From a virus (lineage: Duplodnaviria; Caudoviricetes): a stretch of 64,000 bases of DNA. The translations under genes were made by a program, and so were the position numbers. Of this stretch, positions 1 through 64,000 are shown piece by piece; positions within the stretch are counted from its first letter, which is position 1; each line of letters begins with the position of its first letter. A model generated the notes under the pieces. It made no database searches. It was not told the DNA's origin and worked only from the letters and a program-made list of their open reading frames with translations. The stretch is taken from IMG/VR virus record IMGVR_UViG_3300037047_000246; one strand, 5' to 3'.

Positions 1-830
1 CCGCTGAATTGCAGGATGTCACCAGCCGCCCCGACAGGAACTTGTGCGGAGTTGTTAGTAGTCAGAACGTCGTACCAATTGGAGTCCCCATCGTACCTGA
101 TCTGCCAGGTGTTGTGTCCAACTGCGTCAAGATTGTCGTACCGCAAACCTGCTGACGGAGAAACCCCAGTGTTGGCAAGAATCTGGTAAGCGTTGGCGCT
201 GGCTGCGCCTGACTGGCCAAACACAATGTCACCACATGCAGCCGAATTGACTCCGCTGCCTGGAGTCAAAACCACGTTGCCGCCGGTGCTGCCGCTTGAC
301 GAACCTGCAGACAGTGTAAGACTTGTGCCTTGAGCAGCAGCGCTGTCTACAGTAAGTCCTCTTGTGCCGCCGGACGAGAACGGAATGGCTCCGCCCATCT
401 TGCCGAGGTTCCAGGACATGGTGCCGTTGACAGTTATCGGATCTCCTGCGCCGTCTCCAAGCACAATGCTTTCGTCAAAAGTGGTGTCGCCAATGACGTG
501 CTGGATGCCGCGAACAGTCAAGTCTCCGTGGACGACTACAGACATGCTGTATGGAGGACCGAGCTCGTCCCCTATATTGACCGTATCTCCGGCACTGCCT
601 ATGCTGATCGTTTTGTTGGCGGAGCCTGTGCCAATATCCACCACTGACGTGTTGGCACCACCTATGGACACAGACAGACTGTTCGCGTGTCCGCCGATGC
701 GCACACTGGCAGCGTTAGCGTCGCCGATGTGCAAAGTGGATCCTGCACTGTCTGCAGTTTCGAACGTGAGTACATCGGCCCCGATCCTGGAAATCGCGCC
801 TTTAAACACCAACGCTTGATAACTTGACAT
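1..830 (-). CDS. Tail-fibre-like virion protein, N-terminal part; runs off the left edge and is absent from the ORF track
   Basis: ATG at 830 opens MSSYQALVFKGAISRIGADVLTFETADSAGSTLHIGDANAASVRIGG..., rich in G/S/T/V with beta-repeat character (SIGGANTSVVDIGTGSANKTISIGSAG). I translated the first ~140 codons by hand without a stop; the absence from the track fits an ORF open at the edge. Confidence 0.65.
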   Translation of the reverse strand, partial: MSSYQALVFKGAISRIGADVLTFETADSAGSTLHIGDANAASVRIGGHANSLSVSIGGANTSVVDIGTGSANKTISIGSAGDTVNIGDELGPPYSMSVVVHGDLTVRGIQHVIGDTTFDESIVLGDGAGDPITVNGTMSWNLGKMGGAIPFSSGGTRGLTVDSAAAQGTSLTLSAGSSSGSTGGNVVLTPGSGVNSAACGDIVFGQSGAASANAYQILANTGVSPSAGLRYDNLDAVGHNTWQIRYDGDSNWYDVLTTNNSAQVPVGAAGDILQFS

Positions 831-851
831 GCCGTGATCTCCAGGCGGGAA

Positions 852-1076
852 CTATTGGATCTTCATGTAACGAGAGTCTACTGACATCAGTTTGACGGCA
901 TATTCATCTGCAATGTCGTATCCAATGTCCTGCCCTGGCGGAAAAAACTCACCGTTCTTAGGCAAAAACTCCGCCACAGTGCCATCCTTGAGCGGAATTC
1001 GGATCTTCTTGAGCCGACCCATGCTCTTGACGAAACCTTTGCGCGGTTTTTCGCCAACATACTTGAATCTAGACAT
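852..1076 (-). CDS. Small hypothetical protein in the virion module
   Basis: 74 aa ORF with a GGAGG SD, co-oriented with its neighbours. Confidence 0.6.
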   Translation of the reverse strand: MSRFKYVGEKPRKGFVKSMGRLKKIRIPLKDGTVAEFLPKNGEFFPPGQDIGYDIADEYAVKLMSVDSRYMKIQ

Positions 1077-1107
1077 CGCCGGGCCTCCACAGACTTGCGC
1101 GGTCGAA

Positions 1108-1461
1108 TCACTTCGGCGGGTTGCACAGTGTTTCTATATCTTCGCAAGTCTGCGCCAGTTTGACTATGCAGTCATTGTTCCAGGCAACTCCGTTATTGTG
1201 CTGGTAGACGCAGAAGTCCACGCACTGCACCGATCCGCCATCCTTGAACACAACCGGTTTGCCTTCTTCGCATCCGACGACGTCAGGACCGGCATCTGCT
1301 GGAGCAAGCTTGGCGTTCATTGCTTCGCAAGCGGCTGCGCACTGGTCAGATGACTGCGGAACAATGTGCGGGGCCGGGTCTTGCCCGGGGTGACTGGCGC
1401 ATGCTTGCACTAGCACGAACACTGATGCGCAGAAGGCGCGATTTGTGGACCACATGCCCAC
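1108..1461 (-). CDS. Cys-rich putative lipoprotein
   Basis: Hydrophobic N-terminus ending in lipobox-like VQAC, followed by several further Cys. Confidence 0.6.
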   Translation of the reverse strand: MGMWSTNRAFCASVFVLVQACASHPGQDPAPHIVPQSSDQCAAACEAMNAKLAPADAGPDVVGCEEGKPVVFKDGGSVQCVDFCVYQHNNGVAWNNDCIVKLAQTCEDIETLCNPPK

Positions 1462-1477
1462 ACTTGGAATGAGAATC

Positions 1478-2305
1478 CTAAAGAGATCCTCGAGTGGCGC
1501 ACCACAGAGACTTGGTTCCGGACCAGTCTACATAGTCTTTGTGCATCCAGCAGTAGCCAGCCTCGCCCCACCCGGTGCCCCAAGAGTTTCTGACCTTGAA
1601 CGCCTGGCGGCCTGGATCCCAACCGCATATGACCATGGCGTGTCTTCCAACTATGTAGTCAAAAGCGCCAGGTCGGCGGGCTACACCTCCCGGATAAGAT
1701 AGGAACGAGTTTGCCAGTGCGGTGCCAAACAGCACATTGTGCTTGGAGTTTAAAGCCTGGAGCACCGACGCAAGCCTGGCGTCTCCCTCTCCGCTTATGC
1801 TGTAAAAAGACGAGAACGTGTTGACGAAGGCTTCCCTGTACGACATGATGGACGGCCTGGTGGTGGCCTTCAGCGGATCATAGGGCCAACGGGCCTCAGT
1901 GCACACGCCGAATCTGGCCCCTACGTCCATAGCCAACCTGTTGTACGTGCCAGAGTTTGGATTGTTTGTCTGGTTTGGGTCCATTTCGTTTCTTGCATTC
2001 CACCACACGAACATCCTGGACAGGTCAGGGGTGGACGCTCTGGCGTTTGCCAGCGGCATGCCGGCCGAGACCTTGTCTAGCACCAAGGCGGCCTCCAACA
2101 TGTCCGCGGCAGCGTTCGCCACGCATGCTGGCAAACTGAACTGATTGGAAATGTCTTTGAAGTACGGCGAATTGTCGACGATTTTTGAATCGGCAGTCGC
2201 ACAAGCGGACATCGGACTGGCCGAGAACGGCAGATCCCTGACGTCCGGCGGGTCTTCCACCCACCCGAAATTGCGCGCCACTCTTACGCCGGAAATGGTT
2301 ACCAT
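1478..2305 (-). CDS. Papain-like cysteine protease (peptidase C1A, xylellain-like)
   Basis: GWVEDPPDVRD N-terminus; oxyanion Q and catalytic C (NQFSLPACVA), H (GRHAMVICGW) and N (VRNSWGTGWGEAGY). Confidence 0.92.
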   Translation of the reverse strand: MVTISGVRVARNFGWVEDPPDVRDLPFSASPMSACATADSKIVDNSPYFKDISNQFSLPACVANAAADMLEAALVLDKVSAGMPLANARASTPDLSRMFVWWNARNEMDPNQTNNPNSGTYNRLAMDVGARFGVCTEARWPYDPLKATTRPSIMSYREAFVNTFSSFYSISGEGDARLASVLQALNSKHNVLFGTALANSFLSYPGGVARRPGAFDYIVGRHAMVICGWDPGRQAFKVRNSWGTGWGEAGYCWMHKDYVDWSGTKSLWCATRGSL

Positions 2306-2349
2306 GAGGCCTCCTGACTAAGGCCTCCTGATAAACAGCCTGACTCGAA

Positions 2350-2658
2350 CTAAATCCTGGTGAAGGTCATGGTGGAGATGTCGAAGTCCAGAGGGCGTTC
2401 GTCCGGATTCAGCCCATACTCTGCAGCAGTCTTCTTGATCCTGTCGTACAGGCTCCTGTCCAGACTGATCACTTGCTGCGCTGCTTGAGCTCTTTGCATA
2501 GCCAAAGACTCTGCCTGCGCAGCAATGTTGGCCAGTTCCATTTTGGCCCGCGAGAGTTCTTGATTGATCTCTTTTATGATCTTCTGATCTTCGTCCTTAA
2601 CTCTGATTTTGGCGGGCGCTTCTTCCAGGTCGTTTTTTGTCTCATTTGCAGCTGTCAT
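2350..2658 (-). CDS. Coiled-coil hypothetical protein
   Basis: 102 aa with a heptad-like A/E/Q/L-rich helix. Confidence 0.65.
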   Translation of the reverse strand: MTAANETKNDLEEAPAKIRVKDEDQKIIKEINQELSRAKMELANIAAQAESLAMQRAQAAQQVISLDRSLYDRIKKTAAEYGLNPDERPLDFDISTMTFTRI

Positions 2659-2740
2659 GTCAACACCATACCCGAGTCAAACGTCTTGAGCATCACAAAG
2701 AGCGCCTCGGCTCCTCGTGACGGACGTTACCGACAGCAGC

Positions 2741-4543
2741 CTACATCACTATTGGTCTTGACTGCTGCAAGTACACATGAGGCGTAGCTGAAGATGTTTT
2801 TGCGTATCCGACAACAGTCACATGTCCGGATCCAGGAATTGCGTGGGTGACTTTGCCCGGAGTGGTGGCAAGGTACAAAACCTCGCCCTTTGTGGATATC
2901 CCAGCATCCATGTTGCACACAGCAACCCCGGCCACCGTCATCAAGTTTGCTCCGCTCTTGACTCCGACCGCCACAGCTTCAGCCAAAGTGCCGCCGGACT
3001 GCGACAGCACCATGTCATCATCAGAGTTTGTGTGCACAACGTCGCCAACTTCTATTACGCCAACTTCCCCGGATGTTTCAACTGCTGGTCCTGCATGCGT
3101 GTGCAGCAGCGTGGCGTCTGACGCCGGACCGGCGGTCAGCGTGCCCAAACCAGCCGAAGTCACGTTTGCACTGACCGACAAGCCTTCTATCTGGAATCTG
3201 GCAGAGGCGTTGTTCGGAAGGTTGACATTGGCTGCGCCGACAGCGCTGAGAATTTTGGTGGAGTAGTTGAACTGAAGGCTGTCGCCGTCTCCGATAGACA
3301 CAGACCCGCCATGGAGGCGGATGCTGCCCCTGGAAGCTCCATTTGCGCTGATAGCTAGCGTGATGCTTCCGCTGGCTTCAGACCCTCCGTCGCCAGAATT
3401 TATGAGAACGTCGCCTCCAAACTCGTTGCCTGCGCCGCCCCAAATCGACACCTCGCCGCCGGATCCAGCAGTTCCTCCCAAGCTGGCGTTGCCGCCAACA
3501 AGGGTAATTATCCCTCCTGAAGCTCCTGCTCCAGCTCCGCCGTCCACCCCAGCTGCGCCGGCAGCCAGCACAACTGCGCCTCCAGCTCCAGCACCGAGGA
3601 CCGCAGTGCCGGCGCCGCCGGCGCCGCCGCGGACTGTGAGAAACCCGCCCGCTCCGCCGCCGGTCGCCAACGCCGCACCGCCGGCACCGCCGGCGACAAC
3701 GAAATTCTTGCCCAGCAAGTCGCTGGTCGAAGCCAGCGGACCCAAGTATCTGTCCCCTGCAGCGACTGGACTCAGCAAAATGTCGTAAACTGCTTGCCAC
3801 CCGCCCGAGCTCCACTCAAGGTGCTGATAGTCCGCGCCGGCGGCCAGAGGGTCCCACTCCACCCACGAGAGCGGGTCCCCAGGCGGCGACGCCAGCCGCC
3901 AAAGCTTGGACGTGCCCGCAACAAAAGAGAACATCCCAGTTTTGCGAAGAGTCTCCGGTATGCTGTCTCGTTCAGCGTTGTCAAAGACTACTCTGAACCC
4001 TCCCACGCAGTTGACGTCTTCGATGTTGGAGGGCAGCCACTGAGACCCATCCGACACCAGAGACTGCCCTGGCGAAGGACTGTCGGACGACAATCCGACA
4101 CCTTGCAGTCCAACGACTGTTTGAATGGTGTCGTCGCCTGACAAGTCGCCGCCGGCCGAAAACGCGCCGCCTGGGTCTCCTTTGTCTCCCTTGTCCCCCG
4201 GCAAGCCAGGTTCTCCGCGAGGCCCTGGCGGTCCGAGGGGTCCTCTCTGGCCTCGAACTCCAGGAGGGCCCTGAACGCTGCTCAGTCTGGAGCCCGCTTT
4301 GGCAAGCTTGACTGCAAACGTGTATTCCCATACCTGGTGAGCAGTCGTGACGCTAGTCAGTATGATTTGCGTCAGCATGTACTCTCTGCCAATGCCGAGA
4401 GTGCCGTAGACTTGGTTGTGCACAGCCGGGTCGTCAAACTGCAATGCCGGGTTTGGCAAAACTGCATCTGACGTGATTATCACTGTAGCCCGATAAGTGT
4501 CGAGCTCATCGGACGCCTGTTTGATCGTTCCGACCTTCAGCAT
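2741..4543 (-). CDS. Collagen-repeat, Gly-rich tail fibre or virion appendage protein
   Basis: GPPGVRGQRGPLGPPGPRGEPG collagen tract and a long GGAGGA region; N-terminal ~90 aa paralogous to 6410..7285. Confidence 0.8.
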   Translation of the reverse strand: MLKVGTIKQASDELDTYRATVIITSDAVLPNPALQFDDPAVHNQVYGTLGIGREYMLTQIILTSVTTAHQVWEYTFAVKLAKAGSRLSSVQGPPGVRGQRGPLGPPGPRGEPGLPGDKGDKGDPGGAFSAGGDLSGDDTIQTVVGLQGVGLSSDSPSPGQSLVSDGSQWLPSNIEDVNCVGGFRVVFDNAERDSIPETLRKTGMFSFVAGTSKLWRLASPPGDPLSWVEWDPLAAGADYQHLEWSSGGWQAVYDILLSPVAAGDRYLGPLASTSDLLGKNFVVAGGAGGAALATGGGAGGFLTVRGGAGGAGTAVLGAGAGGAVVLAAGAAGVDGGAGAGASGGIITLVGGNASLGGTAGSGGEVSIWGGAGNEFGGDVLINSGDGGSEASGSITLAISANGASRGSIRLHGGSVSIGDGDSLQFNYSTKILSAVGAANVNLPNNASARFQIEGLSVSANVTSAGLGTLTAGPASDATLLHTHAGPAVETSGEVGVIEVGDVVHTNSDDDMVLSQSGGTLAEAVAVGVKSGANLMTVAGVAVCNMDAGISTKGEVLYLATTPGKVTHAIPGSGHVTVVGYAKTSSATPHVYLQQSRPIVM

Positions 4544-4576
4544 CTCGCCGTGTCGGTTTCAATAGAAGCCGCGGAG

Positions 4577-5188
4577 TCAGCTTGTTTTGACATGCACGAT
4601 AGTGCCCAGCGGAGGCACGATAATGCCTCCGCCAGGATATGGGGCTGCAGGGTCTTGAGACTCCCAGGAAACGTAGGCGCCGGACTCCACCCTCCAAGCC
4701 CGCTTGGCGTACGTCACTACGGGCGCCGGAGCAGCAGCACGCACAAGTTTGGTTTGATCCGCCACCACAGGGTTCAGCTGGCTGGCGTCGATTATGGACC
4801 ACTCCTCCACAGCAAGAGAGTCCCAGTCAGAGTATCCGCCTGACTGCTGATACACGCCTATGTAGAACGTGGTGCCGTTGGCTGTCTGAATCACGTCGAT
4901 TGGCTGCCAGTCGGTGGATGTGCTGCCCTCAAACGCCAGCACGCCTTGCAGCCAAATTTGCGGCAGCCGTGTGCCGTCTGATCGGCACGCGCCTCTTATG
5001 CGGTAAGTGCGGCCGTTGACGAGTTTGATCTGCTTCGCATATCCGTACGTGGCGCCGGTGTGCGTGACCCGCATATACCTGACGCCGGCGTACGGCGTGT
5101 CTGTGCGCTTTTCCAGCGTGGCCCCGTCCGCAGTCCAAGACGCGGTTGTGAGAGCCTCCATGTCCCAGTCGTCGATGACGATCGTCAT
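4577..5188 (-). CDS. Putative carbohydrate-binding-module-like (jelly-roll) virion protein
   Basis: DMEALTTASW...TPYAGVRYMRVT...LVNGRTYRIRGACRS pattern resembles CBM4/9-like domains of tail proteins; judged by pattern only. Confidence 0.5.
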   Translation of the reverse strand: MTIVIDDWDMEALTTASWTADGATLEKRTDTPYAGVRYMRVTHTGATYGYAKQIKLVNGRTYRIRGACRSDGTRLPQIWLQGVLAFEGSTSTDWQPIDVIQTANGTTFYIGVYQQSGGYSDWDSLAVEEWSIIDASQLNPVVADQTKLVRAAAPAPVVTYAKRAWRVESGAYVSWESQDPAAPYPGGGIIVPPLGTIVHVKTS

Positions 5189-6369
5189 AGCTGAAAGTCA
5201 ATCCCGGCTCTGGTCGCGTTGGTGCCGGGAACACTTGCGCCATCCCAGGCCAAGGCCATCATGGGCTGAGCTGCGGAAGACGAACCTAAAACGGCTCGCC
5301 TCAGGTTGCCGTCCATGGTGTGGTTCATGTGGTTGTAAGTTTCTCTCACCAGCGCAGGGCTGAGCGTTCCTACAATGCCTTGGTACGCCTCGGAGCAAAG
5401 CAAAGGAATGTCGCACAGGTTCATTCTATTGGGCCCAGGAGTCCATACTTTGCTCGGGCTATATGTGGGTATGGTGCCGGCTGCGCCAACATTTTGTAGG
5501 CGGTCTATCCTCGCCATGCGCTCCTGGTCTCCGGGTAGGTCCATGCCTCCTCCGAGATCCAGGCCGTTGATTGGGCCAAAGTCAGTAGCAACTGAAATTG
5601 GCGGAGAGTTGTTGGTGATCATAGCCATGACGCCGCCAGCGGATTTCATGTCTGGCTCTTCCACAATGGCTCCAAGGTAGCTGAATCCGTAACTTGACCC
5701 TGCATTGTCTGAAAACACGCACACCACGGCGTCACCATCAGTCAAAAAACTGACGCGGTATGGATAATACGAGTCACTATTCACTATAGAACCCATGTTC
5801 TTTTTGGAGGCAGCGTGCGCTCCACCAAGCCCGTTGCTTCTAGGCAGCACGGCCACGCGGGTGCCTCCAGCAGGGATCTTCCAGTATGGCTCGCTGCCTT
5901 TTATATCCGTGCCGTCGTTGTTTGTGGTGCCGTTCCAAATGCTGGCTGTGCTTCCTATGCCCCTGGCAATCTGCCATCCGAATAGGTTGTACCTATTAGA
6001 CACGCCACCGTTTATGAGAGCCGGATGATCTACTGCCCCGAAGTTTATGGTATATCCGCTCACTTGGAAATGGAGATACCACGGCCAGGACCTGCCGGCA
6101 TTGGGCGGGAACCTGTACAGGAACCAAGCATTGGTACCAAAAGGGTTGGCCTCGTCCGGCCAGTCGGACCCTGGGTTGACTGGCCAACCCGTGCCGACGA
6201 GGTTTGAAGACCCTTTGAACCACGCGATGCGCTCGCATATCCCTAGGTTTTTGAAATGCTCCATCGCTTGGAACGTGGCTTTCATCCACATTCTTGCTTG
6301 AGTGCCCTGGAGACCCAGCGTGCTGTACAAATTTGGGAGATAGCACTCGATTTTTCCATAAACGGTCAT
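5185..6369 (-). CDS. Virion-associated hypothetical protein
   Basis: 394 aa, rich in G/W/P; its stop overlaps the start of 4577..5188 within the fibre module. Confidence 0.65.
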   Translation of the reverse strand: MTVYGKIECYLPNLYSTLGLQGTQARMWMKATFQAMEHFKNLGICERIAWFKGSSNLVGTGWPVNPGSDWPDEANPFGTNAWFLYRFPPNAGRSWPWYLHFQVSGYTINFGAVDHPALINGGVSNRYNLFGWQIARGIGSTASIWNGTTNNDGTDIKGSEPYWKIPAGGTRVAVLPRSNGLGGAHAASKKNMGSIVNSDSYYPYRVSFLTDGDAVVCVFSDNAGSSYGFSYLGAIVEEPDMKSAGGVMAMITNNSPPISVATDFGPINGLDLGGGMDLPGDQERMARIDRLQNVGAAGTIPTYSPSKVWTPGPNRMNLCDIPLLCSEAYQGIVGTLSPALVRETYNHMNHTMDGNLRRAVLGSSSAAQPMMALAWDGASVPGTNATRAGIDFQL

Positions 6370-6409
6370 GTCACGTCGCCTTGGTGAAAAACCTCAGTTG
6401 TGCTTGTTG

Positions 6410-7285
6410 TCACGAAAAATCGACACGCAGGCAAGCTTTCATGCAGCAGCACGCCCCGCCAGCATTGTTTGGCGTGCACATCCAAACTTCCAGCTGCTGA
6501 GAACCCGCAGCAAGCACCACGGCCTGGCTGATTTCGGTGTCTGCTGCAAACGGCCCAAGCTCGCCGGTGAGGCTGTTGTGGTTCGTGAAGTCATACAGCT
6601 GCACGAGAGCAGTGCTTCCGTTTGGCACCACCACTGCAGCTTTGAAAGTTGCGGACACAGCGCCAGTGCCCAAACTGGCTGGATCGAAGCTTGTGGTCGC
6701 ACCGAGAACTTCGTAGACGACGGTGGCGGCGTAGGCTTTGCCGGCTAGGAGCACAATCTCGGCGAAATTTGGTCCGTTCGCCGGGGGTCCTTGCGGCCCT
6801 GGGTCGCCTTGATCGCCTTTGTCGCCAGGCAGACCTTGCTGCCCAGGCAGACCCTGCTGCCCTTGCTGCCCGACGTCTCCTTTGTCGCCTTTGTCTCCGG
6901 TGGCCCCGGGAATGCCAGGTTCGCCGGAGTCCCCCTTATCCCCTCTTTCGCCAGGAGGGCCTTTGGGGCCGGGCGGTCCCCTATCCCCTCTGTCTCCCTG
7001 GGGTCCTGAAGCCACATCCAGCTGCACGCCTGGTCTGGCGAATTTGAGCGCAAAACTGTACCCGAAGACGCCGGTGCTGGTTTTTGACACCTGCACAAGG
7101 AACAAGTTCGCGACAAAGTACTCCTTGCCTATGCCAAGCGCCCTATACACTTGGTCCATGACGTCAGGTTTGGTCAGCTCACACACCGGATCGGGCAGCA
7201 CGACGTCGGAACTCAGCAAAGCCGTGGCTTTAACAGTCCCAGGCTGGTCCGACACCTGCTTCATCACGCCTATGGTCGTAGTCAT
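6410..7285 (-). CDS. Collagen-repeat protein, paralogue of 2741..4543
   Basis: About 24 Gly-X-Y triplets ([25 protein letters not shown]...) and a shared N-terminal domain. Confidence 0.85.
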
Positions 7286-7545
7286 GCAACGACGCCAGGG
7301 TATGAAAAACGCAGTGTACTAGAACATTTCAACCGGCCAGCATGGCGTCGGCTCGAGCGGATCTGTTGCCCGGCTCGTCGTCATGCCCGGGTCGGCGTTG
7401 CAGTCGTGGTCCCAAATGGCGCATCCGCGGCACATCGCCGCAACCTTGCAGCTGTGGGTGAGCTCGACCGCGTCCTGGTGCGGCCTGCCGCAAATTTCGC
7501 ACCACTGCGGAAAACCAGGGTCCTTCTTGCCGCACAGCACGCAGT

Positions 7546-7866
7546 TCACTGAAGACTTTCCAACCGAAGCTTGCCTGCCACGTCGACAACTCTGTCGCCC
7601 GGCGCGACGCGGAATCCGAGCTTTCGGCTCAGATTTTTGGCCCCATCTTCCTTGGCGTGCTGGTCCCAAAAGTCGCTACAAATCGACAGATCTGTGACAA
7701 ATGCCTCTGGATGGCCCACGGCTTCAAGGACTTTGCTGATCCACTTGCGGAGATCGTTGATGCGGCTTGACCGCACGTAGGTCACCTGGATCTCGCCGCT
7801 GCGAATCTTGCGGGCAATTTCAGCTGTCCTGGCGCACGATTCCGAAGTTCTCTTGAAGTCTGTCAT
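7546..7866 (-). CDS. Hypothetical protein
   Basis: Start at MTDFKR overlaps the upstream stop (ATGA coupling). Confidence 0.65.
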   Translation of the reverse strand: MTDFKRTSESCARTAEIARKIRSGEIQVTYVRSSRINDLRKWISKVLEAVGHPEAFVTDLSICSDFWDQHAKEDGAKNLSRKLGFRVAPGDRVVDVAGKLRLESLQ

Positions 7867-8069
7867 GAGTTCATTACCTGCTTGACGCGGTGCACGTCGC
7901 AGTCCTCTGGCATATGCTGATGGTCCGGATGGCGCAGGCCGCCGCAGTGCTCGCACGGCACCCACACCATATCCTTGTATGTTTGCAGATCCATCCAAAT
8001 TTTGCTGCAGACGAGCGTCTGCCGATCTATCGCGGCGAACGCTTCACGCAGCGTCTTGCGCGAAATCAC
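7863..8069 (-). CDS. CxxC/H/C zinc-finger micro-protein with C-terminal tag (VKQVMNS)
   Basis: PCEHCGGLRHPDHQHMPEDCDVHRVKQVMNS*. Confidence 0.75.
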   Translation of the reverse strand: MISRKTLREAFAAIDRQTLVCSKIWMDLQTYKDMVWVPCEHCGGLRHPDHQHMPEDCDVHRVKQVMNS

Positions 8070-8389
8070 TTCTTCACCAAGAAGTCAACATGGATGTAGC
8101 GCAGTGGCATGGCTACGCGCATTATCATCTCGGAATGCATTTCGTCTTGAGGCTCTTCCATGACTTCGCGCACTAGAGCCTCGGCCGGGTCGTCCTCGAC
8201 CATACGGACGCCCTCGAGTATTGCGAGGCCTGGGTCCAAATCGGCCAAGACAACAGCAAGCGCTCTAGCGGGTTGCTTGGCCGACATCTCGCCACCCACC
8301 GCATAGCTTCTGCGCACCGCTTCGTCGATCGCTCCTTTAAGCTCGTCGAGATCGGTCTCGGATGCGCCACACTCGCCAGGTCCCGTCAT
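8066..8389 (-). CDS. Hypothetical protein with an internal tag-like motif (LVREVMEE)
   Basis: Start at MTGPGEC overlaps the upstream stop. Confidence 0.55.
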   Translation of the reverse strand: MTGPGECGASETDLDELKGAIDEAVRRSYAVGGEMSAKQPARALAVVLADLDPGLAILEGVRMVEDDPAEALVREVMEEPQDEMHSEMIMRVAMPLRYIHVDFLVKK

Positions 8390-8781
8390 TGGTTCATCAT
8401 GTCTCCCAAAAGGAAGATCTCGACAGCGTGCAGCAAATCGTCGGCCGACATTCTGTCGAGACATGGCAAGACAACACCAAATCCGGTCTGTTTGATCGCT
8501 ACGTATTTTTGCTCGTACTCGCTCAGGTAATCGTACCGCTGCGCCAATCGAAGTCTGCAACTGTCCAAGCCGACGTCCAGCACGAAGGTAATGGTCCAAC
8601 CTGGTTCTACCACTTGAAATTTAAAAGAGAATGTCTCGTTGACGTGCTTCCTGATTTCTGCCCACACGGTTTCCACCGACTGCCGGCGAAGACAGTTTTC
8701 GCCAACGCCGTCCAAGTCAATGACTACAGACAACGCCCGCTTGACGTCAGACGAATATATGTCGGCTGGTACGGGAGTCAC
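8386..8781 (-). CDS. Hypothetical protein with a variant tag (LGDMMNQ)
   Basis: GTG start overlaps the purB stop (GTGA); the track ORF's 5' extension overlaps purB and is probably not translated. Confidence 0.65.
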   Translation of the reverse strand: MTPVPADIYSSDVKRALSVVIDLDGVGENCLRRQSVETVWAEIRKHVNETFSFKFQVVEPGWTITFVLDVGLDSCRLRLAQRYDYLSEYEQKYVAIKQTGFGVVLPCLDRMSADDLLHAVEIFLLGDMMNQ

Positions 8782-10079
8782 GCGACAATTTCCGGCAATG
8801 CTCTCTGCAAAATTGAATCTGCGTGGCGCAAGACGTAGTTCAAGTCGAAGCAGCGCGCCGCCCCCTCGGGGCCTATGGCGGCGAGCACTTCCGGGTGGGA
8901 AGTTATTCTGTCTCGAAACGGCGCTGGAGACATCGCGCACGACTGCACTATTTTGTAAGCCTGAGATTTGATCATGCCAGACCTCACGAGCGCCAACATC
9001 ACCGACTCGCTGAAGATCAAACCGCACGTCGCCCGCAGATTCAAGTCCATCCGGCCCTCGTCCACTACCAAGTTCTGCACCAGCAGAAGCGCCCTGTCCA
9101 GCATGTGCGCCAAGGCAGCAGTGACGTCCGGAGCTATCATGCGCTCGACCGACGAGTGCGAAATGTCGCGCTCATGCCACAACACGGCGTTTTCCATCGC
9201 CGGCGCAACGGCGGACCGGACGTATCTTGCCAGTCCGCACAGTTGCTCAGAAACTATGGGGTTGCGTTTGTGAGGCATCGCCGAGGAGCCCGTCTGGCCA
9301 CGGGAGAAGCTCTCTCGCACTTCGGCCACCTCGGTGCGGGCCAGATGCCTGAATGCCAGAGCAAGCCTCTCGAGGCCTGTCGCGACCATGCCGCACACCC
9401 AAAACAAGGCGGCGTGCCGGTCGCGGGCCACTACCTGGGTCGGCACCGGCTCCGGCCGCAGCCCAAAGTCGAGCAAGATTTCGCGCTCGATCTCTGGATC
9501 GAGATGCGCGTAGGTACCCACGGCCCCTGAGATAGTACCTGTTTGGATTCCGAGCTGGGCCTGCAGCAGATGGTGCTGCGCCCGCTGCAGCTCCTGGAAG
9601 TGCCCAGCCAGCACCAGCCCGAACGTAGTGGGCTCGGCATGCTGCCCGTGCGTGCGGCCCACCATGGCAGTGCCGGCATGCTCTCGGGCTCGCACGGCCA
9701 GGGCGCACATCACAGCTTCCAACCTCAGATACAGCAGCGCGCACGCCCGATCCAGCAGCACAGCGAGCGCCGTGTCGACCACGTCGCTAGAGGTCAGTCC
9801 GTGGTGCAGCCACCTGGCGGCAGGCCCCAAACTCTCTTCCAGGTGGCGCAGGAACGCCACCACGTCGTGCCGGGTCTCGGCTTCCAGCTCCGCGACGCGG
9901 GCCGGGTCGGGGCGAAAATTCTGCGCAGCCGCCGTCAGAACGTCTGTCGTGCCAGCAGGCACGATGCCATGGTTTTCCATGGCCGCAGCGGCAGACATCT
10001 CGATCCTGAACCAAGTGTCGAGCCTAGTCTGGTCGGACCACAGATCGGCGAATTCTTTAGGTGTATACCTGGGAATCAC
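8778..10079 (-). CDS. purB: Adenylosuccinate lyase
   Basis: Fumarate-lyase signature GSSAMPHKRNP, plus GRTHGQHAEPTT, HHGLTSSDVVDT and LWHERDISHSSVER. GTG start (IPRYT...) after AAGGTGA gives 433 aa. Confidence 0.97.
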   Translation of the reverse strand: MIPRYTPKEFADLWSDQTRLDTWFRIEMSAAAAMENHGIVPAGTTDVLTAAAQNFRPDPARVAELEAETRHDVVAFLRHLEESLGPAARWLHHGLTSSDVVDTALAVLLDRACALLYLRLEAVMCALAVRAREHAGTAMVGRTHGQHAEPTTFGLVLAGHFQELQRAQHHLLQAQLGIQTGTISGAVGTYAHLDPEIEREILLDFGLRPEPVPTQVVARDRHAALFWVCGMVATGLERLALAFRHLARTEVAEVRESFSRGQTGSSAMPHKRNPIVSEQLCGLARYVRSAVAPAMENAVLWHERDISHSSVERMIAPDVTAALAHMLDRALLLVQNLVVDEGRMDLNLRATCGLIFSESVMLALVRSGMIKSQAYKIVQSCAMSPAPFRDRITSHPEVLAAIGPEGAARCFDLNYVLRHADSILQRALPEIVA

Positions 10080-10336
10080 AGCGTCACCTTCACCCAAATG
10101 ACGGTCCGGTCTTCGTCTTCTTCCATGATGCCGTCCACCAGGACTTCCGCCGAATCCATGACCCGCACTTGCGGCGGAGGCATGCCTAACGGCACTCGCT
10201 TGCACCTGAACGCGTCGAGCAGAGTCCATACGATCCAGTCCTTAAACTCGTCCCGGGTCCGGGTGAAGAAGCCCTCCAAAGGAAGAATTCGCCCCGTCCA
10301 GCGAGCGGCCTCTGCTGCCAGCTCCGCGTCGGTCAT
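10076..10336 (-). CDS. Hypothetical protein
   Basis: 86 aa ORF coupled to purB and to the upstream gene. Confidence 0.6.
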   Translation of the reverse strand: MTDAELAAEAARWTGRILPLEGFFTRTRDEFKDWIVWTLLDAFRCKRVPLGMPPPQVRVMDSAEVLVDGIMEEDEDRTVIWVKVTL

Positions 10337-10647
10337 CGACCTGGAGGTTTCAGAGGCCGGTTCAAACTGTACGGGAACTCCAGCGGTTTGCCCTCAGGAA
10401 TTTTGCCTGAGCTCCACAAATTTTTGGCTTTTCTGTCCAGGTCCACGTCCAGCCTTTTGCATGCTTCGTCCACCTTGGACTTTTGCGCAGCCGTTAATGG
10501 CTTACCCTGGTCTAGCTTGTCTCGCATGCTAGCAAAAGCTTTCTTCTCCCATTCATCAAGGGCTTCATATTCGAGGATGGTGCTTAGAGTTGCAAGATCG
10601 TCTTTGATGCTCATGCAGTCAAATTTCCATAATAAGCGCCACGGCAA
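10333..10647 (-). CDS. Hypothetical protein
   Basis: Likely start MSIKDDL; protein-like composition. Confidence 0.7.
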   Translation of the reverse strand: MPWRLLWKFDCMSIKDDLATLSTILEYEALDEWEKKAFASMRDKLDQGKPLTAAQKSKVDEACKRLDVDLDRKAKNLWSSGKIPEGKPLEFPYSLNRPLKPPGR

Positions 10648-10960
10648 GATAGTCCGTGATTTGTTTCACAGACTGTCGCCACTGCCGCGCCGCTGAAGAG
10701 TATTCCAGTTCAAGCGTATACCTACGCGCCAGCATGTCTATTTCTTCGATCTTGCCCACCTGGCCGCAAATGGCGTTGTGCACGCCGCAGGCCACGCGAA
10801 ACATGATGCGCTGCACTATCTCTGCGGGCGAATCTGACAGCATCAGCCACATGCCGTCGCATTGGCAGTACAGCGGCCCCACCCCGATTGCAATCTTGAT
10901 TCTCCGGTCGTCCTCGATGTGCAAATATGGCGTCACGTCATAAAGAGGCGGAAAAATCAT
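10619..10960 (-). CDS. Hypothetical protein with tag (VALIMEI)
   Basis: ATGA overlap with the upstream gene. Confidence 0.6.
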   Translation of the reverse strand: MIFPPLYDVTPYLHIEDDRRIKIAIGVGPLYCQCDGMWLMLSDSPAEIVQRIMFRVACGVHNAICGQVGKIEEIDMLARRYTLELEYSSAARQWRQSVKQITDYLAVALIMEI

Positions 10961-11370
10961 GACTCCATCACATCGCGCAGATGCTGATAGTCCCGCGTCA
11001 GCGAAGCCAAGTCCGCATCCATCGTATGGCACGGCGTCGGGGACACTCGGGACCATTTTATTGTCACACAGTCCCCGCTGCAGCCGCGAGTTATGGAAAT
11101 ACTGTACTCGAACACAGCGCCTGAAATTTTCATCTCAGACATCACACTGTCCACCAGCCAGTACTGCCTGTCTTTCTCACTCCTGCCTACATCTTTGGAT
11201 GATAAAGCAGATACTATCTTTGCTCGTATTACATCTACATACTGGACGGTGTAAGCTGGCATGAACTGTTTTACTTGGCCGGACTTCGCATTTGCGCGAA
11301 ACTGTATCAGTTGTGCTGCGAGCACGAGCTGCGCGTTTCGCGGCAGTCTGCCTGATATTGCAAAATACAC
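10957..11370 (-). CDS. Hypothetical protein with tag (LRDVMES); start uncertain
   Basis: Track ORF; ends ...YQHLRDVMES*. Confidence 0.55.
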   Translation of the reverse strand: MYFAISGRLPRNAQLVLAAQLIQFRANAKSGQVKQFMPAYTVQYVDVIRAKIVSALSSKDVGRSEKDRQYWLVDSVMSEMKISGAVFEYSISITRGCSGDCVTIKWSRVSPTPCHTMDADLASLTRDYQHLRDVMES

Positions 11371-12143
11371 CTTCTCATCTTCAGTGCAGCACGATCGCCG
11401 ATCTGTTTGGCTCTTTGCTTTGTGACCCCTATCTTTTTGCCGGCCTCAGCCAAACTCTCTGAAGACATGATCGAGCGAATAACCGTGGCTTCGCGGTCTG
11501 TGAGCGAAGCCATTGCGCTTCTAAGCCACAGCTGGGCGAAGTCCCTGTTTTCTTTGGCTATGCACTGTTCCTCGGGATCGGCGTCGTAGTTCCTTATGCG
11601 GTCGCCCAGAGTCTCTTCCCCATCTTGCCCCACCGGAGCGTCCATGGAAGTTGCGTACGACCTGGATGCGTCCAGAAGTTCGTCAAGCTTGGCAGAATTC
11701 ATATCCAGACGGTCTTGCACGGCGACTCTCACGCTGTCGTCCCAGGCACCCTTGCCGGACATGGCATACTGCCGGCACAACTCTCTTTTGAAATGCGTCA
11801 TGTTCGGGAAGTCTGACAACAGCCTGCAGCTTTGCTTTATATGCTGCATCATTGCAGACCGGATCCACCAAGCAGCGTAGGTGCAAAACTTCATGCCCCT
11901 GGATGGGTCATATCTGTTGGCTGCAATCCAGGCTCCGAGCAGACCAGCTCCGACCAGGTCATCTCTGTCTGCGCTGGATCTGGCGTACGCCGACGCCATG
12001 AACAAAACCAATTTTAAGTTACCGTGCACGAGCTTGGCCGCGGACCAATAGTCTCCCGCTTTGGCCGCCCTAATGAGTTCGGCTTCATCATCCTGAGACA
12101 TAACATCAGGCACGTGCCATTTCCATCCGCATTCATTGCTCAT
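11307..12143 (-). CDS. Phage-encoded RNA polymerase sigma70-family factor (RpoH/RpoD-like, no region 1.1)
   Basis: Region 2 (DLVGAGLLGAWIAANRYDPSRGMKFCTYAAWWIRSAM), region 3.2 (SMDAPVGQDGEETLGD) and region 4 HTH (LTDREATVI...LAEAGKKIGVTKQRAKQI). Confidence 0.93.
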   Translation of the reverse strand: MSNECGWKWHVPDVMSQDDEAELIRAAKAGDYWSAAKLVHGNLKLVLFMASAYARSSADRDDLVGAGLLGAWIAANRYDPSRGMKFCTYAAWWIRSAMMQHIKQSCRLLSDFPNMTHFKRELCRQYAMSGKGAWDDSVRVAVQDRLDMNSAKLDELLDASRSYATSMDAPVGQDGEETLGDRIRNYDADPEEQCIAKENRDFAQLWLRSAMASLTDREATVIRSIMSSESLAEAGKKIGVTKQRAKQIGDRAALKMRRCILQYQADCRETRSSCSQHN

Positions 12144-12286
12144 CTAAAGTATAAGCCCTGTTGGCTCCTCCACTTCCGTCACACCGCAGCGCTCATGAAA
12201 ACTCAAGACGCTACCGGCTCGCAACTTTTGTGCAGAAAACCTTGCGCTTCGACGTGCAAGATGCGCGGCAGTTCGCCGCTGGCAGG

Positions 12287-13585
12287 TCACGCCCTGTCGA
12301 GATATTGAAAAACCATGTTGAAAGTGGCTTCCACGTCCATGGCGCCAATATCAACGAGCTTCTGGCACGAGGCGAACAGCTCCCTGAGCTGCGCCTTGAT
12401 CAAGGCGACATCTTTTGGCTGGGAGGACTGAACGTCGGCCAAGCGCTTCTTCAGCACTTCGTTTTCCTCCATGTAAATGCGCGCGAGCTCGGCGTCGTCC
12501 ACCACCTGAATTTTAGCCAGCGGCTTGGCGGCGGTCCTGGCGGCGGCCCTGTTCGATGCCGTTTCTGCGGTCTTGCCTCGACGGATCTTTTTCGGCGCAG
12601 GCCCGTGACGTCGAACCCTGTCGTACCACGCCTTGTATCCGATTGGCGCGCGTGGCGAAATTGCAATGGAAGCCATGAACTTCGACAACTGGTCCGGGTC
12701 TTGAGGCCCGTCTTCTTCCTTCCAGTATTTGCGAATTTCCGGAAAGATGTCCTTGTACGGCACGCCTTTGTCGCGCAGGCTCGTGACTTTGCGCACAAAC
12801 CTGTCCAGATTTTTGTCGCTCAAAGCGCGAAGGAACATGGGGCGCTTGCCGCGCCGGTCTGCGACCTCAGCTGCGGCCTCTACAGGTTCAGGCTCCTCCT
12901 GAACGTCCGCGTCGCTCGCCGGACGCCCGGCTTCAATCCAATCTTTGTAAAACTCTGGACAATTCGAGCGCCTGTAAATGTTGTCAAGATACGAGCGCAG
13001 CTGCTTGCCGCTCTCAAGCGTCCCTGACTTCCAGTACTGTTGCAGCTCCGGCACCATGTCGTCGTATGAGGTGCCATGGCCGTGCATCTTGATCATATGG
13101 CGAAGCATGTGCTCCACCAGTTCATTCGGCACTGATTTGACTGCGTTCGATGGCATGTTTTCGTCTCCAGTATTCGAGTCTGGCGGCGCACTGGCCGGTG
13201 TCTCGCTTGAATTTACAACCGTTGCTACAACTTCTGCTGCAGCTATTGTAGCAGCCGTGTCGATGTGTGTTCCAACCGCTGGGGCACTTCTGACTTCTGA
13301 CTGAACGCTGGGGAGTCTGTCTCCCCACAGTGCCGACTTGCGGCTGATGCAAATCAGCGGCAGATTGGCGCGCTCAGCAAAATTTTTCACAGCATCATTT
13401 TCGCCGTGACTTGAAAGCTCGTGCATGAACAGCACTGTGGCAACATCAGGCACAGGAGTCGTGATGGATGAGGCGGCTCTGGGCGACAAGACTCTATCCA
13501 CCGACACACCTCGAGTCTTCAGCTTGGGAATGACTGAATCTTGAAGGAACCTGTCGGGGAAATTACTGAACAACAGCGCCCGCAT
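12287..13585 (-). CDS. DUF2325-like N-terminal domain plus two internal ~55 aa repeats
   Basis: VLFMHELSSHGENDAVKNFAERANLPLICIS; repeats GTSYDDMVPELQQYWK...FYKDW and GVPYKDIFPEIRKYWK...GYKAW. Confidence 0.7.
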   Translation of the reverse strand: MRALLFSNFPDRFLQDSVIPKLKTRGVSVDRVLSPRAASSITTPVPDVATVLFMHELSSHGENDAVKNFAERANLPLICISRKSALWGDRLPSVQSEVRSAPAVGTHIDTAATIAAAEVVATVVNSSETPASAPPDSNTGDENMPSNAVKSVPNELVEHMLRHMIKMHGHGTSYDDMVPELQQYWKSGTLESGKQLRSYLDNIYRRSNCPEFYKDWIEAGRPASDADVQEEPEPVEAAAEVADRRGKRPMFLRALSDKNLDRFVRKVTSLRDKGVPYKDIFPEIRKYWKEEDGPQDPDQLSKFMASIAISPRAPIGYKAWYDRVRRHGPAPKKIRRGKTAETASNRAAARTAAKPLAKIQVVDDAELARIYMEENEVLKKRLADVQSSQPKDVALIKAQLRELFASCQKLVDIGAMDVEATFNMVFQYLDRA

Positions 13586-14037
13586 GTCGTCACCCTCCTG
13601 CAGATCTGGGTTTGCATCCTGGACCGCTCTTGCCAGCACAAACGGCACAGAGTGCGGTCCGCGTCTCATCTGCCAATAAATTACGTTTGGGACCTGCAGA
13701 TTTACGGCAGGGTGAAATTTGAACGCTTCAGGATTGTCGACACTGCTGCAACTTGCCTTAGCGGTCCAGCAGCGGAGGGCGTCCGGCGCAGTGTGGCCGA
13801 ACTATCCTCCCAGAAGCCCAAATCACGGTCTGAACGTGTGCCTTGCTGCTTGCTCTAGCCGCTCCGCCGCTTCGTCAGCTCTGATTTTTGCTGTTTCGCC
13901 GAGCTCCCTGATGCGAGCCAACGTGCCCAGCGCAGCTTCCGCAAACTCGCCAACCTGCGAGCAGGCTTGTGCTGGTCCAGTCACGGTTCCAATAGCCAAC
14001 GCAGCACTGCGCAAATTATGCAGGACTTCAGAGTCTG

Positions 14038-14394
14038 TCATTTCGCATCTCCGACCGGGGGCTTGTAGCTTGTCTTCAGGAACCTCGGCAATAGAGGCTT
14101 GCATGCCGCGTCCAGTTCGCACAATAGCTGAGCAAGTTGCTGATCAAAATCCGGCACTTCGTCTGGATGATCGAACAAATGGCCTATCTTCTTTGCTGCA
14201 GCCTTGACTTTTTCCAGTGCGTCGAGGTCGCCTGCAGCGTGGCCTGACAATCGCGGCTCCATGGGGTGCAGCACATCGTCCCACCACATCACGCGATCGT
14301 TGCCGCACAGGCCCTCGTGCCCCGTTTCTTTCTGGCACGTCGTCCCGGGCCTGATTGTGCTGACAGTTCCGCAAGTGTTCACTTCACGTTCCAT
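14038..14394 (-). CDS. Hypothetical protein with a Cys/His motif
   Basis: TCQKETGHEGLCG motif. Confidence 0.55.
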   Translation of the reverse strand: MEREVNTCGTVSTIRPGTTCQKETGHEGLCGNDRVMWWDDVLHPMEPRLSGHAAGDLDALEKVKAAAKKIGHLFDHPDEVPDFDQQLAQLLCELDAACKPLLPRFLKTSYKPPVGDAK

Positions 14395-14422
14395 TCCACC
14401 AGTTCGTGTTTCGCCGCCGAGG

Positions 14423-14914
14423 TCAGCGTACGTCGTCCAGTGCTCCGAGCTCCTCTTGTATCGCCAACTCTATGCCGGCGGCCTGCTCTTGCGGCAAAAC
14501 GTCAGCAAGTATCTTGGCCCTAGCCAGCAAATGCGCTCTTTCTTGAATCACTGCAGACACCACGCTCACCGCCATGAACGACGTCAGTTCTTCTGTCATC
14601 TCGTCGGGAAGTTTCTTGAGGTCAGGGAAAGCTTCGCGAGCCGATCTGAGACCAGCGTCCACAAGCGCAGTGGCCAAATTTCTCATTTGTCCAGATCTGC
14701 TGATTTTGGCCGCGTACTCGTCTACATGAACATCGTAGCAGTCGTCCGAGCCGTCCGAGCCGCGGTCTGCGCATGCAACATCTGACGCGGAATGAAAAAC
14801 CTCGTCCACTTGGGCCAGATGGTCCGAGCACAAACGGACTCCGGGGGCCGCACATTTGCCGCAGTCTTTGATGGCGCAGTCTGACGTCATGGAACACGAT
14901 ACCTGATGCTGCAA
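14423..14914 (-). CDS. Hypothetical protein with an N-terminal zinc finger
   Basis: CAIKDCGKCAAPGVRLCSDH. Confidence 0.6.
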   Translation of the reverse strand: MQHQVSCSMTSDCAIKDCGKCAAPGVRLCSDHLAQVDEVFHSASDVACADRGSDGSDDCYDVHVDEYAAKISRSGQMRNLATALVDAGLRSAREAFPDLKKLPDEMTEELTSFMAVSVVSAVIQERAHLLARAKILADVLPQEQAAGIELAIQEELGALDDVR

Positions 14915-14929
14915 GCTTTAGGTATGCTG

Positions 14930-15436
14930 TCAGCCGTCGACAGGGTTCTTGATCCAGTCTCGCTTTGACACGACCGAATCCCAGGTTTGCTTTGCCGCTT
15001 GCACCACGTCAACCCCGGAAATGACTCGCAACAAGGCGAATAGTCTAGCCAGTGCCTGGCGTCCCTCTGTCTGCCAGTCTTCGTCTGTCCGAACCGCCTG
15101 CGTCTGCTTCAAATGCGCATGGCACAGGCGCCCAAGATTGATCAGCACAGCGGTCTCTGGCTTCTGCGATTCAGCATAACTTACGGCGCTGCTGGAGCTG
15201 GACTCGCGCCAAATGTCGCCAAGATGCCACCCCATCGAGGTGCAGTAGTCTGCCGCAAATATGACAACGTCGGCTACAGCGTCCACCCTATCTTCGTCGC
15301 TGGCCGCAGCAGCGAACTCTCCAAACTCTTCTACAAGACCGAGAAGCGGATGCCACGGCTTATGACCGGGAAAATTGCGGTCTATCCATGGTTTTTGAGC
15401 CAACTGCAGTCCCTGCAAAACTTCCGTCTCGGTCAT
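14930..15436 (-). CDS. MazG-like all-alpha NTP pyrophosphohydrolase
   Basis: LLGLVEEFGEFA...DAVADVVIFAADY (EExxE...DxxxD), with a degenerate second copy in the C-terminal half. Confidence 0.75.
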   Translation of the reverse strand: MTETEVLQGLQLAQKPWIDRNFPGHKPWHPLLGLVEEFGEFAAAASDEDRVDAVADVVIFAADYCTSMGWHLGDIWRESSSSSAVSYAESQKPETAVLINLGRLCHAHLKQTQAVRTDEDWQTEGRQALARLFALLRVISGVDVVQAAKQTWDSVVSKRDWIKNPVDG

Positions 15437-15592
15437 ACTCGACCGATGTTACAAAAGTTCCACTTTGTTGGACGCTCGGCGCCGTAGATGCCTCAATTAA
15501 GCTGGAACAGTCTTTGACTGGGAGCCATACAGCGTCGCCGTCGAGGCTTCACGTGCACCCTCAGGCTCCAATTTTAGTGAGAGCTAGCGCCC

Positions 15593-15976
15593 TCATTCGC
15601 ACATTACATGCAACACGTTGCGCTCGAGCATGGACCGAAGAATGTTGGCAAACCACCTTTTTACGGACTTGGTGTGAAATAGATGAAACGGTCGCTCGTG
15701 TCTGCATGCAGGCAGGAATACTCCATCTGTAGTCCACCCGGCGAAGAGATCGTGTACGCTGGGAGCAGACTCCTCCACACTGACCCACACCGTAGAATGG
15801 CGAATTTTCACAACGACGCGAGCTACTTTGGATCGGTTAAGCTTCAGGTCAAATGTGGTACAAGACTTTTTCCGGATCCCAAAACTGGAATCCGAAGCCA
15901 TATTTTTGACGACGTCGGCAATCTCCGAGCGCAGCTTGCGCAGAGCATGCGATTTTCTAAAGAGTTTTGTGCTCAT
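15593..15976 (-). CDS. Hypothetical protein with tag (VLHVMCE)
   Basis: Track ORF; C-terminal motif. Confidence 0.6.
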   Translation of the reverse strand: MSTKLFRKSHALRKLRSEIADVVKNMASDSSFGIRKKSCTTFDLKLNRSKVARVVVKIRHSTVWVSVEESAPSVHDLFAGWTTDGVFLPACRHERPFHLFHTKSVKRWFANILRSMLERNVLHVMCE

Positions 15977-16021
15977 GACTCCACGGCGCCACGTGCCACG
16001 TGCCGTTGCTGATGCGAGCCG

Positions 16022-16210
16022 CTAGTCCAAGTCCTCTTCGTGCAAATATTTTTCGTGCAGTCCGCCTGTGTGCTGTACCGTGGCCGACCCAGGCAGATCG
16101 GCGAACGATTTCTTGTCTTCAGACGAACAAACCACGCACGTTTTGGCGCGCGGCAGAGCGTCAAGGCGCCTTTGCGGTATGGGCTCGCCGCACGATACGC
16201 ACGATTTCAT
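16022..16210 (-). CDS. TraR/DksA-type C4 zinc-finger protein
   Basis: CVSCGEPIPQRRLDALPRAKTCVVC matches the DksA/TraR finger pattern. Confidence 0.85.
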   Translation of the reverse strand: MKSCVSCGEPIPQRRLDALPRAKTCVVCSSEDKKSFADLPGSATVQHTGGLHEKYLHEEDLD

Positions 16211-16254
16211 GCCAAGCCGAATTGTGCCATGTGGAGCACACTACCCGAGGTGAG

Positions 16255-16731
16255 CTAGACTGTCAGTTTGTTTGCCGGGTATACGAACTCGTACACCGCT
16301 GTGTTGCCGTCCACCTTGCCAGGCCGCCACGCGACGTAGGCTTCCAACCCGTCTTGCTCGCGCATTTCGAACACCGGAGGCAGGTTCGCCATGAACTCGG
16401 CTGACAGCTCAGCCATTTGCTCTGGCGCCATTTGTTCGCCTGCCGCAGGCGAAAACGAGAAAGTCACGGTCACATCTGGACCGAGCACCTCTTCGATGCC
16501 AATGCTGGAGTCTTGTCCTCTACTGCCCCAGTACTCGTACTGGCCTATGCCTTGGTCCACCACCCGAACGTTGACTTCCAGATCGCTGAAAATGACGTCT
16601 CGCATCTCGTCGACAAGAGCGTCGTCGTCCCAACCGTCTCCATTCAGCTCGTATGCAAATTCGGCAGCGACTGGGCTTGGTTGCCCAGTGTAGGCAGAGA
16701 TTCTTTTGGCAATGGCAGCAGTCTTGTCCAT
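16255..16731 (-). CDS. Acidic hypothetical protein
   Basis: Start at MDKTAAIAKRIS after GGAGG; contains GIGQYEYWGSRG. Confidence 0.7.
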   Translation of the reverse strand: MDKTAAIAKRISAYTGQPSPVAAEFAYELNGDGWDDDALVDEMRDVIFSDLEVNVRVVDQGIGQYEYWGSRGQDSSIGIEEVLGPDVTVTFSFSPAAGEQMAPEQMAELSAEFMANLPPVFEMREQDGLEAYVAWRPGKVDGNTAVYEFVYPANKLTV

Positions 16732-16987
16732 ATCCAGCCTCCAAAATTGAAGATTTAGGAGTCGTGAACTTCTCGCAAGCGAACATTTCATGCTGATGCA
16801 AAGAACTTCGTCTTCTGCCCATCGTGGTGTGCGGTGCCGTGGCCGCAGCGCATGATGCACCTGGCTCCACCCCACACGGCCGCGTTGGCTTCGCACCGCA
16901 CTGCGTCGGATTCGGCGCGGATTCGCTCGAAGTATCCTTCCACCGAACGCTGGTATGCTTCCACTGTCTGGGCCCACTCGTCGGCAA

Positions 16988-17260
16988 TCACGCCAAGTCC
17001 ACTTGAATCATCGCTTGTGCGGCGTCCCATTGGGTCCTGACGATCTCTACGACGCTGGCGAATTGTCCCAGACAAAGTGAGGTCGCGTGCAGCCGGCACC
17101 TGGCCGCCACGTACGTCGTGCTCCCACAGTTGACAAGGAACCAGTGCCTGGCTTCGCATCCGCATGGTCCATCCTCCGGATTGCCATTCCAGTTGTCGCA
17201 CTCGTCGGGCGACGGATCCCGAGTCGTCTCACACTTGTCGTTCCACTCATTCAAATTCAC
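16988..17260 (-). CDS. Zinc-finger family A member with a variant tag (MIQVDLA)
   Basis: PCGCEARHWF...ARCRLH...VEIVRTQWD; GTG start overlaps the upstream stop. Confidence 0.55.
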   Translation of the reverse strand: MNLNEWNDKCETTRDPSPDECDNWNGNPEDGPCGCEARHWFLVNCGSTTYVAARCRLHATSLCLGQFASVVEIVRTQWDAAQAMIQVDLA

Positions 17261-17436
17261 TGCCTTGAGGCCATCCCGCGCTCCTTCTTCTTGCGGCGAG
17301 TCATCAGCCACCACACAAGCTTCGCCACCTGCCTGTCCGACATCCCATCCGTCCGCAGGCGCAGCCATCCCGCCAGCCGGCGCAAACCCACCAGGTTCAG
17401 ACGCTTGGCCTGGTTCAACTCCGATTTGGTCACCAT
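17257..17436 (-). CDS. 59 aa basic micro-protein, below the track cutoff
   Basis: MVTKSELNQAKRLNLVGLRRLAGWLRLRTDGMSDRQVAKLVWWLMTRRKKKERGMASRQ*, coupled at both ends. Confidence 0.6.
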   Translation of the reverse strand: MVTKSELNQAKRLNLVGLRRLAGWLRLRTDGMSDRQVAKLVWWLMTRRKKKERGMASRQ

Positions 17437-17951
17437 CAGGATGCATGAACCCCCGACACGACAACTTCATTGAACACTGTCTGAACATCTTCTGGCGTCA
17501 AGCCTTCGCGCATTGCCTCCGCCATCTGGTCACGCAGCCGGCGGTTAGCTCTGAAGCGAATTTTGGCGTGCAAATCTCTCGAAACGGCATCCCACACAAT
17601 TCCAGCAAAACTGGTCAGCGTGGGCCAGCGGCCGATAAGCTGGTCGCTGGCCAGGCCACTACTCGCCACCCAATCATTGTCAGTCCATGCGAGTGCCAAG
17701 AATTCCAAAATCCGCGCCTTCGGCCTATGCGCGTCGATAATCCCGCCGCTGATTGGCAAATTTCTGCCGCCGCTTGAGCAGCGATATGCGGCGAACTTCA
17801 TCATCACCAACCTAGATTCCAAGTCGAACTCGACGTCATGTACGTCGATACGAGCTTTGGCGCCGCCGTACAGACGATGGACTAGGTTGCACCTGTCGGT
17901 CAGCACCAGGGATGACTCAATGTCATCCAAGACTGCCTTGAGCTTCATCAT
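17436..17951 (-). CDS. Hypothetical protein with helical tag (VSGVHAS)
   Basis: ...AMREGLTPEDVQTVFNEVVVSGVHAS*. Confidence 0.7.
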   Translation of the reverse strand: MMKLKAVLDDIESSLVLTDRCNLVHRLYGGAKARIDVHDVEFDLESRLVMMKFAAYRCSSGGRNLPISGGIIDAHRPKARILEFLALAWTDNDWVASSGLASDQLIGRWPTLTSFAGIVWDAVSRDLHAKIRFRANRRLRDQMAEAMREGLTPEDVQTVFNEVVVSGVHAS

Positions 17952-17965
17952 GTCGACCGTTACTT

Positions 17966-18196
17966 TTATGAATTTTGGACTTCCTCAATTATCAGCTCGT
18001 CCAAGGTCTTCTCAACTATCGGATAGCCTTTATTGACCCAGTTGGCCACAACCTCCAATGTCATTGCAGCAGCATGCTTGCGACACCTGGCCGATGTTCT
18101 TTTACCATCTCTGGACAGCATCTCGAACCACCGAGCAGCCGGCTTCCCGCACACTCCTCCTGCACCATCGCAGACCATCGGGATGCCCTTTTTCAT
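17966..18196 (-). CDS. Zinc-finger family A member with tag (IEEVQNS)
   Basis: VCDGAGGVCGKPAARWF...ARCRKH...EKTLDELIIEEVQNS*. Confidence 0.75.
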   Translation of the reverse strand: MKKGIPMVCDGAGGVCGKPAARWFEMLSRDGKRTSARCRKHAAAMTLEVVANWVNKGYPIVEKTLDELIIEEVQNS

Positions 18197-18394
18197 GGTA
18201 TGGTCCTTGCCAATTTTAGGACAAGTTTTAACAATTTTAGCATACAGTTGTAAGCACGTGCGGCGAAAATTTGCAAACGGGTCTGACTAAAATTTTGATC
18301 CTAACGCAATTTGCATGTTGCAACTGATTGGGGGATCAGTGCCATCATAATTCATCATGCAATGCCACTCTGGGTTACATGGCCATACATTAAC

Positions 18395-18937
18395 TCATGA
18401 TTCGTGAATGTGCATCACATCCAACATTGAGTCCACTTGTCGAGAAAACTCATCCCATTCTGGCCAATCTCGGTCCGGCACTTTGCTAGGACCCGACAGC
18501 AGCGATCGTTCGGACGGCAAAACTTTGCCAGAGCGCGGATCAACAGCGTCGCCCACTTCGGCACACGCCATATGCCATAGCCAACCCCGTTTTCTCGGAA
18601 TAAGCTTTGACTCAACTATGCCACTGCTGATTACACTGTCGACTATCCAGTCACCGCGCACGCGAGCAAATTGCCAAATGGGCGCTTCAGTTATCTGGTA
18701 GGGACGAAGCGGATCTGCCGACTGCAACCTTAGGAGCGCAGCCGTCTTGTCAGCAAAGGTCATGAAAAAGGTGGCTTCGCTGCCGCAGCATCGGACCAAA
18801 ATTTTCCAACAATCAAACGTCAGCTCGAGCATGGCGGACTGAGTCGAGGCCAAGTTCAAATTTTTGACTACCCTCAAGTTGACATTGGCACCGCCAACTG
18901 TCTCGTAAGCATGGAAGCCGGTTGCCCTTTTCATCAT
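18395..18937 (-). CDS. Hypothetical protein with tag (VMHIHES)
   Basis: 180 aa track ORF. Confidence 0.65.
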   Translation of the reverse strand: MMKRATGFHAYETVGGANVNLRVVKNLNLASTQSAMLELTFDCWKILVRCCGSEATFFMTFADKTAALLRLQSADPLRPYQITEAPIWQFARVRGDWIVDSVISSGIVESKLIPRKRGWLWHMACAEVGDAVDPRSGKVLPSERSLLSGPSKVPDRDWPEWDEFSRQVDSMLDVMHIHES

Positions 18938-18990
18938 CTCACTCCAGTTCGGCGCTGTTCTCTGACAACCCAGGCGCTTGCCCTAACGTC

Positions 18991-19332
18991 TCATTTCCTT
19001 CCAAGTGCTCTGCGCATCTCCAGGCGGTTCTCGCGTCCCACTGAGGCTTGTACCAACCCCACCCTTGCTCCACTGCATGCTGCGGATTTTCGCAGTTTCT
19101 CCTGCAGCTCCACACCACGCACCGAATCACTGTTTCTCTCATATTCAACACCAAGTTTGACTGCGCACCCGCCGCAAATGTAGTACAAATTCCCGTCGCC
19201 AGACGGGCAGCTATTGCGCACAAGCCACCCAGGAGGCGGCAGGTGCCAAAGCTTGCGCTTGACGAACGCAGTTTGCACGAACGCAGATGTGCGGCACTCG
19301 CAACATGCCACTCTTTCGGTTTTGGAACTCAT
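18991..19332 (-). CDS. CxxC zinc-ribbon hypothetical protein
   Basis: CCECRT...YICGGCA. Confidence 0.55.
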   Translation of the reverse strand: MSSKTERVACCECRTSAFVQTAFVKRKLWHLPPPGWLVRNSCPSGDGNLYYICGGCAVKLGVEYERNSDSVRGVELQEKLRKSAACSGARVGLVQASVGRENRLEMRRALGRK

Positions 19333-19352
19333 CGAGACAAATTACGCCTGAG

Positions 19353-19604
19353 CTACTCGCTGTGCACTTCAATCACAGCAATGGCGTCCGGGCTAATTTC
19401 CTCCCACAGTATGTGCCGCGGCGGACTGTTTGGACCGCCAAAATGCCAGTTGCCGTCCCACAACCGCGTCATCATGTCAGCGCAGGAGCTGCAGTATTGC
19501 AAAATGTTGCGGTCGTCATGATTTGTGAGAAAGACGCGCGTGGCCTCCAATGCACACTGCGGACGGAAGCACTTCACAACAGATCCTTGGTGCAGCAAAT
19601 GCAC
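19353..19604 (-). CDS. Zinc-finger-like protein with tag (VIEVHSE)
   Basis: ...YCSSC...WEEISPDAIAVIEVHSE*. Confidence 0.65.
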   Translation of the reverse strand: MHLLHQGSVVKCFRPQCALEATRVFLTNHDDRNILQYCSSCADMMTRLWDGNWHFGGPNSPPRHILWEEISPDAIAVIEVHSE

Positions 19605-19837
19605 CCCCTTCCTCCGCAGTCAGAACACTGCGGAGGAATGGTGACCGACGCGGCTGCCGGCCGAAGCTGGGCAGGATCTGCCTCGATTTGCACCGGGCCG
19701 GACCGTAGTGGGCACGACGCAGGAACGCAGTTTCTGTCAGGAGAGACGCTTTCGCTCAACCTACAGCCGCTCATGGGCGGGAATTCCACGCTGAACAGAC
19801 AAGGACACCCGACGCACGACTTAATGATTAGGTTCAA
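19574..19837 (-). CDS. Cys-rich micro-protein
   Basis: SCVGCPCL...CPL...CSDCGGRGCICC. Confidence 0.55.
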   Translation of the reverse strand: MNLIIKSCVGCPCLFSVEFPPMSGCRLSESVSPDRNCVPASCPLRSGPVQIEADPAQLRPAAASVTIPPQCSDCGGRGCICCTKDLL

Positions 19838-19882
19838 TTTGCTGCTCCGACAAATCCTAAAGACGAAAGTCGTAAAACATCA

Positions 19883-20608
19883 GTGTACAGTCGGAAAATG
19901 CCTAAATTCGCCGTGTTCAGCGATCTGCATCTTGACTTCCATCGCGATGGTGGTCGCGGGTTGATCCGTTCCTTGCCGAAGGAAGTGTGCTTGATGGCTG
20001 GAGATGCAAGCTCTGCCCCGATGCTGCTGGCTTCCTTAGCTTTAGCCTGCGAGCACTTCCCTCGACTCATTTACGTGAACGGGAACCATGATCTGTATGC
20101 GTCCAGTCCAACCGAGCTAGCCGAGGTGAGACGCATAGCCACAGAGCGACACCCAAACTTGTCGTGGCTGGAGCGAGGAACGTGCACGATTGACGGGACT
20201 CGCATCGTTGGCTCGACACTGTGGTTTCCGCCGTCTAACGCGCCAAGAAGCGGGCTGAATGACTTCTTCCAAATTCGGGACTTCGACCCCTGGGTGTGGC
20301 AAGAGCATGAGCGAGACATGAAGTTTCTCGAGGCCACGCTGAGGCCGGACGACGTGCTGCTTACGCACCATTTCCCGCTCCGGCAGTCAATTGCCCCAGC
20401 ATATGCCTCCTCGGCGCTGAACCCATTCTTCTGGGCCGGAGCCGACGCTGAGGAGCTCGTGCTCAAGCACATGCCGCGGCTGGTCATCCATGGCCACACG
20501 CACGACTGCATGTCGTACGAAGTTGGCTCTATGCGCATCGAGTGCAATCCTCACGGATACCCGAGCGAGAACCTAGCCTTCGACTTCTGCCGCATCGTCG
20601 AAACCTGA
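19883..20608 (+). CDS. Calcineurin-like metallophosphoesterase
   Basis: SDLHLD, AGD, GNHD, THH and HGHTH motifs. Confidence 0.93.
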   Translation: MYSRKMPKFAVFSDLHLDFHRDGGRGLIRSLPKEVCLMAGDASSAPMLLASLALACEHFPRLIYVNGNHDLYASSPTELAEVRRIATERHPNLSWLERGTCTIDGTRIVGSTLWFPPSNAPRSGLNDFFQIRDFDPWVWQEHERDMKFLEATLRPDDVLLTHHFPLRQSIAPAYASSALNPFFWAGADAEELVLKHMPRLVIHGHTHDCMSYEVGSMRIECNPHGYPSENLAFDFCRIVET

Positions 20609-20609
20609 C

Positions 20610-20903
20610 TCACTCCGAGTGCACCAGCGCCACCAAGACCTCATCCCAAGTGAGTCGCAGCGGCCAATAGACCGAATCGTGCTCGGCGCAACGGGGATGA
20701 ATCCAGCCTGTAGAAGAGGACACGCACCAGACCACGGCTGGCGCGTCGCACGGCTGCGCCGGTCCGATGTTCTCCTTGCAAAACTGCAGGCCGAGATCAG
20801 TCAGAATCCCAGAGCTTATTTCTGGCACTGGCGCCTCTTGAGATTTGATTGGCGGACGAGACGAATGGCTCGCGTCACGACTCCTGCACACGCGCCACTT
20901 CAA
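20610..20903 (-). CDS. Zinc-finger family A member with tag (VALVHSE); true start probably internal
   Basis: PCDAPAVVW...PRCAEH...LTWDEVLVALVHSE*. Confidence 0.6.
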   Translation of the reverse strand: MKWRVCRSRDASHSSRPPIKSQEAPVPEISSGILTDLGLQFCKENIGPAQPCDAPAVVWCVSSSTGWIHPRCAEHDSVYWPLRLTWDEVLVALVHSE

Positions 20904-21153
20904 GCCAGGCGTACTCGTCCAAATGCTCCTGGCACATCAGCAGACTTCCGACAAGAGAGTCGTCGGGGGCTTTGCCCATAGCCTCGCTCTCGCACTCGGC
21001 GACCGAGCACAAGCCCTGCTCCCGGTTTCTCGGGCTGAACACGCCCAGACAGGTTGCCATGCGGGAGCTTACATTTCGAGAGCGCTGAGCGGCTTGGCCG
21101 GCGGCGGTACAGTTCTCGCGGAGCCGAACCCAGTCAGGAGCACTCCCTGCCAT
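20875..21153 (-). CDS. Zinc-finger protein with tag (VARVQES), paralogue of 24447..24674
   Basis: GVFSP...CSVAEC...LMCQEHLDEYA shared with the paralogue. Confidence 0.7.
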   Translation of the reverse strand: MAGSAPDWVRLRENCTAAGQAAQRSRNVSSRMATCLGVFSPRNREQGLCSVAECESEAMGKAPDDSLVGSLLMCQEHLDEYAWLEVARVQES

Positions 21154-21571
21154 GAACGCATACGACCAAGCCAGCTACGCCCACGCAATCTCGGAGTTCG
21201 TGCGAAAGCTCAATGAAGTGGCGGCGCCCGTCGAGATTGGCCAGACCTGGGTCCGCATAGCGCCCTTGGACAAGGCGGACATAGGCGCGTGCGAGCGAGA
21301 CCCCAGGCTTTTGCCTTTCCTGCACGTCGGGTCCTTGGCCGAGATCGTCGACGCGGACGCGCGCTTCGTGCAGGTCCGGGTCGGAGGAGACTCGATCTTG
21401 CTGGAGCACGAGGTCTTTCTGCGGACGTTTGTGCGCGCTGCGGCCTCGCCGGATTGGGCGGCGCGGCCTCCTGCAGCGCGAGACGGAGCTGCTCTTGGGC
21501 GAGCAGGAGAGCCGCGGACAGCGCTTAATCCTTTCGACCAGCCGCGAAAGCTGTCTGAGCGGATCGAATAG
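21152..21571 (+). CDS. Hypothetical protein, possibly SH3-like
   Basis: IGQTWVRI...VGSLAEIVDADARFVQVRVGG...; SD-like AGGAG upstream. Confidence 0.55.
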   Translation: MNAYDQASYAHAISEFVRKLNEVAAPVEIGQTWVRIAPLDKADIGACERDPRLLPFLHVGSLAEIVDADARFVQVRVGGDSILLEHEVFLRTFVRAAASPDWAARPPAARDGAALGRAGEPRTALNPFDQPRKLSERIE

Positions 21572-21635
21572 AGCAGAGCGAATCAGGCACGCTGCGCTGG
21601 GCGGACAACGGCAATGGCGGAGCCATGTCCACCGC

Positions 21636-22049
21636 TCAAATTTTCTCCCAGACAGCCTTGATGCGGCCAGAGCACGTCTGGATGCCGTTCAAAAACACCG
21701 TCTTGCGCTCGATGGCGGTGCCGCTCTTCGCATCCCTGGTCCAAGAAGCCTGTCCGACAGTTCTGACCACGCCGCCGTTTGCTGCGGGGCACATGGTGTC
21801 GCATGAAGACATGCAGTTGTCTGCAGAGTAGTCGATCGGCCCGGTGCATCCAAGCGCCTTGATGCTTTCGGTGGTGGGCTGACTGCTCAAGCTGACGATT
21901 TCGTTTGCAGGAGCGGAGCAGGTGCCGTCTTGATAGGAGTATTTGACTTGGTAGGTGCCGCGCCGCTCGGCGCAAACGTCGAGGGAGTCTCCTTGCTCAG
22001 AGGAGCATCCGACCGACAAAGCCAAAATCAAAAGTGCGCAGAATTTCAT
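21636..22049 (-). CDS. Cys-rich lipoprotein, paralogue of 30537..30986
   Basis: MKFCALLILALSVGC lipobox; GGAGG SD. Confidence 0.8.
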   Translation of the reverse strand: MKFCALLILALSVGCSSEQGDSLDVCAERRGTYQVKYSYQDGTCSAPANEIVSLSSQPTTESIKALGCTGPIDYSADNCMSSCDTMCPAANGGVVRTVGQASWTRDAKSGTAIERKTVFLNGIQTCSGRIKAVWEKI

Positions 22050-22142
22050 ATATCCTCCATTCCTAGGGGATTACGCCAAAAGCGGCAGCACTTCCACCTT
22101 CTACTAGCTGCTTGTTGATCAGTTTGGCCAGTACCTCATGGT

Positions 22143-22376
22143 TCATGGTCGTCTCCTTGTCCCGGCAGGCCTTGGTCGACCAGGTCGAGCGACTCCTGCC
22201 GGACCTGCTCGACCATCCGATGATGCAGCCATGACGTCCGCGCCGACAGCGTCACCCACCACGAAATCGTCACCTTCCCAAGCCGCATCTCTTATGCTGT
22301 TTGCGTAGTGCTCTTCGAATTCTGTCTGAGTCAAGTCAAGGTGCCCGGAAATAAACCAAGTCGTCATTGTAGTCAC
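22143..22376 (-). pseudogene. Truncated SLOG/YspA-like protein
   Basis: WFISGHLDLT...FVVGDAVGADVMA N-terminus followed by a low-complexity R/P/G tail that looks out of frame. Confidence 0.4.
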
Positions 22377-22549
22377 TCACTGTCGTCATATTGCCGAGAT
22401 GCCCTAACCTCTCGGATGCGAAAGCGGTCAGGCAATAGAAATCGACTGAGTGACTCCAGAAAGCTCTTGACTTCGTAATCACTCGCGCCAACCGCAGGAT
22501 CGACTTCGAGCGTGAAGCTGACTTCATACTTGTCTTTTTCGGAGGCCAT
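22373..22549 (-). CDS. Micro-protein
   Basis: MASEKDKYEVSFTLEV...; coupled to the downstream gene. Confidence 0.5.
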   Translation of the reverse strand: MASEKDKYEVSFTLEVDPAVGASDYEVKSFLESLSRFLLPDRFRIREVRASRQYDDSE

Positions 22550-22611
22550 GAATGAGGTTACGCTCGATGCAGACGAGTTTACGCTATTCACTCACACGCC
22601 GCCAAACGGAC

Positions 22612-23274
22612 TTATCCGCTCATGATGTTGGTGATCATCCGCTGCCTGCAGGCTTCAGGGTCATGAACCTCGGAGCGCGCATGGCGCCGGGTCTTGCCGC
22701 TGCACCAGGGACATTCTCCCTTGGTGCGCCACTCAAACATCAGCCGACGTTTAGGGGCAGATGTGGCCGATCCTGAAACACGAGCTTGTGCCAACTGAAC
22801 ACTCTGGTTCCTGATGTAAGTGCCATCGTTCAACTTGAACAAATAACCTTGAGCAAGCAAATAGCTGAGCACGCCCGGTACGCTGTCCCTTCGGCCAAAG
22901 TCTTCAATCTTGGCTTTGCCGATACGCTCGAACACCTTGCGGACTCGGAGCAGCACATCGGGGTCCACCTGGGGCTTCGGGACGGGAGGCGGAGGCGGCG
23001 CGCTCGGGGCGCACCTGTACAATCGGCCATCTCGACGCAACCGCCCGTCGTGCACCATGCGCTGCAGGCAGTCGTCGACATCGTCGACGTGCTCGCCAAG
23101 AGCCTTCGCAATCTGCATCGGGTTGTGCGCTCGGTAACGCCAGTCGTACCCTTGAAACACGGCGTTACCGACGCGGATCAACAAATCAGGGCGAGCACGA
23201 CGCAGCGGAGGACGCTCAACACCAGATTTGTCTTCCGACTTATGCTCGCGGCGCCTGTCGCGGTTCTTGGCCAT
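22612..23274 (-). CDS. Basic protein with putative winged-helix segments and a zinc finger plus tag (ITNIMSG)
   Basis: PMQIAKALGEHVDDVDDCLQRMVHDGRL...; CPWC...H...C...ITNIMSG*. Confidence 0.65.
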   Translation of the reverse strand: MAKNRDRRREHKSEDKSGVERPPLRRARPDLLIRVGNAVFQGYDWRYRAHNPMQIAKALGEHVDDVDDCLQRMVHDGRLRRDGRLYRCAPSAPPPPPVPKPQVDPDVLLRVRKVFERIGKAKIEDFGRRDSVPGVLSYLLAQGYLFKLNDGTYIRNQSVQLAQARVSGSATSAPKRRLMFEWRTKGECPWCSGKTRRHARSEVHDPEACRQRMITNIMSG

Positions 23275-23460
23275 TTGCTCCTTCAGAGGAAATCATCCTC
23301 GTCACTGCTCCATTACGTCAGCCGTGTTGGAGTCAGCTGAGTAATCCGCCCACAACTGATGCTGCGCGAAGCTATCGGCCTCGATGCGGTAGACCACATC
23401 GGCGAATCTCGGATCTTTGCTCACGCTAGGGATTACGCGCAAGGTAGCCGAATCTCCGGT

Positions 23461-23823
23461 CTATCGGCGAGCGCCGACAAGGCCGTGGTAGTGCTTCTTG
23501 GCCTCGGCTGCGGCCGACACGCCCTTCTCCATCTTCTCGATGTAGTCGAACGCGATGGTCAGGGCCCGGATCAGCTGCTTACGCGACAGCATCGGCGAGC
23601 TTATGGGCACGACGTGCCCCATGCTCGAGGCGCAAATTTCGTACTTGGACGGCTTGTCGTCGACCTCGCACGATGAGTCCATCACCTGTAGGACGCCGTC
23701 GATGGTGCGCAAGTGCTTGATCAGCTCGGTCAGAAAACCCTCGCCGTCCTTGTCTTCGCCGAGGAGCTTCTTGCTAATGACGAGTCCGAAAGAGATGTGG
23801 GCGGGCGTTGTTGAATAGCTCAT
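23461..23823 (-). CDS. Hypothetical protein
   Basis: 120 aa ORF with GC3-rich codons. Confidence 0.6.
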   Translation of the reverse strand: MSYSTTPAHISFGLVISKKLLGEDKDGEGFLTELIKHLRTIDGVLQVMDSSCEVDDKPSKYEICASSMGHVVPISSPMLSRKQLIRALTIAFDYIEKMEKGVSAAAEAKKHYHGLVGARR

Positions 23824-23843
23824 GTCCGGAGATTACATCTAGC

Positions 23844-24224
23844 CTACGACTCGTCAGACTCTTCATGCAGACATTTATACCGAAGTTCATAACCTCGTCT
23901 CTGGCTTAGTTTGCTCCACTCTGGAAGCGGGCGGCTGTTGTCCCAACCGTCAATTTCAAAACGTCCCTTGCAGTCGGCACGCATTGCCTCCTGGCACTCG
24001 ACAGAGGGGCATCGGCACATCATCGTGAACCACATGGTGCCGTCCGGAGACACCTCTGCCCGCGTTATTTTGGCGGACCCGTAATCTGGCGCTTCCACGC
24101 CGATGCTTGAGACTGCTGCGCATCCAGCGCAGACAGACAAGGCAAGATGCAACGTCACGATTATAACGGCATAAGCGCTGCCGCGCTGACGTATGTTGTC
24201 GCAGTGCACTGGTCTCGCTCCCAT
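23844..24224 (-). CDS. Putative exported or lipoprotein
   Basis: Hydrophobic segment ending in CAGC. Confidence 0.5.
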   Translation of the reverse strand: MGARPVHCDNIRQRGSAYAVIIVTLHLALSVCAGCAAVSSIGVEAPDYGSAKITRAEVSPDGTMWFTMMCRCPSVECQEAMRADCKGRFEIDGWDNSRPLPEWSKLSQRRGYELRYKCLHEESDES

Positions 24225-24243
24225 GGCCTCAGCACAGACCCCG

Positions 24244-24450
24244 TTACTCTTCCATGACCGCCTTCACTTGCCTCTCGTCGCAGTCAGTCAGTTCGTATTC
24301 GCCCAGTTTGTAGATGGTTTCTCGAATTGTGCCAGAGATGCTGGTCAGCTTCAAGCCACACTTGGCACATGCGAAGTTCCTGCCAATGAGCTGCCAACGG
24401 TGCGGGGCAGTTTTAAGCTGCGTCTGAGTATTTGTGCGTCTAGCGTTCAC
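24244..24450 (-). CDS. CxxC...C micro-protein with tag (VKAVMEE)
   Basis: HRWQ...FACAKCG...TDCDERQVKAVMEE*. Confidence 0.7.
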   Translation of the reverse strand: MNARRTNTQTQLKTAPHRWQLIGRNFACAKCGLKLTSISGTIRETIYKLGEYELTDCDERQVKAVMEE

Positions 24451-24674
24451 GACTCCTGCACCAGTTCAACCTCAGTTTCAGCGTACTCGTCCAAGTGCTC
24501 TCGACATAGCATCATTCCGTCTACTGGAGAGCCGCAAGACAACGCTCCGGCGATCTCCCCGTCGCATTCTGCCACCGAGCAAACACCGCGAGTGATGTTG
24601 GAAGGACTAAACACTCCAATAAATCGCGCCATGCTAAATCTTACATTCCGGCTCGCGATCCAAAGAAGCTTCAT
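24447..24674 (-). CDS. Zinc-finger protein with tag (VELVQES)
   Basis: Paralogue of 20875..21153. Confidence 0.7.
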   Translation of the reverse strand: MKLLWIASRNVRFSMARFIGVFSPSNITRGVCSVAECDGEIAGALSCGSPVDGMMLCREHLDEYAETEVELVQES

Positions 24675-25150
24675 CCTCGGTGATCGGAGCTACTTCACAG
24701 CGCAGCAGCGCGTTCTTCACCCACCCCATGAACTGTCCGTTGTGCTCAAGCTGCAAGAGCGTGAATTCGGGCCCCAGCGGCAGCAACGGCCCGCTTGTGT
24801 GCATGCGGGTTGTTATAATGAGCTGCCTCGGCGCGGTGATACGCGTCTGGCGATAACCTGGTGCCTAGACAACTGCGTCCGATACGCTCTCCCACTTGCC
24901 TCTCTGACAACGAGCTTTGGTGCTTGACCAAATCCGTACTTCAAGTTACGCCGGACTTGCGCCCCAGCAGAGAGCGCGCCGACTCGGCGGCCCGGCGCTC
25001 GACAGTTCGGATCTCCATCGTCACGACCTCCCAGCTGGTCGGAATGCGCATCTTAGGGTGATATCTGTTGCCGCGCTCAAGCATCAGCAGGTGGGCCCGC
25101 ACTTCCGCCCTGGTCTTCCAGACTTTTCCGACCGGGTTGAACCTAGGGCC

Positions 25151-25399
25151 CTACCCGCCCGTGGAATACAATCCGGTCTTGCTGTCCCGGATCTTGAGCC
25201 CTATGTCGGACAGGCAGCTGTCGATGTCGCAGGTGGCCAGCAGCCTCCCAGCGAGCGCTATCAGCTGCCTGTCGTGGTCGTGCGATTCCCAATCCTTGAT
25301 GAGCCATTTGCGCGCTTCGGCCAGCTGCTTATCCGACAGCGGACCCTTGCGCTTCACCAAGTCTTCAAGCTTCGCGGGCATGCAGCGGCGTGTGCTCAC
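25151..25399 (-). CDS. Hypothetical protein
   Basis: Coupled to the upstream DUF2829 gene. Confidence 0.5.
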   Translation of the reverse strand: MSTRRCMPAKLEDLVKRKGPLSDKQLAEARKWLIKDWESHDHDRQLIALAGRLLATCDIDSCLSDIGLKIRDSKTGLYSTGG

Positions 25400-25701
25400 G
25401 GCACCACTTCCCAGTCGGTCGCGAGCAGCTCTTCGGTCGAGGGCGTCCAGCCGACGTCAATGGCACCACTGACGTGCGCCATGGCGACGAACCGGCAGTC
25501 GTCACCCGACATGCTCGTGCCAGGCCCGGCTTCCGCCACCACGTTTGGCGAGCAGCTTGCGAGAAACAGGTAGCGGCTGCCGTTCCAGGACTTGCGGCTG
25601 ACCCGCCCGCCTTTGCGCAGCCACGCCAGAGCGAAACTGAAGCTGCCAGTCGGCATGCCAGAGCTTTCAATCGCAGCCTGCCTGATTTCTTTACAGCTCA
25701 T
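25396..25701 (-). CDS. DUF2829-family protein (Thoeris anti-defence Tad2-like)
   Basis: FSFALAWLRKGGRVSRKSWNG...GWTPSTEELLATDWEVV pattern. Confidence 0.8.
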   Translation of the reverse strand: MSCKEIRQAAIESSGMPTGSFSFALAWLRKGGRVSRKSWNGSRYLFLASCSPNVVAEAGPGTSMSGDDCRFVAMAHVSGAIDVGWTPSTEELLATDWEVVP

Positions 25702-25948
25702 GAATTTTCTCGCACTCGAACTCGTTTATCACCGGAAGGTCCAGCTCGCGCACCGTCCCAAGGAACGGCGAACGCGGTGCCCTGGGATGCCCGCTCAGTG
25801 CCCACCACGAAAAACTCCCCGGTCGGACGCTAGGCACTGGCGACACTGAGGCGGAAGCTTCTGTGACGACATTGAACACTTTTGTTCTGTTGTTGAGCAC
25901 TGGGATCACCGTGCCATGATCTTTTTTGAAGTCATGAGTGACGCACAA
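25691..25948 (-). CDS. Hypothetical protein with a variant tag (CEKIHEL)
   Basis: Track ORF. Confidence 0.45.
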   Translation of the reverse strand: MCVTHDFKKDHGTVIPVLNNRTKVFNVVTEASASVSPVPSVRPGSFSWWALSGHPRAPRSPFLGTVRELDLPVINEFECEKIHEL

Positions 25949-25999
25949 AGTAGCCGCACGCGTGTTCGGGTGTGTTTCGGTCGGGGTACTGGCACGTGT

Positions 26000-26305
26000 T
26001 CATCGCGCCTCCTTATTGTTGGTCCGCCGGGCGATCTCCATGCCCTTGGCGAGCGACCAGTTTATTGGGACGGTCAGGTCGAAGTCGTCCTCCTCGAGCC
26101 GGCGCCCGAGCCGGGATTCCAGGCAATCGAAGCACAGCTCGACGTGTTTCAACGCATCGTCCTTTGTGCCCTTGTGTTGCGCCACGACTTGCCGTTTGAT
26201 ATGCGGGTAGTCTGGGAACGCTTGTGACCACACGTGCTGGCGAACCATATAACTTGGAGATCGCCCGCCACAGTCCCAACATGCCAGCGGCCTACGTTTT
26301 TGCAT
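26000..26305 (-). CDS. C4 zinc-finger protein
   Basis: CWDCGG...YMVRQHVWSQA...LCFDCLESRLGRRLEEDDF. Confidence 0.75.
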   Translation of the reverse strand: MQKRRPLACWDCGGRSPSYMVRQHVWSQAFPDYPHIKRQVVAQHKGTKDDALKHVELCFDCLESRLGRRLEEDDFDLTVPINWSLAKGMEIARRTNNKEAR

Positions 26306-26416
26306 TGCCCGACCTCAGTGATGTCGAAGCGCTGCAAGCAGCGCTTGCATCCGAGCTTGTTGAACCAGTCGTAGCCTTCGTCATCAATCCAGTTGGGTAT
26401 TTGCGGCTCCCGCAGT

Positions 26417-26635
26417 TTACAGCGAATGCACCTCGGCCGCCTCGGCCTCGGCTCGCGTGCACTCGCACTCGACGATGGACACGTTTTGCCAAGTCCCATT
26501 CCGAATAGATTGCCAGCAAGCGGCGCACACGGCGACCGGCGCGCTGCTTCCGTCGGGAAAAATTGCCCAGCGCTCGGGCGCGCCGTGCGAGCCGTCGTCC
26601 CACTCGCAGCGATCGAGCGACCGGCGCGCAGTCAC
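26417..26635 (-). CDS. Zinc-finger-like protein with tag (AAEVHSL)
   Basis: RCEW...H...VCAACW...CTRAEAEAAEVHSL*. Confidence 0.65.
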   Translation of the reverse strand: MTARRSLDRCEWDDGSHGAPERWAIFPDGSSAPVAVCAACWQSIRNGTWQNVSIVECECTRAEAEAAEVHSL

Positions 26636-26895
26636 GGCTTGGTCCTATAGGGCGAGTCTGGCCGGGCGCCGGGCTTCAGGCGCACCGTCACCTCAAGCCG
26701 GCAAATGTCTCCCTTAAGGGCCAACCAGTCGGTTGTCTCAATCTGCTCGGCCGTCAGGCCGAGCAGATCTTGCGCCCACTGCTGCACCAGCTGGCAGACG
26801 TCCAACGCATCGAACACTATCTTCATATCTTCAGTCTCCAACGTGCAGCCTTTCCGGAGCAGCGAGCGGCCTCGCCAGTTAGAGGACCACGGCAA
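26632..26895 (-). CDS. Hypothetical protein
   Basis: Coupled ORF. Confidence 0.5.
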   Translation of the reverse strand: MPWSSNWRGRSLLRKGCTLETEDMKIVFDALDVCQLVQQWAQDLLGLTAEQIETTDWLALKGDICRLEVTVRLKPGARPDSPYRTKP

Positions 26896-27000
26896 TCTTA
26901 CTGCGAACGAGTCAAAACTTCCGGAGGCAATGTCACGATTGCATCGTTTACTCCTCGCGGTCGGAAATTTGAACTGGCGACGCCGTGCCTGGGCGGAGCG

Positions 27001-27990
27001 TCACAGGCGGCTGTCCCAGGCTTTGCTGGAAATCTTGACGTATGCCTCGTTGCGATAGGTGACGCGCACATTGTTGCCTTCCGCATCAGCCACGATAATC
27101 CCTCCGAGCAAACCCGCCTGCCCAGGCCATCCCCACCGGATTTCGCGCTCGTTTTGGCAGGACTCCGACCCATACTTGCGGGAGATGTCGCGCACAACCT
27201 CAATTAGCGTCGCTGCCCAGCTTGGATTGTCCCTCTTGTAAGCAAACACCGCGATTGCGCACACCGTGCCGGAGCACATATGCAGTTGCGCCCACTCTTT
27301 CGAGAACCCCAAGGTTTGCGGCACGCCTCTTAGGCAGTAGAAAGCCCGCATGCCGCGAAAAGATGAGGGCCGTTCCACCATCTCTACCCCTGTGGACTGG
27401 TGGCACAGGCTATTAGCCTGTGCCAGGGTCATGCCGAAAGAAAATCCCGCCAAACCTTTGGGCAGCGGCGGCCTGGACGGCGGCGCAAACGTCCCCTCAT
27501 CCGAACAAAGGCCGGGGTCTGGCGGGGGCGGGGGCGGGGGCGCGTTCTGCACCGGCACTGCGGCCACAGGCTCTGCGGTCGGAGCAGGCAAAGGCGGGGC
27601 TGTTGAAGACTCGGGCTCCTCGGATGCTTTCTGCTCCAGGTCTTTGGCTGCCCGCCTGATGTCCGCGTCTCCTGCCAAGGTTGCCAACTTGGCCGCTTCT
27701 TGAGCCAGCAGGACTGCTTGAGCCCGATTGCCCTTGGACAGGTGGCGCAAGGCGCCGGCCAGGCGGATTTTGGCCATCTCCGACCGGGCTTCCGAAGCCG
27801 CCCTCGTGTTTCCCCAAAGCCGGACGACAGCCGCGTAGTCGTCGAACTCTTCGGACTCCCTGGCTTGCTCCAGCGCCGAGAGGGCTTTGGCTTCGCGGTC
27901 TGTCATTGTGCGCGGCGGGGGGCCTAGCGTGGCGGGCTCGGCGCAGCCAAGCGCCAAAGCAAAACAGAGCGCCAAAAATTTGAGAGCCAT
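27001..27990 (-). CDS. Putative lipoprotein with a helical (TPR-like) region and a Pro-rich linker
   Basis: MALKFLALCFALALGC lipobox; PPPPPPDP linker. Confidence 0.75.
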   Translation of the reverse strand: MALKFLALCFALALGCAEPATLGPPPRTMTDREAKALSALEQARESEEFDDYAAVVRLWGNTRAASEARSEMAKIRLAGALRHLSKGNRAQAVLLAQEAAKLATLAGDADIRRAAKDLEQKASEEPESSTAPPLPAPTAEPVAAVPVQNAPPPPPPPDPGLCSDEGTFAPPSRPPLPKGLAGFSFGMTLAQANSLCHQSTGVEMVERPSSFRGMRAFYCLRGVPQTLGFSKEWAQLHMCSGTVCAIAVFAYKRDNPSWAATLIEVVRDISRKYGSESCQNEREIRWGWPGQAGLLGGIIVADAEGNNVRVTYRNEAYVKISSKAWDSRL

Positions 27991-28084
27991 GGGAAATTTT
28001 ACTTCGAACAGGCTCAGGTTTCCGGCCTCCGGAAACCTGCAAGCTCGCCGAGAAAGGATGGCGAAATGAGCGGCGACGGTTGCC

Positions 28085-28792
28085 ATGCCGAAATCTTACG
28101 GCGCGGGAGGCCGGATTTGCGCCGGTGTAAGTAGGAGCATGGACAAAGCATATGCAAAAAAGTCTTTGAGCGCCGGAAGTCTGAGCAAGAGAGAGACGGA
28201 GGCAGACCCCGAATGGGACGCGGAGGTGTCGCAAGCGCTGTTGGAGCTTGCCGCCGTCAGGCTGGCCGAACAGGATGCCCGAGCTGCCGCGAACGCCATG
28301 GCTCGGGTGCGCCGGCGCAAGAAGGCCGCAGACGCGATGTCGGCGGCGATCCAGGAAGTCGTGCCTGAAGCGCTGGCCATGCCTGTGGAGGTACGCGCAG
28401 ACGAGTCCGGCTGGCCGCGGGTCTGGCTGGGGCAGGAGGTCGTGCGGATGCACCTTGGAACCGCGGAGTCTGTGCTCGAAGGCCGGATGATCGATATGGC
28501 AGCCTCCCGGTGCTCCGTCGCCCAGACCGGGATGAACAGCCTGGACGAGGGGGATTTGAGCGACTTGCCGAGCTGGGCTGCCATCAACCCCAAAGCATGG
28601 GCTGCCAAAACGCAGGAGCTCGTCCGAGCATGGGCGCAGATGGAGCTGCAGACGGCAGCCATGTCGCTCAGCGCGAAGACGGTGGTGATGTCGGGCATCT
28701 CGAGAGCGGAGCTCGGTGAGATGTTCGCCCAGGCGTGGGACCGAGCCCAGTGCCAGGACGTGCACGAGGAAGAAGGGTCCCAGGAACAGTGA
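28085..28792 (+). CDS. Hypothetical helical protein with a sub-terminal tag (CQDVHEE plus 6 residues); start uncertain
   Basis: ...GISRAELGEMFAQAWDRAQCQDVHEEEGSQEQ*. Confidence 0.65.
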   Translation: MPKSYGAGGRICAGVSRSMDKAYAKKSLSAGSLSKRETEADPEWDAEVSQALLELAAVRLAEQDARAAANAMARVRRRKKAADAMSAAIQEVVPEALAMPVEVRADESGWPRVWLGQEVVRMHLGTAESVLEGRMIDMAASRCSVAQTGMNSLDEGDLSDLPSWAAINPKAWAAKTQELVRAWAQMELQTAAMSLSAKTVVMSGISRAELGEMFAQAWDRAQCQDVHEEEGSQEQ

Positions 28793-28923
28793 CGGTAGCC
28801 GCGCGATGAATCAGCCCTTCGGAGCTTCGGGCTTGGGGCTTGAACCCCAAATGTCTTCTGATCGATCCGCTTCTGATCCGCGGCTTTCTGGTGCGCCCGC
28901 CGGGCCGCCTAGCAGGCGGTTTA

Positions 28924-29262
28924 TCACCTGGCCGAGCAATAGGCCGAGCAATAGTCGCACACCGGATAGCCATTCTCCATGTTCTCGTTTCCTGGCACAC
29001 CGCCGCGCAAGCCCGAACAGCGCACACAAGAATCTCTGTGCGCCTGTGGAATCATGCGCAGCAGTTCCCGCCGCATGTCAAGGTTACCGTCACGGAGCGC
29101 GATTGCTGCCGCGTCTCGCAACGCGAACGCCTGTGCCGCATCCCAAAGATCGCCAAGCGCCGTTGAGACGATCGGCCCCTTGATTGGGTCCGCGTACCCG
29201 CGCGCCTGCGCAAACTTGCGGTACATTGTCAGAATGTTCGTGTTGTTTGGCTGGTCATTCAT
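28924..29262 (-). CDS. Hypothetical protein with a C-terminal zinc ribbon
   Basis: CVRCSG...GNEN...VCDYC. Confidence 0.7.
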   Translation of the reverse strand: MNDQPNNTNILTMYRKFAQARGYADPIKGPIVSTALGDLWDAAQAFALRDAAAIALRDGNLDMRRELLRMIPQAHRDSCVRCSGLRGGVPGNENMENGYPVCDYCSAYCSAR

Positions 29263-29378
29263 TCCGCCATCCTCCTCACTTCCAGTGCCAACTCATCCAC
29301 CCTATCCAACATCCGCTGACTCGTGGTCCGATGCCCATCCTCAGCCGCGTCGCTCTCCGCGTTGCTCCGTGAGTTGCG

Positions 29379-29672
29379 TCAGCCGCCTTCGTCCCCGTCG
29401 TCCAAGTCGCGCTCCTCGAACACATCGTCGGCGTCGAACCGCACCTCGTACGTGTCGATGTCCACGGGCGTGCACCCAGAGGAGTCGTAGCGGCCCCAAG
29501 AAAACTCTTTCTCGACTTTCTCGGCTGCAGCTTGAGCGGAGGCGGCCCGGACGCGAACGGTGCCGGACACGACAATTTCGACCGGGACGAAGAACTCTTG
29601 ATCCTCTTCCATGATGTCTCGCACCCGCTGCTCATTGTGCTTGCGCTCCTGCTTCTGGCTCTGCATTCCCAT
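29379..29672 (-). CDS. Acidic micro-protein
   Basis: GGAGG SD; follows a promoter-like element. Confidence 0.65.
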   Translation of the reverse strand: MGMQSQKQERKHNEQRVRDIMEEDQEFFVPVEIVVSGTVRVRAASAQAAAEKVEKEFSWGRYDSSGCTPVDIDTYEVRFDADDVFEERDLDDGDEGG

Positions 29673-29778
29673 TTGCTAACCTCCAGCCAGGCGCTACGCT
29701 GCGGCAGCGGAGATTTCCGCGGTTCGACCGCCCCGGCGGACCGGGCCTGACTGAACATTGTCTGCGCGGACTGGCCGG

Positions 29779-30012
29779 TCACTCCCAATGCACCTGCGCG
29801 GCCAGAAACTCGTCCGGAGAGACGTCGATCGCATTGAACAGCGGCCTCATTTTGTTGTGCTCAGAACATAGGGCGAACGGCGCGCCGTTCTCAAGCACGA
29901 GCAGGCTTGCTGCACGCTTGCTGCAACGCTTGCTGGAAGAGCCTGACCCAGACCTCTTCCAGCGCCAGGAACACTGGAAATCGGAATCATTGACTGCGTA
30001 AGAAGCGCTCAT
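29779..30012 (-). CDS. Zinc-finger family A member with tag (AAQVHWE)
   Basis: QCSW...RCSKRA...PFALCSEH...DVSPDEFLAAQVHWE*. Confidence 0.75.
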   Translation of the reverse strand: MSASYAVNDSDFQCSWRWKRSGSGSSSKRCSKRAASLLVLENGAPFALCSEHNKMRPLFNAIDVSPDEFLAAQVHWE

Positions 30013-30154
30013 GACTCGCCTCTCTTCGCCTCTTCGCGGGTCTCGGCCCACGCGCGTCCGAGCACGATGCCGAACGACGCCCCGGCGAGCAGCCCGACCA
30101 GGAACAAAATCACTTGGGCCTCCCGCCCTTTGCCAGGAAGCAATCGTCCCAGTC

Positions 30155-30406
30155 TCATTTTGCCTCCACGGCGCACCAGCAGTCCAAGGCGATCGTGGAG
30201 ATGCGCCGCGCGTCCGCCGGACACGCCTTGGCGTCGCATCGATGCTTTGCGTAGACCGCCCACGCCACCAAGAGGGCGACGGGCACCGCGACGATCAGCA
30301 CCGTGAGCAGGAAGGAAGGCGGCTTGGTCTGCTTCACTTCTGAACTCCTTCGTGCTTGCACCACTCCGCAGCTTGAGACTCGCAAGCTGAAATGCCAAAT
30401 CGGCAC
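30155..30406 (-). CDS. Single-pass membrane micro-protein with a Cys-rich tail
   Basis: LLTVLIVAVPVALLVAWAVYA...CDAKAC...DCWC. Confidence 0.5.
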   Translation of the reverse strand: MPIWHFSLRVSSCGVVQARRSSEVKQTKPPSFLLTVLIVAVPVALLVAWAVYAKHRCDAKACPADARRISTIALDCWCAVEAK

Positions 30407-30540
30407 TGCACTTCAAACATGCCACTGTCTTCTACTCTGGGCGCAGACTGCATCGGGAGCTGCGGCGGCAAAATTGCTCCGTCGTACCCGCATCCGAGAA
30501 GCGCTACAGCAAGAATCGGCGCGGAAAGCTTCAGCATCAT
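30334..30540 (-). CDS. Small putative lipoprotein
   Basis: MMLKLSAPILAVALLGC lipobox. Confidence 0.55.
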   Translation of the reverse strand: MMLKLSAPILAVALLGCGYDGAILPPQLPMQSAPRVEDSGMFEVQCRFGISACESQAAEWCKHEGVQK

Positions 30541-30986
30541 TGCCTCGTCATGCGGCATTTGTAGGTGGATTGGCACCAGGAGCCGTCGCCGCAGTCGATC
30601 CTCATAGTGTCGATGCTGTCGGCTGACGAGCCATCCTGCGCAAAAGTGGTCATATAGGTCTCGGACACCGTACAACCGCCATGCTGTTTGGCGAATGGGG
30701 TCTGAGACTCATAGGAGCAGCCCGTGCCGCGGGCAGCGCAACCGTCTTGCGACAGAGCGTCGCAAGACACAGACGACAGGTCCGCTGCGCCGGCCGAATC
30801 AGTGTTGAAGACAGAGTCCGCAAGCGGGCCGCAATTTCCGGACTGCTCGACGCAAGAGACGACGTAAGTGGCATTCTTGGTCGCGCACGGGTTGAGCTGG
30901 TTCCGAACTTTTTCAGAATCGGGATCGTTAGAAGAGCAGCCGATGGCCGAGATGACCAAAAACGGCAAAAATCGCATGAGCTGCAT
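30537..30986 (-). CDS. Cys-rich lipoprotein, paralogue of 21636..22049
   Basis: FLPFLVISAIGC lipobox; GGAGGTG SD. Confidence 0.8.
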   Translation of the reverse strand: MQLMRFLPFLVISAIGCSSNDPDSEKVRNQLNPCATKNATYVVSCVEQSGNCGPLADSVFNTDSAGAADLSSVSCDALSQDGCAARGTGCSYESQTPFAKQHGGCTVSETYMTTFAQDGSSADSIDTMRIDCGDGSWCQSTYKCRMTRQ

Positions 30987-31285
30987 GAAACACCTCCGCA
31001 AGCTGTGAGTGGGAAATTGCGCTGTCAAAATTTCCAACAACCGTGCCTCTGAGAAAGTCGGAAGGGTTTACAGCTGAAGCGGCGAAACTTACGAGACGGG
31101 CAGTCCGCCGAAGGACAGCAGCCTCCAGCGCGACAGGCGGTTGCGCACAGCGGCTTGCAGGCCGTCGGAGCGGACGACCCGAGCGACCCTGTGCTTGTCC
31201 ATGAATGAAAGAGCCTCGGACAAATTGGAAAACTGCCGGCCGGGAAGGACCCAATGGCGGCCTTGGGCGATTTGGACGAAGAAGG

Positions 31286-31519
31286 TCATGAGCAGCGCAC
31301 CTGGTCCAGGAGCTCGAGGGCGTCGGCCTCTTCGGAAGAGATTTCGCGGACGGGCTCGTTGAGGCGGGGCTCGCGGGACCACTCGATCCACCACAAGGAG
31401 TGCTCCTCGCAGACGCGGGAGACGGAGACGCCCCCAGGCCTGCCCTGGGCGAAGAAGCGGGCGGCGGGGAGGTTGCAATGACACAGAGGCCCGGCATGCT
31501 TGCAAAGATTGCCGCTCAT
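31286..31519 (-). CDS. Zinc-finger family A member with tag (LDQVRCS)
   Basis: LCKH...CNLPAARFF...VCEEH...EISSEEADALELLDQVRCS*. Confidence 0.7.
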   Translation of the reverse strand: MSGNLCKHAGPLCHCNLPAARFFAQGRPGGVSVSRVCEEHSLWWIEWSREPRLNEPVREISSEEADALELLDQVRCS

Positions 31520-31731
31520 GACGAATGCACCAGCAGGACGGAATATTCGGCGGCCGAGACCTCGGAATACATGCCCATCAGGAGGGACGCCAGATCGTCG
31601 TGGCTCTTGCACAGGGCGAACGGCAGGCCCCGGTCGGACGCCCAGCACCGGAAAGCGGGCTGCCCGCACCGCTCATAGGGATGGCCGCCGTAGATGAGCC
31701 AACGGCAGGGAAAGTCGGAAGGGCTTGCCAT
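31516..31731 (-). CDS. Zinc-finger family A member with tag (VLLVHSS)
   Basis: PCRW...RCGQPA...PFALCKSH...EVSAAEYSVLLVHSS*; closest by eye to 29779..30012. Confidence 0.75.
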   Translation of the reverse strand: MASPSDFPCRWLIYGGHPYERCGQPAFRCWASDRGLPFALCKSHDDLASLLMGMYSEVSAAEYSVLLVHSS

Positions 31732-31740
31732 CGGCGCGCC

Positions 31741-32217
31741 TCAATTCAGAAAGAATCCCTGCGGAATCGGACTGCCCGGGTCTAAAATCTGCGAGCATCC
31801 GGTCCTGACGTCCTTGAGAGCCCCTGTGGCCGTCGCCGTCCGCAGATGCATCTCCTGCCTGGAAGAGAACAGCGAAGCAATCTCCCGGTCCAGCCGATCC
31901 TGGCTGATCGGGTGGAACAAGTCGGCGCCGGGAGCCGGCTGCACTGAGGCCGGCTGCCAGAACGGGGAGCCGAGAAGATTGGCGACGTCGCTCTTGCCGT
32001 AGGCGAAGTCCTGGCCCCGGAACGGCTCCGGATGCAAAATGCGGCCCTTCCCGTCGCTCGGCAGGTCGAGCGCGGCCGTCACCATGACGCATTTGCCGCG
32101 GACCAGGCTGTTGCGGGCCCGGAGATACCAGACGGCGGAGTCGGCAGCCGACACGACCACGAAATCGGGCTTGCGCGACAGGACCTTGCAAAACATCTTG
32201 GCGAGAATGCGGACCAT
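31741..32217 (-). CDS. Hypothetical protein
   Basis: Start at MVRILAK; GC3-rich codons. Confidence 0.6.
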   Translation of the reverse strand: MVRILAKMFCKVLSRKPDFVVVSAADSAVWYLRARNSLVRGKCVMVTAALDLPSDGKGRILHPEPFRGQDFAYGKSDVANLLGSPFWQPASVQPAPGADLFHPISQDRLDREIASLFSSRQEMHLRTATATGALKDVRTGCSQILDPGSPIPQGFFLN

Positions 32218-32317
32218 GGCCGAGCTTACGCCAAAGAGCGGCAGATTTCCACACCTGAAATTGGACGCGGTCCGAAGTACCCGGAGCGAACAGGAGTATT
32301 CGCAACGGAGGCCGCAA

Positions 32318-32837
32318 ATGCCGGACGCAGACCAGCCGCGGAAGAATGGCAAATGGACGCTGACGGGGCAGGCAAACACGCAATCCGACAAGGAATATTG
32401 GCAGCGCAACAAGGAGAAGGTCAAGGCGCAGCACGACCGGTATCGGCGGGAGAATCGGGACAAAATCAACGACAAGCGCAAGGACAGGAGGTGGTGCGAC
32501 GGGTACTCGCTCGCAGAGCGGTTTGCCAACGGCAAGGCATGCGCCGCCAAGCGAGGCATCGAATTTTCCTTGACATGCGAGGAACCCGCCGCCACAATCT
32601 CGCTCCCGTGCCATTATTGCGGCGGCGGGTTCGGCGAGAAGACTCGAGCCAGCCTCGGCTTGGACAGGCTGGACAGTAAGAGCGGCTACGTCGCCAGAAA
32701 CGTGGTGAGCTGCTGCCGGATCTGCAACAACAATTAAATGGGACAAGTTCACTCCGGAGGAGACGAAGGCGATGGTGCGAATTGTCATGGAGATGCGAGG
32801 AATATTGAAAGAAGCATGCCAGACATCTGATCGTTAA
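32318..32837 (+). CDS. HNH endonuclease with an apparent frameshift near 32733
   Basis: PCHYCG...GLDRLDSKSGYVARNVVSCCRICN, then continues one base shifted as IKWDKFTPEETKAMV...; GGAGG SD. Confidence 0.75.
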
Positions 32838-32914
32838 ACCTAGATGCGAGGGATCCCTCCAGTTCTATGAAATCCGTCTTGATTTATTTGGCTGAGTTCA
32901 AACTGCGAGGCGGG

Positions 32915-32959
32915 ACTGCGCTAGCCTTTCGGCCCTTCGGGCCGAAAGGCTAGCGCAGT
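32915..32959. terminator. Perfect 21-bp inverted repeat between convergent genes
   Basis: ACTGCGCTAGCCTTTCGGCCC-TTC-GGGCCGAAAGGCTAGCGCAGT. Confidence 0.75.
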
Positions 32960-33048
32960 TAAAAGTACTGAACAAGCGTTTGGTAAAACTATATGCCAGA
33001 CACTTCGCTGACCCCTGCCATATACTTAGCAAGTATATGGCATATACT

Positions 33049-33357
33049 TCAGCTGTCGTGCACTTCGGCGACGTCGATGGTGGTCAAGGCGATGTCCAGA
33101 TGCTGGCGCAGCTGCAGCACTTCGTCCCGGGTCAGGTCGAGGCTGGTGCGGCACCCGGAGTCTGGTCGGTCCAGGGTCAGGCACACGTGCCGGTCAAAAC
33201 GGTCTGGCGGCTCGTTCTCACAAGAGTAAAAGACAACAGACACGCCAACCTGGGCGCCCGTATGCAGCGAAGACTTGAACTGGCAGCAGTACTGGACGCT
33301 GCGGGCAAGCTCCTGGACAGTTTTGGCCGAGCGGCGGCCAGCTAGCAAGCGCTTCAT
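33049..33357 (-). CDS. Hypothetical protein with tag (VAEVHDS)
   Basis: Track ORF, coupled. Confidence 0.65.
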   Translation of the reverse strand: MKRLLAGRRSAKTVQELARSVQYCCQFKSSLHTGAQVGVSVVFYSCENEPPDRFDRHVCLTLDRPDSGCRTSLDLTRDEVLQLRQHLDIALTTIDVAEVHDS

Positions 33358-33638
33358 GAGTTTTGCACTTCCCAGACAGCAAGGTGCTTTTGCACAGTGG
33401 ACACCGCCCGAGCCAGGTTGGCCATCCGAGTCCGGTCGACCCGAGTCTTTGTCCGCTCTGGCTTGCGCTGCAAGCTGGTCAGATAGTCCTGCAGGTGGTC
33501 GAGCTCCCAGCGCCTCTGCATCGCGTCCACGGCGGACGCCACGGGCTCATCCGACACTTTTGTGCGCACTTTCGTGCGCTGCGCAGACGGAACTTGCAGC
33601 CAGGACCGGTTTGGGGCGGCTCGCCAGGAGTCAGGCAT
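33354..33638 (-). CDS. Helical protein with tag (VWEVQNS)
   Basis: Track ORF, coupled. Confidence 0.65.
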   Translation of the reverse strand: MPDSWRAAPNRSWLQVPSAQRTKVRTKVSDEPVASAVDAMQRRWELDHLQDYLTSLQRKPERTKTRVDRTRMANLARAVSTVQKHLAVWEVQNS

Positions 33639-33870
33639 TGCGCAGCCTGCGGGCCAGCCGGGGGCTCAGCAGAAGCTGCTGCTGGTCGGTCGGACCTATC
33701 TGGACCCGCAGCGCGGCAGCCAGCTGGGCTTCGAAGTCCTGGGCGGCTTTGAATGCGGGGTCGTTTGGACGAGTGGCTTGCAAAGCCGCCTGCACCCAGT
33801 TCAGCACCACTACGGCTTGCGAAGGGTGCATTTCGAACGCAATCTTCTTTCGAAAGGGGACTCTAGGCAT
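33631..33870 (-). CDS. Hypothetical protein
   Basis: GGAG SD; MPRVPFRKK... Confidence 0.55.
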   Translation of the reverse strand: MPRVPFRKKIAFEMHPSQAVVVLNWVQAALQATRPNDPAFKAAQDFEAQLAAALRVQIGPTDQQQLLLSPRLARRLRNA

Positions 33871-33898
33871 TTGGAAACGGCTCCTTTGAATCCCCACC

Positions 33899-34078
33899 TT
33901 ACAGCAGGGAGCTCAAGAGGTTCCCCTGTCCCACTCGACGGCCGGAGCGGTCCCTGGTGACGTCCTGGCTTTTGTCGTACTCTCCCACTTTGCGGCCAGT
34001 CTCGTCGAAGGCCTCGAGTTTGTTGCCCCGGTCTTCGATGCGCCCCACTCGCTTTCCCGACGCGTCTTTGAGCACCAT
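33899..34078 (-). CDS. 59 aa beta-hairpin-repeat micro-protein, below the track cutoff
   Basis: MVLKDASGKRVGRIEDRGNKLEAFDETGRKVGEYDKSQDVTRDRSGRRVGQGNLLSSLL*, with three (D/R)xxG(K/R)(R/K)VG repeats and a GGGAG SD. Confidence 0.8.
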   Translation of the reverse strand: MVLKDASGKRVGRIEDRGNKLEAFDETGRKVGEYDKSQDVTRDRSGRRVGQGNLLSSLL

Positions 34079-34145
34079 TGCAAATCTCCCTTCAGGATTG
34101 CCTACGGGGAAACTCGTCCCATTTACGGCAAATCCCCTCCGGGGA

Positions 34146-34289
34146 TGTGTTCAAACTGTGGCCTTTGAAGCTTTGGCAAAGCACATATGGCCTTCGAAGC
34201 AGTTCAACCGATCAGGCCGCTGGCCACCCCGAGGGTGTGTTCAAACTGTGGCCTTTGAAGCTTTGGCAAAGCACATATGGCCTTCGAAG
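34146..34289. repeat. Two identical 54-bp direct repeats separated by 36 bp
   Basis: TGTGTTCAAACTGTGGCCTTTGAAGCTTTGGCAAAGCACATATGGCCTTCGAAG at 34146-34199 and 34236-34289. Confidence 0.95.
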
Positions 34290-34557
34290 ATACAAGTTTA
34301 CCCGGCGATTTTCTCTTTCCCTTTTGGACCTCCCGCTCGTGTCTCTGTTTGGAATCCAGCAGTGCGGGCTTACAACAGCAACTGTCTAGGTCTGGGAAGC
34401 GAGGCCGGGTCTTTTGTTCAACTTCGCCTTCGAATGTCGAACTCGGGTGCAGCTGCACCAACTTGAACCGTTGCAGCTCCGCTACGCGCCTTTTATCCTA
34501 GGAAAGGGTGAGGCTTCGCTGCGACGGCACAGTCCGTGCGCCATAAAAGGCCTGAAA

Positions 34558-35160
34558 TTACGAGTCTTGCACCTGTTTGGTGACTAGGTCCTGCAGAAAT
34601 TTCTCCAACACCTTTTCGGACGGGTTCCTGATTCTACAGATAGTGCCGTCCCGCCGGACAGCTTCGAGCTGCACCTTTTCGGACGGCCGCTCTATGTACT
34701 GAATTGCCCAACTGTTTCGCCGTACTGCTGCAAGCTGCACCTTTTCGGACGGCCGCTTGATGAACTGTACAGCGGTCCAGTTTTTCTTGACTGCTGCAAG
34801 CTGGACCTGCTCGGACGGACTTTTGATGCACTGAATCGAATCCCCGTCCATTTTGACTGCTGCAAGCTGCACCTGCTCGGACGGTCGCTTGATGTACTGG
34901 ACTGAGCGCCAATTCTGCCGGACTGCTGCAAGCTGAACCTGCTCGGAGGGGTTTTTGATATACCGGATCAACCAGCCGTTCTGCCGGACTGCTGCGAGCT
35001 GAACCTGCTCGGAGGGGTTTTTGGTATACCGGATCAACCAGTTTTGCTTGACTGCTTCGAGCTGGAACCGCTCCTGGCACAGACCCAGCGCGCATTTCAA
35101 GCCCAACTCGAATGCCACTTCAGGAGTCAGTCCGTACTTTTTCAACAAAGACTTCAGCAT
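34558..35160 (-). CDS. DUF4116-like 22-aa tandem-repeat protein with tag (TKQVQDS)
   Basis: About seven copies of PSE(Q/K)VQLAAVxxNxxxI(Q/R)YI. Confidence 0.88.
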   Translation of the reverse strand: MLKSLLKKYGLTPEVAFELGLKCALGLCQERFQLEAVKQNWLIRYTKNPSEQVQLAAVRQNGWLIRYIKNPSEQVQLAAVRQNWRSVQYIKRPSEQVQLAAVKMDGDSIQCIKSPSEQVQLAAVKKNWTAVQFIKRPSEKVQLAAVRRNSWAIQYIERPSEKVQLEAVRRDGTICRIRNPSEKVLEKFLQDLVTKQVQDS

Positions 35161-35189
35161 GACGGCCCTTCCAGCGGGATGTGGCAGGT

Positions 35190-35894
35190 TCAGCCGAACT
35201 TGAGCGCCGGCTCGACCCTCTTGACCGCCTGGGCCAGCAGCGCGCGGGTGTTGTCGTCGACTTCCTTGATGCGCCTTTCGTAGTCCTTGGAAGCCGAGAC
35301 CTTGGTTTCGGTGTCGAACAGGGTCTGCATGGCGTTTTCCAGGTCATCGCCGACCATGCCGAGCTCGCCGAGCAGTCCCCGCACCAGCTCTTCTGCGTTG
35401 GCCTTGAGGCGTTTGGCGGTCTCGACCACGAACAACCGGTCGAAAGTGGCCTGGTCCAGCACCTGGGCCTGCAGCATCCCCAGAGCCGCGTCGCGCGCCA
35501 CCGTGTAGCGGTTGGTGCACACCACGGACACGTACCGGGTCTCCCTTGCGGCAGGGTCCCCCGGCACTTCCACCGAGTACGGGACGGAGACGGTGGTCAC
35601 GTCGCATTTGAACGTGTCGTTGTACAGCTCCCTCTTGTCGGCGCCGTACTGGCGCATGTCGGACTGAATCATCGAGAACCTGGCCTCTGCCTCCTGCAGC
35701 GCCGCCTTGAGCTCGGCCGCGGTCTGGGCCTTTTCGGCCATGGCCGGGTCGAATCCGAGGCGGACCACGTTCTTGTCCCTGCGGGCGCCAGCCAGAGCCG
35801 GGTCCTGCAGCTGGACAGTCAGGGCCGAAGCGGCCTGTCCGTCCACGGTCTTTTTGCTGGCAAGCCGCTTGAGGGTGTCGAGTGCTGATGTCAT
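35190..35894 (-). CDS. Hypothetical protein (234 aa)
   Basis: AGGAG SD, upstream promoter-like element and strongly GC3-biased codons. Confidence 0.8.
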   Translation of the reverse strand: MTSALDTLKRLASKKTVDGQAASALTVQLQDPALAGARRDKNVVRLGFDPAMAEKAQTAAELKAALQEAEARFSMIQSDMRQYGADKRELYNDTFKCDVTTVSVPYSVEVPGDPAARETRYVSVVCTNRYTVARDAALGMLQAQVLDQATFDRLFVVETAKRLKANAEELVRGLLGELGMVGDDLENAMQTLFDTETKVSASKDYERRIKEVDDNTRALLAQAVKRVEPALKFG

Positions 35895-35963
35895 GCGCGT
35901 CGTCTCCTGGGTTGGTTGTCTGCTCGCTGCTCGGTACGCAGCAAGCCGCCCAGCTTCCGCCAC

Positions 35964-36248
35964 TCACTGAGACTGCACTTTATACACCTCGGCATCAAGC
36001 AGCAGCTGGGCGGCTTGCTCGTCGGTCAGCGCTAAACGCCGGCTTTTGGTGGCAGGCACAACCGCCCAACACTGCTGGCAATACCGGGTTAGAACGGTGT
36101 TGAACTGGTCTGGATTTTGGTCATCCTCGCACCAGAACACCACCCACTGGGTGGGCAGGTTGAGGCATCGGTGGCGCCACCGGGCCGGGCATGACCGGCC
36201 GCAGTCATCGGTGTTGTAAACGAATCGTCCAGTAATTTCTATCATCAT
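35964..36248 (-). CDS. Zinc-finger-like protein with tag (VYKVQSQ)
   Basis: HRC...RYCQQC...LTDEQAAQLLLDAEVYKVQSQ*. Confidence 0.7.
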   Translation of the reverse strand: MMIEITGRFVYNTDDCGRSCPARWRHRCLNLPTQWVVFWCEDDQNPDQFNTVLTRYCQQCWAVVPATKSRRLALTDEQAAQLLLDAEVYKVQSQ

Positions 36249-36289
36249 GCGAGGAGCTCCTTGGGTCTACTGCAGGCCGCGCAAAGTTT

Positions 36290-36412
36290 CCAGGCGCGAC
36301 GCTGCTGCGGCGGCGCGGGCGGCGGGCCGAGCGAGCGGCGCGCGGCGCGCGGAGCGCGGCGCGCGGACGGCCCAAGCGCTCGGCGGCGCGAGCCAGGCGC
36401 GCGGCGCCGCTC
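36290..36412. repeat. Near-pure GC low-complexity intergenic tract
   Basis: GGCGCGCGG and GCGGC units; very few A/T bases. Confidence 0.8.
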
Positions 36413-36908
36413 ATGACTCGTGCACCAGTTCCACTTGAACTTCGCTTACCGTTTCCAGCATCTGCTCGTGCGTGCCGCCCCGCTTGAAGAACGTCCGAAC
36501 GGCACGTTGCAAATTATCTTTTGCTGACCTCAAAGCCTCTTCGGCGTTTGAGGCGTCTGCTTGGGCGAACTGCTCTGGCGGAATGGAGGCGACGAACTCG
36601 ACGAACTTTTGCTGTAATATCAGGAAAGTTTGTTCGTAGTCTGATGACCAACTGTCGCAGCAAGTGTTGGCGTACTGCTGCAAACTGTTTGATATGATCT
36701 GCAGGTCTTCGGTGCGAGAAGGCTTTCTGAACGAAATGAACCAAGATGGCCTGGGGTCGTAGTCACCCAAGTGGGCCCGAGGCGTGTCGTACTTCGGATC
36801 TCCCGTGACGAACCTGGCCGACACCCTGGACCGGCTGAATACTCGGTCCAGCTCGAAGTGACCTTTCCGAGCCATTCGCTCCATGCGCTTGCGATCTCTA
36901 TCATTCAT
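36411..36908 (-). CDS. Hypothetical protein with helical tag (VELVHES)
   Basis: ...FFKRGGTHEQMLETVSEVQVELVHES*. Confidence 0.75.
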   Translation of the reverse strand: MNDRDRKRMERMARKGHFELDRVFSRSRVSARFVTGDPKYDTPRAHLGDYDPRPSWFISFRKPSRTEDLQIISNSLQQYANTCCDSWSSDYEQTFLILQQKFVEFVASIPPEQFAQADASNAEEALRSAKDNLQRAVRTFFKRGGTHEQMLETVSEVQVELVHES

Positions 36909-36940
36909 TTTGAGGCAAGCAGCTTGCTAAAAACTCAGAA

Positions 36941-37363
36941 TCACTCATTGTGGATGATCTCCACTTGGAGCTCGGGGCTGTACGGCCCGGACTCGTCTTG
37001 GGCCGACGGGGTCTGTCGGCCCAAAATGTGGCCGAACAGCTCGGTGAGCACGAGCACATCGTCCTCGTTCCTGTCGAACGGCAGGCGCAGCTTTTCGGCC
37101 ACGTAGTTAGGCGCCAGGTACCCGGCCGGAGCCAGCACGCAGCAGCGCCCGCTGCAAGCGCCGTCCGCGAGCGACACCACGAACGAGCCGGGAAAGCATC
37201 CGATCCCTTCTTCTGCGCCCCCGGGCACCTGCACGAACGACACCACATACCTGGAGCCGTTGCCCGGCTGGTACTCGAGCAGCACCTGGCGGGAGAACAG
37301 CCTGGTCGGGTCGTGATGATCGCGGATCCAGCAGATGGACTCTTGAATCGTCTTGGTTCGCAT
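36941..37363 (-). CDS. Hypothetical protein with tag (VEIIHNE)
   Basis: YQPGNGSRY motif; GAGGTGA SD. Confidence 0.75.
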   Translation of the reverse strand: MRTKTIQESICWIRDHHDPTRLFSRQVLLEYQPGNGSRYVVSFVQVPGGAEEGIGCFPGSFVVSLADGACSGRCCVLAPAGYLAPNYVAEKLRLPFDRNEDDVLVLTELFGHILGRQTPSAQDESGPYSPELQVEIIHNE

Positions 37364-37372
37364 TCAGTCACC

Positions 37373-37573
37373 TCAACTGTTGTGCACGAGCCACAGCTCG
37401 GCTTCTCGCTCTGTGATTTCCGTATTCGCAAACAGCCAGCGCCCGTCCGGGTGTGGGCAATCGTCTTCTGCGTGCCATTTGCACCAGGCTACAAGCTCCT
37501 GCCCTAGTGTGGCAAACCGGACAGCTGTGCAGCGGCATTTGCGGTCGTCATCGTCCACGTAGTTGCAATTCAT
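37373..37573 (-). CDS. Zinc-finger family A member with tag (LWLVHNS)
   Basis: Paralogue of 37662..37856. Confidence 0.8.
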   Translation of the reverse strand: MNCNYVDDDDRKCRCTAVRFATLGQELVAWCKWHAEDDCPHPDGRWLFANTEITEREAELWLVHNS

Positions 37574-37683
37574 GACTCTTGCACCGCCTCGACCACGGTC
37601 TCTTTGACGAGCTCGGCCAGCTCCTGCTCAAGCTCGTCGGTGTCGGCCCCGGCGGCGTCAGTCAGCTTTGATGCACCAGCCAT
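37570..37683 (-). CDS. 37 aa micro-ORF consisting mostly of the tag helix
   Basis: MAGASKLTDAAGADTDELEQELAELVKETVVEAVQES*; ATGA overlap with 37373..37573. Confidence 0.6.
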   Translation of the reverse strand: MAGASKLTDAAGADTDELEQELAELVKETVVEAVQES

Positions 37684-37856
37684 ACCTCGGCCTCTTGTTC
37701 GGTCACTTCAGCATACAGGAACAGCCAAATGCCGCTTGCGTTCAAACCAAGCGCGTAATGCGCCTCGCACCTGGTCACCAAATAACCGTCGCCCGTCAGG
37801 GCGAACCGGACAGCTGGTCCGTTGCAGTACTCGGTTTCTGAGTGGTTGCATTTCAT
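37662..37856 (-). CDS. Zinc-finger family A member with tag (VWLVHQS)
   Basis: MKC...CNGPAVRFA...TRCEAH...EVTEQEAEVWLVHQS*. Confidence 0.8.
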   Translation of the reverse strand: MKCNHSETEYCNGPAVRFALTGDGYLVTRCEAHYALGLNASGIWLFLYAEVTEQEAEVWLVHQS

Positions 37857-37866
37857 GGTGCCAATC

Positions 37867-38337
37867 TCACGACTGGTGCACTCCCTCGCAAATGGCTTCC
37901 CTCACGAGCTGCTGCAGCTGCTTTTGCGTCATGCCGCGGTTGACCAGATCTTGCACTTGCTCCTTGAAAGCTCGGCACTTCAGTTCCAAATTCCTTTTGT
38001 CCAGTGCCCGGCGTGAAGACTTGGCGCCGGCGGCAGCTTGGCGCAGGGCCTTCGCCACAGCTTTTTGCTGACCAGAGTCGGCTCTGGCCTCGTTTGCCCG
38101 AGCGGCCACCTGGCCGGACAGCTGAGCGGCGTCCTGCTCGGACAAGCAGACTCCGAAAGACAACGCCCAAGCGCGCAAGTGCTCTTTGGTTTTGTCAACG
38201 TCTCCTGAGTCCAGAACTTTGCACTCGACATATTTGCTGCCTGCAGCGGACTTGAACAGCACCGGCACGGACACTGGCACGGACACTTTGCCGGAGCCGT
38301 CCATCCAGAGTTTGCCGAGTCCAACCTCAAACTTCAT
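37867..38337 (-). CDS. Hypothetical protein with helical tag (CEGVHQS)
   Basis: AAGGAG SD after the promoter cassette. Confidence 0.75.
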   Translation of the reverse strand: MKFEVGLGKLWMDGSGKVSVPVSVPVLFKSAAGSKYVECKVLDSGDVDKTKEHLRAWALSFGVCLSEQDAAQLSGQVAARANEARADSGQQKAVAKALRQAAAGAKSSRRALDKRNLELKCRAFKEQVQDLVNRGMTQKQLQQLVREAICEGVHQS

Positions 38338-38360
38338 TACTAGCTCCTTCTTCCCCGGCT

Positions 38361-38400
38361 CGGTACGCGCGGCGCGCGGCGCCTTGCGCCGGCGCTCAAG
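38361..38400 (-). promoter_or_regulatory. Conserved promoter-like cassette; 39/40 identical to 49775..49814 on the opposite strand
   Basis: CTTGAGCGCCGGCGCAAGGCGCCG(C/T)GCGCCGCGCGTACCG. Confidence 0.75.
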
Positions 38401-38929
38401 CTTCCTGCACCAAGCGAATGAGCTTGACCCGGTCGCGATATAGCCCATCCGGCTCCATCGAGTACTGGACCTGGCAGCAGTCGGCGAGTTTGGCCCAGAA
38501 CCGGAGCTTCTGGATGGTCTTGCCGTTCTTGCCCACGACCCTCCAAGTGATGGAGTCGTAATCATCCCCTTCCTTCAGGCGCCCCTTGTTGAAGGTCCGG
38601 ATGTAGACCCGGTCGCACTCCAAAGCCAGACCGGCCGGCAGGGTCACTTGGGTGCGCTTCAGAACTCCTCCGTAGCGCTGGCCCTCGACTGAGTCGTAGC
38701 AATCCTTCCAGTGATTGCCTGTGGGTTTGAAAACTCCGAGCGCCTTGCCGAACTCGTGGTTGCGACCCTCGAAATACAGCGTGAAGGTCCAAGACTCGGC
38801 CAGCACAATCCGGTCTCCGCAAGCTGGAATGAACAGCTTGGTAGCTTGCTTACGCGCCAGCGGCGTCTTGGACGCAAGTTCGCTCAAGTCCAACGGCCCG
38901 TTCTGTTTTGTCTTCTTGATCTTTGCCAT
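38396..38929 (-). CDS. Phage hypothetical protein with tag (IRLVQEA)
   Basis: 177 aa; LFIPACGD...LECDRVYIR...RFWAKLADC. Confidence 0.8.
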   Translation of the reverse strand: MAKIKKTKQNGPLDLSELASKTPLARKQATKLFIPACGDRIVLAESWTFTLYFEGRNHEFGKALGVFKPTGNHWKDCYDSVEGQRYGGVLKRTQVTLPAGLALECDRVYIRTFNKGRLKEGDDYDSITWRVVGKNGKTIQKLRFWAKLADCCQVQYSMEPDGLYRDRVKLIRLVQEA

Positions 38930-38932
38930 CGG

Positions 38933-39190
38933 TCATCTCCCGGAACCTGAGCAGACCCACTGGCGCACTTCAGCTGCGGCCGGCTCGACGCGGTGCAGCG
39001 CGAAGGTCCAGACTTCGTCGGAGATAAAGCCCCGGCCGCAGCTGCACTCATAGCACTGATCTAAGATTTCGAACCGGACTGTCATCGGCAAGTCGGCCCG
39101 GCGAGCGAACCGCAGAATCTTGCTGGCTTGCTGGGTCGCCAGCTCGTCTTTTTTGGCGAACAGAATTTCCTGCTTGGTTTTCCTAGGCAT
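38933..39190 (-). CDS. Hypothetical protein
   Basis: GGAGGT SD; YECSCG. Confidence 0.55.
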   Translation of the reverse strand: MPRKTKQEILFAKKDELATQQASKILRFARRADLPMTVRFEILDQCYECSCGRGFISDEVWTFALHRVEPAAAEVRQWVCSGSGR

Positions 39191-39374
39191 CGTGTACCTC
39201 CGCCACTTGGTTGAGTTGGTCGGCCACCGCGCTCGCCTCGCCGTACGTGTCTGCCGCAGCCACCTCCAGGTCTGGGACCTGGCCTAAAAACTCTGGCGTC
39301 ATACGTTCTCTCGGCATGGCCCGGTACCACCCTGACGCGTCCTTCAGCACGGCGTAAAGCTTGGGCTCAGGCAC
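39183..39374 (-). CDS. Micro-protein with tag (VAEVHDA)
   Basis: ...ADTYGEASAVADQLNQVAEVHDA*. Confidence 0.7.
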   Translation of the reverse strand: MPEPKLYAVLKDASGWYRAMPRERMTPEFLGQVPDLEVAAADTYGEASAVADQLNQVAEVHDA

Positions 39375-39561
39375 CGTGCACCTGCGCCACTTGGTTGAGT
39401 TTTTCGGCCAGCAGACACGCTTCCACGAACGGCATCTTGCTGCTCACAATTTCGACGTGTCTGAACATGAAGAACCACGAGCCCGCTTGGACCGGCGAGT
39501 ATCGCCCGCATATGTCGCGGCGAACAATCCAGCAACAAGCCGTCACATCAGAGTATTGCAT
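39367..39561 (-). CDS. Micro-protein with tag (VAQVHGA)
   Basis: ...EACLLAEKLNQVAQVHGA*. Confidence 0.65.
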   Translation of the reverse strand: MQYSDVTACCWIVRRDICGRYSPVQAGSWFFMFRHVEIVSSKMPFVEACLLAEKLNQVAQVHGA

Positions 39562-39582
39562 TTTGTCCGCTCCCGGCGCAGG

Positions 39583-40158
39583 TCAGCTAATTTGAACGTC
39601 CGCCACTGCCATGAGGTCCTCGAGCTCCTGCTCGGTTGTCGGCGCAGCGTGGTGCTGCAGCAGCTGCGCCACCATCCCAAGCCGAGTGCCAGGCCGGATG
39701 TTGGTGGGCGTCGTGCCGCCGTTTCGAAGCAGCATCAACTGCACGGCTGACACTAGGTCGCGGACCGGCATCGAATACCCGCGAGCCTCGATCAAGCCCG
39801 CGTCGGCAGAGCGCCATATGAACTCGTTGACGAGCGCCGTCGGGATGGGCCTGATCTTTCTGCATAAGCGCTCGTAAGAGACGGCAAGCTTGGCCAAAGA
39901 CACGGTCAGCATGCCTGCCACAGGCCAATGCGCCCCAGGCTTGGGCTGGAATTTGTCCATCGTCAAACGCCGCAGCAAGTAGTGCCGCAGCGCGGCGGTC
40001 GGATCGCACTTCGGGCAGTCGACTACGTGCTTTTTGACTTCAGTGTACAGATGCACATTGTCGACCATGAACCGTTCGACCCGGTCGGTCTTATCCAGCT
40101 TGAACCGGCCGTTTCCGCCTTTGCCGTTGCCGGACACCGTGATGATGCAGTCAAACAT
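39583..40158 (-). CDS. Hypothetical protein with tag (VADVQIS)
   Basis: Start at MFDCII after a GGTGA SD; HVVDCPKC. Confidence 0.7.
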   Translation of the reverse strand: MFDCIITVSGNGKGGNGRFKLDKTDRVERFMVDNVHLYTEVKKHVVDCPKCDPTAALRHYLLRRLTMDKFQPKPGAHWPVAGMLTVSLAKLAVSYERLCRKIRPIPTALVNEFIWRSADAGLIEARGYSMPVRDLVSAVQLMLLRNGGTTPTNIRPGTRLGMVAQLLQHHAAPTTEQELEDLMAVADVQIS

Positions 40159-40163
40159 ATGCG

Positions 40164-40376
40164 TCACCAATCCCCCAGCGCTCGAAACGCTGCTGTCAGC
40201 TTCGCCATATCCTTGGGCTGCGGCTCGTCGAGCAGCTCCCAGCGCACGTTGAAGACGTGCTTGCGCCGGAACCGCGCGAGCCAGGAGAGCACGCGCCCGA
40301 GCGGGATCGTCGCGTGCGTCGTGGGCGCGTTGCCGGCGCACTTCTCGTACGTCACCTTCATCAGCACTCGGACCAT
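40164..40376 (-). CDS. Micro-protein
   Basis: GGAGGTGA SD after a promoter-like element. Confidence 0.65.
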   Translation of the reverse strand: MVRVLMKVTYEKCAGNAPTTHATIPLGRVLSWLARFRRKHVFNVRWELLDEPQPKDMAKLTAAFRALGDW

Positions 40377-40443
40377 GCTCTATCACCTCCGCGATCGTAT
40401 ATTCGCGGCGCGCGGCGGGCTCCGGCCGGCTTCAGGGAAGGCG

Positions 40444-41424
40444 TCACTCGGCCATCATGGTGTAAATTTGAAGGAGCGGGATAGCGGCCAGAGCGATGCC
40501 CTTGCCTTTGTGCTCGTGGCGCGCCACGACTTTGGTCATCTCGTAAAGGGCATTCGAAGCCGCGCGGTTGTTTTGATCCCAGCCGTAACCCATCCGAAGC
40601 TTGTCCCAGCTCCAGCGGCGCTCGTTGTAATCCTGGTGCGCCACAGTCATGAGGCGGGCCAAGTCTTCGGGCTCGGGCAGCTTCATGCCTTTGGGCCAAT
40701 GCTGTTCGACGACCTTGACAAACGTCTGGGCGAAGTCGTCCTTGCCCTTGGAAATGAGCTTTTCGATTCGGCGGTCAATCGCCTCCTTCTTCGAGACCAG
40801 GACCTCGGGCCAGGCAACGGCCAGGCGCTGCTGCAGGTCCGCGAAGTGCGGGCTGTTGGCAGCCAACCAATCCAATTCAATCCACTGCTCGAACTCCTTG
40901 GCCACTCGGGTCTCGATCACCAGCGGCGACAGCCCATCTCGCACCAGCTCGAACTTCGGCTGCACCAGCACGCTGCCTTGCTCCTCGACCGGGTCCGGCG
41001 CGTGCTCTCGCTTGTGCGTGGCCATGATGTCTCGAAGCTTGAATTCGATGGGCGCCGAGAGCCATTGCACGGCGCGGTCGCACTCGGCAGGCGCGGTCGC
41101 CCGCGCTCGCTGCCGGAAGGCATATTCGAAGCCGCTCATCTGGCGCGCTTGCGGCCACAGGCTGTCGATGAGCCCGGCCAGGGCTTCAGGCTGCATCTGG
41201 GTGGCCAGCTTGGCCGTTTGCAACAGGAGGCTGCCTTTTGGCGGCGCATACCCCCAGGCGGAGCACTCTCCGCCGCAAGCAATCCTGTAGCCTTCGACCA
41301 GGTCTGTGCCGTTGGTCAGCAGCACCCGGTGCTCAGCCAGCTTGCCTCGGATCTCCCCAAGATCGATCAGGCACATGACGCGCTGCAGCAAGTCGTTGAG
41401 TTCGGCAGGCATCTGCTCGAGCAT
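40444..41424 (-). CDS. Hypothetical protein (326 aa)
   Basis: GAGGTGA SD, promoter cassette and GC3-rich codons. Confidence 0.8.
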   Translation of the reverse strand: MLEQMPAELNDLLQRVMCLIDLGEIRGKLAEHRVLLTNGTDLVEGYRIACGGECSAWGYAPPKGSLLLQTAKLATQMQPEALAGLIDSLWPQARQMSGFEYAFRQRARATAPAECDRAVQWLSAPIEFKLRDIMATHKREHAPDPVEEQGSVLVQPKFELVRDGLSPLVIETRVAKEFEQWIELDWLAANSPHFADLQQRLAVAWPEVLVSKKEAIDRRIEKLISKGKDDFAQTFVKVVEQHWPKGMKLPEPEDLARLMTVAHQDYNERRWSWDKLRMGYGWDQNNRAASNALYEMTKVVARHEHKGKGIALAAIPLLQIYTMMAE

Positions 41425-41427
41425 TCG

Positions 41428-41480
41428 GTCACCTCTTTGGCGGGTACGCGGGAGGGCGGCGCACTGCCGCCCTCCCCTCA
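41428..41480 (-). promoter_or_regulatory. Promoter-like cassette with an 11-bp hairpin
   Basis: GGGAGGGCGGC-AGTGC-GCCGCCCTCCC, then GCGTACCCG and GAGGTGA. Confidence 0.65.
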
Positions 41481-41484
41481 GGGA

Positions 41485-42726
41485 TCATTCGTAATCCCTC
41501 ACGGCGACAAACGAAGCGCATTTAGGTATGCCGTCCGATGTCGTGTCTGCAAAGCGGTAGGTGATTGTCGCACCCACTTTCGGCGGATTGTCGCGCTCGC
41601 GGTCCGTGAGCCCGGTGCCAACGTTGAACGTCTTGCCGTCGGCCATCCGGACCTCGAGCCCGCCCAAGCGACCCTTGTGGCGGCCCTTGCCGGCCACATG
41701 TCTAATGACCACGGCTTCGGCGTCCTTGAATGGCTTGAACTTCATCAAGGTGCTCGATCTTCGCGGCTCGTAGGAGCTGCCCGGCTTGCGGTACATCAGC
41801 CCCTCGGCCCCGTCCGCTGTCGCCTGCTTCAGGTGCGCCTCGGCCTCTGCTCGGCTCTTGCACGGCGAGTGGGGGTGGACGTGCGCGAAGTGTCCCAGCT
41901 CCAGTCCGGCCAGGTATGTCAGGCGCTGCTCGAATCCCTCGGTGCGGTTCGGTGCGTCGAACACCACGAACGAGACCTTGTCCCAGGCCTGGCCGGACCC
42001 GGCAGACCGGACGACCGAAATGGTCTTTTGGAACTGCTTGCGCCCCATCCACAACTCGCCGTCCAGCGGCACCTGGGGCAGCTCCGCCACGAAGAAGTCC
42101 GGGGCCTCGTAGACATTGCCCTGCCGCGAAATGAACTGAACACCTGACCAGTAGGCCCGGACGCCGTCGAGCTTCTCGGACTCGAGCCACCCAGTCGGGT
42201 CGAAGTCGTCCTCGACCGAGTTGGCCAGCAGCACAGGCGGTCCAAACAAATTTGTTTTCTCGTCCTGCCTGAGCTTGCGGCCCAGCCGCGCTTCCTCCTC
42301 GGCGTAGATGATCGTTTTCTCCTGGTCGGTGAAAGGCTGGAATCCGCCGAACCGGTTGACCCGCTTGGTCTTGTCCCGTTCAATGCCACCGTCCTGACAC
42401 GGGACGGTACTTTCCTGGGCTTGGGGCACCCGGGCAGGGGCGCTGACCCCCATGACCTGACGCACGACCTCCTCGGGGTCTTCCTGACCCCGAGCGGGCA
42501 TGGTCACTGGAGAAGTGGCCGGAGCGCCGCTCGAGATACGGGACTCTTCGACCGCTCGGCCTCGCTGGGCAATCAGGTGCTTGCATGTGCGTTGGTCGAT
42601 CGGCTTACTCTGCCGGGTCCAAGCAGGGCACGAGCAGCTGTATACCTCTCCGCGCCGGAGCAGCTTGTAGGGCTTGGCGCCGGAACCTTGAACCTGTCGA
42701 ACTTCCCCGTCTTGCCAGTCTGACAT
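41485..42726 (-). CDS. ATP-dependent DNA ligase with an N-terminal SWIM zinc finger
   Basis: YSCSCPAW...TCKHL (SWIM); SEKLDGVRA (KxDG adenylation motif), LDGELW, FDAP, EGLMYR, and an OB-fold FNVGTG. Confidence 0.95.
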   Translation of the reverse strand: MSDWQDGEVRQVQGSGAKPYKLLRRGEVYSCSCPAWTRQSKPIDQRTCKHLIAQRGRAVEESRISSGAPATSPVTMPARGQEDPEEVVRQVMGVSAPARVPQAQESTVPCQDGGIERDKTKRVNRFGGFQPFTDQEKTIIYAEEEARLGRKLRQDEKTNLFGPPVLLANSVEDDFDPTGWLESEKLDGVRAYWSGVQFISRQGNVYEAPDFFVAELPQVPLDGELWMGRKQFQKTISVVRSAGSGQAWDKVSFVVFDAPNRTEGFEQRLTYLAGLELGHFAHVHPHSPCKSRAEAEAHLKQATADGAEGLMYRKPGSSYEPRRSSTLMKFKPFKDAEAVVIRHVAGKGRHKGRLGGLEVRMADGKTFNVGTGLTDRERDNPPKVGATITYRFADTTSDGIPKCASFVAVRDYE

Positions 42727-42729
42727 GTT

Positions 42730-42783
42730 GTCACCTCCGCGATCCGGTACGCGCAACCGCCGCGCGCCTCCGGTGTTGTTTCG
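42730..42783 (-). promoter_or_regulatory. Promoter-like cassette upstream of the ligase
   Basis: CGAA-N28-CGTACCG...GGAGGTGA-caac-ATG. Confidence 0.7.
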
Positions 42784-42793
42784 CCAGCACCAG

Positions 42794-43135
42794 TTACATC
42801 CCGGTTGAAAAACGCTCCCAGATCCGCTGCACGAGCTGTTGAACCTTAGGAAAGGAAACCTCTTCGAACGAAGGCAGCCAGCGGTTGTCTACTTCCACAG
42901 GCTGAGTTGTATCCACAAATGCATGGACGTAGCGGATTTTGTTGACTCCGTCATATTGAGCTTCCTCAACAAACTGAACTTCAATGCGAATGGGCGTCTT
43001 TTTCTTGCCCTCGATCGCCTCAGCGGTCACCTCGTAGCTGGCAAAGCACAGAGACGACTCCGGTTGGATGACCAGTTTCTTGATTCGGGTTGTTGTCTGG
43101 ACCTCTTTGCGCACCTTTTGCGAATTCATCATCAC
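42794..43135 (-). CDS. Hypothetical protein
   Basis: GAGGAG SD. Confidence 0.65.
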   Translation of the reverse strand: MMMNSQKVRKEVQTTTRIKKLVIQPESSLCFASYEVTAEAIEGKKKTPIRIEVQFVEEAQYDGVNKIRYVHAFVDTTQPVEVDNRWLPSFEEVSFPKVQQLVQRIWERFSTGM

Positions 43136-43154
43136 TTCTCCTCGATTCTGAGCA

Positions 43155-43553
43155 TCATTTGGTGAGTTGACGCCCTTTCGCCTTCAGTGCTTGCGCCTCT
43201 TCGCACCATTGCTCGAGCACTTCAATGAGCAAGATTGTTTGGCGATCTTCGAAGTATCCGCCGCAGGCCTCGCTTGCTTGGGGCAAGCCGAGGCCAGGAT
43301 GTTCTTCCAGCTCTTGGCCGTTCAGTTCCCATTCCTCCTCGCCGAAGTCGCCGTTCACAACGCCACTGCCTGTCAGCAGACCCAGCGGGGTGTCGGCTTC
43401 CAGCTCGAAGTAGCCAGTGGTGCGATCGTCGCCAGGGTCGAACTTAAACTGCACAATTTTGACCGGGCTCTTTTTGATCAAAAGCTGGTCGATGCGGGCG
43501 CGCTTCGCGCGCAGCTGCTCGGTTGTCATCTCAGATAGCTTCATGCTCGTCAC
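43155..43553 (-). CDS. Acidic hypothetical protein
   Basis: GAGGTGA SD, coupled. Confidence 0.7.
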   Translation of the reverse strand: MTSMKLSEMTTEQLRAKRARIDQLLIKKSPVKIVQFKFDPGDDRTTGYFELEADTPLGLLTGSGVVNGDFGEEEWELNGQELEEHPGLGLPQASEACGGYFEDRQTILLIEVLEQWCEEAQALKAKGRQLTK

Positions 43554-43870
43554 CTCATCGCCTTGTTGACGGCCCTTGCCACGTCGCGAAGCCGCCGCAG
43601 GCTCAAGTCGTCAAATTCGCCGCCAAACGCCTCGCGGATCGGCTCGTCTGCCTCGCAGTCCAGTTCAGGCGCTTCTTCCATTTTGCCGCCGCGCCAGCGC
43701 CAAATCGTGAGAAAGTAGCTGCCGTTGGGCGAGAACAGGTCGTAGTTGTCTGGAAACTTGAACTGGACGCGGATTCGCGTTTCCGGCAGATTGAACTCGA
43801 ATGAGATCTCTCCCATGCTCTTGTCGTTTGCACGCACCAGCTTCACCTCATTGACCTTGATCTTTGGCAT
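43550..43870 (-). CDS. Hypothetical protein
   Basis: Start at MPKIKV after GAGGAG. Confidence 0.7.
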   Translation of the reverse strand: MPKIKVNEVKLVRANDKSMGEISFEFNLPETRIRVQFKFPDNYDLFSPNGSYFLTIWRWRGGKMEEAPELDCEADEPIREAFGGEFDDLSLRRLRDVARAVNKAMR

Positions 43871-43875
43871 GTCCG

Positions 43876-44088
43876 TCACTTCTCCTCGATTCTGAAATCC
43901 CACCAATGGACGTCGTCTTCGTGCCCGGAGTTCCAGCCGCACCGCCTCAGCTCCGCCAGCTCTTCTGCGGTGAAGCTGGATGGAGGCGGGGTCCCGATGC
44001 ACAGCCAGCCTTCGTGCAGGCTCGGGTTGCCGACTGCCCTCGGAGCCAGGATTGCCAGACCTCGAGCCAACATCTCGTTCCTGTTCAT
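43876..44088 (-). CDS. Micro-protein
   Basis: GGAGGTGA SD; ...EELAELRRCGW... Confidence 0.7.
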   Translation of the reverse strand: MNRNEMLARGLAILAPRAVGNPSLHEGWLCIGTPPPSSFTAEELAELRRCGWNSGHEDDVHWWDFRIEEK

Positions 44089-44094
44089 GCTGCG

Positions 44095-44148
44095 GTCACC
44101 TCCGCGGTCCGGTACGCGTGGCGCAGCCAGATCGCTGCCTGGCTTCAA
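44095..44148 (-). promoter_or_regulatory. Promoter-like cassette
   Basis: TTGAA-N27-CGTACCG...GGAGGTGA. Confidence 0.7.
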
Positions 44149-44342
44149 ACCTGGTGCACCAGCCAGCATTCAACTTCTTCGCGCGTCAGAACAGGTATGC
44201 CATATCGCCGCATCTCTTCATCTGTTATGTAAATGTTGCGATGTGCCGGACACACCGCGATGAGAGCGAGTCCGGCATTCACCAGATGAAAGTGTGTGGG
44301 CGGACTTTTACAACCATGGGCTCTGCAAGAAATGTCAACCAT
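44145..44342 (-). CDS. Zinc-finger family A member with tag (CWLVHQV)
   Basis: CRAHGCKSPP...VCPAH...LTREEVECWLVHQV*. Confidence 0.75.
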   Translation of the reverse strand: MVDISCRAHGCKSPPTHFHLVNAGLALIAVCPAHRNIYITDEEMRRYGIPVLTREEVECWLVHQV

Positions 44343-44363
44343 CTTTAACCTTTTCGGTCAGCT

Positions 44364-44564
44364 TCACAGGTCGCAGATTTCGCCGACTCGGCCGATGGCG
44401 TCGTAGCCCTCGACCATGTCGGAAGCCTCTTCCCAGGTGTCGGCCTCGGCGACCTTCTCGACTGTGCCGGCAGCGAATTGCTGCAGCGCCTGCCACTCTT
44501 CTTTGGTCACCGCGCCGTGGACCGTTTTTTCGTGCGTGCGCTTGAAAACCACGAAGTTTTTCAT
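44364..44564 (-). CDS. Micro-protein with a variant tag (VGEICDL)
   Basis: EADTWEEAS resembles AADTYGEAS of 39183..39374. Confidence 0.65.
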   Translation of the reverse strand: MKNFVVFKRTHEKTVHGAVTKEEWQALQQFAAGTVEKVAEADTWEEASDMVEGYDAIGRVGEICDL

Positions 44565-44625
44565 TCTGTCCTTCCAGAGTCGAGCTCTTCGTAGACCACG
44601 ACGCAGCAAGACCAGTCGTGCTCCT

Positions 44626-44931
44626 TCATGTACTTGCCAGATCCTCGAGCATCCACTTGAGGAATGAGGTCCTTTGGCAGACGGCGCAGGCGTCTTCGCC
44701 GCTGCGGAATAAGACATATCTGTCGGTCGGCTGGTGCAAAATCATCTTGTCTTGCTTCAAAAAATGGGTTAGTTTCGTGTCATGCAGCCATTGATCGGTG
44801 CTGTCGCACCAATACACGTCGGCAAGCAGTCCCTGTTGGCCGCTCTCCGATTCGGCCGCTTTGTCTGCCATGTCGGCCATGCGCGCGAATTCTTTGCGTA
44901 GAATTTTGTCGCGGACGACTTCCAACTTCAT
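44626..44931 (-). CDS. Hypothetical protein
   Basis: Coupled ORF. Confidence 0.5.
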   Translation of the reverse strand: MKLEVVRDKILRKEFARMADMADKAAESESGQQGLLADVYWCDSTDQWLHDTKLTHFLKQDKMILHQPTDRYVLFRSGEDACAVCQRTSFLKWMLEDLAST

Positions 44932-45164
44932 GACTTCATAACTCCTCCCACTTCCTCGAGCTGGACCAGCTCGCACTCCTTCTGGTCGTGCTTCGGGTAG
45001 TAAGACTCATGCATCGACAGCCAGCACCTGGGGCAATAAGCCAAGCCCGGGAAATTCGGGTCCAGCAGGCACCCGTTCTCGTGCGGCACCAGCTGGTCCT
45101 GGATCTCTAGCGGGTCCCTAGGCACAGTCCGCTCAAGCGACGTGGCTTCAGGCGTCCGCCTCAT
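44928..45164 (-). CDS. CxxC/H/C micro-protein with tag (VGGVMKS)
   Basis: YCPRCW...KHDQKECELVQLEEVGGVMKS*. Confidence 0.7.
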   Translation of the reverse strand: MRRTPEATSLERTVPRDPLEIQDQLVPHENGCLLDPNFPGLAYCPRCWLSMHESYYPKHDQKECELVQLEEVGGVMKS

Positions 45165-45613
45165 GTCTTTCGCCTCGGCTCTGCAACCTTCTTGACGATT
45201 CCCCAGTCGGCGCTGCCATCAGGATCTTTGATGATTGTCAGCCCATGCCGATGCGCTTGCAGGCGCATCCTTTGCCCAGCCCCCCAACCCCTTGCCGGAC
45301 AGCCGCTTGAGGAGCTTGCTGAACGCCAAATCCGCCGCCATCTGGGCAGAGCTGGCTTCTGCCGAGGCGGACTCGCCGCTTTGAAACATAATGACGAAGT
45401 ACGTCACAACCCCTCCGTGAGGCCACTCTTGGCCAAGAAGGCCGCGGCGGCCACGTCAGCGTCTCGCTCCACAAACACCGAGGAAGTACCTGGCCTTGCC
45501 ACAGTGCCACTTGATGCAGAAGCTAGCTTCTCGCCCGGCGATTGTCGACACCACCCGAGCCTTGGAGCCGCTCAGCCGGGTGAGGCTGCGCGCCATCTGT
45601 TTGGCGAAGGCTT

Positions 45614-46057
45614 TCACGTCTCCTCCTTGCGGCGTTCGACCAGTTGAGCCAGCTTCAAGGCCAGGTCCCTCAGATCTCCGTAAGGCAGCGTCAGCGACAT
45701 CTCGTACAGCGACTGGACTTGGTCCTTGGGGCGGGCCTCGATCACTTCCAGAGAGTACAGCTCGCCGAGCTGCGGGTTCATGGTCCGGTACCCTCCCTCG
45801 ACCAACTGGCTGTCGACCACGCGGTCGCGATTGTACGCCATGATCGTCAGGACCACCTCGCCCTTTCGAGTCATCCACAGCGACTCGAACGTCCCGACGT
45901 AGTGGCGCCTGGCCAGGCCTTCTTGCAAAGTGGCTCGCTCGCTCTCCAAGACGGCCTGGCCGGTCGGGGGCCGTCCGGCCTTGTACGACACGAACAGCAC
46001 GGATCCGCGTCCGCAATCGGCCAGGGCTTCAATCATCTCTCGTTCGGTCATCGGCAT
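45614..46057 (-). CDS. Hypothetical protein, possibly SH3/Sm-like
   Basis: GGAGGTGA SD and promoter cassette; VLFVSYK...YRTMNP...LYSLEV. Confidence 0.75.
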   Translation of the reverse strand: MPMTEREMIEALADCGRGSVLFVSYKAGRPPTGQAVLESERATLQEGLARRHYVGTFESLWMTRKGEVVLTIMAYNRDRVVDSQLVEGGYRTMNPQLGELYSLEVIEARPKDQVQSLYEMSLTLPYGDLRDLALKLAQLVERRKEET

Positions 46058-46076
46058 GTGCGTCACCTCCGCAGCC

Positions 46077-46113
46077 CGGTACGACTCGCCGAGCGCGATC
46101 TGCGCCGGCGCTT
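46077..46113 (-). promoter_or_regulatory. Promoter-like cassette; 35/37 identical to 46891..46927
   Basis: AAGCGCCGGCGCAGATC(G/T)CGC(T/C)CGGCGAGTCGTACCG followed by GGAGGTGA. Confidence 0.75.
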
Positions 46114-46195
46114 CAAGATCCATGTCAGCTCTCCTGGATGCTTTTGACGTTGAACAGATCTTGATGAACGTCATGACCGAGCTCGGTAGATTCGA

Positions 46196-46735
46196 TCACG
46201 ACGTTTGCACCTCCTCGACCTCAAGCAGGTTTGCGAGCTCCCGGCGCTCGTCGGGCGGGTATCAGTCGAGGAATGCCAAAATTCTGCCCAGCTGCGGCCT
46301 GAACTGGCACGGCACGCTCGCCAGATCCAAGTTGTCTGCCAACATGGCACGTAGGTCAAGGTCGTGCTTGATGCCCAGCTCGCGCATCCATTCCATTTGG
46401 CCCTTGATGTAGAGGATGTCTCTCTTCAACCCGGTAACGGGTGGGGTCTTCTTGCACGCGGAGCGCCTCAGGAGCTCGCTTGCAGCCTCTTCCTCCGTCA
46501 TCTTCCAAAATGCGAACGTGAGCGTTACTTTGTCTGTCCGGATGACCATAGCCACGGGACAGTTGCTTCCCAGGAATCTGCTCGATACTGGCCGGGCTTC
46601 CTCGCAGTTGGCCGATCCAACGGCATACCACTCGTCGTCGAGCACCTCATGCGTGGCCACGGCTCTGACTGTGCCGACGGATTTGCCGTCGAGCAGATTC
46701 TGGCAGATTTTGGACAACTTCACCGAGTACTTCAT
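46196..46735 (-). CDS. Hypothetical protein with an in-frame TGA at 46262-46264 preceding the tag (VEEVQTS)
   Basis: ...ILAFLD*YPPDERRELANLLEVEEVQTS*. Confidence 0.7.
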
Positions 46736-46890
46736 GGTGCTTGCACCTCCCGAACGGCCTCCTCGGCCTCTGATCGACAGACAGGATCTTCATTTCACTC
46801 ATTCGCCGGCGCGCTCGCCTCTTGCTTCGCGTACGGTCAGCGCGCCCGGATCGCCGATGCGGTTTGAACTAGTCGCTCATCACTTCCGTC

Positions 46891-46927
46891 CGGTACGACT
46901 CGCCGGGCGAGATCTGCGCCGGCGCTT
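46891..46927 (-). promoter_or_regulatory. Promoter-like cassette
   Basis: Near-identical to 46077..46113. Confidence 0.7.
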
Positions 46928-46940
46928 GACCGGCCATCGT

Positions 46941-47864
46941 TCAAACGCGCTCTCGCATGCAAAGTAGGCATTCCACCCGCGGACGTCCACTTGCCAGTTT
47001 GCCGACATAACAGCTTTCAACCGGAACAATGCCATGTCGCTCGCAAACTTTGTGTGTAACAACGCCATTCTGCATGACGTAAGTGCGATTTCGCTCTGAG
47101 TTGGCGTTGGCTGCGTCCAAAGCTGCTTGTTTGATCTTGGCCAGTGCCGCAACTGTATGTTTTTTGCCCTTGAAGGCGAGCGTTGTTTTGGCAATATGCT
47201 CCGGGCTGTGCTTCTTGCCACTGAGTGCGGCAGCAATTTTTGCGCGCACTGTTGGTGTCATTGCAGCACGAGACCGTCTCGATTGCGCTGCTTTGAATGT
47301 CGGTGTGTTGTGAGTCGCCACCATTTTCAAATAGGACTCATGACTAAGCAGTGGGTTCGGCAACGTCGCGCGCTTCGCGCGGTAGTCTTGGCGGTTCCAA
47401 GGGTTCCTACGATTTTTGCGCTTCTGCGGACTGACTGACCGCCAGTAAGCAATGGACGCAGCAGATATTTTCGCTTTGACCAGCGCGTCTGGCTTTCGTG
47501 GCGGCCTTGCCAACTGCTTTGCGCGAAACTCAGGCCTGTGCCATGGATTCGTGATCGGGTGCGGCTTGAACCCGCCTCCGGGCGCGAGGTTGAACCCAAA
47601 CATCGGATCGGTTGTCTTAAACTTCTTGATGAAGCGCCTCTCGGCTGCATTTGCTCGCTGCAGGGAGCTGTATTTTGCGAGCACCTCATGGACGAATGCG
47701 TCTTTGCCGTACTTGCGGATTGCATTAGCGAAGTGTGACCACCCACCACGGTTTCGAGTCGACGTGTAAACGTGTTGATTCCAACGCTGCATCACTGTCT
47801 TCTTGGTCAGCCCGATGTAGCGGCGGCCGGATTCGATGTGGGTGTGGCAGTAAACAGTATACAT
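46941..47864 (-). mobile_element. GIY-YIG homing endonuclease with NUMOD3-like repeats
   Basis: TVYCHTHIESGRRYIGLT...GFNLAPGG; KKHSPEHIAK...GKKHTVAALAKI. Confidence 0.9.
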
Positions 47865-47884
47865 CTACCACATTACCACACCAA

Positions 47885-48313
47885 TCACAAATCCATGACC
47901 TTGCGGCAATAGAATTCATCCAGCGCCATCCGGAAGATTTCTTCCCAGCGGTCCTCCAGGTCTGCGTTGCCCTTGGTGCACATGATGCGCAGAAGCTCGC
48001 GCTTGGCGTCGTGCAGCCGCTTGTCGTCAGCTTCCTCGACGCACTCGGACTCAGTGGCCGGCGCGACGTGCGAAATCTGGCCGCGCAGATGCAGCACCCT
48101 GCGGTCTGAACGCCAATGCGTGCCGCCCCACGAAGCGATTTTGTGCGCTTTGCCCTTGGCGCAGTCGTCGCAGAAGCCGAACACGTCCTGGTATTTGCCG
48201 TTATCTTTGTAAGGCACCAAGTCCGAGTAGTGCACGCGAAAAAAGTGCTTGGCCGGCCGCCCGCAGTTCCTCAGGCGCTTGTCTTCGCTGAGCTTCATTC
48301 CTTTGCATCTCAT
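47885..48313 (-). CDS. Zinc-finger family A-like protein with tag (CRKVMDL)
   Basis: MRC...NCGRPAKHFF...FCDDC...ALDEFYCRKVMDL*. Confidence 0.75.
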   Translation of the reverse strand: MRCKGMKLSEDKRLRNCGRPAKHFFRVHYSDLVPYKDNGKYQDVFGFCDDCAKGKAHKIASWGGTHWRSDRRVLHLRGQISHVAPATESECVEEADDKRLHDAKRELLRIMCTKGNADLEDRWEEIFRMALDEFYCRKVMDL

Positions 48314-48340
48314 TGCGTCACCTCATCGAGAGTTTGCAAG

Positions 48341-48877
48341 CTAAATTTCGTGCACTTCCATGATGCTGAACGCAGTCTCGTGCGCGTCAAGGAATTCGCG
48401 AACCTGCTCGAGCGTGTTCTCGTCCTGCTTGGACAAAGCTCTTTTGCGCGCCCCGGCGGAAACGCGAACTGCCTCCGCATCAGCTGACGTGCAACTCGCT
48501 GCACGGGCAAGCAGCTCCTGCAGGATCACGTCCGCAGGCAGCCGGCCCCGGTGAGCCGAGAAGTGCAGCAGGCATTTGTCCATGTCCCGCGTCTGCAGCA
48601 CCAGTCGAGTGTACTTTGCGTGGTCCAGCTCGGGACGCAGCCGCATAAACCTCGGGTACTCGCGCGCTGCGCTTTGGTAGTAGTAATCGCGCTCGAGGCG
48701 CACGCCGTCCCAGCGCATCTGGTCGCAAATGGACTGGGCGGCCGTGCAGCACTCGCACTCGTCGCCCTGAGCATGATGCTCAACCAGATGTTTGATTAGA
48801 ACAAGGTTTTGGCGTTGGCGCAAATGGTAGTTCACCCATGACTGGACGGCGTTGCTCGTCTTGCGTTTGCGGTTCAT
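48341..48877 (-). CDS. Hypothetical protein with tag (IMEVHEI)
   Basis: AGAGG SD after the promoter cassette. Confidence 0.75.
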   Translation of the reverse strand: MNRKRKTSNAVQSWVNYHLRQRQNLVLIKHLVEHHAQGDECECCTAAQSICDQMRWDGVRLERDYYYQSAAREYPRFMRLRPELDHAKYTRLVLQTRDMDKCLLHFSAHRGRLPADVILQELLARAASCTSADAEAVRVSAGARKRALSKQDENTLEQVREFLDAHETAFSIMEVHEI

Positions 48878-49008
48878 CGCTCGCCTCTCTGCGGTCAGGT
48901 ACGCCGCCGGCCGCCGCACTGGCGGTGCAGCTTGAGCCAGAACACTGACTTCAAAGATTACGGCCGAAGCGCAGGGGCAAGCAGGGCGCGTCGCGAGTAC
49001 GCGAAGAC

Positions 49009-49779
49009 ATGAACAACCGACTGCGCGCCATTTGCGACAAGTTGCCCTGGACGTTCGAAACGTCTGCCGGACGGGACGAGCGGACGAGAGACATCGTGCT
49101 CGGTCTGGGCGATCTTGCCGCTCTCGGGCGCCGGGCGCAGAAAGCGCTCGACGAGCTCGAGCGCTCAGGCAGCTTCAGGGGCCTAGCCCCCTACCTGAAG
49201 ACCAACGAAGGGCGCATTGACCAGCTGAGGTTGGACGCCGCGTCCATGCCGCCTGCTGCAGAGCTCAGCCCAGCGCAGCTGCGCTGGGTGCGGCGCCTGA
49301 AGCTCGAGTGCGTGCGCATCGAACCGAGTTCGGCTTCCACGAGATGGGTAGCTCAACTGTGCGGAGTAGGCTACGATTGGGAGCCCCGCCGCAGCCGATT
49401 CGCAATTGTGCGGACGCAAGTGCAAGTGGCTGCGGCAGTAATTGCCCCATCGCGCAACCACTGCGATTCGTACGCCATAGGGTCTTTCGGTCCAGATCAT
49501 TTGACTCTGGACATGTCGGACGACAGCGCGCCGGAACTGGACCCTGCAAAGCTCGCTCAATCTGCAGCCGAACGGCTGGTGACCTGCTGCGATCGCGGCT
49601 TTCGCTCGGATATGGCCAATGTGCGGGTAGCCAGGAAGCAGGTGCAAGCGAAGCTTGTCGAATCCGGCAAGTGCCTCGAGTGGACGGAGATGTGCCGGGA
49701 AATGATCGCGAGCGCCAAGCGCGAAGCGATGGCGGGCGAGTATGGACAGCAAGCCGTGAAGCACGTGATGGAGACTTGA
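49009..49779 (+). CDS. Hypothetical protein with tag (VKHVMET)
   Basis: 256 aa, divergent from 48341..48877. Confidence 0.75.
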   Translation: MNNRLRAICDKLPWTFETSAGRDERTRDIVLGLGDLAALGRRAQKALDELERSGSFRGLAPYLKTNEGRIDQLRLDAASMPPAAELSPAQLRWVRRLKLECVRIEPSSASTRWVAQLCGVGYDWEPRRSRFAIVRTQVQVAAAVIAPSRNHCDSYAIGSFGPDHLTLDMSDDSAPELDPAKLAQSAAERLVTCCDRGFRSDMANVRVARKQVQAKLVESGKCLEWTEMCREMIASAKREAMAGEYGQQAVKHVMET

Positions 49780-49814
49780 GCGCCGGCGCAAGGCGCCGTG
49801 CGCCGCGCGTACCG
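49775..49814 (+). promoter_or_regulatory. Conserved promoter-like cassette upstream of the BRCT gene
   Basis: Near-identical to 38361..38400. Confidence 0.75.
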
Positions 49815-49846
49815 GGCAGCGGACAACAAACCAAGAGGCGAACGTC

Positions 49847-50188
49847 ATGGCGAGAAAAGGTTCCGAAGGAGAAGCGGTCGGCACTGTGTTGGACGTGATG
49901 GAAATCACCGGCGTGCTTCGCGGCAAGTCGTTCAGCATCACCGGACATCTGGGTTTGCCGCGCGACCAGGTGGTGGCCATCATTGAAAGGGCCGGGGGCA
50001 CGTTCCACAAGACTCCGACATACGGCACGACGTACCTGGTGACGAACCTCGATTGGAACGAGGGGTCCACTGTGGCGTCGGGCACGTCGCGCAAGTTGAT
50101 CAAGGCCCGCGAGATGGGCATCAAGATCTTGTCGGAAAAGCAGCTGCACGACATGATCACGGAGCTGGCCGAAGCGGACAGCAAATGA
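49847..50188 (+). CDS. Stand-alone BRCT-domain protein (DNA ligase LigA C-terminal type)
   Basis: LRGKSFSITGHL...RDQVVAIIERAGG...TTYLVT...SRKLIKAREMGIKILSE. Confidence 0.9.
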   Translation: MARKGSEGEAVGTVLDVMEITGVLRGKSFSITGHLGLPRDQVVAIIERAGGTFHKTPTYGTTYLVTNLDWNEGSTVASGTSRKLIKAREMGIKILSEKQLHDMITELAEADSK

Positions 50189-50376
50189 AGCGCTTCCCCG
50201 GCATGCGGTGCGAATTCAAGTCGTGCCAAAGAGAGGTGGTGCAGTTTTTGCAGACTTGGGCGGACACCCTGGTGTGCAGGTGCGAAGTGCACAGCATACC
50301 TTTCCTAAATATGCGCCGAGACATCAAAGAGATTGACCTGCAGCAAGCTCAAGTGCTAGACGTGCACAGCAAGTGA
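50185..50376 (+). CDS. Zinc-finger family A member with tag (VLDVHSK)
   Basis: RCEFKSC...CRCEVH...EIDLQQAQVLDVHSK*. Confidence 0.75.
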   Translation: MKRFPGMRCEFKSCQREVVQFLQTWADTLVCRCEVHSIPFLNMRRDIKEIDLQQAQVLDVHSK

Positions 50377-50386
50377 GGGTGACTCG

Positions 50387-51133
50387 ATGGTTGGCAGATT
50401 TGTGGTGGACAACAACTCTGATCCGGCGGAAGCAAAGCAAGTTTTGCGCCAGCTCCGCCGCACAGTCCGGTTGGGCAAGATAGCGGAGCGCGCTCTGAAG
50501 TCTTTGGAGGAGAGAGGATCTTTCGACAGCAGGGTCGTCGTGCTGCACAGGGAATATGGCTACTACTGCGCTGCTGTGCGAAAGTTGTCTGCTTACAGAC
50601 CCTTCAGTCGGGACGACGTGCCCGGTTGGCCTGAGCTGACTGTGGTGTGCGGCAAGAAGACCATAGGGTCCCACGGCGGCTCCCGATTCGACCAAGTGTC
50701 TTTGTGGCTGCTTGGCACAGGGTTTGCGCCGCGCCGCCATATCAAGCCGGTCGACCAGTGGGAGCAGGTGACCCTGCGCAAAGGCGTGCCGGGAGCGAGG
50801 CTCGGCACATGTCGCATGAAGGCGAACGGCGAAGTGACGTTTGTCGTGTCGTCGTCTCTAGAAGAGACGACGAACTGCGTGATACGCATCAGCCGGAATC
50901 CAGGCGCTTCTGCCAAGTCCTTGGCAGAAGCGCAGCGCTTTGCGCGCGTCGTGGCGGCATGCTTGGTGGATGTCGGCCGCCCCCACGAACTGGAGCTGTT
51001 CAAAAAGTGTCCGCAGTACTTGACGGACCTGCGGCGCGCTGCGCCTGACTGGCTCATTGAAGACGGACACGTCCACCGGATGTTCAACGACATTCTGGAC
51101 GCTGTTGCAGTTGTTCGAGTGATGGAGGCGTGA
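50387..51133 (+). CDS. Hypothetical protein with tag (VVRVMEA)
   Basis: 248 aa track ORF with a GAGGGTGA SD. Confidence 0.75.
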   Translation: MVGRFVVDNNSDPAEAKQVLRQLRRTVRLGKIAERALKSLEERGSFDSRVVVLHREYGYYCAAVRKLSAYRPFSRDDVPGWPELTVVCGKKTIGSHGGSRFDQVSLWLLGTGFAPRRHIKPVDQWEQVTLRKGVPGARLGTCRMKANGEVTFVVSSSLEETTNCVIRISRNPGASAKSLAEAQRFARVVAACLVDVGRPHELELFKKCPQYLTDLRRAAPDWLIEDGHVHRMFNDILDAVAVVRVMEA

Positions 51134-51515
51134 GCATGATCGAATTCAAATCGGCCGGGGCGACGAGGTCTGGCAAGCGGGTGCAGGCGCACTTCAAAGT
51201 GGACGGCCAAACCCGGTGCTGGACTTTGACGCCGACGCTCGCCGAGCAGTTCAAAAAGCAGTTCGATAGAGGCGGCACATCGAGAGACATCACCGTGTAC
51301 CAAATGTTGGCGAGCATGATCGGAGGCGACACGATCAGGCTGCGCCAGACCGCGCAGGAGCGCAAGATGCAGCATCGCGTGCAGCGCTGCGGCTGTCCGA
51401 GGCCGACAGCGCGCTGGTCGCATGGACGAGGCAGGCGCTGCAGTTTGGCATGAGCGATGCCAGGCTGCGCGAGATCTTCGAAGAAGCGATCGTGCAAAAC
51501 ACGCACGAGTCGTGA
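51130..51515 (+). CDS. Hypothetical protein split by a frameshift near 51380, or followed by a 21 aa tag-only micro-ORF (51450..51515)
   Basis: The alternative frame reads AALRLSEADSALVAWTRQALQFGMSDARLREIFEEAIVQNTHES*. Confidence 0.65.
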
Positions 51516-51517
51516 AT

Positions 51518-51561
51518 GCGGATGAGGGCGGATCGATTTGACTCAATCCGCCCTCATCCGC
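51518..51561. terminator. 16-bp perfect inverted repeat between convergent gene blocks
   Basis: GCGGATGAGGGCGGAT-N12-ATCCGCCCTCATCCGC. Confidence 0.75.
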
Positions 51562-51690
51562 TCCCAGTTTAATTGGAGGACTTCTGCCTCACATATTAAA
51601 TTGGCTACTGCGCGGAATGTCGGGCCATCGTCCGCGCCATCTCGCCCGGCCAGGTGTTCCTATTAGCTACTGTCTAGACGCATGTTGGCC

Positions 51691-52056
51691 TCACATTCCG
51701 TGGATGCTTTTGACAAGATCTTTGCGCAAAAACTGTACAATGAGAGATGCAGCGCGTCTCGGGGATGCGGTTTGGTGTAGCGCGAACTCTGTCGTGAAAA
51801 AAGCCGGAGTGCCCGTCACGACAGTGGCCGTGACCGTAGAGTGGCGGAGCTGGGACTTGAAGAATGACATTTCGGCCACGCGGCATCCGCCAAAGCTCAC
51901 CGACTCCCGGTAAAAGAATACGCCTGCTGCGCGCGATTCGAGCGGCGTCATGGCGAGCTCGTAACCTTCTTTCTTGAGTCTGGCCGCAACGACAGCATGC
52001 GCTTCTCTGGCGAGAATCTCGAAAGCTCTGCTGCGATTGCTAGACAACGCTCTCAA
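51691..52056 (-). CDS. Hypothetical protein
   Basis: Coupled ORF. Confidence 0.55.
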   Translation of the reverse strand: MRALSSNRSRAFEILAREAHAVVAARLKKEGYELAMTPLESRAAGVFFYRESVSFGGCRVAEMSFFKSQLRHSTVTATVVTGTPAFFTTEFALHQTASPRRAASLIVQFLRKDLVKSIHGM

Positions 52057-52406
52057 AATCTGTTGGCCCTTCTTGAGCGGCGCTTGCGCGGGATCGGAGC
52101 GGCTGCTGCTTCAAGCGGCATGACGCCGAAGTGCTCGATTTCCGCGGCCAGCGGATTGGTGTCGCCGGCGCGGCAGTCGAACAGCACCGTGGCGCAGTCG
52201 GCCCGGCCTCCAGCCCGGTCCCGCTTGAGCACAAGCACAATGCCGTCGACCAGCGCCTGGTCGTCTCCCGCAGCCGTTCGCTCTCGAAGAGGGATGGCCT
52301 CGGCGGCCAGGCGCTCCAGCTCCTGCAAAGCCTGCATGCGAGAAGCGCCAGGCATGCGCCGCTCGATGAACCTGTCGACTGCGTGCTCTGTGAAACGGAT
52401 CTTCAT
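52053..52406 (-). CDS. Small protein with an HAVDRFIER motif (RelE/DUF4258-like fold suspected)
   Basis: MKIRFTEHAVDRFIERR; motif resemblance only. Confidence 0.55.
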   Translation of the reverse strand: MKIRFTEHAVDRFIERRMPGASRMQALQELERLAAEAIPLRERTAAGDDQALVDGIVLVLKRDRAGGRADCATVLFDCRAGDTNPLAAEIEHFGVMPLEAAAAPIPRKRRSRRANRF

Positions 52407-52444
52407 AGCATCCTCAGCTTGTATTCCATCCCCAACACCAAACT

Positions 52445-53416
52445 TTACTTCTTGTGTTTGGCCGCCCACTCCTCAAGCGTCGGGATCTTGACGGGACCGC
52501 TGTTGGTCTTGATAGCTTCGTGCGAGTAGTGCTCCATCAGCACGCGCCACAGAGCGACGCGCGCTGCTGGGTGCTTGGGAACGATCCAACCTTTCTCAAC
52601 GCGATCGAAGAAGGCGCGGGGGATGGCGCCGCAGGCTCGCCCGAACTCTCGGGTCCAGCTGGCGCGCTTGATCCAGACATGGTGGTTGCCCGCATGCAGC
52701 TTGGAATCTTTGATCTGACCAATGACCAGCGAATTCCGCAGGGTATTGGCGAGACGCCCGTATCCGAGCATCTCAATAGCATTGCAACAGGCCGGGTGCA
52801 CCGGCGATTTGCGATTCAGAGCTGCGATGCGCACCAGGCCGTTCATCAGACCGCGCAGGCCAAACGGCTTGTAATGCTCTATCAGAAATTCGACCAGAGC
52901 CGGGTACTCCGCGAGCTCGATCATTGCACCCATTTCGTCAGAGTCTATGGGATCCTCGGCATATCCCTTGCCGGCGCAGTCCGGTCCCAAACATCGCTGG
53001 ATGCTCAGTGCATCGGTCAGCGGCATGCCGCAACTGATGCACTTCTCCGCGATGCCGTTCAGCACCATCGTGCCGTGCACCATCTTCTCGGTCGAGATGG
53101 CCCCGACGATCGCCTTGGACAGCTCCAGGCGGCGGGCCTTCTGCTCCGCGGTCTCGGCCTGAGCGGCCGGGGCGGCCTGAACGGCGGGGGCTTCGACTTC
53201 GGGGGCGGACTCGGCCTGAATGGCCGCGCGCTCCTGCCTGTCGAAGTCCTTCTCGAGCTGCACGGCCTGCTCCTCGCGGCCCTCTTCGGCTGCTGCAGCA
53301 GCCTCTTCGGCTTGGGCGATCTCGGCCAGGTCAGAAGAGGCTGGGGGCGGCTCGCTCGCTGGCTCGCTCGCGCCAGAAATGAGTGCATCCAACTGCGCCA
53401 AGAAACTGTTCGACAT
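52445..53416 (-). CDS. DUF6011-like zinc-finger protein with an acidic/Ala-rich N-terminus
   Basis: CISCGMPLTDALSIQRCLGPDC; GGAGGTGA SD. Confidence 0.8.
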   Translation of the reverse strand: MSNSFLAQLDALISGASEPASEPPPASSDLAEIAQAEEAAAAAEEGREEQAVQLEKDFDRQERAAIQAESAPEVEAPAVQAAPAAQAETAEQKARRLELSKAIVGAISTEKMVHGTMVLNGIAEKCISCGMPLTDALSIQRCLGPDCAGKGYAEDPIDSDEMGAMIELAEYPALVEFLIEHYKPFGLRGLMNGLVRIAALNRKSPVHPACCNAIEMLGYGRLANTLRNSLVIGQIKDSKLHAGNHHVWIKRASWTREFGRACGAIPRAFFDRVEKGWIVPKHPAARVALWRVLMEHYSHEAIKTNSGPVKIPTLEEWAAKHKK

Positions 53417-53419
53417 GCT

Positions 53420-53472
53420 GTCACCTCCGCTCCTCGGTACGCGCACAGCGCGCACACTTACGATTTCGTTCC
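53420..53472 (-). promoter_or_regulatory. Promoter-like cassette
   Basis: GCGCGTACCG...GGAGGTGA-cagc-ATG. Confidence 0.7.
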
Positions 53473-53569
53473 ACTCGCGGTCCTGCTCTGCTATGACCTG
53501 CTGCTTGATGGCTCCCATACGGTCACCTACTGCAAATGTGCCGGGATTTACAGAGTTCAGCAGTTTGCG

Positions 53570-54292
53570 CTATTCGTCTTGCACCGCTTCCACCATGACT
53601 TCGTTCCAGGCCTCTGCAATTGCAGCACTAACAGCCTGTTCAAGGCTACGTCGGTCTGTTTCACGAAGCACGCCAAGTTTCGTCATCATCTTCTTCGTCA
53701 CACTTTTCAAATGTTCGGCAATGGCTGCAGATATAGCAAGGCCTCTGAGTTCAGACCATTTGCGAAGAATTTCCTGCATCCGCCGCACGCCTATCACTTC
53801 CTTGCAAGCCGCATCTATCGCTTCATTAAATCTGCCCCCTTATCATGATCGTCAAACCACCATTGCTGCGACAAGCAACTCTCTAAAATCTTTCCATGAC
53901 GCCATTTTTCCTCTGCCACAGTCCGCACCGCACGAACAACGTCTTTCTCGTCAATCGAGTACCAGCTAAGCTCCCTGCTGTTGTGTCTCAAAATGTTCAT
54001 GTGTGGCTCGTCGTCAAGTTTGACTGTGATCCCCCCATGCGTCAATGTTGGCAGACACGGCTTCATACCGAAGCCGCAGGTCACCCTCCTTGGCACTCTT
54101 CAGGACGCTAGCCAAGTTCCTTTTATAAGACGCCTTATTTGCAGCTGCCTTTGCAGCCTCCATCTGTTCAACTCGCACCGAGCGAACTTCATCATTCATC
54201 TTTTTCATCAGACGTTTGACTGTCGAAGCAGGGAGGCCTTTTTGTTTGCACAACCGTTCCAATTCTTGCGTCAAACACATATCGTCTCTCAT
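53570..54292 (-). pseudogene. Probably one tagged protein (ends VEAVQDE) broken into three ORFs at G-homopolymers
   Basis: Track ORFs 54014..54292, 53815..54096 and 53570..53797 join at the G6 (54031-54036) and G5 (53835-53839) runs. Confidence 0.55.
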
Positions 54293-54465
54293 GAATCTTG
54301 CACCATCTGCACCGCGATTTCGCGAACTCGGTCACTTATCTCTTCCGGCGACAGGCCGAGCTTCAACAGAGTTTCCACGCCTGTACGAAGGGACTGTTCC
54401 GCAAGCTCTTTGGCGAGTTTCAGATTCCAATCAGGATCTCCGCCTTGTTTGTCACCTTTCGACAT
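54289..54465 (-). CDS. 58 aa helical micro-protein with tag (VQMVQDS)
   Basis: MSKGDK...LLKLGLSPEEISDRVREIAVQMVQDS*; GGAGTGA SD. Confidence 0.7.
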   Translation of the reverse strand: MSKGDKQGGDPDWNLKLAKELAEQSLRTGVETLLKLGLSPEEISDRVREIAVQMVQDS

Positions 54466-54497
54466 TCGGTCACTCCACGTTCCAAGGTTTACGCAAA

Positions 54498-54749
54498 TCA
54501 GTCTGTCTGCACGCGGTGCACTATTCACTCTTCGAACGAAATTTCCGATATGCCAAGCAGTGCAAATTGTGGCGAGTGGTACTCGCAGCGCGCCAGCGTT
54601 TCCCCGTCTGCGCGAAGGAAGAAGTGCGCTGCGAATTTTTCGCACTGTTTTAATGGTGAAGGGCTGAGCCCAACATACACGAGACAAAATGCTTCGCACT
54701 GCACGCGGCCAAGAGCTGTCGCCCGGTCACACATCCTGCACTGCCTCAA
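54498..54749 (-). CDS. Zinc-finger family A member with an in-frame TGA at 54525-54527 just before the tag
   Basis: QCEKFAAHFF...ARCEYH...SEISFEE*IVHRVQTD*. Confidence 0.7.
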
Positions 54750-55176
54750 CCAGCACCTCTTTGCACATAACGGCGAGCTCCTGCTCCAGGGAGTCCAACG
54801 TCTCGCCGCGCCTGACCAGGTCGACCAGGAGGGGTCGAAGCTTGCGGATGCACGCTCGGACTCGGATCTTGGTGTTGGTCAACTCGCGTTTCGGCAACCC
54901 AGCGAACCCTTGCGCAATCGCTGCCTCGAGCCGGTCCAGGTCTTCGGCCGGCAGCTCGCAGCACGAAATGTGTCCCACGGATGCCATCGCCGATCTCGTA
55001 GAGGCTAAAAACCAGCTTCCTTCTTCATGCTGCACGATGTGCGAATGCTCATCGCGATTAAATTGACCTTCGTAGTATCGAAGTTGTTTTGCTGCTCCAT
55101 TGTAGCTTACCGAGATCATGACTCTTGGTAAGCTCCTTTTCAGGGCAGACGTCCGCGGCTTCCCAATTTCAATCAC
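54727..55176 (-). CDS. Hypothetical protein with helical tag (VEAVQDV)
   Basis: ...DLVRRGETLDSLEQELAVMCKEVLVEAVQDV*. Confidence 0.7.
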   Translation of the reverse strand: MIEIGKPRTSALKRSLPRVMISVSYNGAAKQLRYYEGQFNRDEHSHIVQHEEGSWFLASTRSAMASVGHISCCELPAEDLDRLEAAIAQGFAGLPKRELTNTKIRVRACIRKLRPLLVDLVRRGETLDSLEQELAVMCKEVLVEAVQDV

Positions 55177-55511
55177 GGCACTTTCTCCAGAGGCACGATC
55201 CGCGCCGGGTTGCTGCGGCTGTCGATGTAGCGCTGCAGCTGCTGGGTGCAAATTGCGCACAGCGCCTTCAGGCGCCCGTCTTGGGTGTGCATAGGCTTCC
55301 CATCTTTGTCGACGAGCATCTGCGTGGCTTCGACCGGATGCGCTTCGAGCCAAGCCCGCCTGAACTTCTCGAGCTGAAAGCCGCGCAGCTTTGCGGTGCG
55401 ATTCTGGCAAATTGCTTTGCCCTCGCGGGCGAGAGTCGTGACGTAGACTTTGTCGAGGTGCAGATGTAAATGGCTGTAGCAATTCATATCAGTCGCCTCC
55501 GCCGTCGACAT
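55173..55511 (-). CDS. Zinc-ribbon hypothetical protein
   Basis: AICQN...LCAIC; GGAGG near the start. Confidence 0.6.
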   Translation of the reverse strand: MSTAEATDMNCYSHLHLHLDKVYVTTLAREGKAICQNRTAKLRGFQLEKFRRAWLEAHPVEATQMLVDKDGKPMHTQDGRLKALCAICTQQLQRYIDSRSNPARIVPLEKVP

Positions 55512-55534
55512 GTGTATGTTCGAGAATGTTCGAG

Positions 55535-57115
55535 CTAAGGCCGATCATGCCGCAAAGGCGCCACACGGCCAAACGCGGGCTTGAATCCGGTGTTGTTCCG
55601 GGTCAGCACCCACACCACGTCGATCCCGCGCGGGCGCAGCTCCAAGGGCACCACGCCGCAGTCGCCGTCAGTCAGGACGATGATGACGTCGAATTCGGTC
55701 CCCAGATGCTTCGGGAAATCCCGAAAAAACTCATCGAATACTGTTCCTCCGCGACCCACCACTTTGGTGCGTTTCAGGTCGGTGGCCTTCTCGACCTTGT
55801 GGACCCCGGCCCAATGTGGTTGGGCGTCGCAGGGGATGACGTACCCTTCGGTATTGCTGCCCAGCACCTGCAGCTGAGAAATCCCGTAAGCCATGTCGTC
55901 GTCGCCCATGGATCCGGAAGTGTCCAGCATCGCCAGCCACCTGGGCTTGTGGGTGTAGCGCTTCGGCAGGTACTGCCGGGGCGTGGTTTGCAGGTACCGG
56001 CGGCGCAGCCGATGCCAATCGTTGTTGAGGCCCGCGTCCTGCACCTTCTTGAGCAGAGCCGACCTCACGATGTCGGTGAACTTCAGTGTCGGCTTCTTGA
56101 GCTCGCCGAGCATTCCCTCGATCTCGGAGGGCACGGTCCCCCTCATCTGGGCGGATTGCTCGGCTGCGCGCATCAGGTCCGCTTGAACCTCTTGCTGCGT
56201 CATGTCTGTCTCGATGTGCGAGTCCATGCCGCCCAATCTGTCGAAGGGGCTGCCGCATGTGTCGCAATGATCTCCGCCGCATCCGCCGCACCCCTGCCCT
56301 GGATTTTGACCGGGCTGGCCCTGGCCGGGCTGGCCCTGACCGGACTGCTTCTGGCCCTGGCCGGGCTGGCCCTGACCGGACTGCTTCTTCTGCCCCTTGG
56401 GGCCCATCGACAGGCTGCCGCAAGACGGGCACTTGCGCGGCGACTTGTTCCAGTGGTCGATGATTTCGTCGTAGATGCTCTCGGGCGACCGGCCGTGCAG
56501 CGATTTGTCGGCGAAGCAGAACTCGTCCTTGGGCAGCTCCTTGGTGCCGTCGATGTAGGCCAGAAACTCTCCGAGCAACATCGGCTGGCCGATGTTGCCG
56601 CCGAACAGCGTCCCCTTGCGGCCGGTCTTCTCCTGGTCGGACAGGATGCACGCGTTGACCACGTAGTCGACAGCGATGTTCCAGACCTTGGATTGCTTGT
56701 CGCGGCCCCGCTTCGGGTGGAAGAACACCACGTGGTAGCCTTCGTGCTGCATCACCGTTGCGATCTCGTCCGGGGTCAGCGTCGCCAGGAACACCGGGTT
56801 CCAGTAGTACTTGCGGCCATCGGTGGCGGCCGTGTCGACGGTCTGGCCGCCGAGCTTGATCACAAGCTCGTGGCACTTCGGGGCGGACAGGGCGAACAAA
56901 AACGGGTTGCCTCCGTTTTCAGGCTTCTTGAACAGCCTGGTCATGCAGGACGTGACCTTCTCCTGCAAATCGTGCAGGCGCACGCCCTTGAACGCCTTGC
57001 GCATCTTCTCGAGCTTGTCTTTGGGGAACTTGTCGTCCTTCTCGAGAGCGTCCAGCCAAAGGACGGCCTCCTTCTCCATCACGTCGCGCGGGTCGGACAA
57101 ACGGGAACCGATCAT
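55535..57115 (-). CDS. HExxH metallopeptidase-like plus VWA-domain protein (DUF2201-type MoxR partner)
   Basis: TAATDG, VMQHEGYHVV (HExxH), WNIAVDYVVN, MIDAS motif LDTSGSMG, GGGT and VLTDG; Q/G repeat linker. Confidence 0.93.
   Translation of the reverse strand: MIGSRLSDPRDVMEKEAVLWLDALEKDDKFPKDKLEKMRKAFKGVRLHDLQEKVTSCMTRLFKKPENGGNPFLFALSAPKCHELVIKLGGQTVDTAATDGRKYYWNPVFLATLTPDEIATVMQHEGYHVVFFHPKRGRDKQSKVWNIAVDYVVNACILSDQEKTGRKGTLFGGNIGQPMLLGEFLAYIDGTKELPKDEFCFADKSLHGRSPESIYDEIIDHWNKSPRKCPSCGSLSMGPKGQKKQSGQGQPGQGQKQSGQGQPGQGQPGQNPGQGCGGCGGDHCDTCGSPFDRLGGMDSHIETDMTQQEVQADLMRAAEQSAQMRGTVPSEIEGMLGELKKPTLKFTDIVRSALLKKVQDAGLNNDWHRLRRRYLQTTPRQYLPKRYTHKPRWLAMLDTSGSMGDDDMAYGISQLQVLGSNTEGYVIPCDAQPHWAGVHKVEKATDLKRTKVVGRGGTVFDEFFRDFPKHLGTEFDVIIVLTDGDCGVVPLELRPRGIDVVWVLTRNNTGFKPAFGRVAPLRHDRP
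56315..56392 (-). repeat. Q/G-rich coding tandem repeat in the VWA-protein linker
   Basis: KQSGQGQPGQG twice, followed by QPGQ. Confidence 0.8.
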
Positions 57116-57118
57116 GTT

Positions 57119-57172
57119 GTCACCTCCATGCTGCGGTACGCGCCGCAGGGCGCGATCGCCGCTGCGCGTTGA
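57119..57172 (-). promoter_or_regulatory. Promoter-like cassette upstream of the VWA gene
   Basis: TCAA-N28-CGTACCG...GGAGGTGA-caac-ATG. Confidence 0.7.
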
Positions 57173-57175
57173 ATG

Positions 57176-58039
57176 TCATACCTGTAGTTCAATGAGTATC
57201 GCCTGTATGTCATCCACCCCGATAAACCTAAGCAGTTTGATAAGCAGCAAACGGGCTTGTCGCAGATGATGTTCTCTGCGCACAGTTTTTTCACGCTCAG
57301 CTCTGGCCGATGCAATTTTTGCTTTATGATCATCGGACAATCGCTTGCCTAGGTTTGCTGCACTTATCTTCGCACGCATTTCGGTGGTCCACGTCCGGTC
57401 TCGACCGGCTTGAGCAGCTCTTTCTCTGGCCAAAGCAGGCCACCCCGAATTTTTGCGAATAGTCGTCTTCCTGTGCTTGGCCGCCTCACTCATATGCTGC
57501 CTGACCTCAGGCGTATACACGCGCTCTTTGGCAGCTTGACTCATCTTAGTTAGAACGTCGGGTCGCGCACAAACCTCCCGAGAAGCTTCTGCTCTTTTGA
57601 CCTTGGACTCGGATGTGCCGAGCGCCGCTTTGTTTGCAGCCCGAGCCTCTTGAGTATGAAGATGGCTGCGGTCAATTGTCATTTGCTTGGCTCGATACTC
57701 CGGGTCGTCCCAAGGATTTTTGCGAACCGGATGCGGCTTGTGTTGCTCACCCTTAGCCAGATTGAAGCCAAACTCGGGGTTGCGAGTGTCATAAAACTCG
57801 ATCCATTTCTGTTCGGCGGCATTGGCCTCTTCGAGCGTTTCACATACTTCGAGCACTTCGTGCTCGAACGCCTCAGGCCCATACTTCCGGATGGCGTTTG
57901 GGAAATGCCAGCGGCCGCCCCTTGTGGATTTGGCTTGGCAGACATGCTGCGCCCAACGCCGTTCCATTGTGCGTTTGGTCAGTCCAACATACCTGCGTTG
58001 CGACTCCGTGTGTATGTGGCAGTAGACAGTCCAACCCAT
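57176..58039 (-). mobile_element. GIY-YIG homing endonuclease with NUMOD3-like repeats, paralogue of 46941..47864
   Basis: WTVYCHIHTESQRRYVGLT...GFNLAKG...GKRLSDDHKAKI. Confidence 0.9.
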
Positions 58040-58062
58040 GCTGGACCGGTTCCATAAACGAA

Positions 58063-58674
58063 CTAAACTTTCATGACTCCTTCCACGAAGCACTCGTCCA
58101 CGATGCGGTGCAGGTCTTCCCTTGTCGCGCCCTTGGCGATGGATGCTTTGAGCGGACCCATCAGGTCTGCCATGTGCAGCTCGAGCGGCGAGACCGATGT
58201 CCTGAGCTTGGCCCGCACATTGGCGGCGAGCACGTCGATTTGCGGGTGGTATTCCAGAGTCGGGTCCTCCCGCAAGACCTTTTCGACAGCCTTCATCATT
58301 CGGCAAGCCGCGTCGCTGCTCCAACTGTGCACGGTGTTGCCTTTGTTCGGCCCGTGCTCCAGCACTCGCCCTTTGCCGAACATCTCGGCGCAGTGCTTCG
58401 GCCAGCCGGCATACAGCAGCGACGCCACCAGCAGCGCCTCCAGGCGCGGCCTGGGGTCGTTTGGATGCCGTGGCGCTAGCGAAAGGACGTTCGTCGACAG
58501 CAAAACCCCGTTTCGCTGCGGATATACGTGCACCACGAACGAGCGGCCTCCTGCGCCCTTCATGGTCAGGCAGTCAGCTTCGAGAAAGTCCCAGGCGGCA
58601 GACCCTTCAATCATTTCGCGGACCGCGGCCTCCGCAGCTTTTCGCTGAGCCACTGTCCGCCCAAGTTCGCTCAT
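58063..58674 (-). CDS. Hypothetical protein with helical tag (VEGVMKV)
   Basis: ...SIAKGATREDLHRIVDECFVEGVMKV*; GGAGGTGA SD. Confidence 0.75.
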   Translation of the reverse strand: MSELGRTVAQRKAAEAAVREMIEGSAAWDFLEADCLTMKGAGGRSFVVHVYPQRNGVLLSTNVLSLAPRHPNDPRPRLEALLVASLLYAGWPKHCAEMFGKGRVLEHGPNKGNTVHSWSSDAACRMMKAVEKVLREDPTLEYHPQIDVLAANVRAKLRTSVSPLELHMADLMGPLKASIAKGATREDLHRIVDECFVEGVMKV

Positions 58675-58678
58675 GCGG

Positions 58679-60514
58679 TCACCTCCGGTGGCTCGCTACT
58701 GGCAGCAGCGGGCGATCGCCGCCGCCCGCTGCGGGCGGCTCCCAGACCCAGCGCTTTTTGCCCAAATCCCAGATTCTGGAGTAACCTTGGGCTTCCCTGA
58801 GCTCGACTTCAGTTTTGCCTGTCTGCTTCTCTGCAGCGGTTTTGCGCAGCCCGGATTTGTGGTGCCTCTTTCCGCCTTTCACCCAGTAGTAGTCCGGCTT
58901 CAGTTCGCCGTCCAGCCTGAATCCGATCTTGCCGTACACGCGGCCGTCGAACAGCCGATTGTCGGAGAAAGACACCACAGACCGTGGCGAACGGTCGACT
59001 GCGAACATTTGCATAACCTTGGACCACACCCCATGTACTCGAAAGCCTGGATGAGCGGACATTCGAACGAGTTCCCAGTCATGCTTGGACTGGCGCGTGG
59101 GGCGCTTAAACGAGCAGCAAGCGATCATTTTTTGGTTGTAGAACACGCCGTAGTTCTCGACAGATTTCGTCTGTCCTATGTAGTGATGCTGCTCGTAGAA
59201 CTTGTCTGCGGCAGTCCTGTCCACAGAGCGAATTTCGCATTCGGACGGCCTGAGCGGCGCTGGCCGGTTCGCTCCGAGCCGGTTTCGCAGCAAATTCTCC
59301 ATCTTGGAGCGGCCAGCCGTCCACTCGTCCTCAAAAATCATGATAAAGTCGCATCCTGACGCAGCGGCGTTGGCATGCTTCTCGGCGTCTCTCTTTCTTG
59401 AGTCCTTGCGCGAATGCCACTTCAGGCCGTTGAACTCGATCGCCAGGTTCTTGGGCGGAACCCAGATGTCGTAAGTCAGATTCCCTACTTTATGCTCCAG
59501 CTCTGCTTCGACGCCGAGGCTCTGGATAAATGCGAATACTTCGTTTTGGCCTCCAGACACCCGCGACGTCGAGCAGCCGCAGGTCAAGGACTTGCCGAGC
59601 CGAATTCCGCTCCATCTAGGGTAGTATTCGCCCGAGCACAACCTACACCGAGCGCGGAACGGCTTGCTTGCGTTTGAAATCGTCTCAAGAGCTACCGGGC
59701 ACCAGTCCGGAAGCTGCTCCGGAGAGATAGGAGCCCGTAGCTTTCGGATTTCGTCTTTGCCTGATTCCCACTTCAGTCTGCAGGACAGGTAGCACCGGCC
59801 GCACGACCTCGCTTTGCCCCGCGTGACGGCGAACACCTTTGAAAAAATTTCTCTGCCGCAATCGCATCGCCACCAGACTTTTTTGTTCGAGTTGGCTTTG
59901 ACGATTTGCGGATCGCGCATTTGCAAGCGACCGAACTTCTTGCCGGCCAAAGACTCAGCCGACAGTTCGTTGCACCGGCCGCAGGTGCCGATTGTACCTT
60001 GCAGCACGTATCTGGCCTGAGCTTCTGTGGTCCGGCCGCAGTCGCACCGCCATGTCAGCTTCCTGTGCGATTCCGGAGCAATGTGCGCCAGGCCCTTTGC
60101 ATCTGCCAGGCATAACTTTCCAAACTTCTTGCCGGATATTTGAACGATAGGCATGTCGCGGCAGTGTCCGCACGTCCTGTCGCGTCCGACGACGTCAAAA
60201 ACGCGGGCGGCGACCTCGCCGCCGCAGTCGCACACCCACTGAACCTTCTTGGCCGACCCTGCGGTGACGGTCGCGGGAGTCTTCATGCGCAGCGACCCGA
60301 ACCGACGCCCGGCCATGTCCCTGGTCGAGATTTCGTTGCACCGGCCGCAGGATCGGGTCCGCCCTTTCAACACGTTGCCGACCAATTTTGTCGCGGTTCT
60401 GCCGCAATCGCATCGCCAACGGGCCTTGGTTCGCCATCCGAATGGGCCTGGGTCTAACAGAATCAGTTTGCCAATGCGCGCATCCTGATGTAAACACTCG
60501 ATTTTGGCTTCCAT
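58679..60514 (-). mobile_element. Hef-like homing endonuclease: 4-5 GxxFGxL...WxCDCG...CGxC zinc repeats, a Vsr/DUF559-like nuclease domain and a GNAT-like C-terminus
   Basis: Repeated WRCDCG; YDIWVPPKNLAIEFNGLKWH; FSDNRLFDGRVYGKIGF...IWDLGKKRWVW. Confidence 0.85.
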
Positions 60515-60658
60515 ACCATCAAACGTACAATTAAAAACCAACGACGGGATAACATACAGTCGCGGAGCCACTCTCAATGGTTTACACCGGGCCGTTCTGA
60601 ATTCAGGCTTATTGGAGGAAACGGAGGAGGGGATCTGGCGGTATTGCTGAACCGGTGC

Positions 60659-61765
60659 TCAGTCGTTGAGGCTCTTGCGGATCTTGACGTAGACAGACAT
60701 CAGCTCCTGCACCCGGGTGAGCTTCCAGTCCTGGATGATCTTCATCGACAGGACCGACTTGACCGCGCCGATCGCGAACTCGGACGGGATGTCGTTCATC
60801 CACCCGAAGACGTTCTTGGTGATCTTCATGATCTTTTCGTCCTGCTTGGCCCGATCGGTGCCGGACGGTGCTTCGCGGCCGAGCTTGGCGATTTCGCCGC
60901 AGCCCGCGATGGCGCAAACCATGATGCGGTCCACGGTCATGCCGTCGATGTTGGGCTTGACGCCTTCCCGGACCAGCTTGTTGATGATGGGTTCGACATG
61001 CCGGTAGTGGTCGAGCCATACTCGAAACTTGACCGCTGCCGCCTGCCCGACGCGCCCAGCCACCAGCATCGTCTGGAAGTCCACAGACTCCTTCGCCGCC
61101 AGGTTCAGATCGCGAGCGGCCTGGGTCCAGGCGCGGGGCGAGGGGTGGCTGTAGGCGGTGTCGTCGCCCTCGGGCGGCGGCATCAGCAGGTATTCCTGGT
61201 TCTTGCTCAGGAAGCCCACGACCAGGCCGTTGATGCCGGAGTCCGTGGCCCACTGCTGCCAGGGGTCGAAGCTGGACTCCACCTTGTAGACCATGCAGCG
61301 GTTGGTCAGGGCGTGCGACACCGGGAGGCTGAATGCGCCCTCCTCGGGCAAGTTGCCCGTGGCGATGATGCTGTGGATGTCGAGCGCCCGGCCGTTGATG
61401 CTCCGGAACTGGAACAGCTCCAGCATCGGGTTCTGCAGCTCCGGCTTGGCCTTGTCGATCTCGTCCACGATGAGGACCACGCCCTGGGGCCGCGTGCCCT
61501 TGATGGGCAAGAACTTGGGGGTGGCGTACTCCGAGAGCTTGGTCTCGGAGTCGATCATCGGCAGGCCCATCAGGTCGGGGGCCTCGAGCACGGACAGGTT
61601 CAGGTAGACCTGCTCCCGGCCCTTGGACTGCGCGGCCTGTATTGCGCACTCCGTCTTCCCCACTCCAGCGTTGCCGAAGATGATGACGTTCCCGCCCGCC
61701 TCGATCGAGAAGCGGTAGATGGTCATCATTGTGGCCTGGTCGATGCTGTGTACGCCGGTAAGCAT
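60659..61765 (-). CDS. MoxR-family AAA+ ATPase
   Basis: Walker A GNAGVGKT, Walker B LIVDEID, sensor ATGN, ALTNR and PSPRAW. Confidence 0.93.
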   Translation of the reverse strand: MLTGVHSIDQATMMTIYRFSIEAGGNVIIFGNAGVGKTECAIQAAQSKGREQVYLNLSVLEAPDLMGLPMIDSETKLSEYATPKFLPIKGTRPQGVVLIVDEIDKAKPELQNPMLELFQFRSINGRALDIHSIIATGNLPEEGAFSLPVSHALTNRCMVYKVESSFDPWQQWATDSGINGLVVGFLSKNQEYLLMPPPEGDDTAYSHPSPRAWTQAARDLNLAAKESVDFQTMLVAGRVGQAAAVKFRVWLDHYRHVEPIINKLVREGVKPNIDGMTVDRIMVCAIAGCGEIAKLGREAPSGTDRAKQDEKIMKITKNVFGWMNDIPSEFAIGAVKSVLSMKIIQDWKLTRVQELMSVYVKIRKSLND

Positions 61766-61871
61766 TCTGTCACCTCATTGGGTTGGTTGTCTGTCGGGGC
61801 TCCATCGCCCCATCCGCCGATACGCGGCACGGCGGCGCGCCTCCGCCACCTTTTGAGCAGTACGGTACCAC

Positions 61872-62597
61872 ATGAAACCGAGATGGTGCAGCGAACATGC
61901 GATGGAGTTCAAACAGTTTGGGCCTCGAAGCTTCCAGTGCCCCGAGTGTTACAATCGGAAGAGGCGAGCGCGCTACGCTGTCCGCAAGGACAGTTTGCGC
62001 GCGGTCCAAACAAGGGACCGCGCTCGGCGCGCGGCTTCTGGCAAAACGCGAGCTTGGCGCGTGGCTTACCACGAGAAGCTGAAGTGCGAAACCTTCTCGC
62101 ACTACGGCAGCAAGTGTCCTTGCGGCGAAACCAGGCTGAGTCGCCTGGCGCTCGATCATGTTCGAGACGACGGGCATGCGCACCGTGTCAAGACTCGCCT
62201 GAGCGGCTGCAAATTGTACTCCTGGCTCAGGATGCACAACTGGCCTGGAGGCTACAAGGTACTTTGTCACAATTGCAACATTCTGAAGCGCGCTGCTCGG
62301 TATGGCAGCCGTGAGCAAACACGTCGCGCTGCCATTAGACTTGCGCGAGAAGCGCGAGTCAAGCTGCAAGTCATCACACATTACGGCGAGAGTAGAGCGG
62401 CTTGCGTGCGCTGCGGATACGACAGGCTCGAAGCCCTCACCATCGATCACGTTGGCAATGATGGACACCTGACTCGCGGTCAAATGTCGCCTGGATACCA
62501 ATTTTATGCTGCGTTGGCCCGGCAGGGATATCCGGACGGATACCAGACGCTGTGCTTTTGCTGCAACATGGAAAAGGAAATATTGCTGCATAGATGA
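61872..62597 (+). mobile_element. Endonuclease-like protein with two tandem HNH domains
   Basis: HYG...C..CG...LALDHV..DG...LCHNCN and HYG...CVRCG...LTIDHV..DG...LCFCCN. Confidence 0.85.
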
Positions 62598-62747
62598 GGG
62601 TATGCGGCGGGCGACTGCGCTGCCGCTGCCTTTTGAGCGTAATCTTTGGGCTGCTCCGGCCTTTGATCGCGCGACGCGCGCGATCCGCTCTTCGAAGAGG
62701 ACGGGAAGTCCGGCCGCCCGCCGCGTACCGAACGGTGAGGTGATCTC

Positions 62748-62990
62748 GTGAGATTGCAAGGACACGATTGGGAGCGCATGGAATGGGCGGGGTTCACGGA
62801 CGCCAACCCGTGGGATCGCGACGCGCAGCGCCAGTTTCTGTACATCTGGAGATGTAACGACTGCAAGGCCGTGGTCAAAGCCACCGAATCGTGCGGAATG
62901 CCGGGCCGGTTGGTTCTCGTGTGCGCCGGGCTGCCTGCCGGGTTGACTTGCGAGCAGTCGGCAGCGCTGAGAGACGTTCATTTGAGCTGA
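62748..62990 (+). CDS. CxxC...C micro-protein with tag (LRDVHLS)
   Basis: GHDW...WRCNDC...LTCEQSAALRDVHLS*; GAGGTGA SD. Confidence 0.75.
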   Translation: MRLQGHDWERMEWAGFTDANPWDRDAQRQFLYIWRCNDCKAVVKATESCGMPGRLVLVCAGLPAGLTCEQSAALRDVHLS

Positions 62991-63265
62991 CAGGAGGCAA
63001 CCTGTGCCGAAGTGCATGGCGGAAAACGACGACTCCAGCTGCAGCAACGAGGCGACTGTTTTCGGCGCACTGGGGCGGTCAAATCCTTTGCTTCTGTGCT
63101 GATGCGACGAGCACTGGGTGCACTGCCTTCCAGGCGAGCGCCGCATGGACCAGGACGAGTGGCTTGGTTTGCAGGCTTTGCAAGAGGTGCACCGCATTTG
63201 AGTAGCGCCCTGGCCCGCAAAAGCAGGCGGAGCTGCTCCGCCCGATCGCGTATTGGGCAGCGGAG

Positions 63266-63895
63266 GTGACGGACATGGCAGAGTCGAGCTATGCGAAAGT
63301 CAGCAGGCTCATCGCAGAGACAGCGGCTGGCAGGGCTATGTTTGCTCGGGCGCGCGAGCGCCTCGTGACGCTCAATGTGTCCGGCGTGAGGTTCAAGCTG
63401 CAAACAGCGAGAAGCGTCGGCGACAAGGCCGTCGCCTTGCCGATGGCCGTAGTGTCCCACTGCGACGGAGAATACGGCAGCACGCACAACGGGCAAATTT
63501 GGATGGCCGGCTCTAGCTTTTTGAGCAGCCAGGAGTGCCACGACCTTGTGCGCGCCGCGTTCGGCGTGACGGTCAAGACGTACTTCATCGACAAAGGGGT
63601 GCTCGTCGGCAACAAACACCGCAAGAACACCGCGAGCTTCTACGAGTATGCGGCGGGCATGTTCGAGAAGGAGTATGCCGCAGAGATGCAGGCGGCCCAG
63701 GGTCGGCTCCTGAAGCAAACGCAAGAACTGCTGGAATCGAGCGAGACGGTCAGGCTTGGCGAGGAGTTTCTCGCGCAGCATGCGGTGGCAGACATCAAGC
63801 TCGCTCTGGCCGCATACGCGCACCTCGGCAAAGACATCCTGAAGCAAGCGATACAGGAGTATATCGTGGACGACGTTTTTGAGTTCGATTCTTGA
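63266..63895 (+). CDS. Hypothetical protein with an extended tag-like end (VDDVFEFDS); ATG start probably 63275
   Basis: GGAGGTGA SD after the promoter cassette. Confidence 0.75.
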   Translation: MTDMAESSYAKVSRLIAETAAGRAMFARARERLVTLNVSGVRFKLQTARSVGDKAVALPMAVVSHCDGEYGSTHNGQIWMAGSSFLSSQECHDLVRAAFGVTVKTYFIDKGVLVGNKHRKNTASFYEYAAGMFEKEYAAEMQAAQGRLLKQTQELLESSETVRLGEEFLAQHAVADIKLALAAYAHLGKDILKQAIQEYIVDDVFEFDS

Positions 63896-64000
63896 CTGGA
63901 ACAAAATGATGCAAACGATTGCAATCGTGCTGATATTGGCGTTCGTAGCGGCGTCAGTATTCGCGTCCTGGTGGGTGCTCGCTGCCATGGTGGAGCGTGC

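Follow-up and report, generated by a model that had tools for sequence, protein, structure and literature searches.

A bipartite promoter-like cassette joined to the ribosome-binding site in a divergent gene block of uncultured giant phages

Phage-encoded factors that read promoters of a phage-specific consensus are exemplified by the gp28 and gp33/34 promoters of SPO1 and the gp55 late promoters of T4. The early promoters of the N4 virion RNA polymerase are built around an obligatory hairpin with a fixed register and a 3-nt loop. The switch in Bacillus phage SPO1 between promoter classes read by phage-encoded sigma factors is described in PMC13401047. T4-like phages carry PeSLs, composite terminator/promoter cassettes located in hyperplastic regions (PMC4122927, PMC2839356). 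In Cluster K mycobacteriophages, a start-associated sequence (SAS) lies directly against the start codon, with a presumed role in translation, and ESAS repeats have sequence-conserved 17-bp arms (PMC3203893).

Here, we describe a cassette in the 362-kb genome of an uncultured groundwater phage (G000), about 27 copies of which are gathered in one divergent 48-kb block at coordinates 29.7-77.3 kb of the window (the whole stretch of 64,000 nt that was analysed), the remaining genome being essentially free of it. A genome-wide position-weight scan over columns -24..+7, numbered from the C of CGTA, with a cut-off of 14 bits, gave 27 sites compared with 0-1 in a reversed-sequence control, and all of these except one weak outlier fall between window coordinates 29698 and 77340. 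Within the window, a strict bipartite pattern matched 10 times, against 0.42 +/- 0.57 (maximum 2) in 100 dinucleotide shuffles, and the 7-mer most enriched upstream of genes throughout the genome is CGTACCG. The repeat had been noted in a preliminary description of the window, whose 14 core positions all carry CGTA(C/T/G)(C/T)G on the strand assigned to them and which rightly placed no copy left of 29 kb, where the best scores are 11-12 bits. Its list was nevertheless incomplete: a plus-strand copy at 62724 was overlooked, and the series runs on for 13 kb past the right end of the window with 11 extra plus-strand copies, the last at 77340. The same motif, likewise clustered and divergent, is found in five other giant-phage records, with 128 hits against 1 control hit in total (hits/control: G001, 40/1; G002, 20/0; G003, 26/0; G005, 31/0; G006, 11/0), and the six phages, which differ in GC and gene content, have the same consensus.

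The consensus architecture is CGGARRTC, 12 variable nt, GCGTAYCG, 6 nt, GGAGGTG, 5-7 nt and ATG, which brings a putative promoter, a ribosome-binding site and a start codon together within about 60 nt. The -35-like box B (CGGARRTC) occupies -21..-14 from the C of CGTA, within conservation that spans -23..-14; C is found at -21 in 23/27 copies, G at -20 in 26/27 and A at -18 in 19/27, while -16 is a purine in 24/27 and C in 3/27. The -10-like box C (GCGTAYCG) occupies -1..+6, and in its CGT the C is kept in 26/27 copies and the G and T in 27/27 each. The information content falls in these two blocks, and the 12 GC-rich positions between them are fixed in length and free in sequence in all six genomes. 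Farther upstream, box A (yTTGAa/TCAA at -33..-29) is present in G000 and its closest relative G005 only. Distances to the Shine-Dalgarno sequence (SD) and to ATG are as previously described: ATG stands at +24..+28 in 19/27 copies, and the first G of the SD is exactly at +13 in 65/105 block-class sites of the six genomes. In some G003 copies, the spacer can be seen by eye to pair with the SD region. The copies in the window are listed below, with C0 as the position of the C of CGTA and scores from the scan; of the two variants in the preliminary description, that near 58695 proved to be a true copy, while that near 40390 is a hybrid in which box C has been replaced.

29678..29731, minus strand: cassette, C0 29698, 22.0 bits; box C CGTAGCG, box A 3-4 nt closer than usual; ATG at +26, 97-aa ORF (29379-29672).
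35918..35971, minus strand: cassette, C0 35938, 26.6 bits; long CA-rich leader, ATG at +44, 234-aa ORF.
38347..38400, minus strand: cassette, C0 38367, 31.7 bits; the preceding ORF ends with the TGA of box A as its stop codon; a 40-nt stretch recurs almost unchanged at 49775-49814.
40383..40436, minus strand: hybrid copy read by eye, below 10 bits; boxes A, B and SD in register, box C being GAATATAC, not GCGTACCG; ATG of a 70-aa ORF at 40376.
41428..41481, minus strand: cassette, C0 41448, 28.3 bits; 11-bp spacer stem, fold z -5.7; ATG at +24, 326-aa ORF.
42731..42784, minus strand: cassette, C0 42751, 29.0 bits; ATG at +25, DNA ligase-like gene (413 aa, phrog_114).
44096..44149, minus strand: cassette, C0 44116, 29.8 bits; ATG at +28, 70-aa ORF.
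46063..46116, minus strand: cassette, C0 46083, 30.8 bits; ATG at +26, 147-aa ORF; putative promoter kept by the G002 and G003 orthologues.
46877..46930, minus strand: cassette, C0 46897, 31.2 bits; 38-nt near-copy of the 46083 cassette; degenerate SD, then a 3-codon mini-ORF.
48883..48936, minus strand: cassette, C0 48903, 25.5 bits; ATG at +26; strand switch, with a divergent plus-strand gene from 49009.
49775..49828, plus strand: cassette, C0 49808, 32.5 bits; within a plus-strand island; CA-rich leader, ATG at +39; putative promoter kept by orthologues in G002, G003 and G005.
53421..53474, minus strand: cassette, C0 53441, 25.0 bits; without hairpin, fold z +1.2; ATG at +25, 323-aa ORF.
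57120..57173, minus strand: cassette, C0 57140, 29.7 bits; 526-aa HNH-family gene; putative promoter kept in G002, G003 and G005 orthologues.
58680..58733, minus strand: variant cassette, C0 position 58700, AGTAGCG, 16.5 bits; 10-11-bp stem; ATG at +26, 203-aa ORF.
61804..61857, minus strand: cassette, C0 61824, 31.9 bits; final leftward copy, at the main strand divergence of the genome; AAA-type ATPase gene reached via a 59-nt CA-rich leader.
62691..62744, plus strand: cassette, C0 62724, 23.9 bits; first rightward copy; GTG start at +24, 80-aa ORF.
63216..63269, plus strand: cassette, C0 63249, CGTATTG, 20.9 bits; 7-bp stem; ATG at +26, 206-aa ORF.

The cassettes are intergenic and oriented like the gene behind them in 27/27 cases. 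Where the gap before a block gene measures 45 nt or more, a cassette precedes 22 of 63 genes, against 1 of 38 where it is shorter. Six pairs stand back to back with their CGTA cores 59-144 bp apart, and the tightest of these (59-94 bp) leave no space for separate upstream promoters. The block adjoins the main strand divergence of the genome and contains many small ORFs together with DNA-metabolism genes (ligase, HNH and homing endonucleases, AAA ATPase). The one RNA data set that contains this DNA consists of low-depth metatranscriptome contigs, too shallow to reveal 5' ends. Among 13 pairs of orthologous promoters, the peaks of identity are box B, box C and the SD, the spacer being only 20-40% identical. 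For only 8 of the 23 ORFs headed by a motif do the relatives have a homologue that also follows one. Four pairs of cassettes are 94-98% identical over 31-64 nt in unrelated flanks, which suggests recombination at the level of the cassette. In its longest form, the strict cassette pattern occurs 4-7 times per 34-53 kb in the blocks of G001-G003, but G000 has only 2 such sites and the regions fetched from G005 and G006 have none.

How does this arrangement compare with the known systems? The likeness to SPO1 and T4 lies in a large lytic phage apparently without its own RNA polymerase, in several sigma genes and in a private, non-host consensus; as in those phages, clustering by genome region is presumably clustering by time. 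It differs in that the consensus CGGARRTC-N12-GCGTAYCG is new, that the putative promoter is locked to the SD with its predicted start at GGAGG, and that the factors are candidates only. With ECF sigma promoters, the cassette shares CGT(A) as the -10 core, a purine-rich -35 box with GGA(A/G) in most copies, a spacing of 15-16 nt and a register in which the start would fall some 13 nt beyond the C of CGT. Unlike them, it lacks AAC and has an extra conserved TC after the purines; moreover, none of the G000 sigmas is a clear two-domain (sigma2 and sigma4) ECF protein, and no motif is seen in the 110-120 nt or so before the sigma and sigma-like genes. Like PeSLs, the cassettes are short and conserved, head small ORFs with fast turnover and associate a stem-loop with a promoter, and their homology is limited to the cassette in a region of small variable ORFs. 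In contrast to PeSLs, the promoter is not of the sigma70 type, and the stem-loop, present in about a third of copies and without a T-run, lies over the -35/spacer region rather than beside the promoter. The resemblance to SAS and ESAS consists of an oriented motif directly before many start codons, kept by orthologues across related phages, and extends to an upstream inverted repeat in about half of copies; the cassette is distinguished by boxes with -35/-10 geometry and by stems that are not conserved.

We consider it probable that the cassettes form a middle-type promoter class at which host RNA polymerase is directed by a phage sigma-like factor. Each cassette would be a two-part promoter like those of bacterial sigma factors, its box B and box C being bound by the host core enzyme with a phage-encoded sigma or sigma-like factor; in G000 and G005, box A would be the site where an UP element or an activator binds. 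The DNA would melt at GTA. The predicted start of transcription is the first G of GGAGGTGA, some 13 nt beyond the C of CGTA; the mRNAs would then begin with the SD and have their ATG 11-15 nt on. We infer this start by analogy with a second, leaderless class in the same genome, YGTAWN-N7-ATG without SD (41 at N7 vs about 16 at other spacings), which is absent from the 48-kb block and in which the first RNA nucleotide is placed 13 nt after Y. The cassettes would head transcription units on both arms of the block, and it is its content of small ORFs and DNA-metabolism genes that leads us to read them as middle-type; were the block really early, it would need either a host sigma or a factor delivered with the virion.

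Candidate factors are encoded by the phage itself. In addition to three Sigma70_r2 proteins, G000 encodes a 557-aa protein that bears two helix-turn-helix motifs of region 4 and is present in all six motif-bearing records. The first sigma (sigma1, 11307-12143), which had been put forward as the cognate factor, is a poor candidate, because G005, the closest relative, has the three-box motif and no homologue at E <= 0.001. Proteins of the sigma2 type are 25-31% identical among the relatives, and region 2 is the only recognisable part of sigma3, whose poor model (pLDDT 58; fold matches E >= 0.2) adds a C-terminal four-helix domain. Host-type promoters, TTGnnn-N17-(TGn)TAnnnT, precede the genes for sigma3 and the 557-aa protein, that before sigma3 being conserved in G004 and G005, and would fit early synthesis of the factor. 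Over the roughly 110-120 nt that precede these sigma and sigma-like genes, the cassette motif is not seen, so that there is no sign of autoregulation. As for a polymerase, the genome has no match to the Pfam beta, beta-prime or T7-type models (PF00562, PF00623 and PF00940; the control of the PF00940 search was also silent), a weak negative, since divergent phage RNA polymerases of the phiKZ or N4 type can escape Pfam. Of the preliminary interpretation, a phage-specific promoter class in a genome that encodes sigma factors, with no detectable RNA polymerase, is supported; the 27-28-nt spacer, hairpin extrusion, a virion polymerase and sigma1 as the cognate factor are not. Housekeeping sigma70 promoters (TTGACA-N17-TATAAT-like) were considered and rejected: the position 17 bp after box A has only G/C, and a sigma70 matrix gave 21 hits genome-wide against 23 in the control. 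The genome also has a PurA/PurZ-family gene and PurB. A speculative and rather improbable extension is that both classes share one GTA -10 core, the single-box leaderless class starting from AUG and the block class, SD first, from GGAGG; the conserved small sigma3 would read GTA in both, and the 557-aa protein would add the -35 reading in the block only, as a split sigma that these two purine genes suggest may be adapted to a 2-aminoadenine genome.

The preliminary description had paired TYRA with CGTACC across 27-28 nt and supposed that hairpin extrusion or an activator may be involved, a model that would amount to N4-like hairpin or cruciform extrusion or to a looping activator. Box A is indeed real (16/27 copies in G000 vs 3-5 in control windows; 17/28 in G005), the stems that were named are present (41448, 11 bp; 58700, 10-11 bp; 63249, 7 bp; 49808, 5-10 bp), and spacers fold modestly better than dinucleotide shuffles (mean z -0.74 to -0.80; z < -2 in 4/27 copies), an excess limited to the left arm (mean z about -1.4). 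However, a middle box, box B, had been overlooked 15-16 nt upstream of CGTA, in the canonical -35 place, and it is this box, not TYRA, that is conserved in all five relatives; box A is missing in G001, G003 and G006 and is another sequence in G002, the rest of the motif being intact. No excess folding is seen in the right-arm copies or in G005 (z +0.18), and no fixed-register base-pair covariation was found in 101 sites from four genomes (best Stouffer z 1.8). Some cassettes share with N4 a GC-rich hairpin upstream of the start site, but it is facultative and variable in register, is not retained between orthologous promoters, and no such polymerase was detected. The extra-long-spacer reading, attractive but wrong in our judgement and already disfavoured, is very unlikely. 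The hairpins, which are found in about a third of copies (significant stems in about 30%) and lie in or across the -35 box and spacer, probably either serve the upstream message, from within the promoter, as terminator-like or 3'-end-protecting structures or are inherited within a sub-family of duplicated cassettes. A structured cis-regulatory RNA was rejected, there being no fixed-register covariation, no matching Rfam family and no surplus of folding at -14..+19 (mean z -0.6 to +0.1). The same observations count against a looser element acting in polycistronic transcripts, in which CGUACCG, with an occasional upstream hairpin, would be read at a fixed distance from the SD by a nuclease or an RNA-binding protein, as with the Cluster K sequences. 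The rigid SD register, the invariably intergenic, co-oriented position and the spacer-SD pairing in some G003 copies speak for it; yet the element is bipartite, its gap being unconserved but fixed in length, the tightest divergent pairs have no room for other promoters, and copies with 39-59-nt leaders retain the boxes and lose the SD link, so that we regard it as quite unlikely.

Two further alternatives leave the action at the DNA. A host sigma alone, alternative or ECF-like, might read the cassettes with no phage factor, the block then being the true early region, which its many small ORFs beside the main strand divergence resemble; the -10 box includes the ECF hallmark CGT (PMC8103513), and none of the sigma genes could be linked with the motif. 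Against this, among 185,579 cellular genomes the strict cassette pattern occurs as 46 singletons and never twice in one genome, six phages of differing GC and gene content keep one consensus, and host-type promoters on two phage sigma-like genes are what would be expected of early genes driving a later class; we therefore judge it unlikely. The many oriented intergenic copies within one block, together with the partial dyad symmetry of some spacers, which could bind a dimer, might instead suggest stoperator-like operators for a phage repressor or roadblock protein that silences or paces the block. This is extremely unlikely, for the two conserved boxes are dissimilar, asymmetric and set in -35/-10 geometry, in both promoter classes +13 is where the functional RNA begins, and the dyads are not conserved. 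The preferred reading, a phage-directed middle-type promoter, has points against it as well: box B is without the AAC hallmark of ECF promoters, the GC-rich -10 region would resist melting, a 6-nt link to the SD as rigid as this is not usual in promoters and would suit an RNA-level element equally, and, with sigma1 missing in G005, sigma2-type proteins divergent and sigma3 poorly modelled, any assigned factor is a candidate only.

The 137 aligned instances of the putative promoter, from six uncultured giant-phage genomes of 180-430 kb, provide a precise consensus, a predicted start site and four candidate factors, with which the transcription programme of a lineage without a cultured member becomes testable in vitro, using core RNA polymerase, one recombinant factor and a 60-bp template. 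The motif may also serve in the annotation of such phages and as a compact expression part. That five related giant phages share it points to a real and fairly ordinary kind of phage gene switch, and one of unusual economy, in which promoter, ribosome-binding site and start codon would be fused in a unit of about 60 nt that is apparently copied whole.

The window corresponds to positions 297348-361347, read on the reverse strand, in a complete IMG/VR phage record of 362,524 bp, which derives from groundwater and coal-bed metagenomes and has a GC content of ~59%. Genes run leftward from ~61.8 kb and rightward from ~62.0 kb (window coordinates), and the rightward run extends ~240 kb further beyond; the cassette series is therefore located at the main strand divergence of the genome. 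Megablast with 20 kb of the block, the ~48-kb divergent region that holds the cassettes, gave no match to GenBank phages. The block also contains two long near-perfect palindromes distant from the cassettes (32915-32959, 45 bp; 50904-50933, 30 bp; 93% identity), and a tandem array in which a 66-bp unit recurs ~5.5 times (matches of 73-86%) at 34653-35041, within or beside a 200-aa ORF (34558-35160). Elsewhere in the window, two ORFs (2741-4543 and 6410-7285), left of the gene for sigma1 (11307-12143), have collagen triple-helix repeats and probably encode fibre proteins. A PurB (adenylosuccinate lyase) gene lies at 8778-10229, and a divergent ORF of the adenylosuccinate synthetase family (PurA/PurZ-like) is found at G000:C1:249203-250210 of the same phage (G000); the pair is consistent, by sequence, with a phage that could make 2-aminoadenine DNA.

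All 14 core positions of the preliminary description have CGTA(C/T/G)(C/T)G in coding orientation. A weight matrix spanning columns -24 to +7, in which the C of CGTA is position 0, scores 27 sites at 14 bits or higher in the whole genome, as against 0-1 in reversed-sequence controls, and all but one weak site fall within 29698-77340, where coordinates above 64,000 extend past the right end of the window. The window has 15 canonical copies, comprising the 14 core sites, the 58700 variant and 62724(+), which is found by the matrix and was absent from the original list; there is a hybrid copy near 40403, and 11 more copies lie to the right. The strict bipartite pattern has 10 matches in the window (0.42 expected), and CGTACCG is the top enriched heptamer upstream of genes genome-wide. 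The cassette observation is confirmed and extended. The downstream region of one copy reads as follows:

46877-46900: the 46897 cassette, with a degenerate Shine-Dalgarno (SD) sequence, GGAAGTGA, then a 3-codon mini-ORF (ATG AGC GAC TAG)

A weak second motif is seen downstream of it, at 46835, ahead of a 157-aa gene.

Column statistics reveal three boxes rather than two. The layout initially proposed consisted of boxes A and C; box B, lying between them, was overlooked:

Box A, -32 to -29: T(C/G/T)(A/G)A
Box B, -23 to -14: RGCGGARRTC (C-21 in 23/27 copies, G-20 in 26/27, A-18 in 19/27)
Box C, -1 to +6: GCGTACCG

Boxes B and C are separated by 12 positions, nearly all G/C, without sequence conservation. 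Box C is followed by the SD sequence GGAGGTGA, whose first G is at +13 in 11 of the 21 SD-bearing copies and at +12 to +14 in 18 of them, and ATG is at +24 to +28 in 19/27 copies. Copies with long, CA-rich leaders (39-59 nt) keep the boxes and lose the link to the SD. A CA-rich stretch (GACAACCAACCCA-like) is common to the three long-leader cassettes, between box C and the SD (35895-35925, 49822-49845 and 61766-61805), and to orthologous leaders of two other giant-phage records, G003 and G005; this stretch possibly forms an unstructured leader that enhances translation. Box A has no general explanation as the stop codon of the upstream gene, as its TGA serves so in only 6-7 of the 27 copies.

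Repeated DNA involving cassettes in the block is confined to the cassettes themselves: four pairs, one on opposite strands, are 94-98% identical over 31-64 nt with unrelated flanks. Of the 23 ORFs headed by the motif, only 8 have a motif-headed homologue in any of the relatives. This behaviour resembles that of PeSL cassettes in the hyperplastic regions of T4-like phages, which have another type of promoter (PMC4122927). The cassette lacks the defining features of sigma70, N4-hairpin, PeSL and SAS/ESAS elements; its -10 core has CGT in common with ECF promoters, whereas its -35 box has no AAC (PMC8103513). In kind it is like the phage-private promoter classes for phage sigma factors in SPO1 and T4. 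No paper describing the consensus was found in literature searches, the heptamer yielding only primers, and a survey of huge phages notes sigma70 and AsiA genes in phages without any mention of promoters (PMC7162821).

Six further giant-phage records (G001-G006) were reached by scanning IMG/VR for the exact pattern and then searching with the sigma3 protein of this phage. Because the matrix is limited to columns -24 to +7, box A, SD and ATG are independent read-outs. In the fetched blocks it finds 40 sites in G001, 20 in G002, 26 in G003, 31 in G005 and 11 in G006 (controls: 1, 0, 0, 0 and 0), clustered in each record within 30-50 kb in a divergent arrangement. Box B, box C, their spacing and the SD at +13 (65/105 sites across genomes) are common to all motif-bearing records, box C of G006 being GCGTATCT. 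Box A is limited to this phage, with 16/27 copies, and to G005, the closest relative, with 17/28; at the box A position G002 has TGATC, and G001, G003 and G006 have nothing. In 13 orthologous promoter pairs, defined through homology of the gene behind, box B, box C and the SD are 60-100% identical and the spacer 20-40%.

What, then, is the role of the spacer hairpins? The stems originally reported exist. Compared with dinucleotide shuffles, folding of -32 to -1 has a mean z of -0.8 in this phage, with the excess in the leftward arm (29698-61824, ~-1.4) and about 0 in the rightward arm (62724-77340, extended coordinates); among the relatives it is -1.1 in G001, -3.8 in G006 (8 sites), ~-0.2 to -0.5 in G002 and G003, and +0.2 in G005. 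No column pair or hairpin centre shows significant excess complementarity over 101 sites from four genomes, spacer stems are not kept across the 13 orthologous pairs, and Rfam has no matching family. The variable z, the lack of a covarying register and the unkept stems indicate that the hairpin is facultative, varies in register and does not define the element. The long-spacer mechanism with hairpin extrusion is not supported; box B lies within the supposed spacer. A few G003 copies show a striking hairpin that flanks CGTACC and sequesters the SD; as a general explanation this was rejected, as folding of the box C flanks including the SD (-14 to +19) does not exceed shuffles in any genome tested. 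A role of the hairpin in terminating a co-directional gene upstream was rejected as well: its strength follows the arm of the genome and is independent of whether an ORF lies upstream.

Two unlike boxes with a fixed-length gap are the mode in which DNA is read by sigma domains 4 and 2, whereas a structured RNA would be marked by stems that covary or by lengths that vary. The fixed-length, free-sequence gap between two unlike boxes therefore argues for a promoter rather than an RNA element, as do the long-leader copies that keep the boxes without the SD link and the presence of several phage sigma genes with no detectable polymerase. The same is indicated by the strict pattern, which occurs in 185,579 cellular genomes as 46 singletons, at most one per genome, whereas the G001-G003 blocks have 4-7 occurrences per 34-53 kb (2 in this phage, 0 in the regions fetched for G005 and G006). 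Also in favour of a promoter are six divergent pairs arranged back to back, with cores 59-144 bp apart, of which the tightest (59-94 bp) leave no room for anything else that could fire through them; at the 48903 cassette, the divergent gene start is ~100 bp away. The promoter class reading, first proposed in the preliminary description, is supported by this architecture, the divergent pairs and the phage sigma genes. RNA data are represented by one groundwater metatranscriptome (X8) that shares 6-13% of the sequence words; its 13 contigs are short and of low depth, none lies across a cassette, and as contigs cannot show 5′ ends, X8 speaks neither for nor against promoters. The deepest contig (51577-51756; 16x, other contigs 2-5x) spans the gap where a plus-strand island ending at 51453 and the next minus-strand gene converge; it may represent a stable 3′ end or a small RNA.

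A second class, in which YGTAWN stands 7 (or 8) nt ahead of an ATG that lacks an SD, is found throughout the genome (41 at N7 vs ~16 at other spacings) and is absent from the block (33-81 kb). Of these sites, 31 open ORFs of at least 50 codons, and no conserved -35 box is found in the class. Examples in the window are:

19346 (-), YGTAWN-class site
23837 (-), YGTAWN-class site
28100 (-), YGTAWN-class site
28126 (+), YGTAWN-class site
32230 (-), YGTAWN-class site

Judged from sequence, this class probably gives leaderless mRNAs. Leaderless translation requires the transcript 5′ end at the A of ATG, which here is 13 nt after Y, and +13 in the block class is the first G of the SD. This shared geometry suggests that block transcripts would begin at GGAGG; a +13 start fits the register of ECF -10 elements.

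Four candidates for the factor that would read the boxes are:

Window 11307-12143 (-), sigma1, 278 aa; regions 2, 3 and 4
L010:1024-1800 (-), sigma2, 258 aa; regions 2 and 4
L011:1183-1923 (-) (L011 = G000:C1:51742-54942), sigma3, 247 aa; region 2 only by Pfam
L030:2107-3780 (-) (L030 = G000:C1:242501-246500), 557-aa sigma-like protein; two region-4-type helix-turn-helix motifs

Sigma1, originally proposed as the cognate factor, has no homologue in G005, which carries the full three-box motif, and this tells against it; elsewhere it has only 25-31% matches, and a related-locus search gave no close relative. Counterparts of sigma2 in relatives are 25-31% identical. Sigma3 has 57-71% identity across G003-G006 and shares a long invariant core (A1) with its counterparts there. 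The structural model of sigma3, of low confidence (pLDDT 58), adds a C-terminal four-helix domain; Foldseek matches of the model are all sigma factors, but at E >= 0.2, so the model is not decisive for a sigma4 domain. The 557-aa protein occurs in each of the six records that carry the motif, two of which are fragments where no sigma was detected.

Host-type promoters are at control level genome-wide (sigma70 matrix, 21 vs 23 in control; extended -10 pattern, 14 vs 11), and hence are not callable statistically as a class, only those before the sigma3 and 557-aa genes being noteworthy. Both genes are preceded by TTGnnn-N17-(TGn)TAnnnT, which is conserved before sigma3 in G004 and G005. This arrangement fits early genes that would be read by the host holoenzyme, which would give the CGTACC class a middle role.
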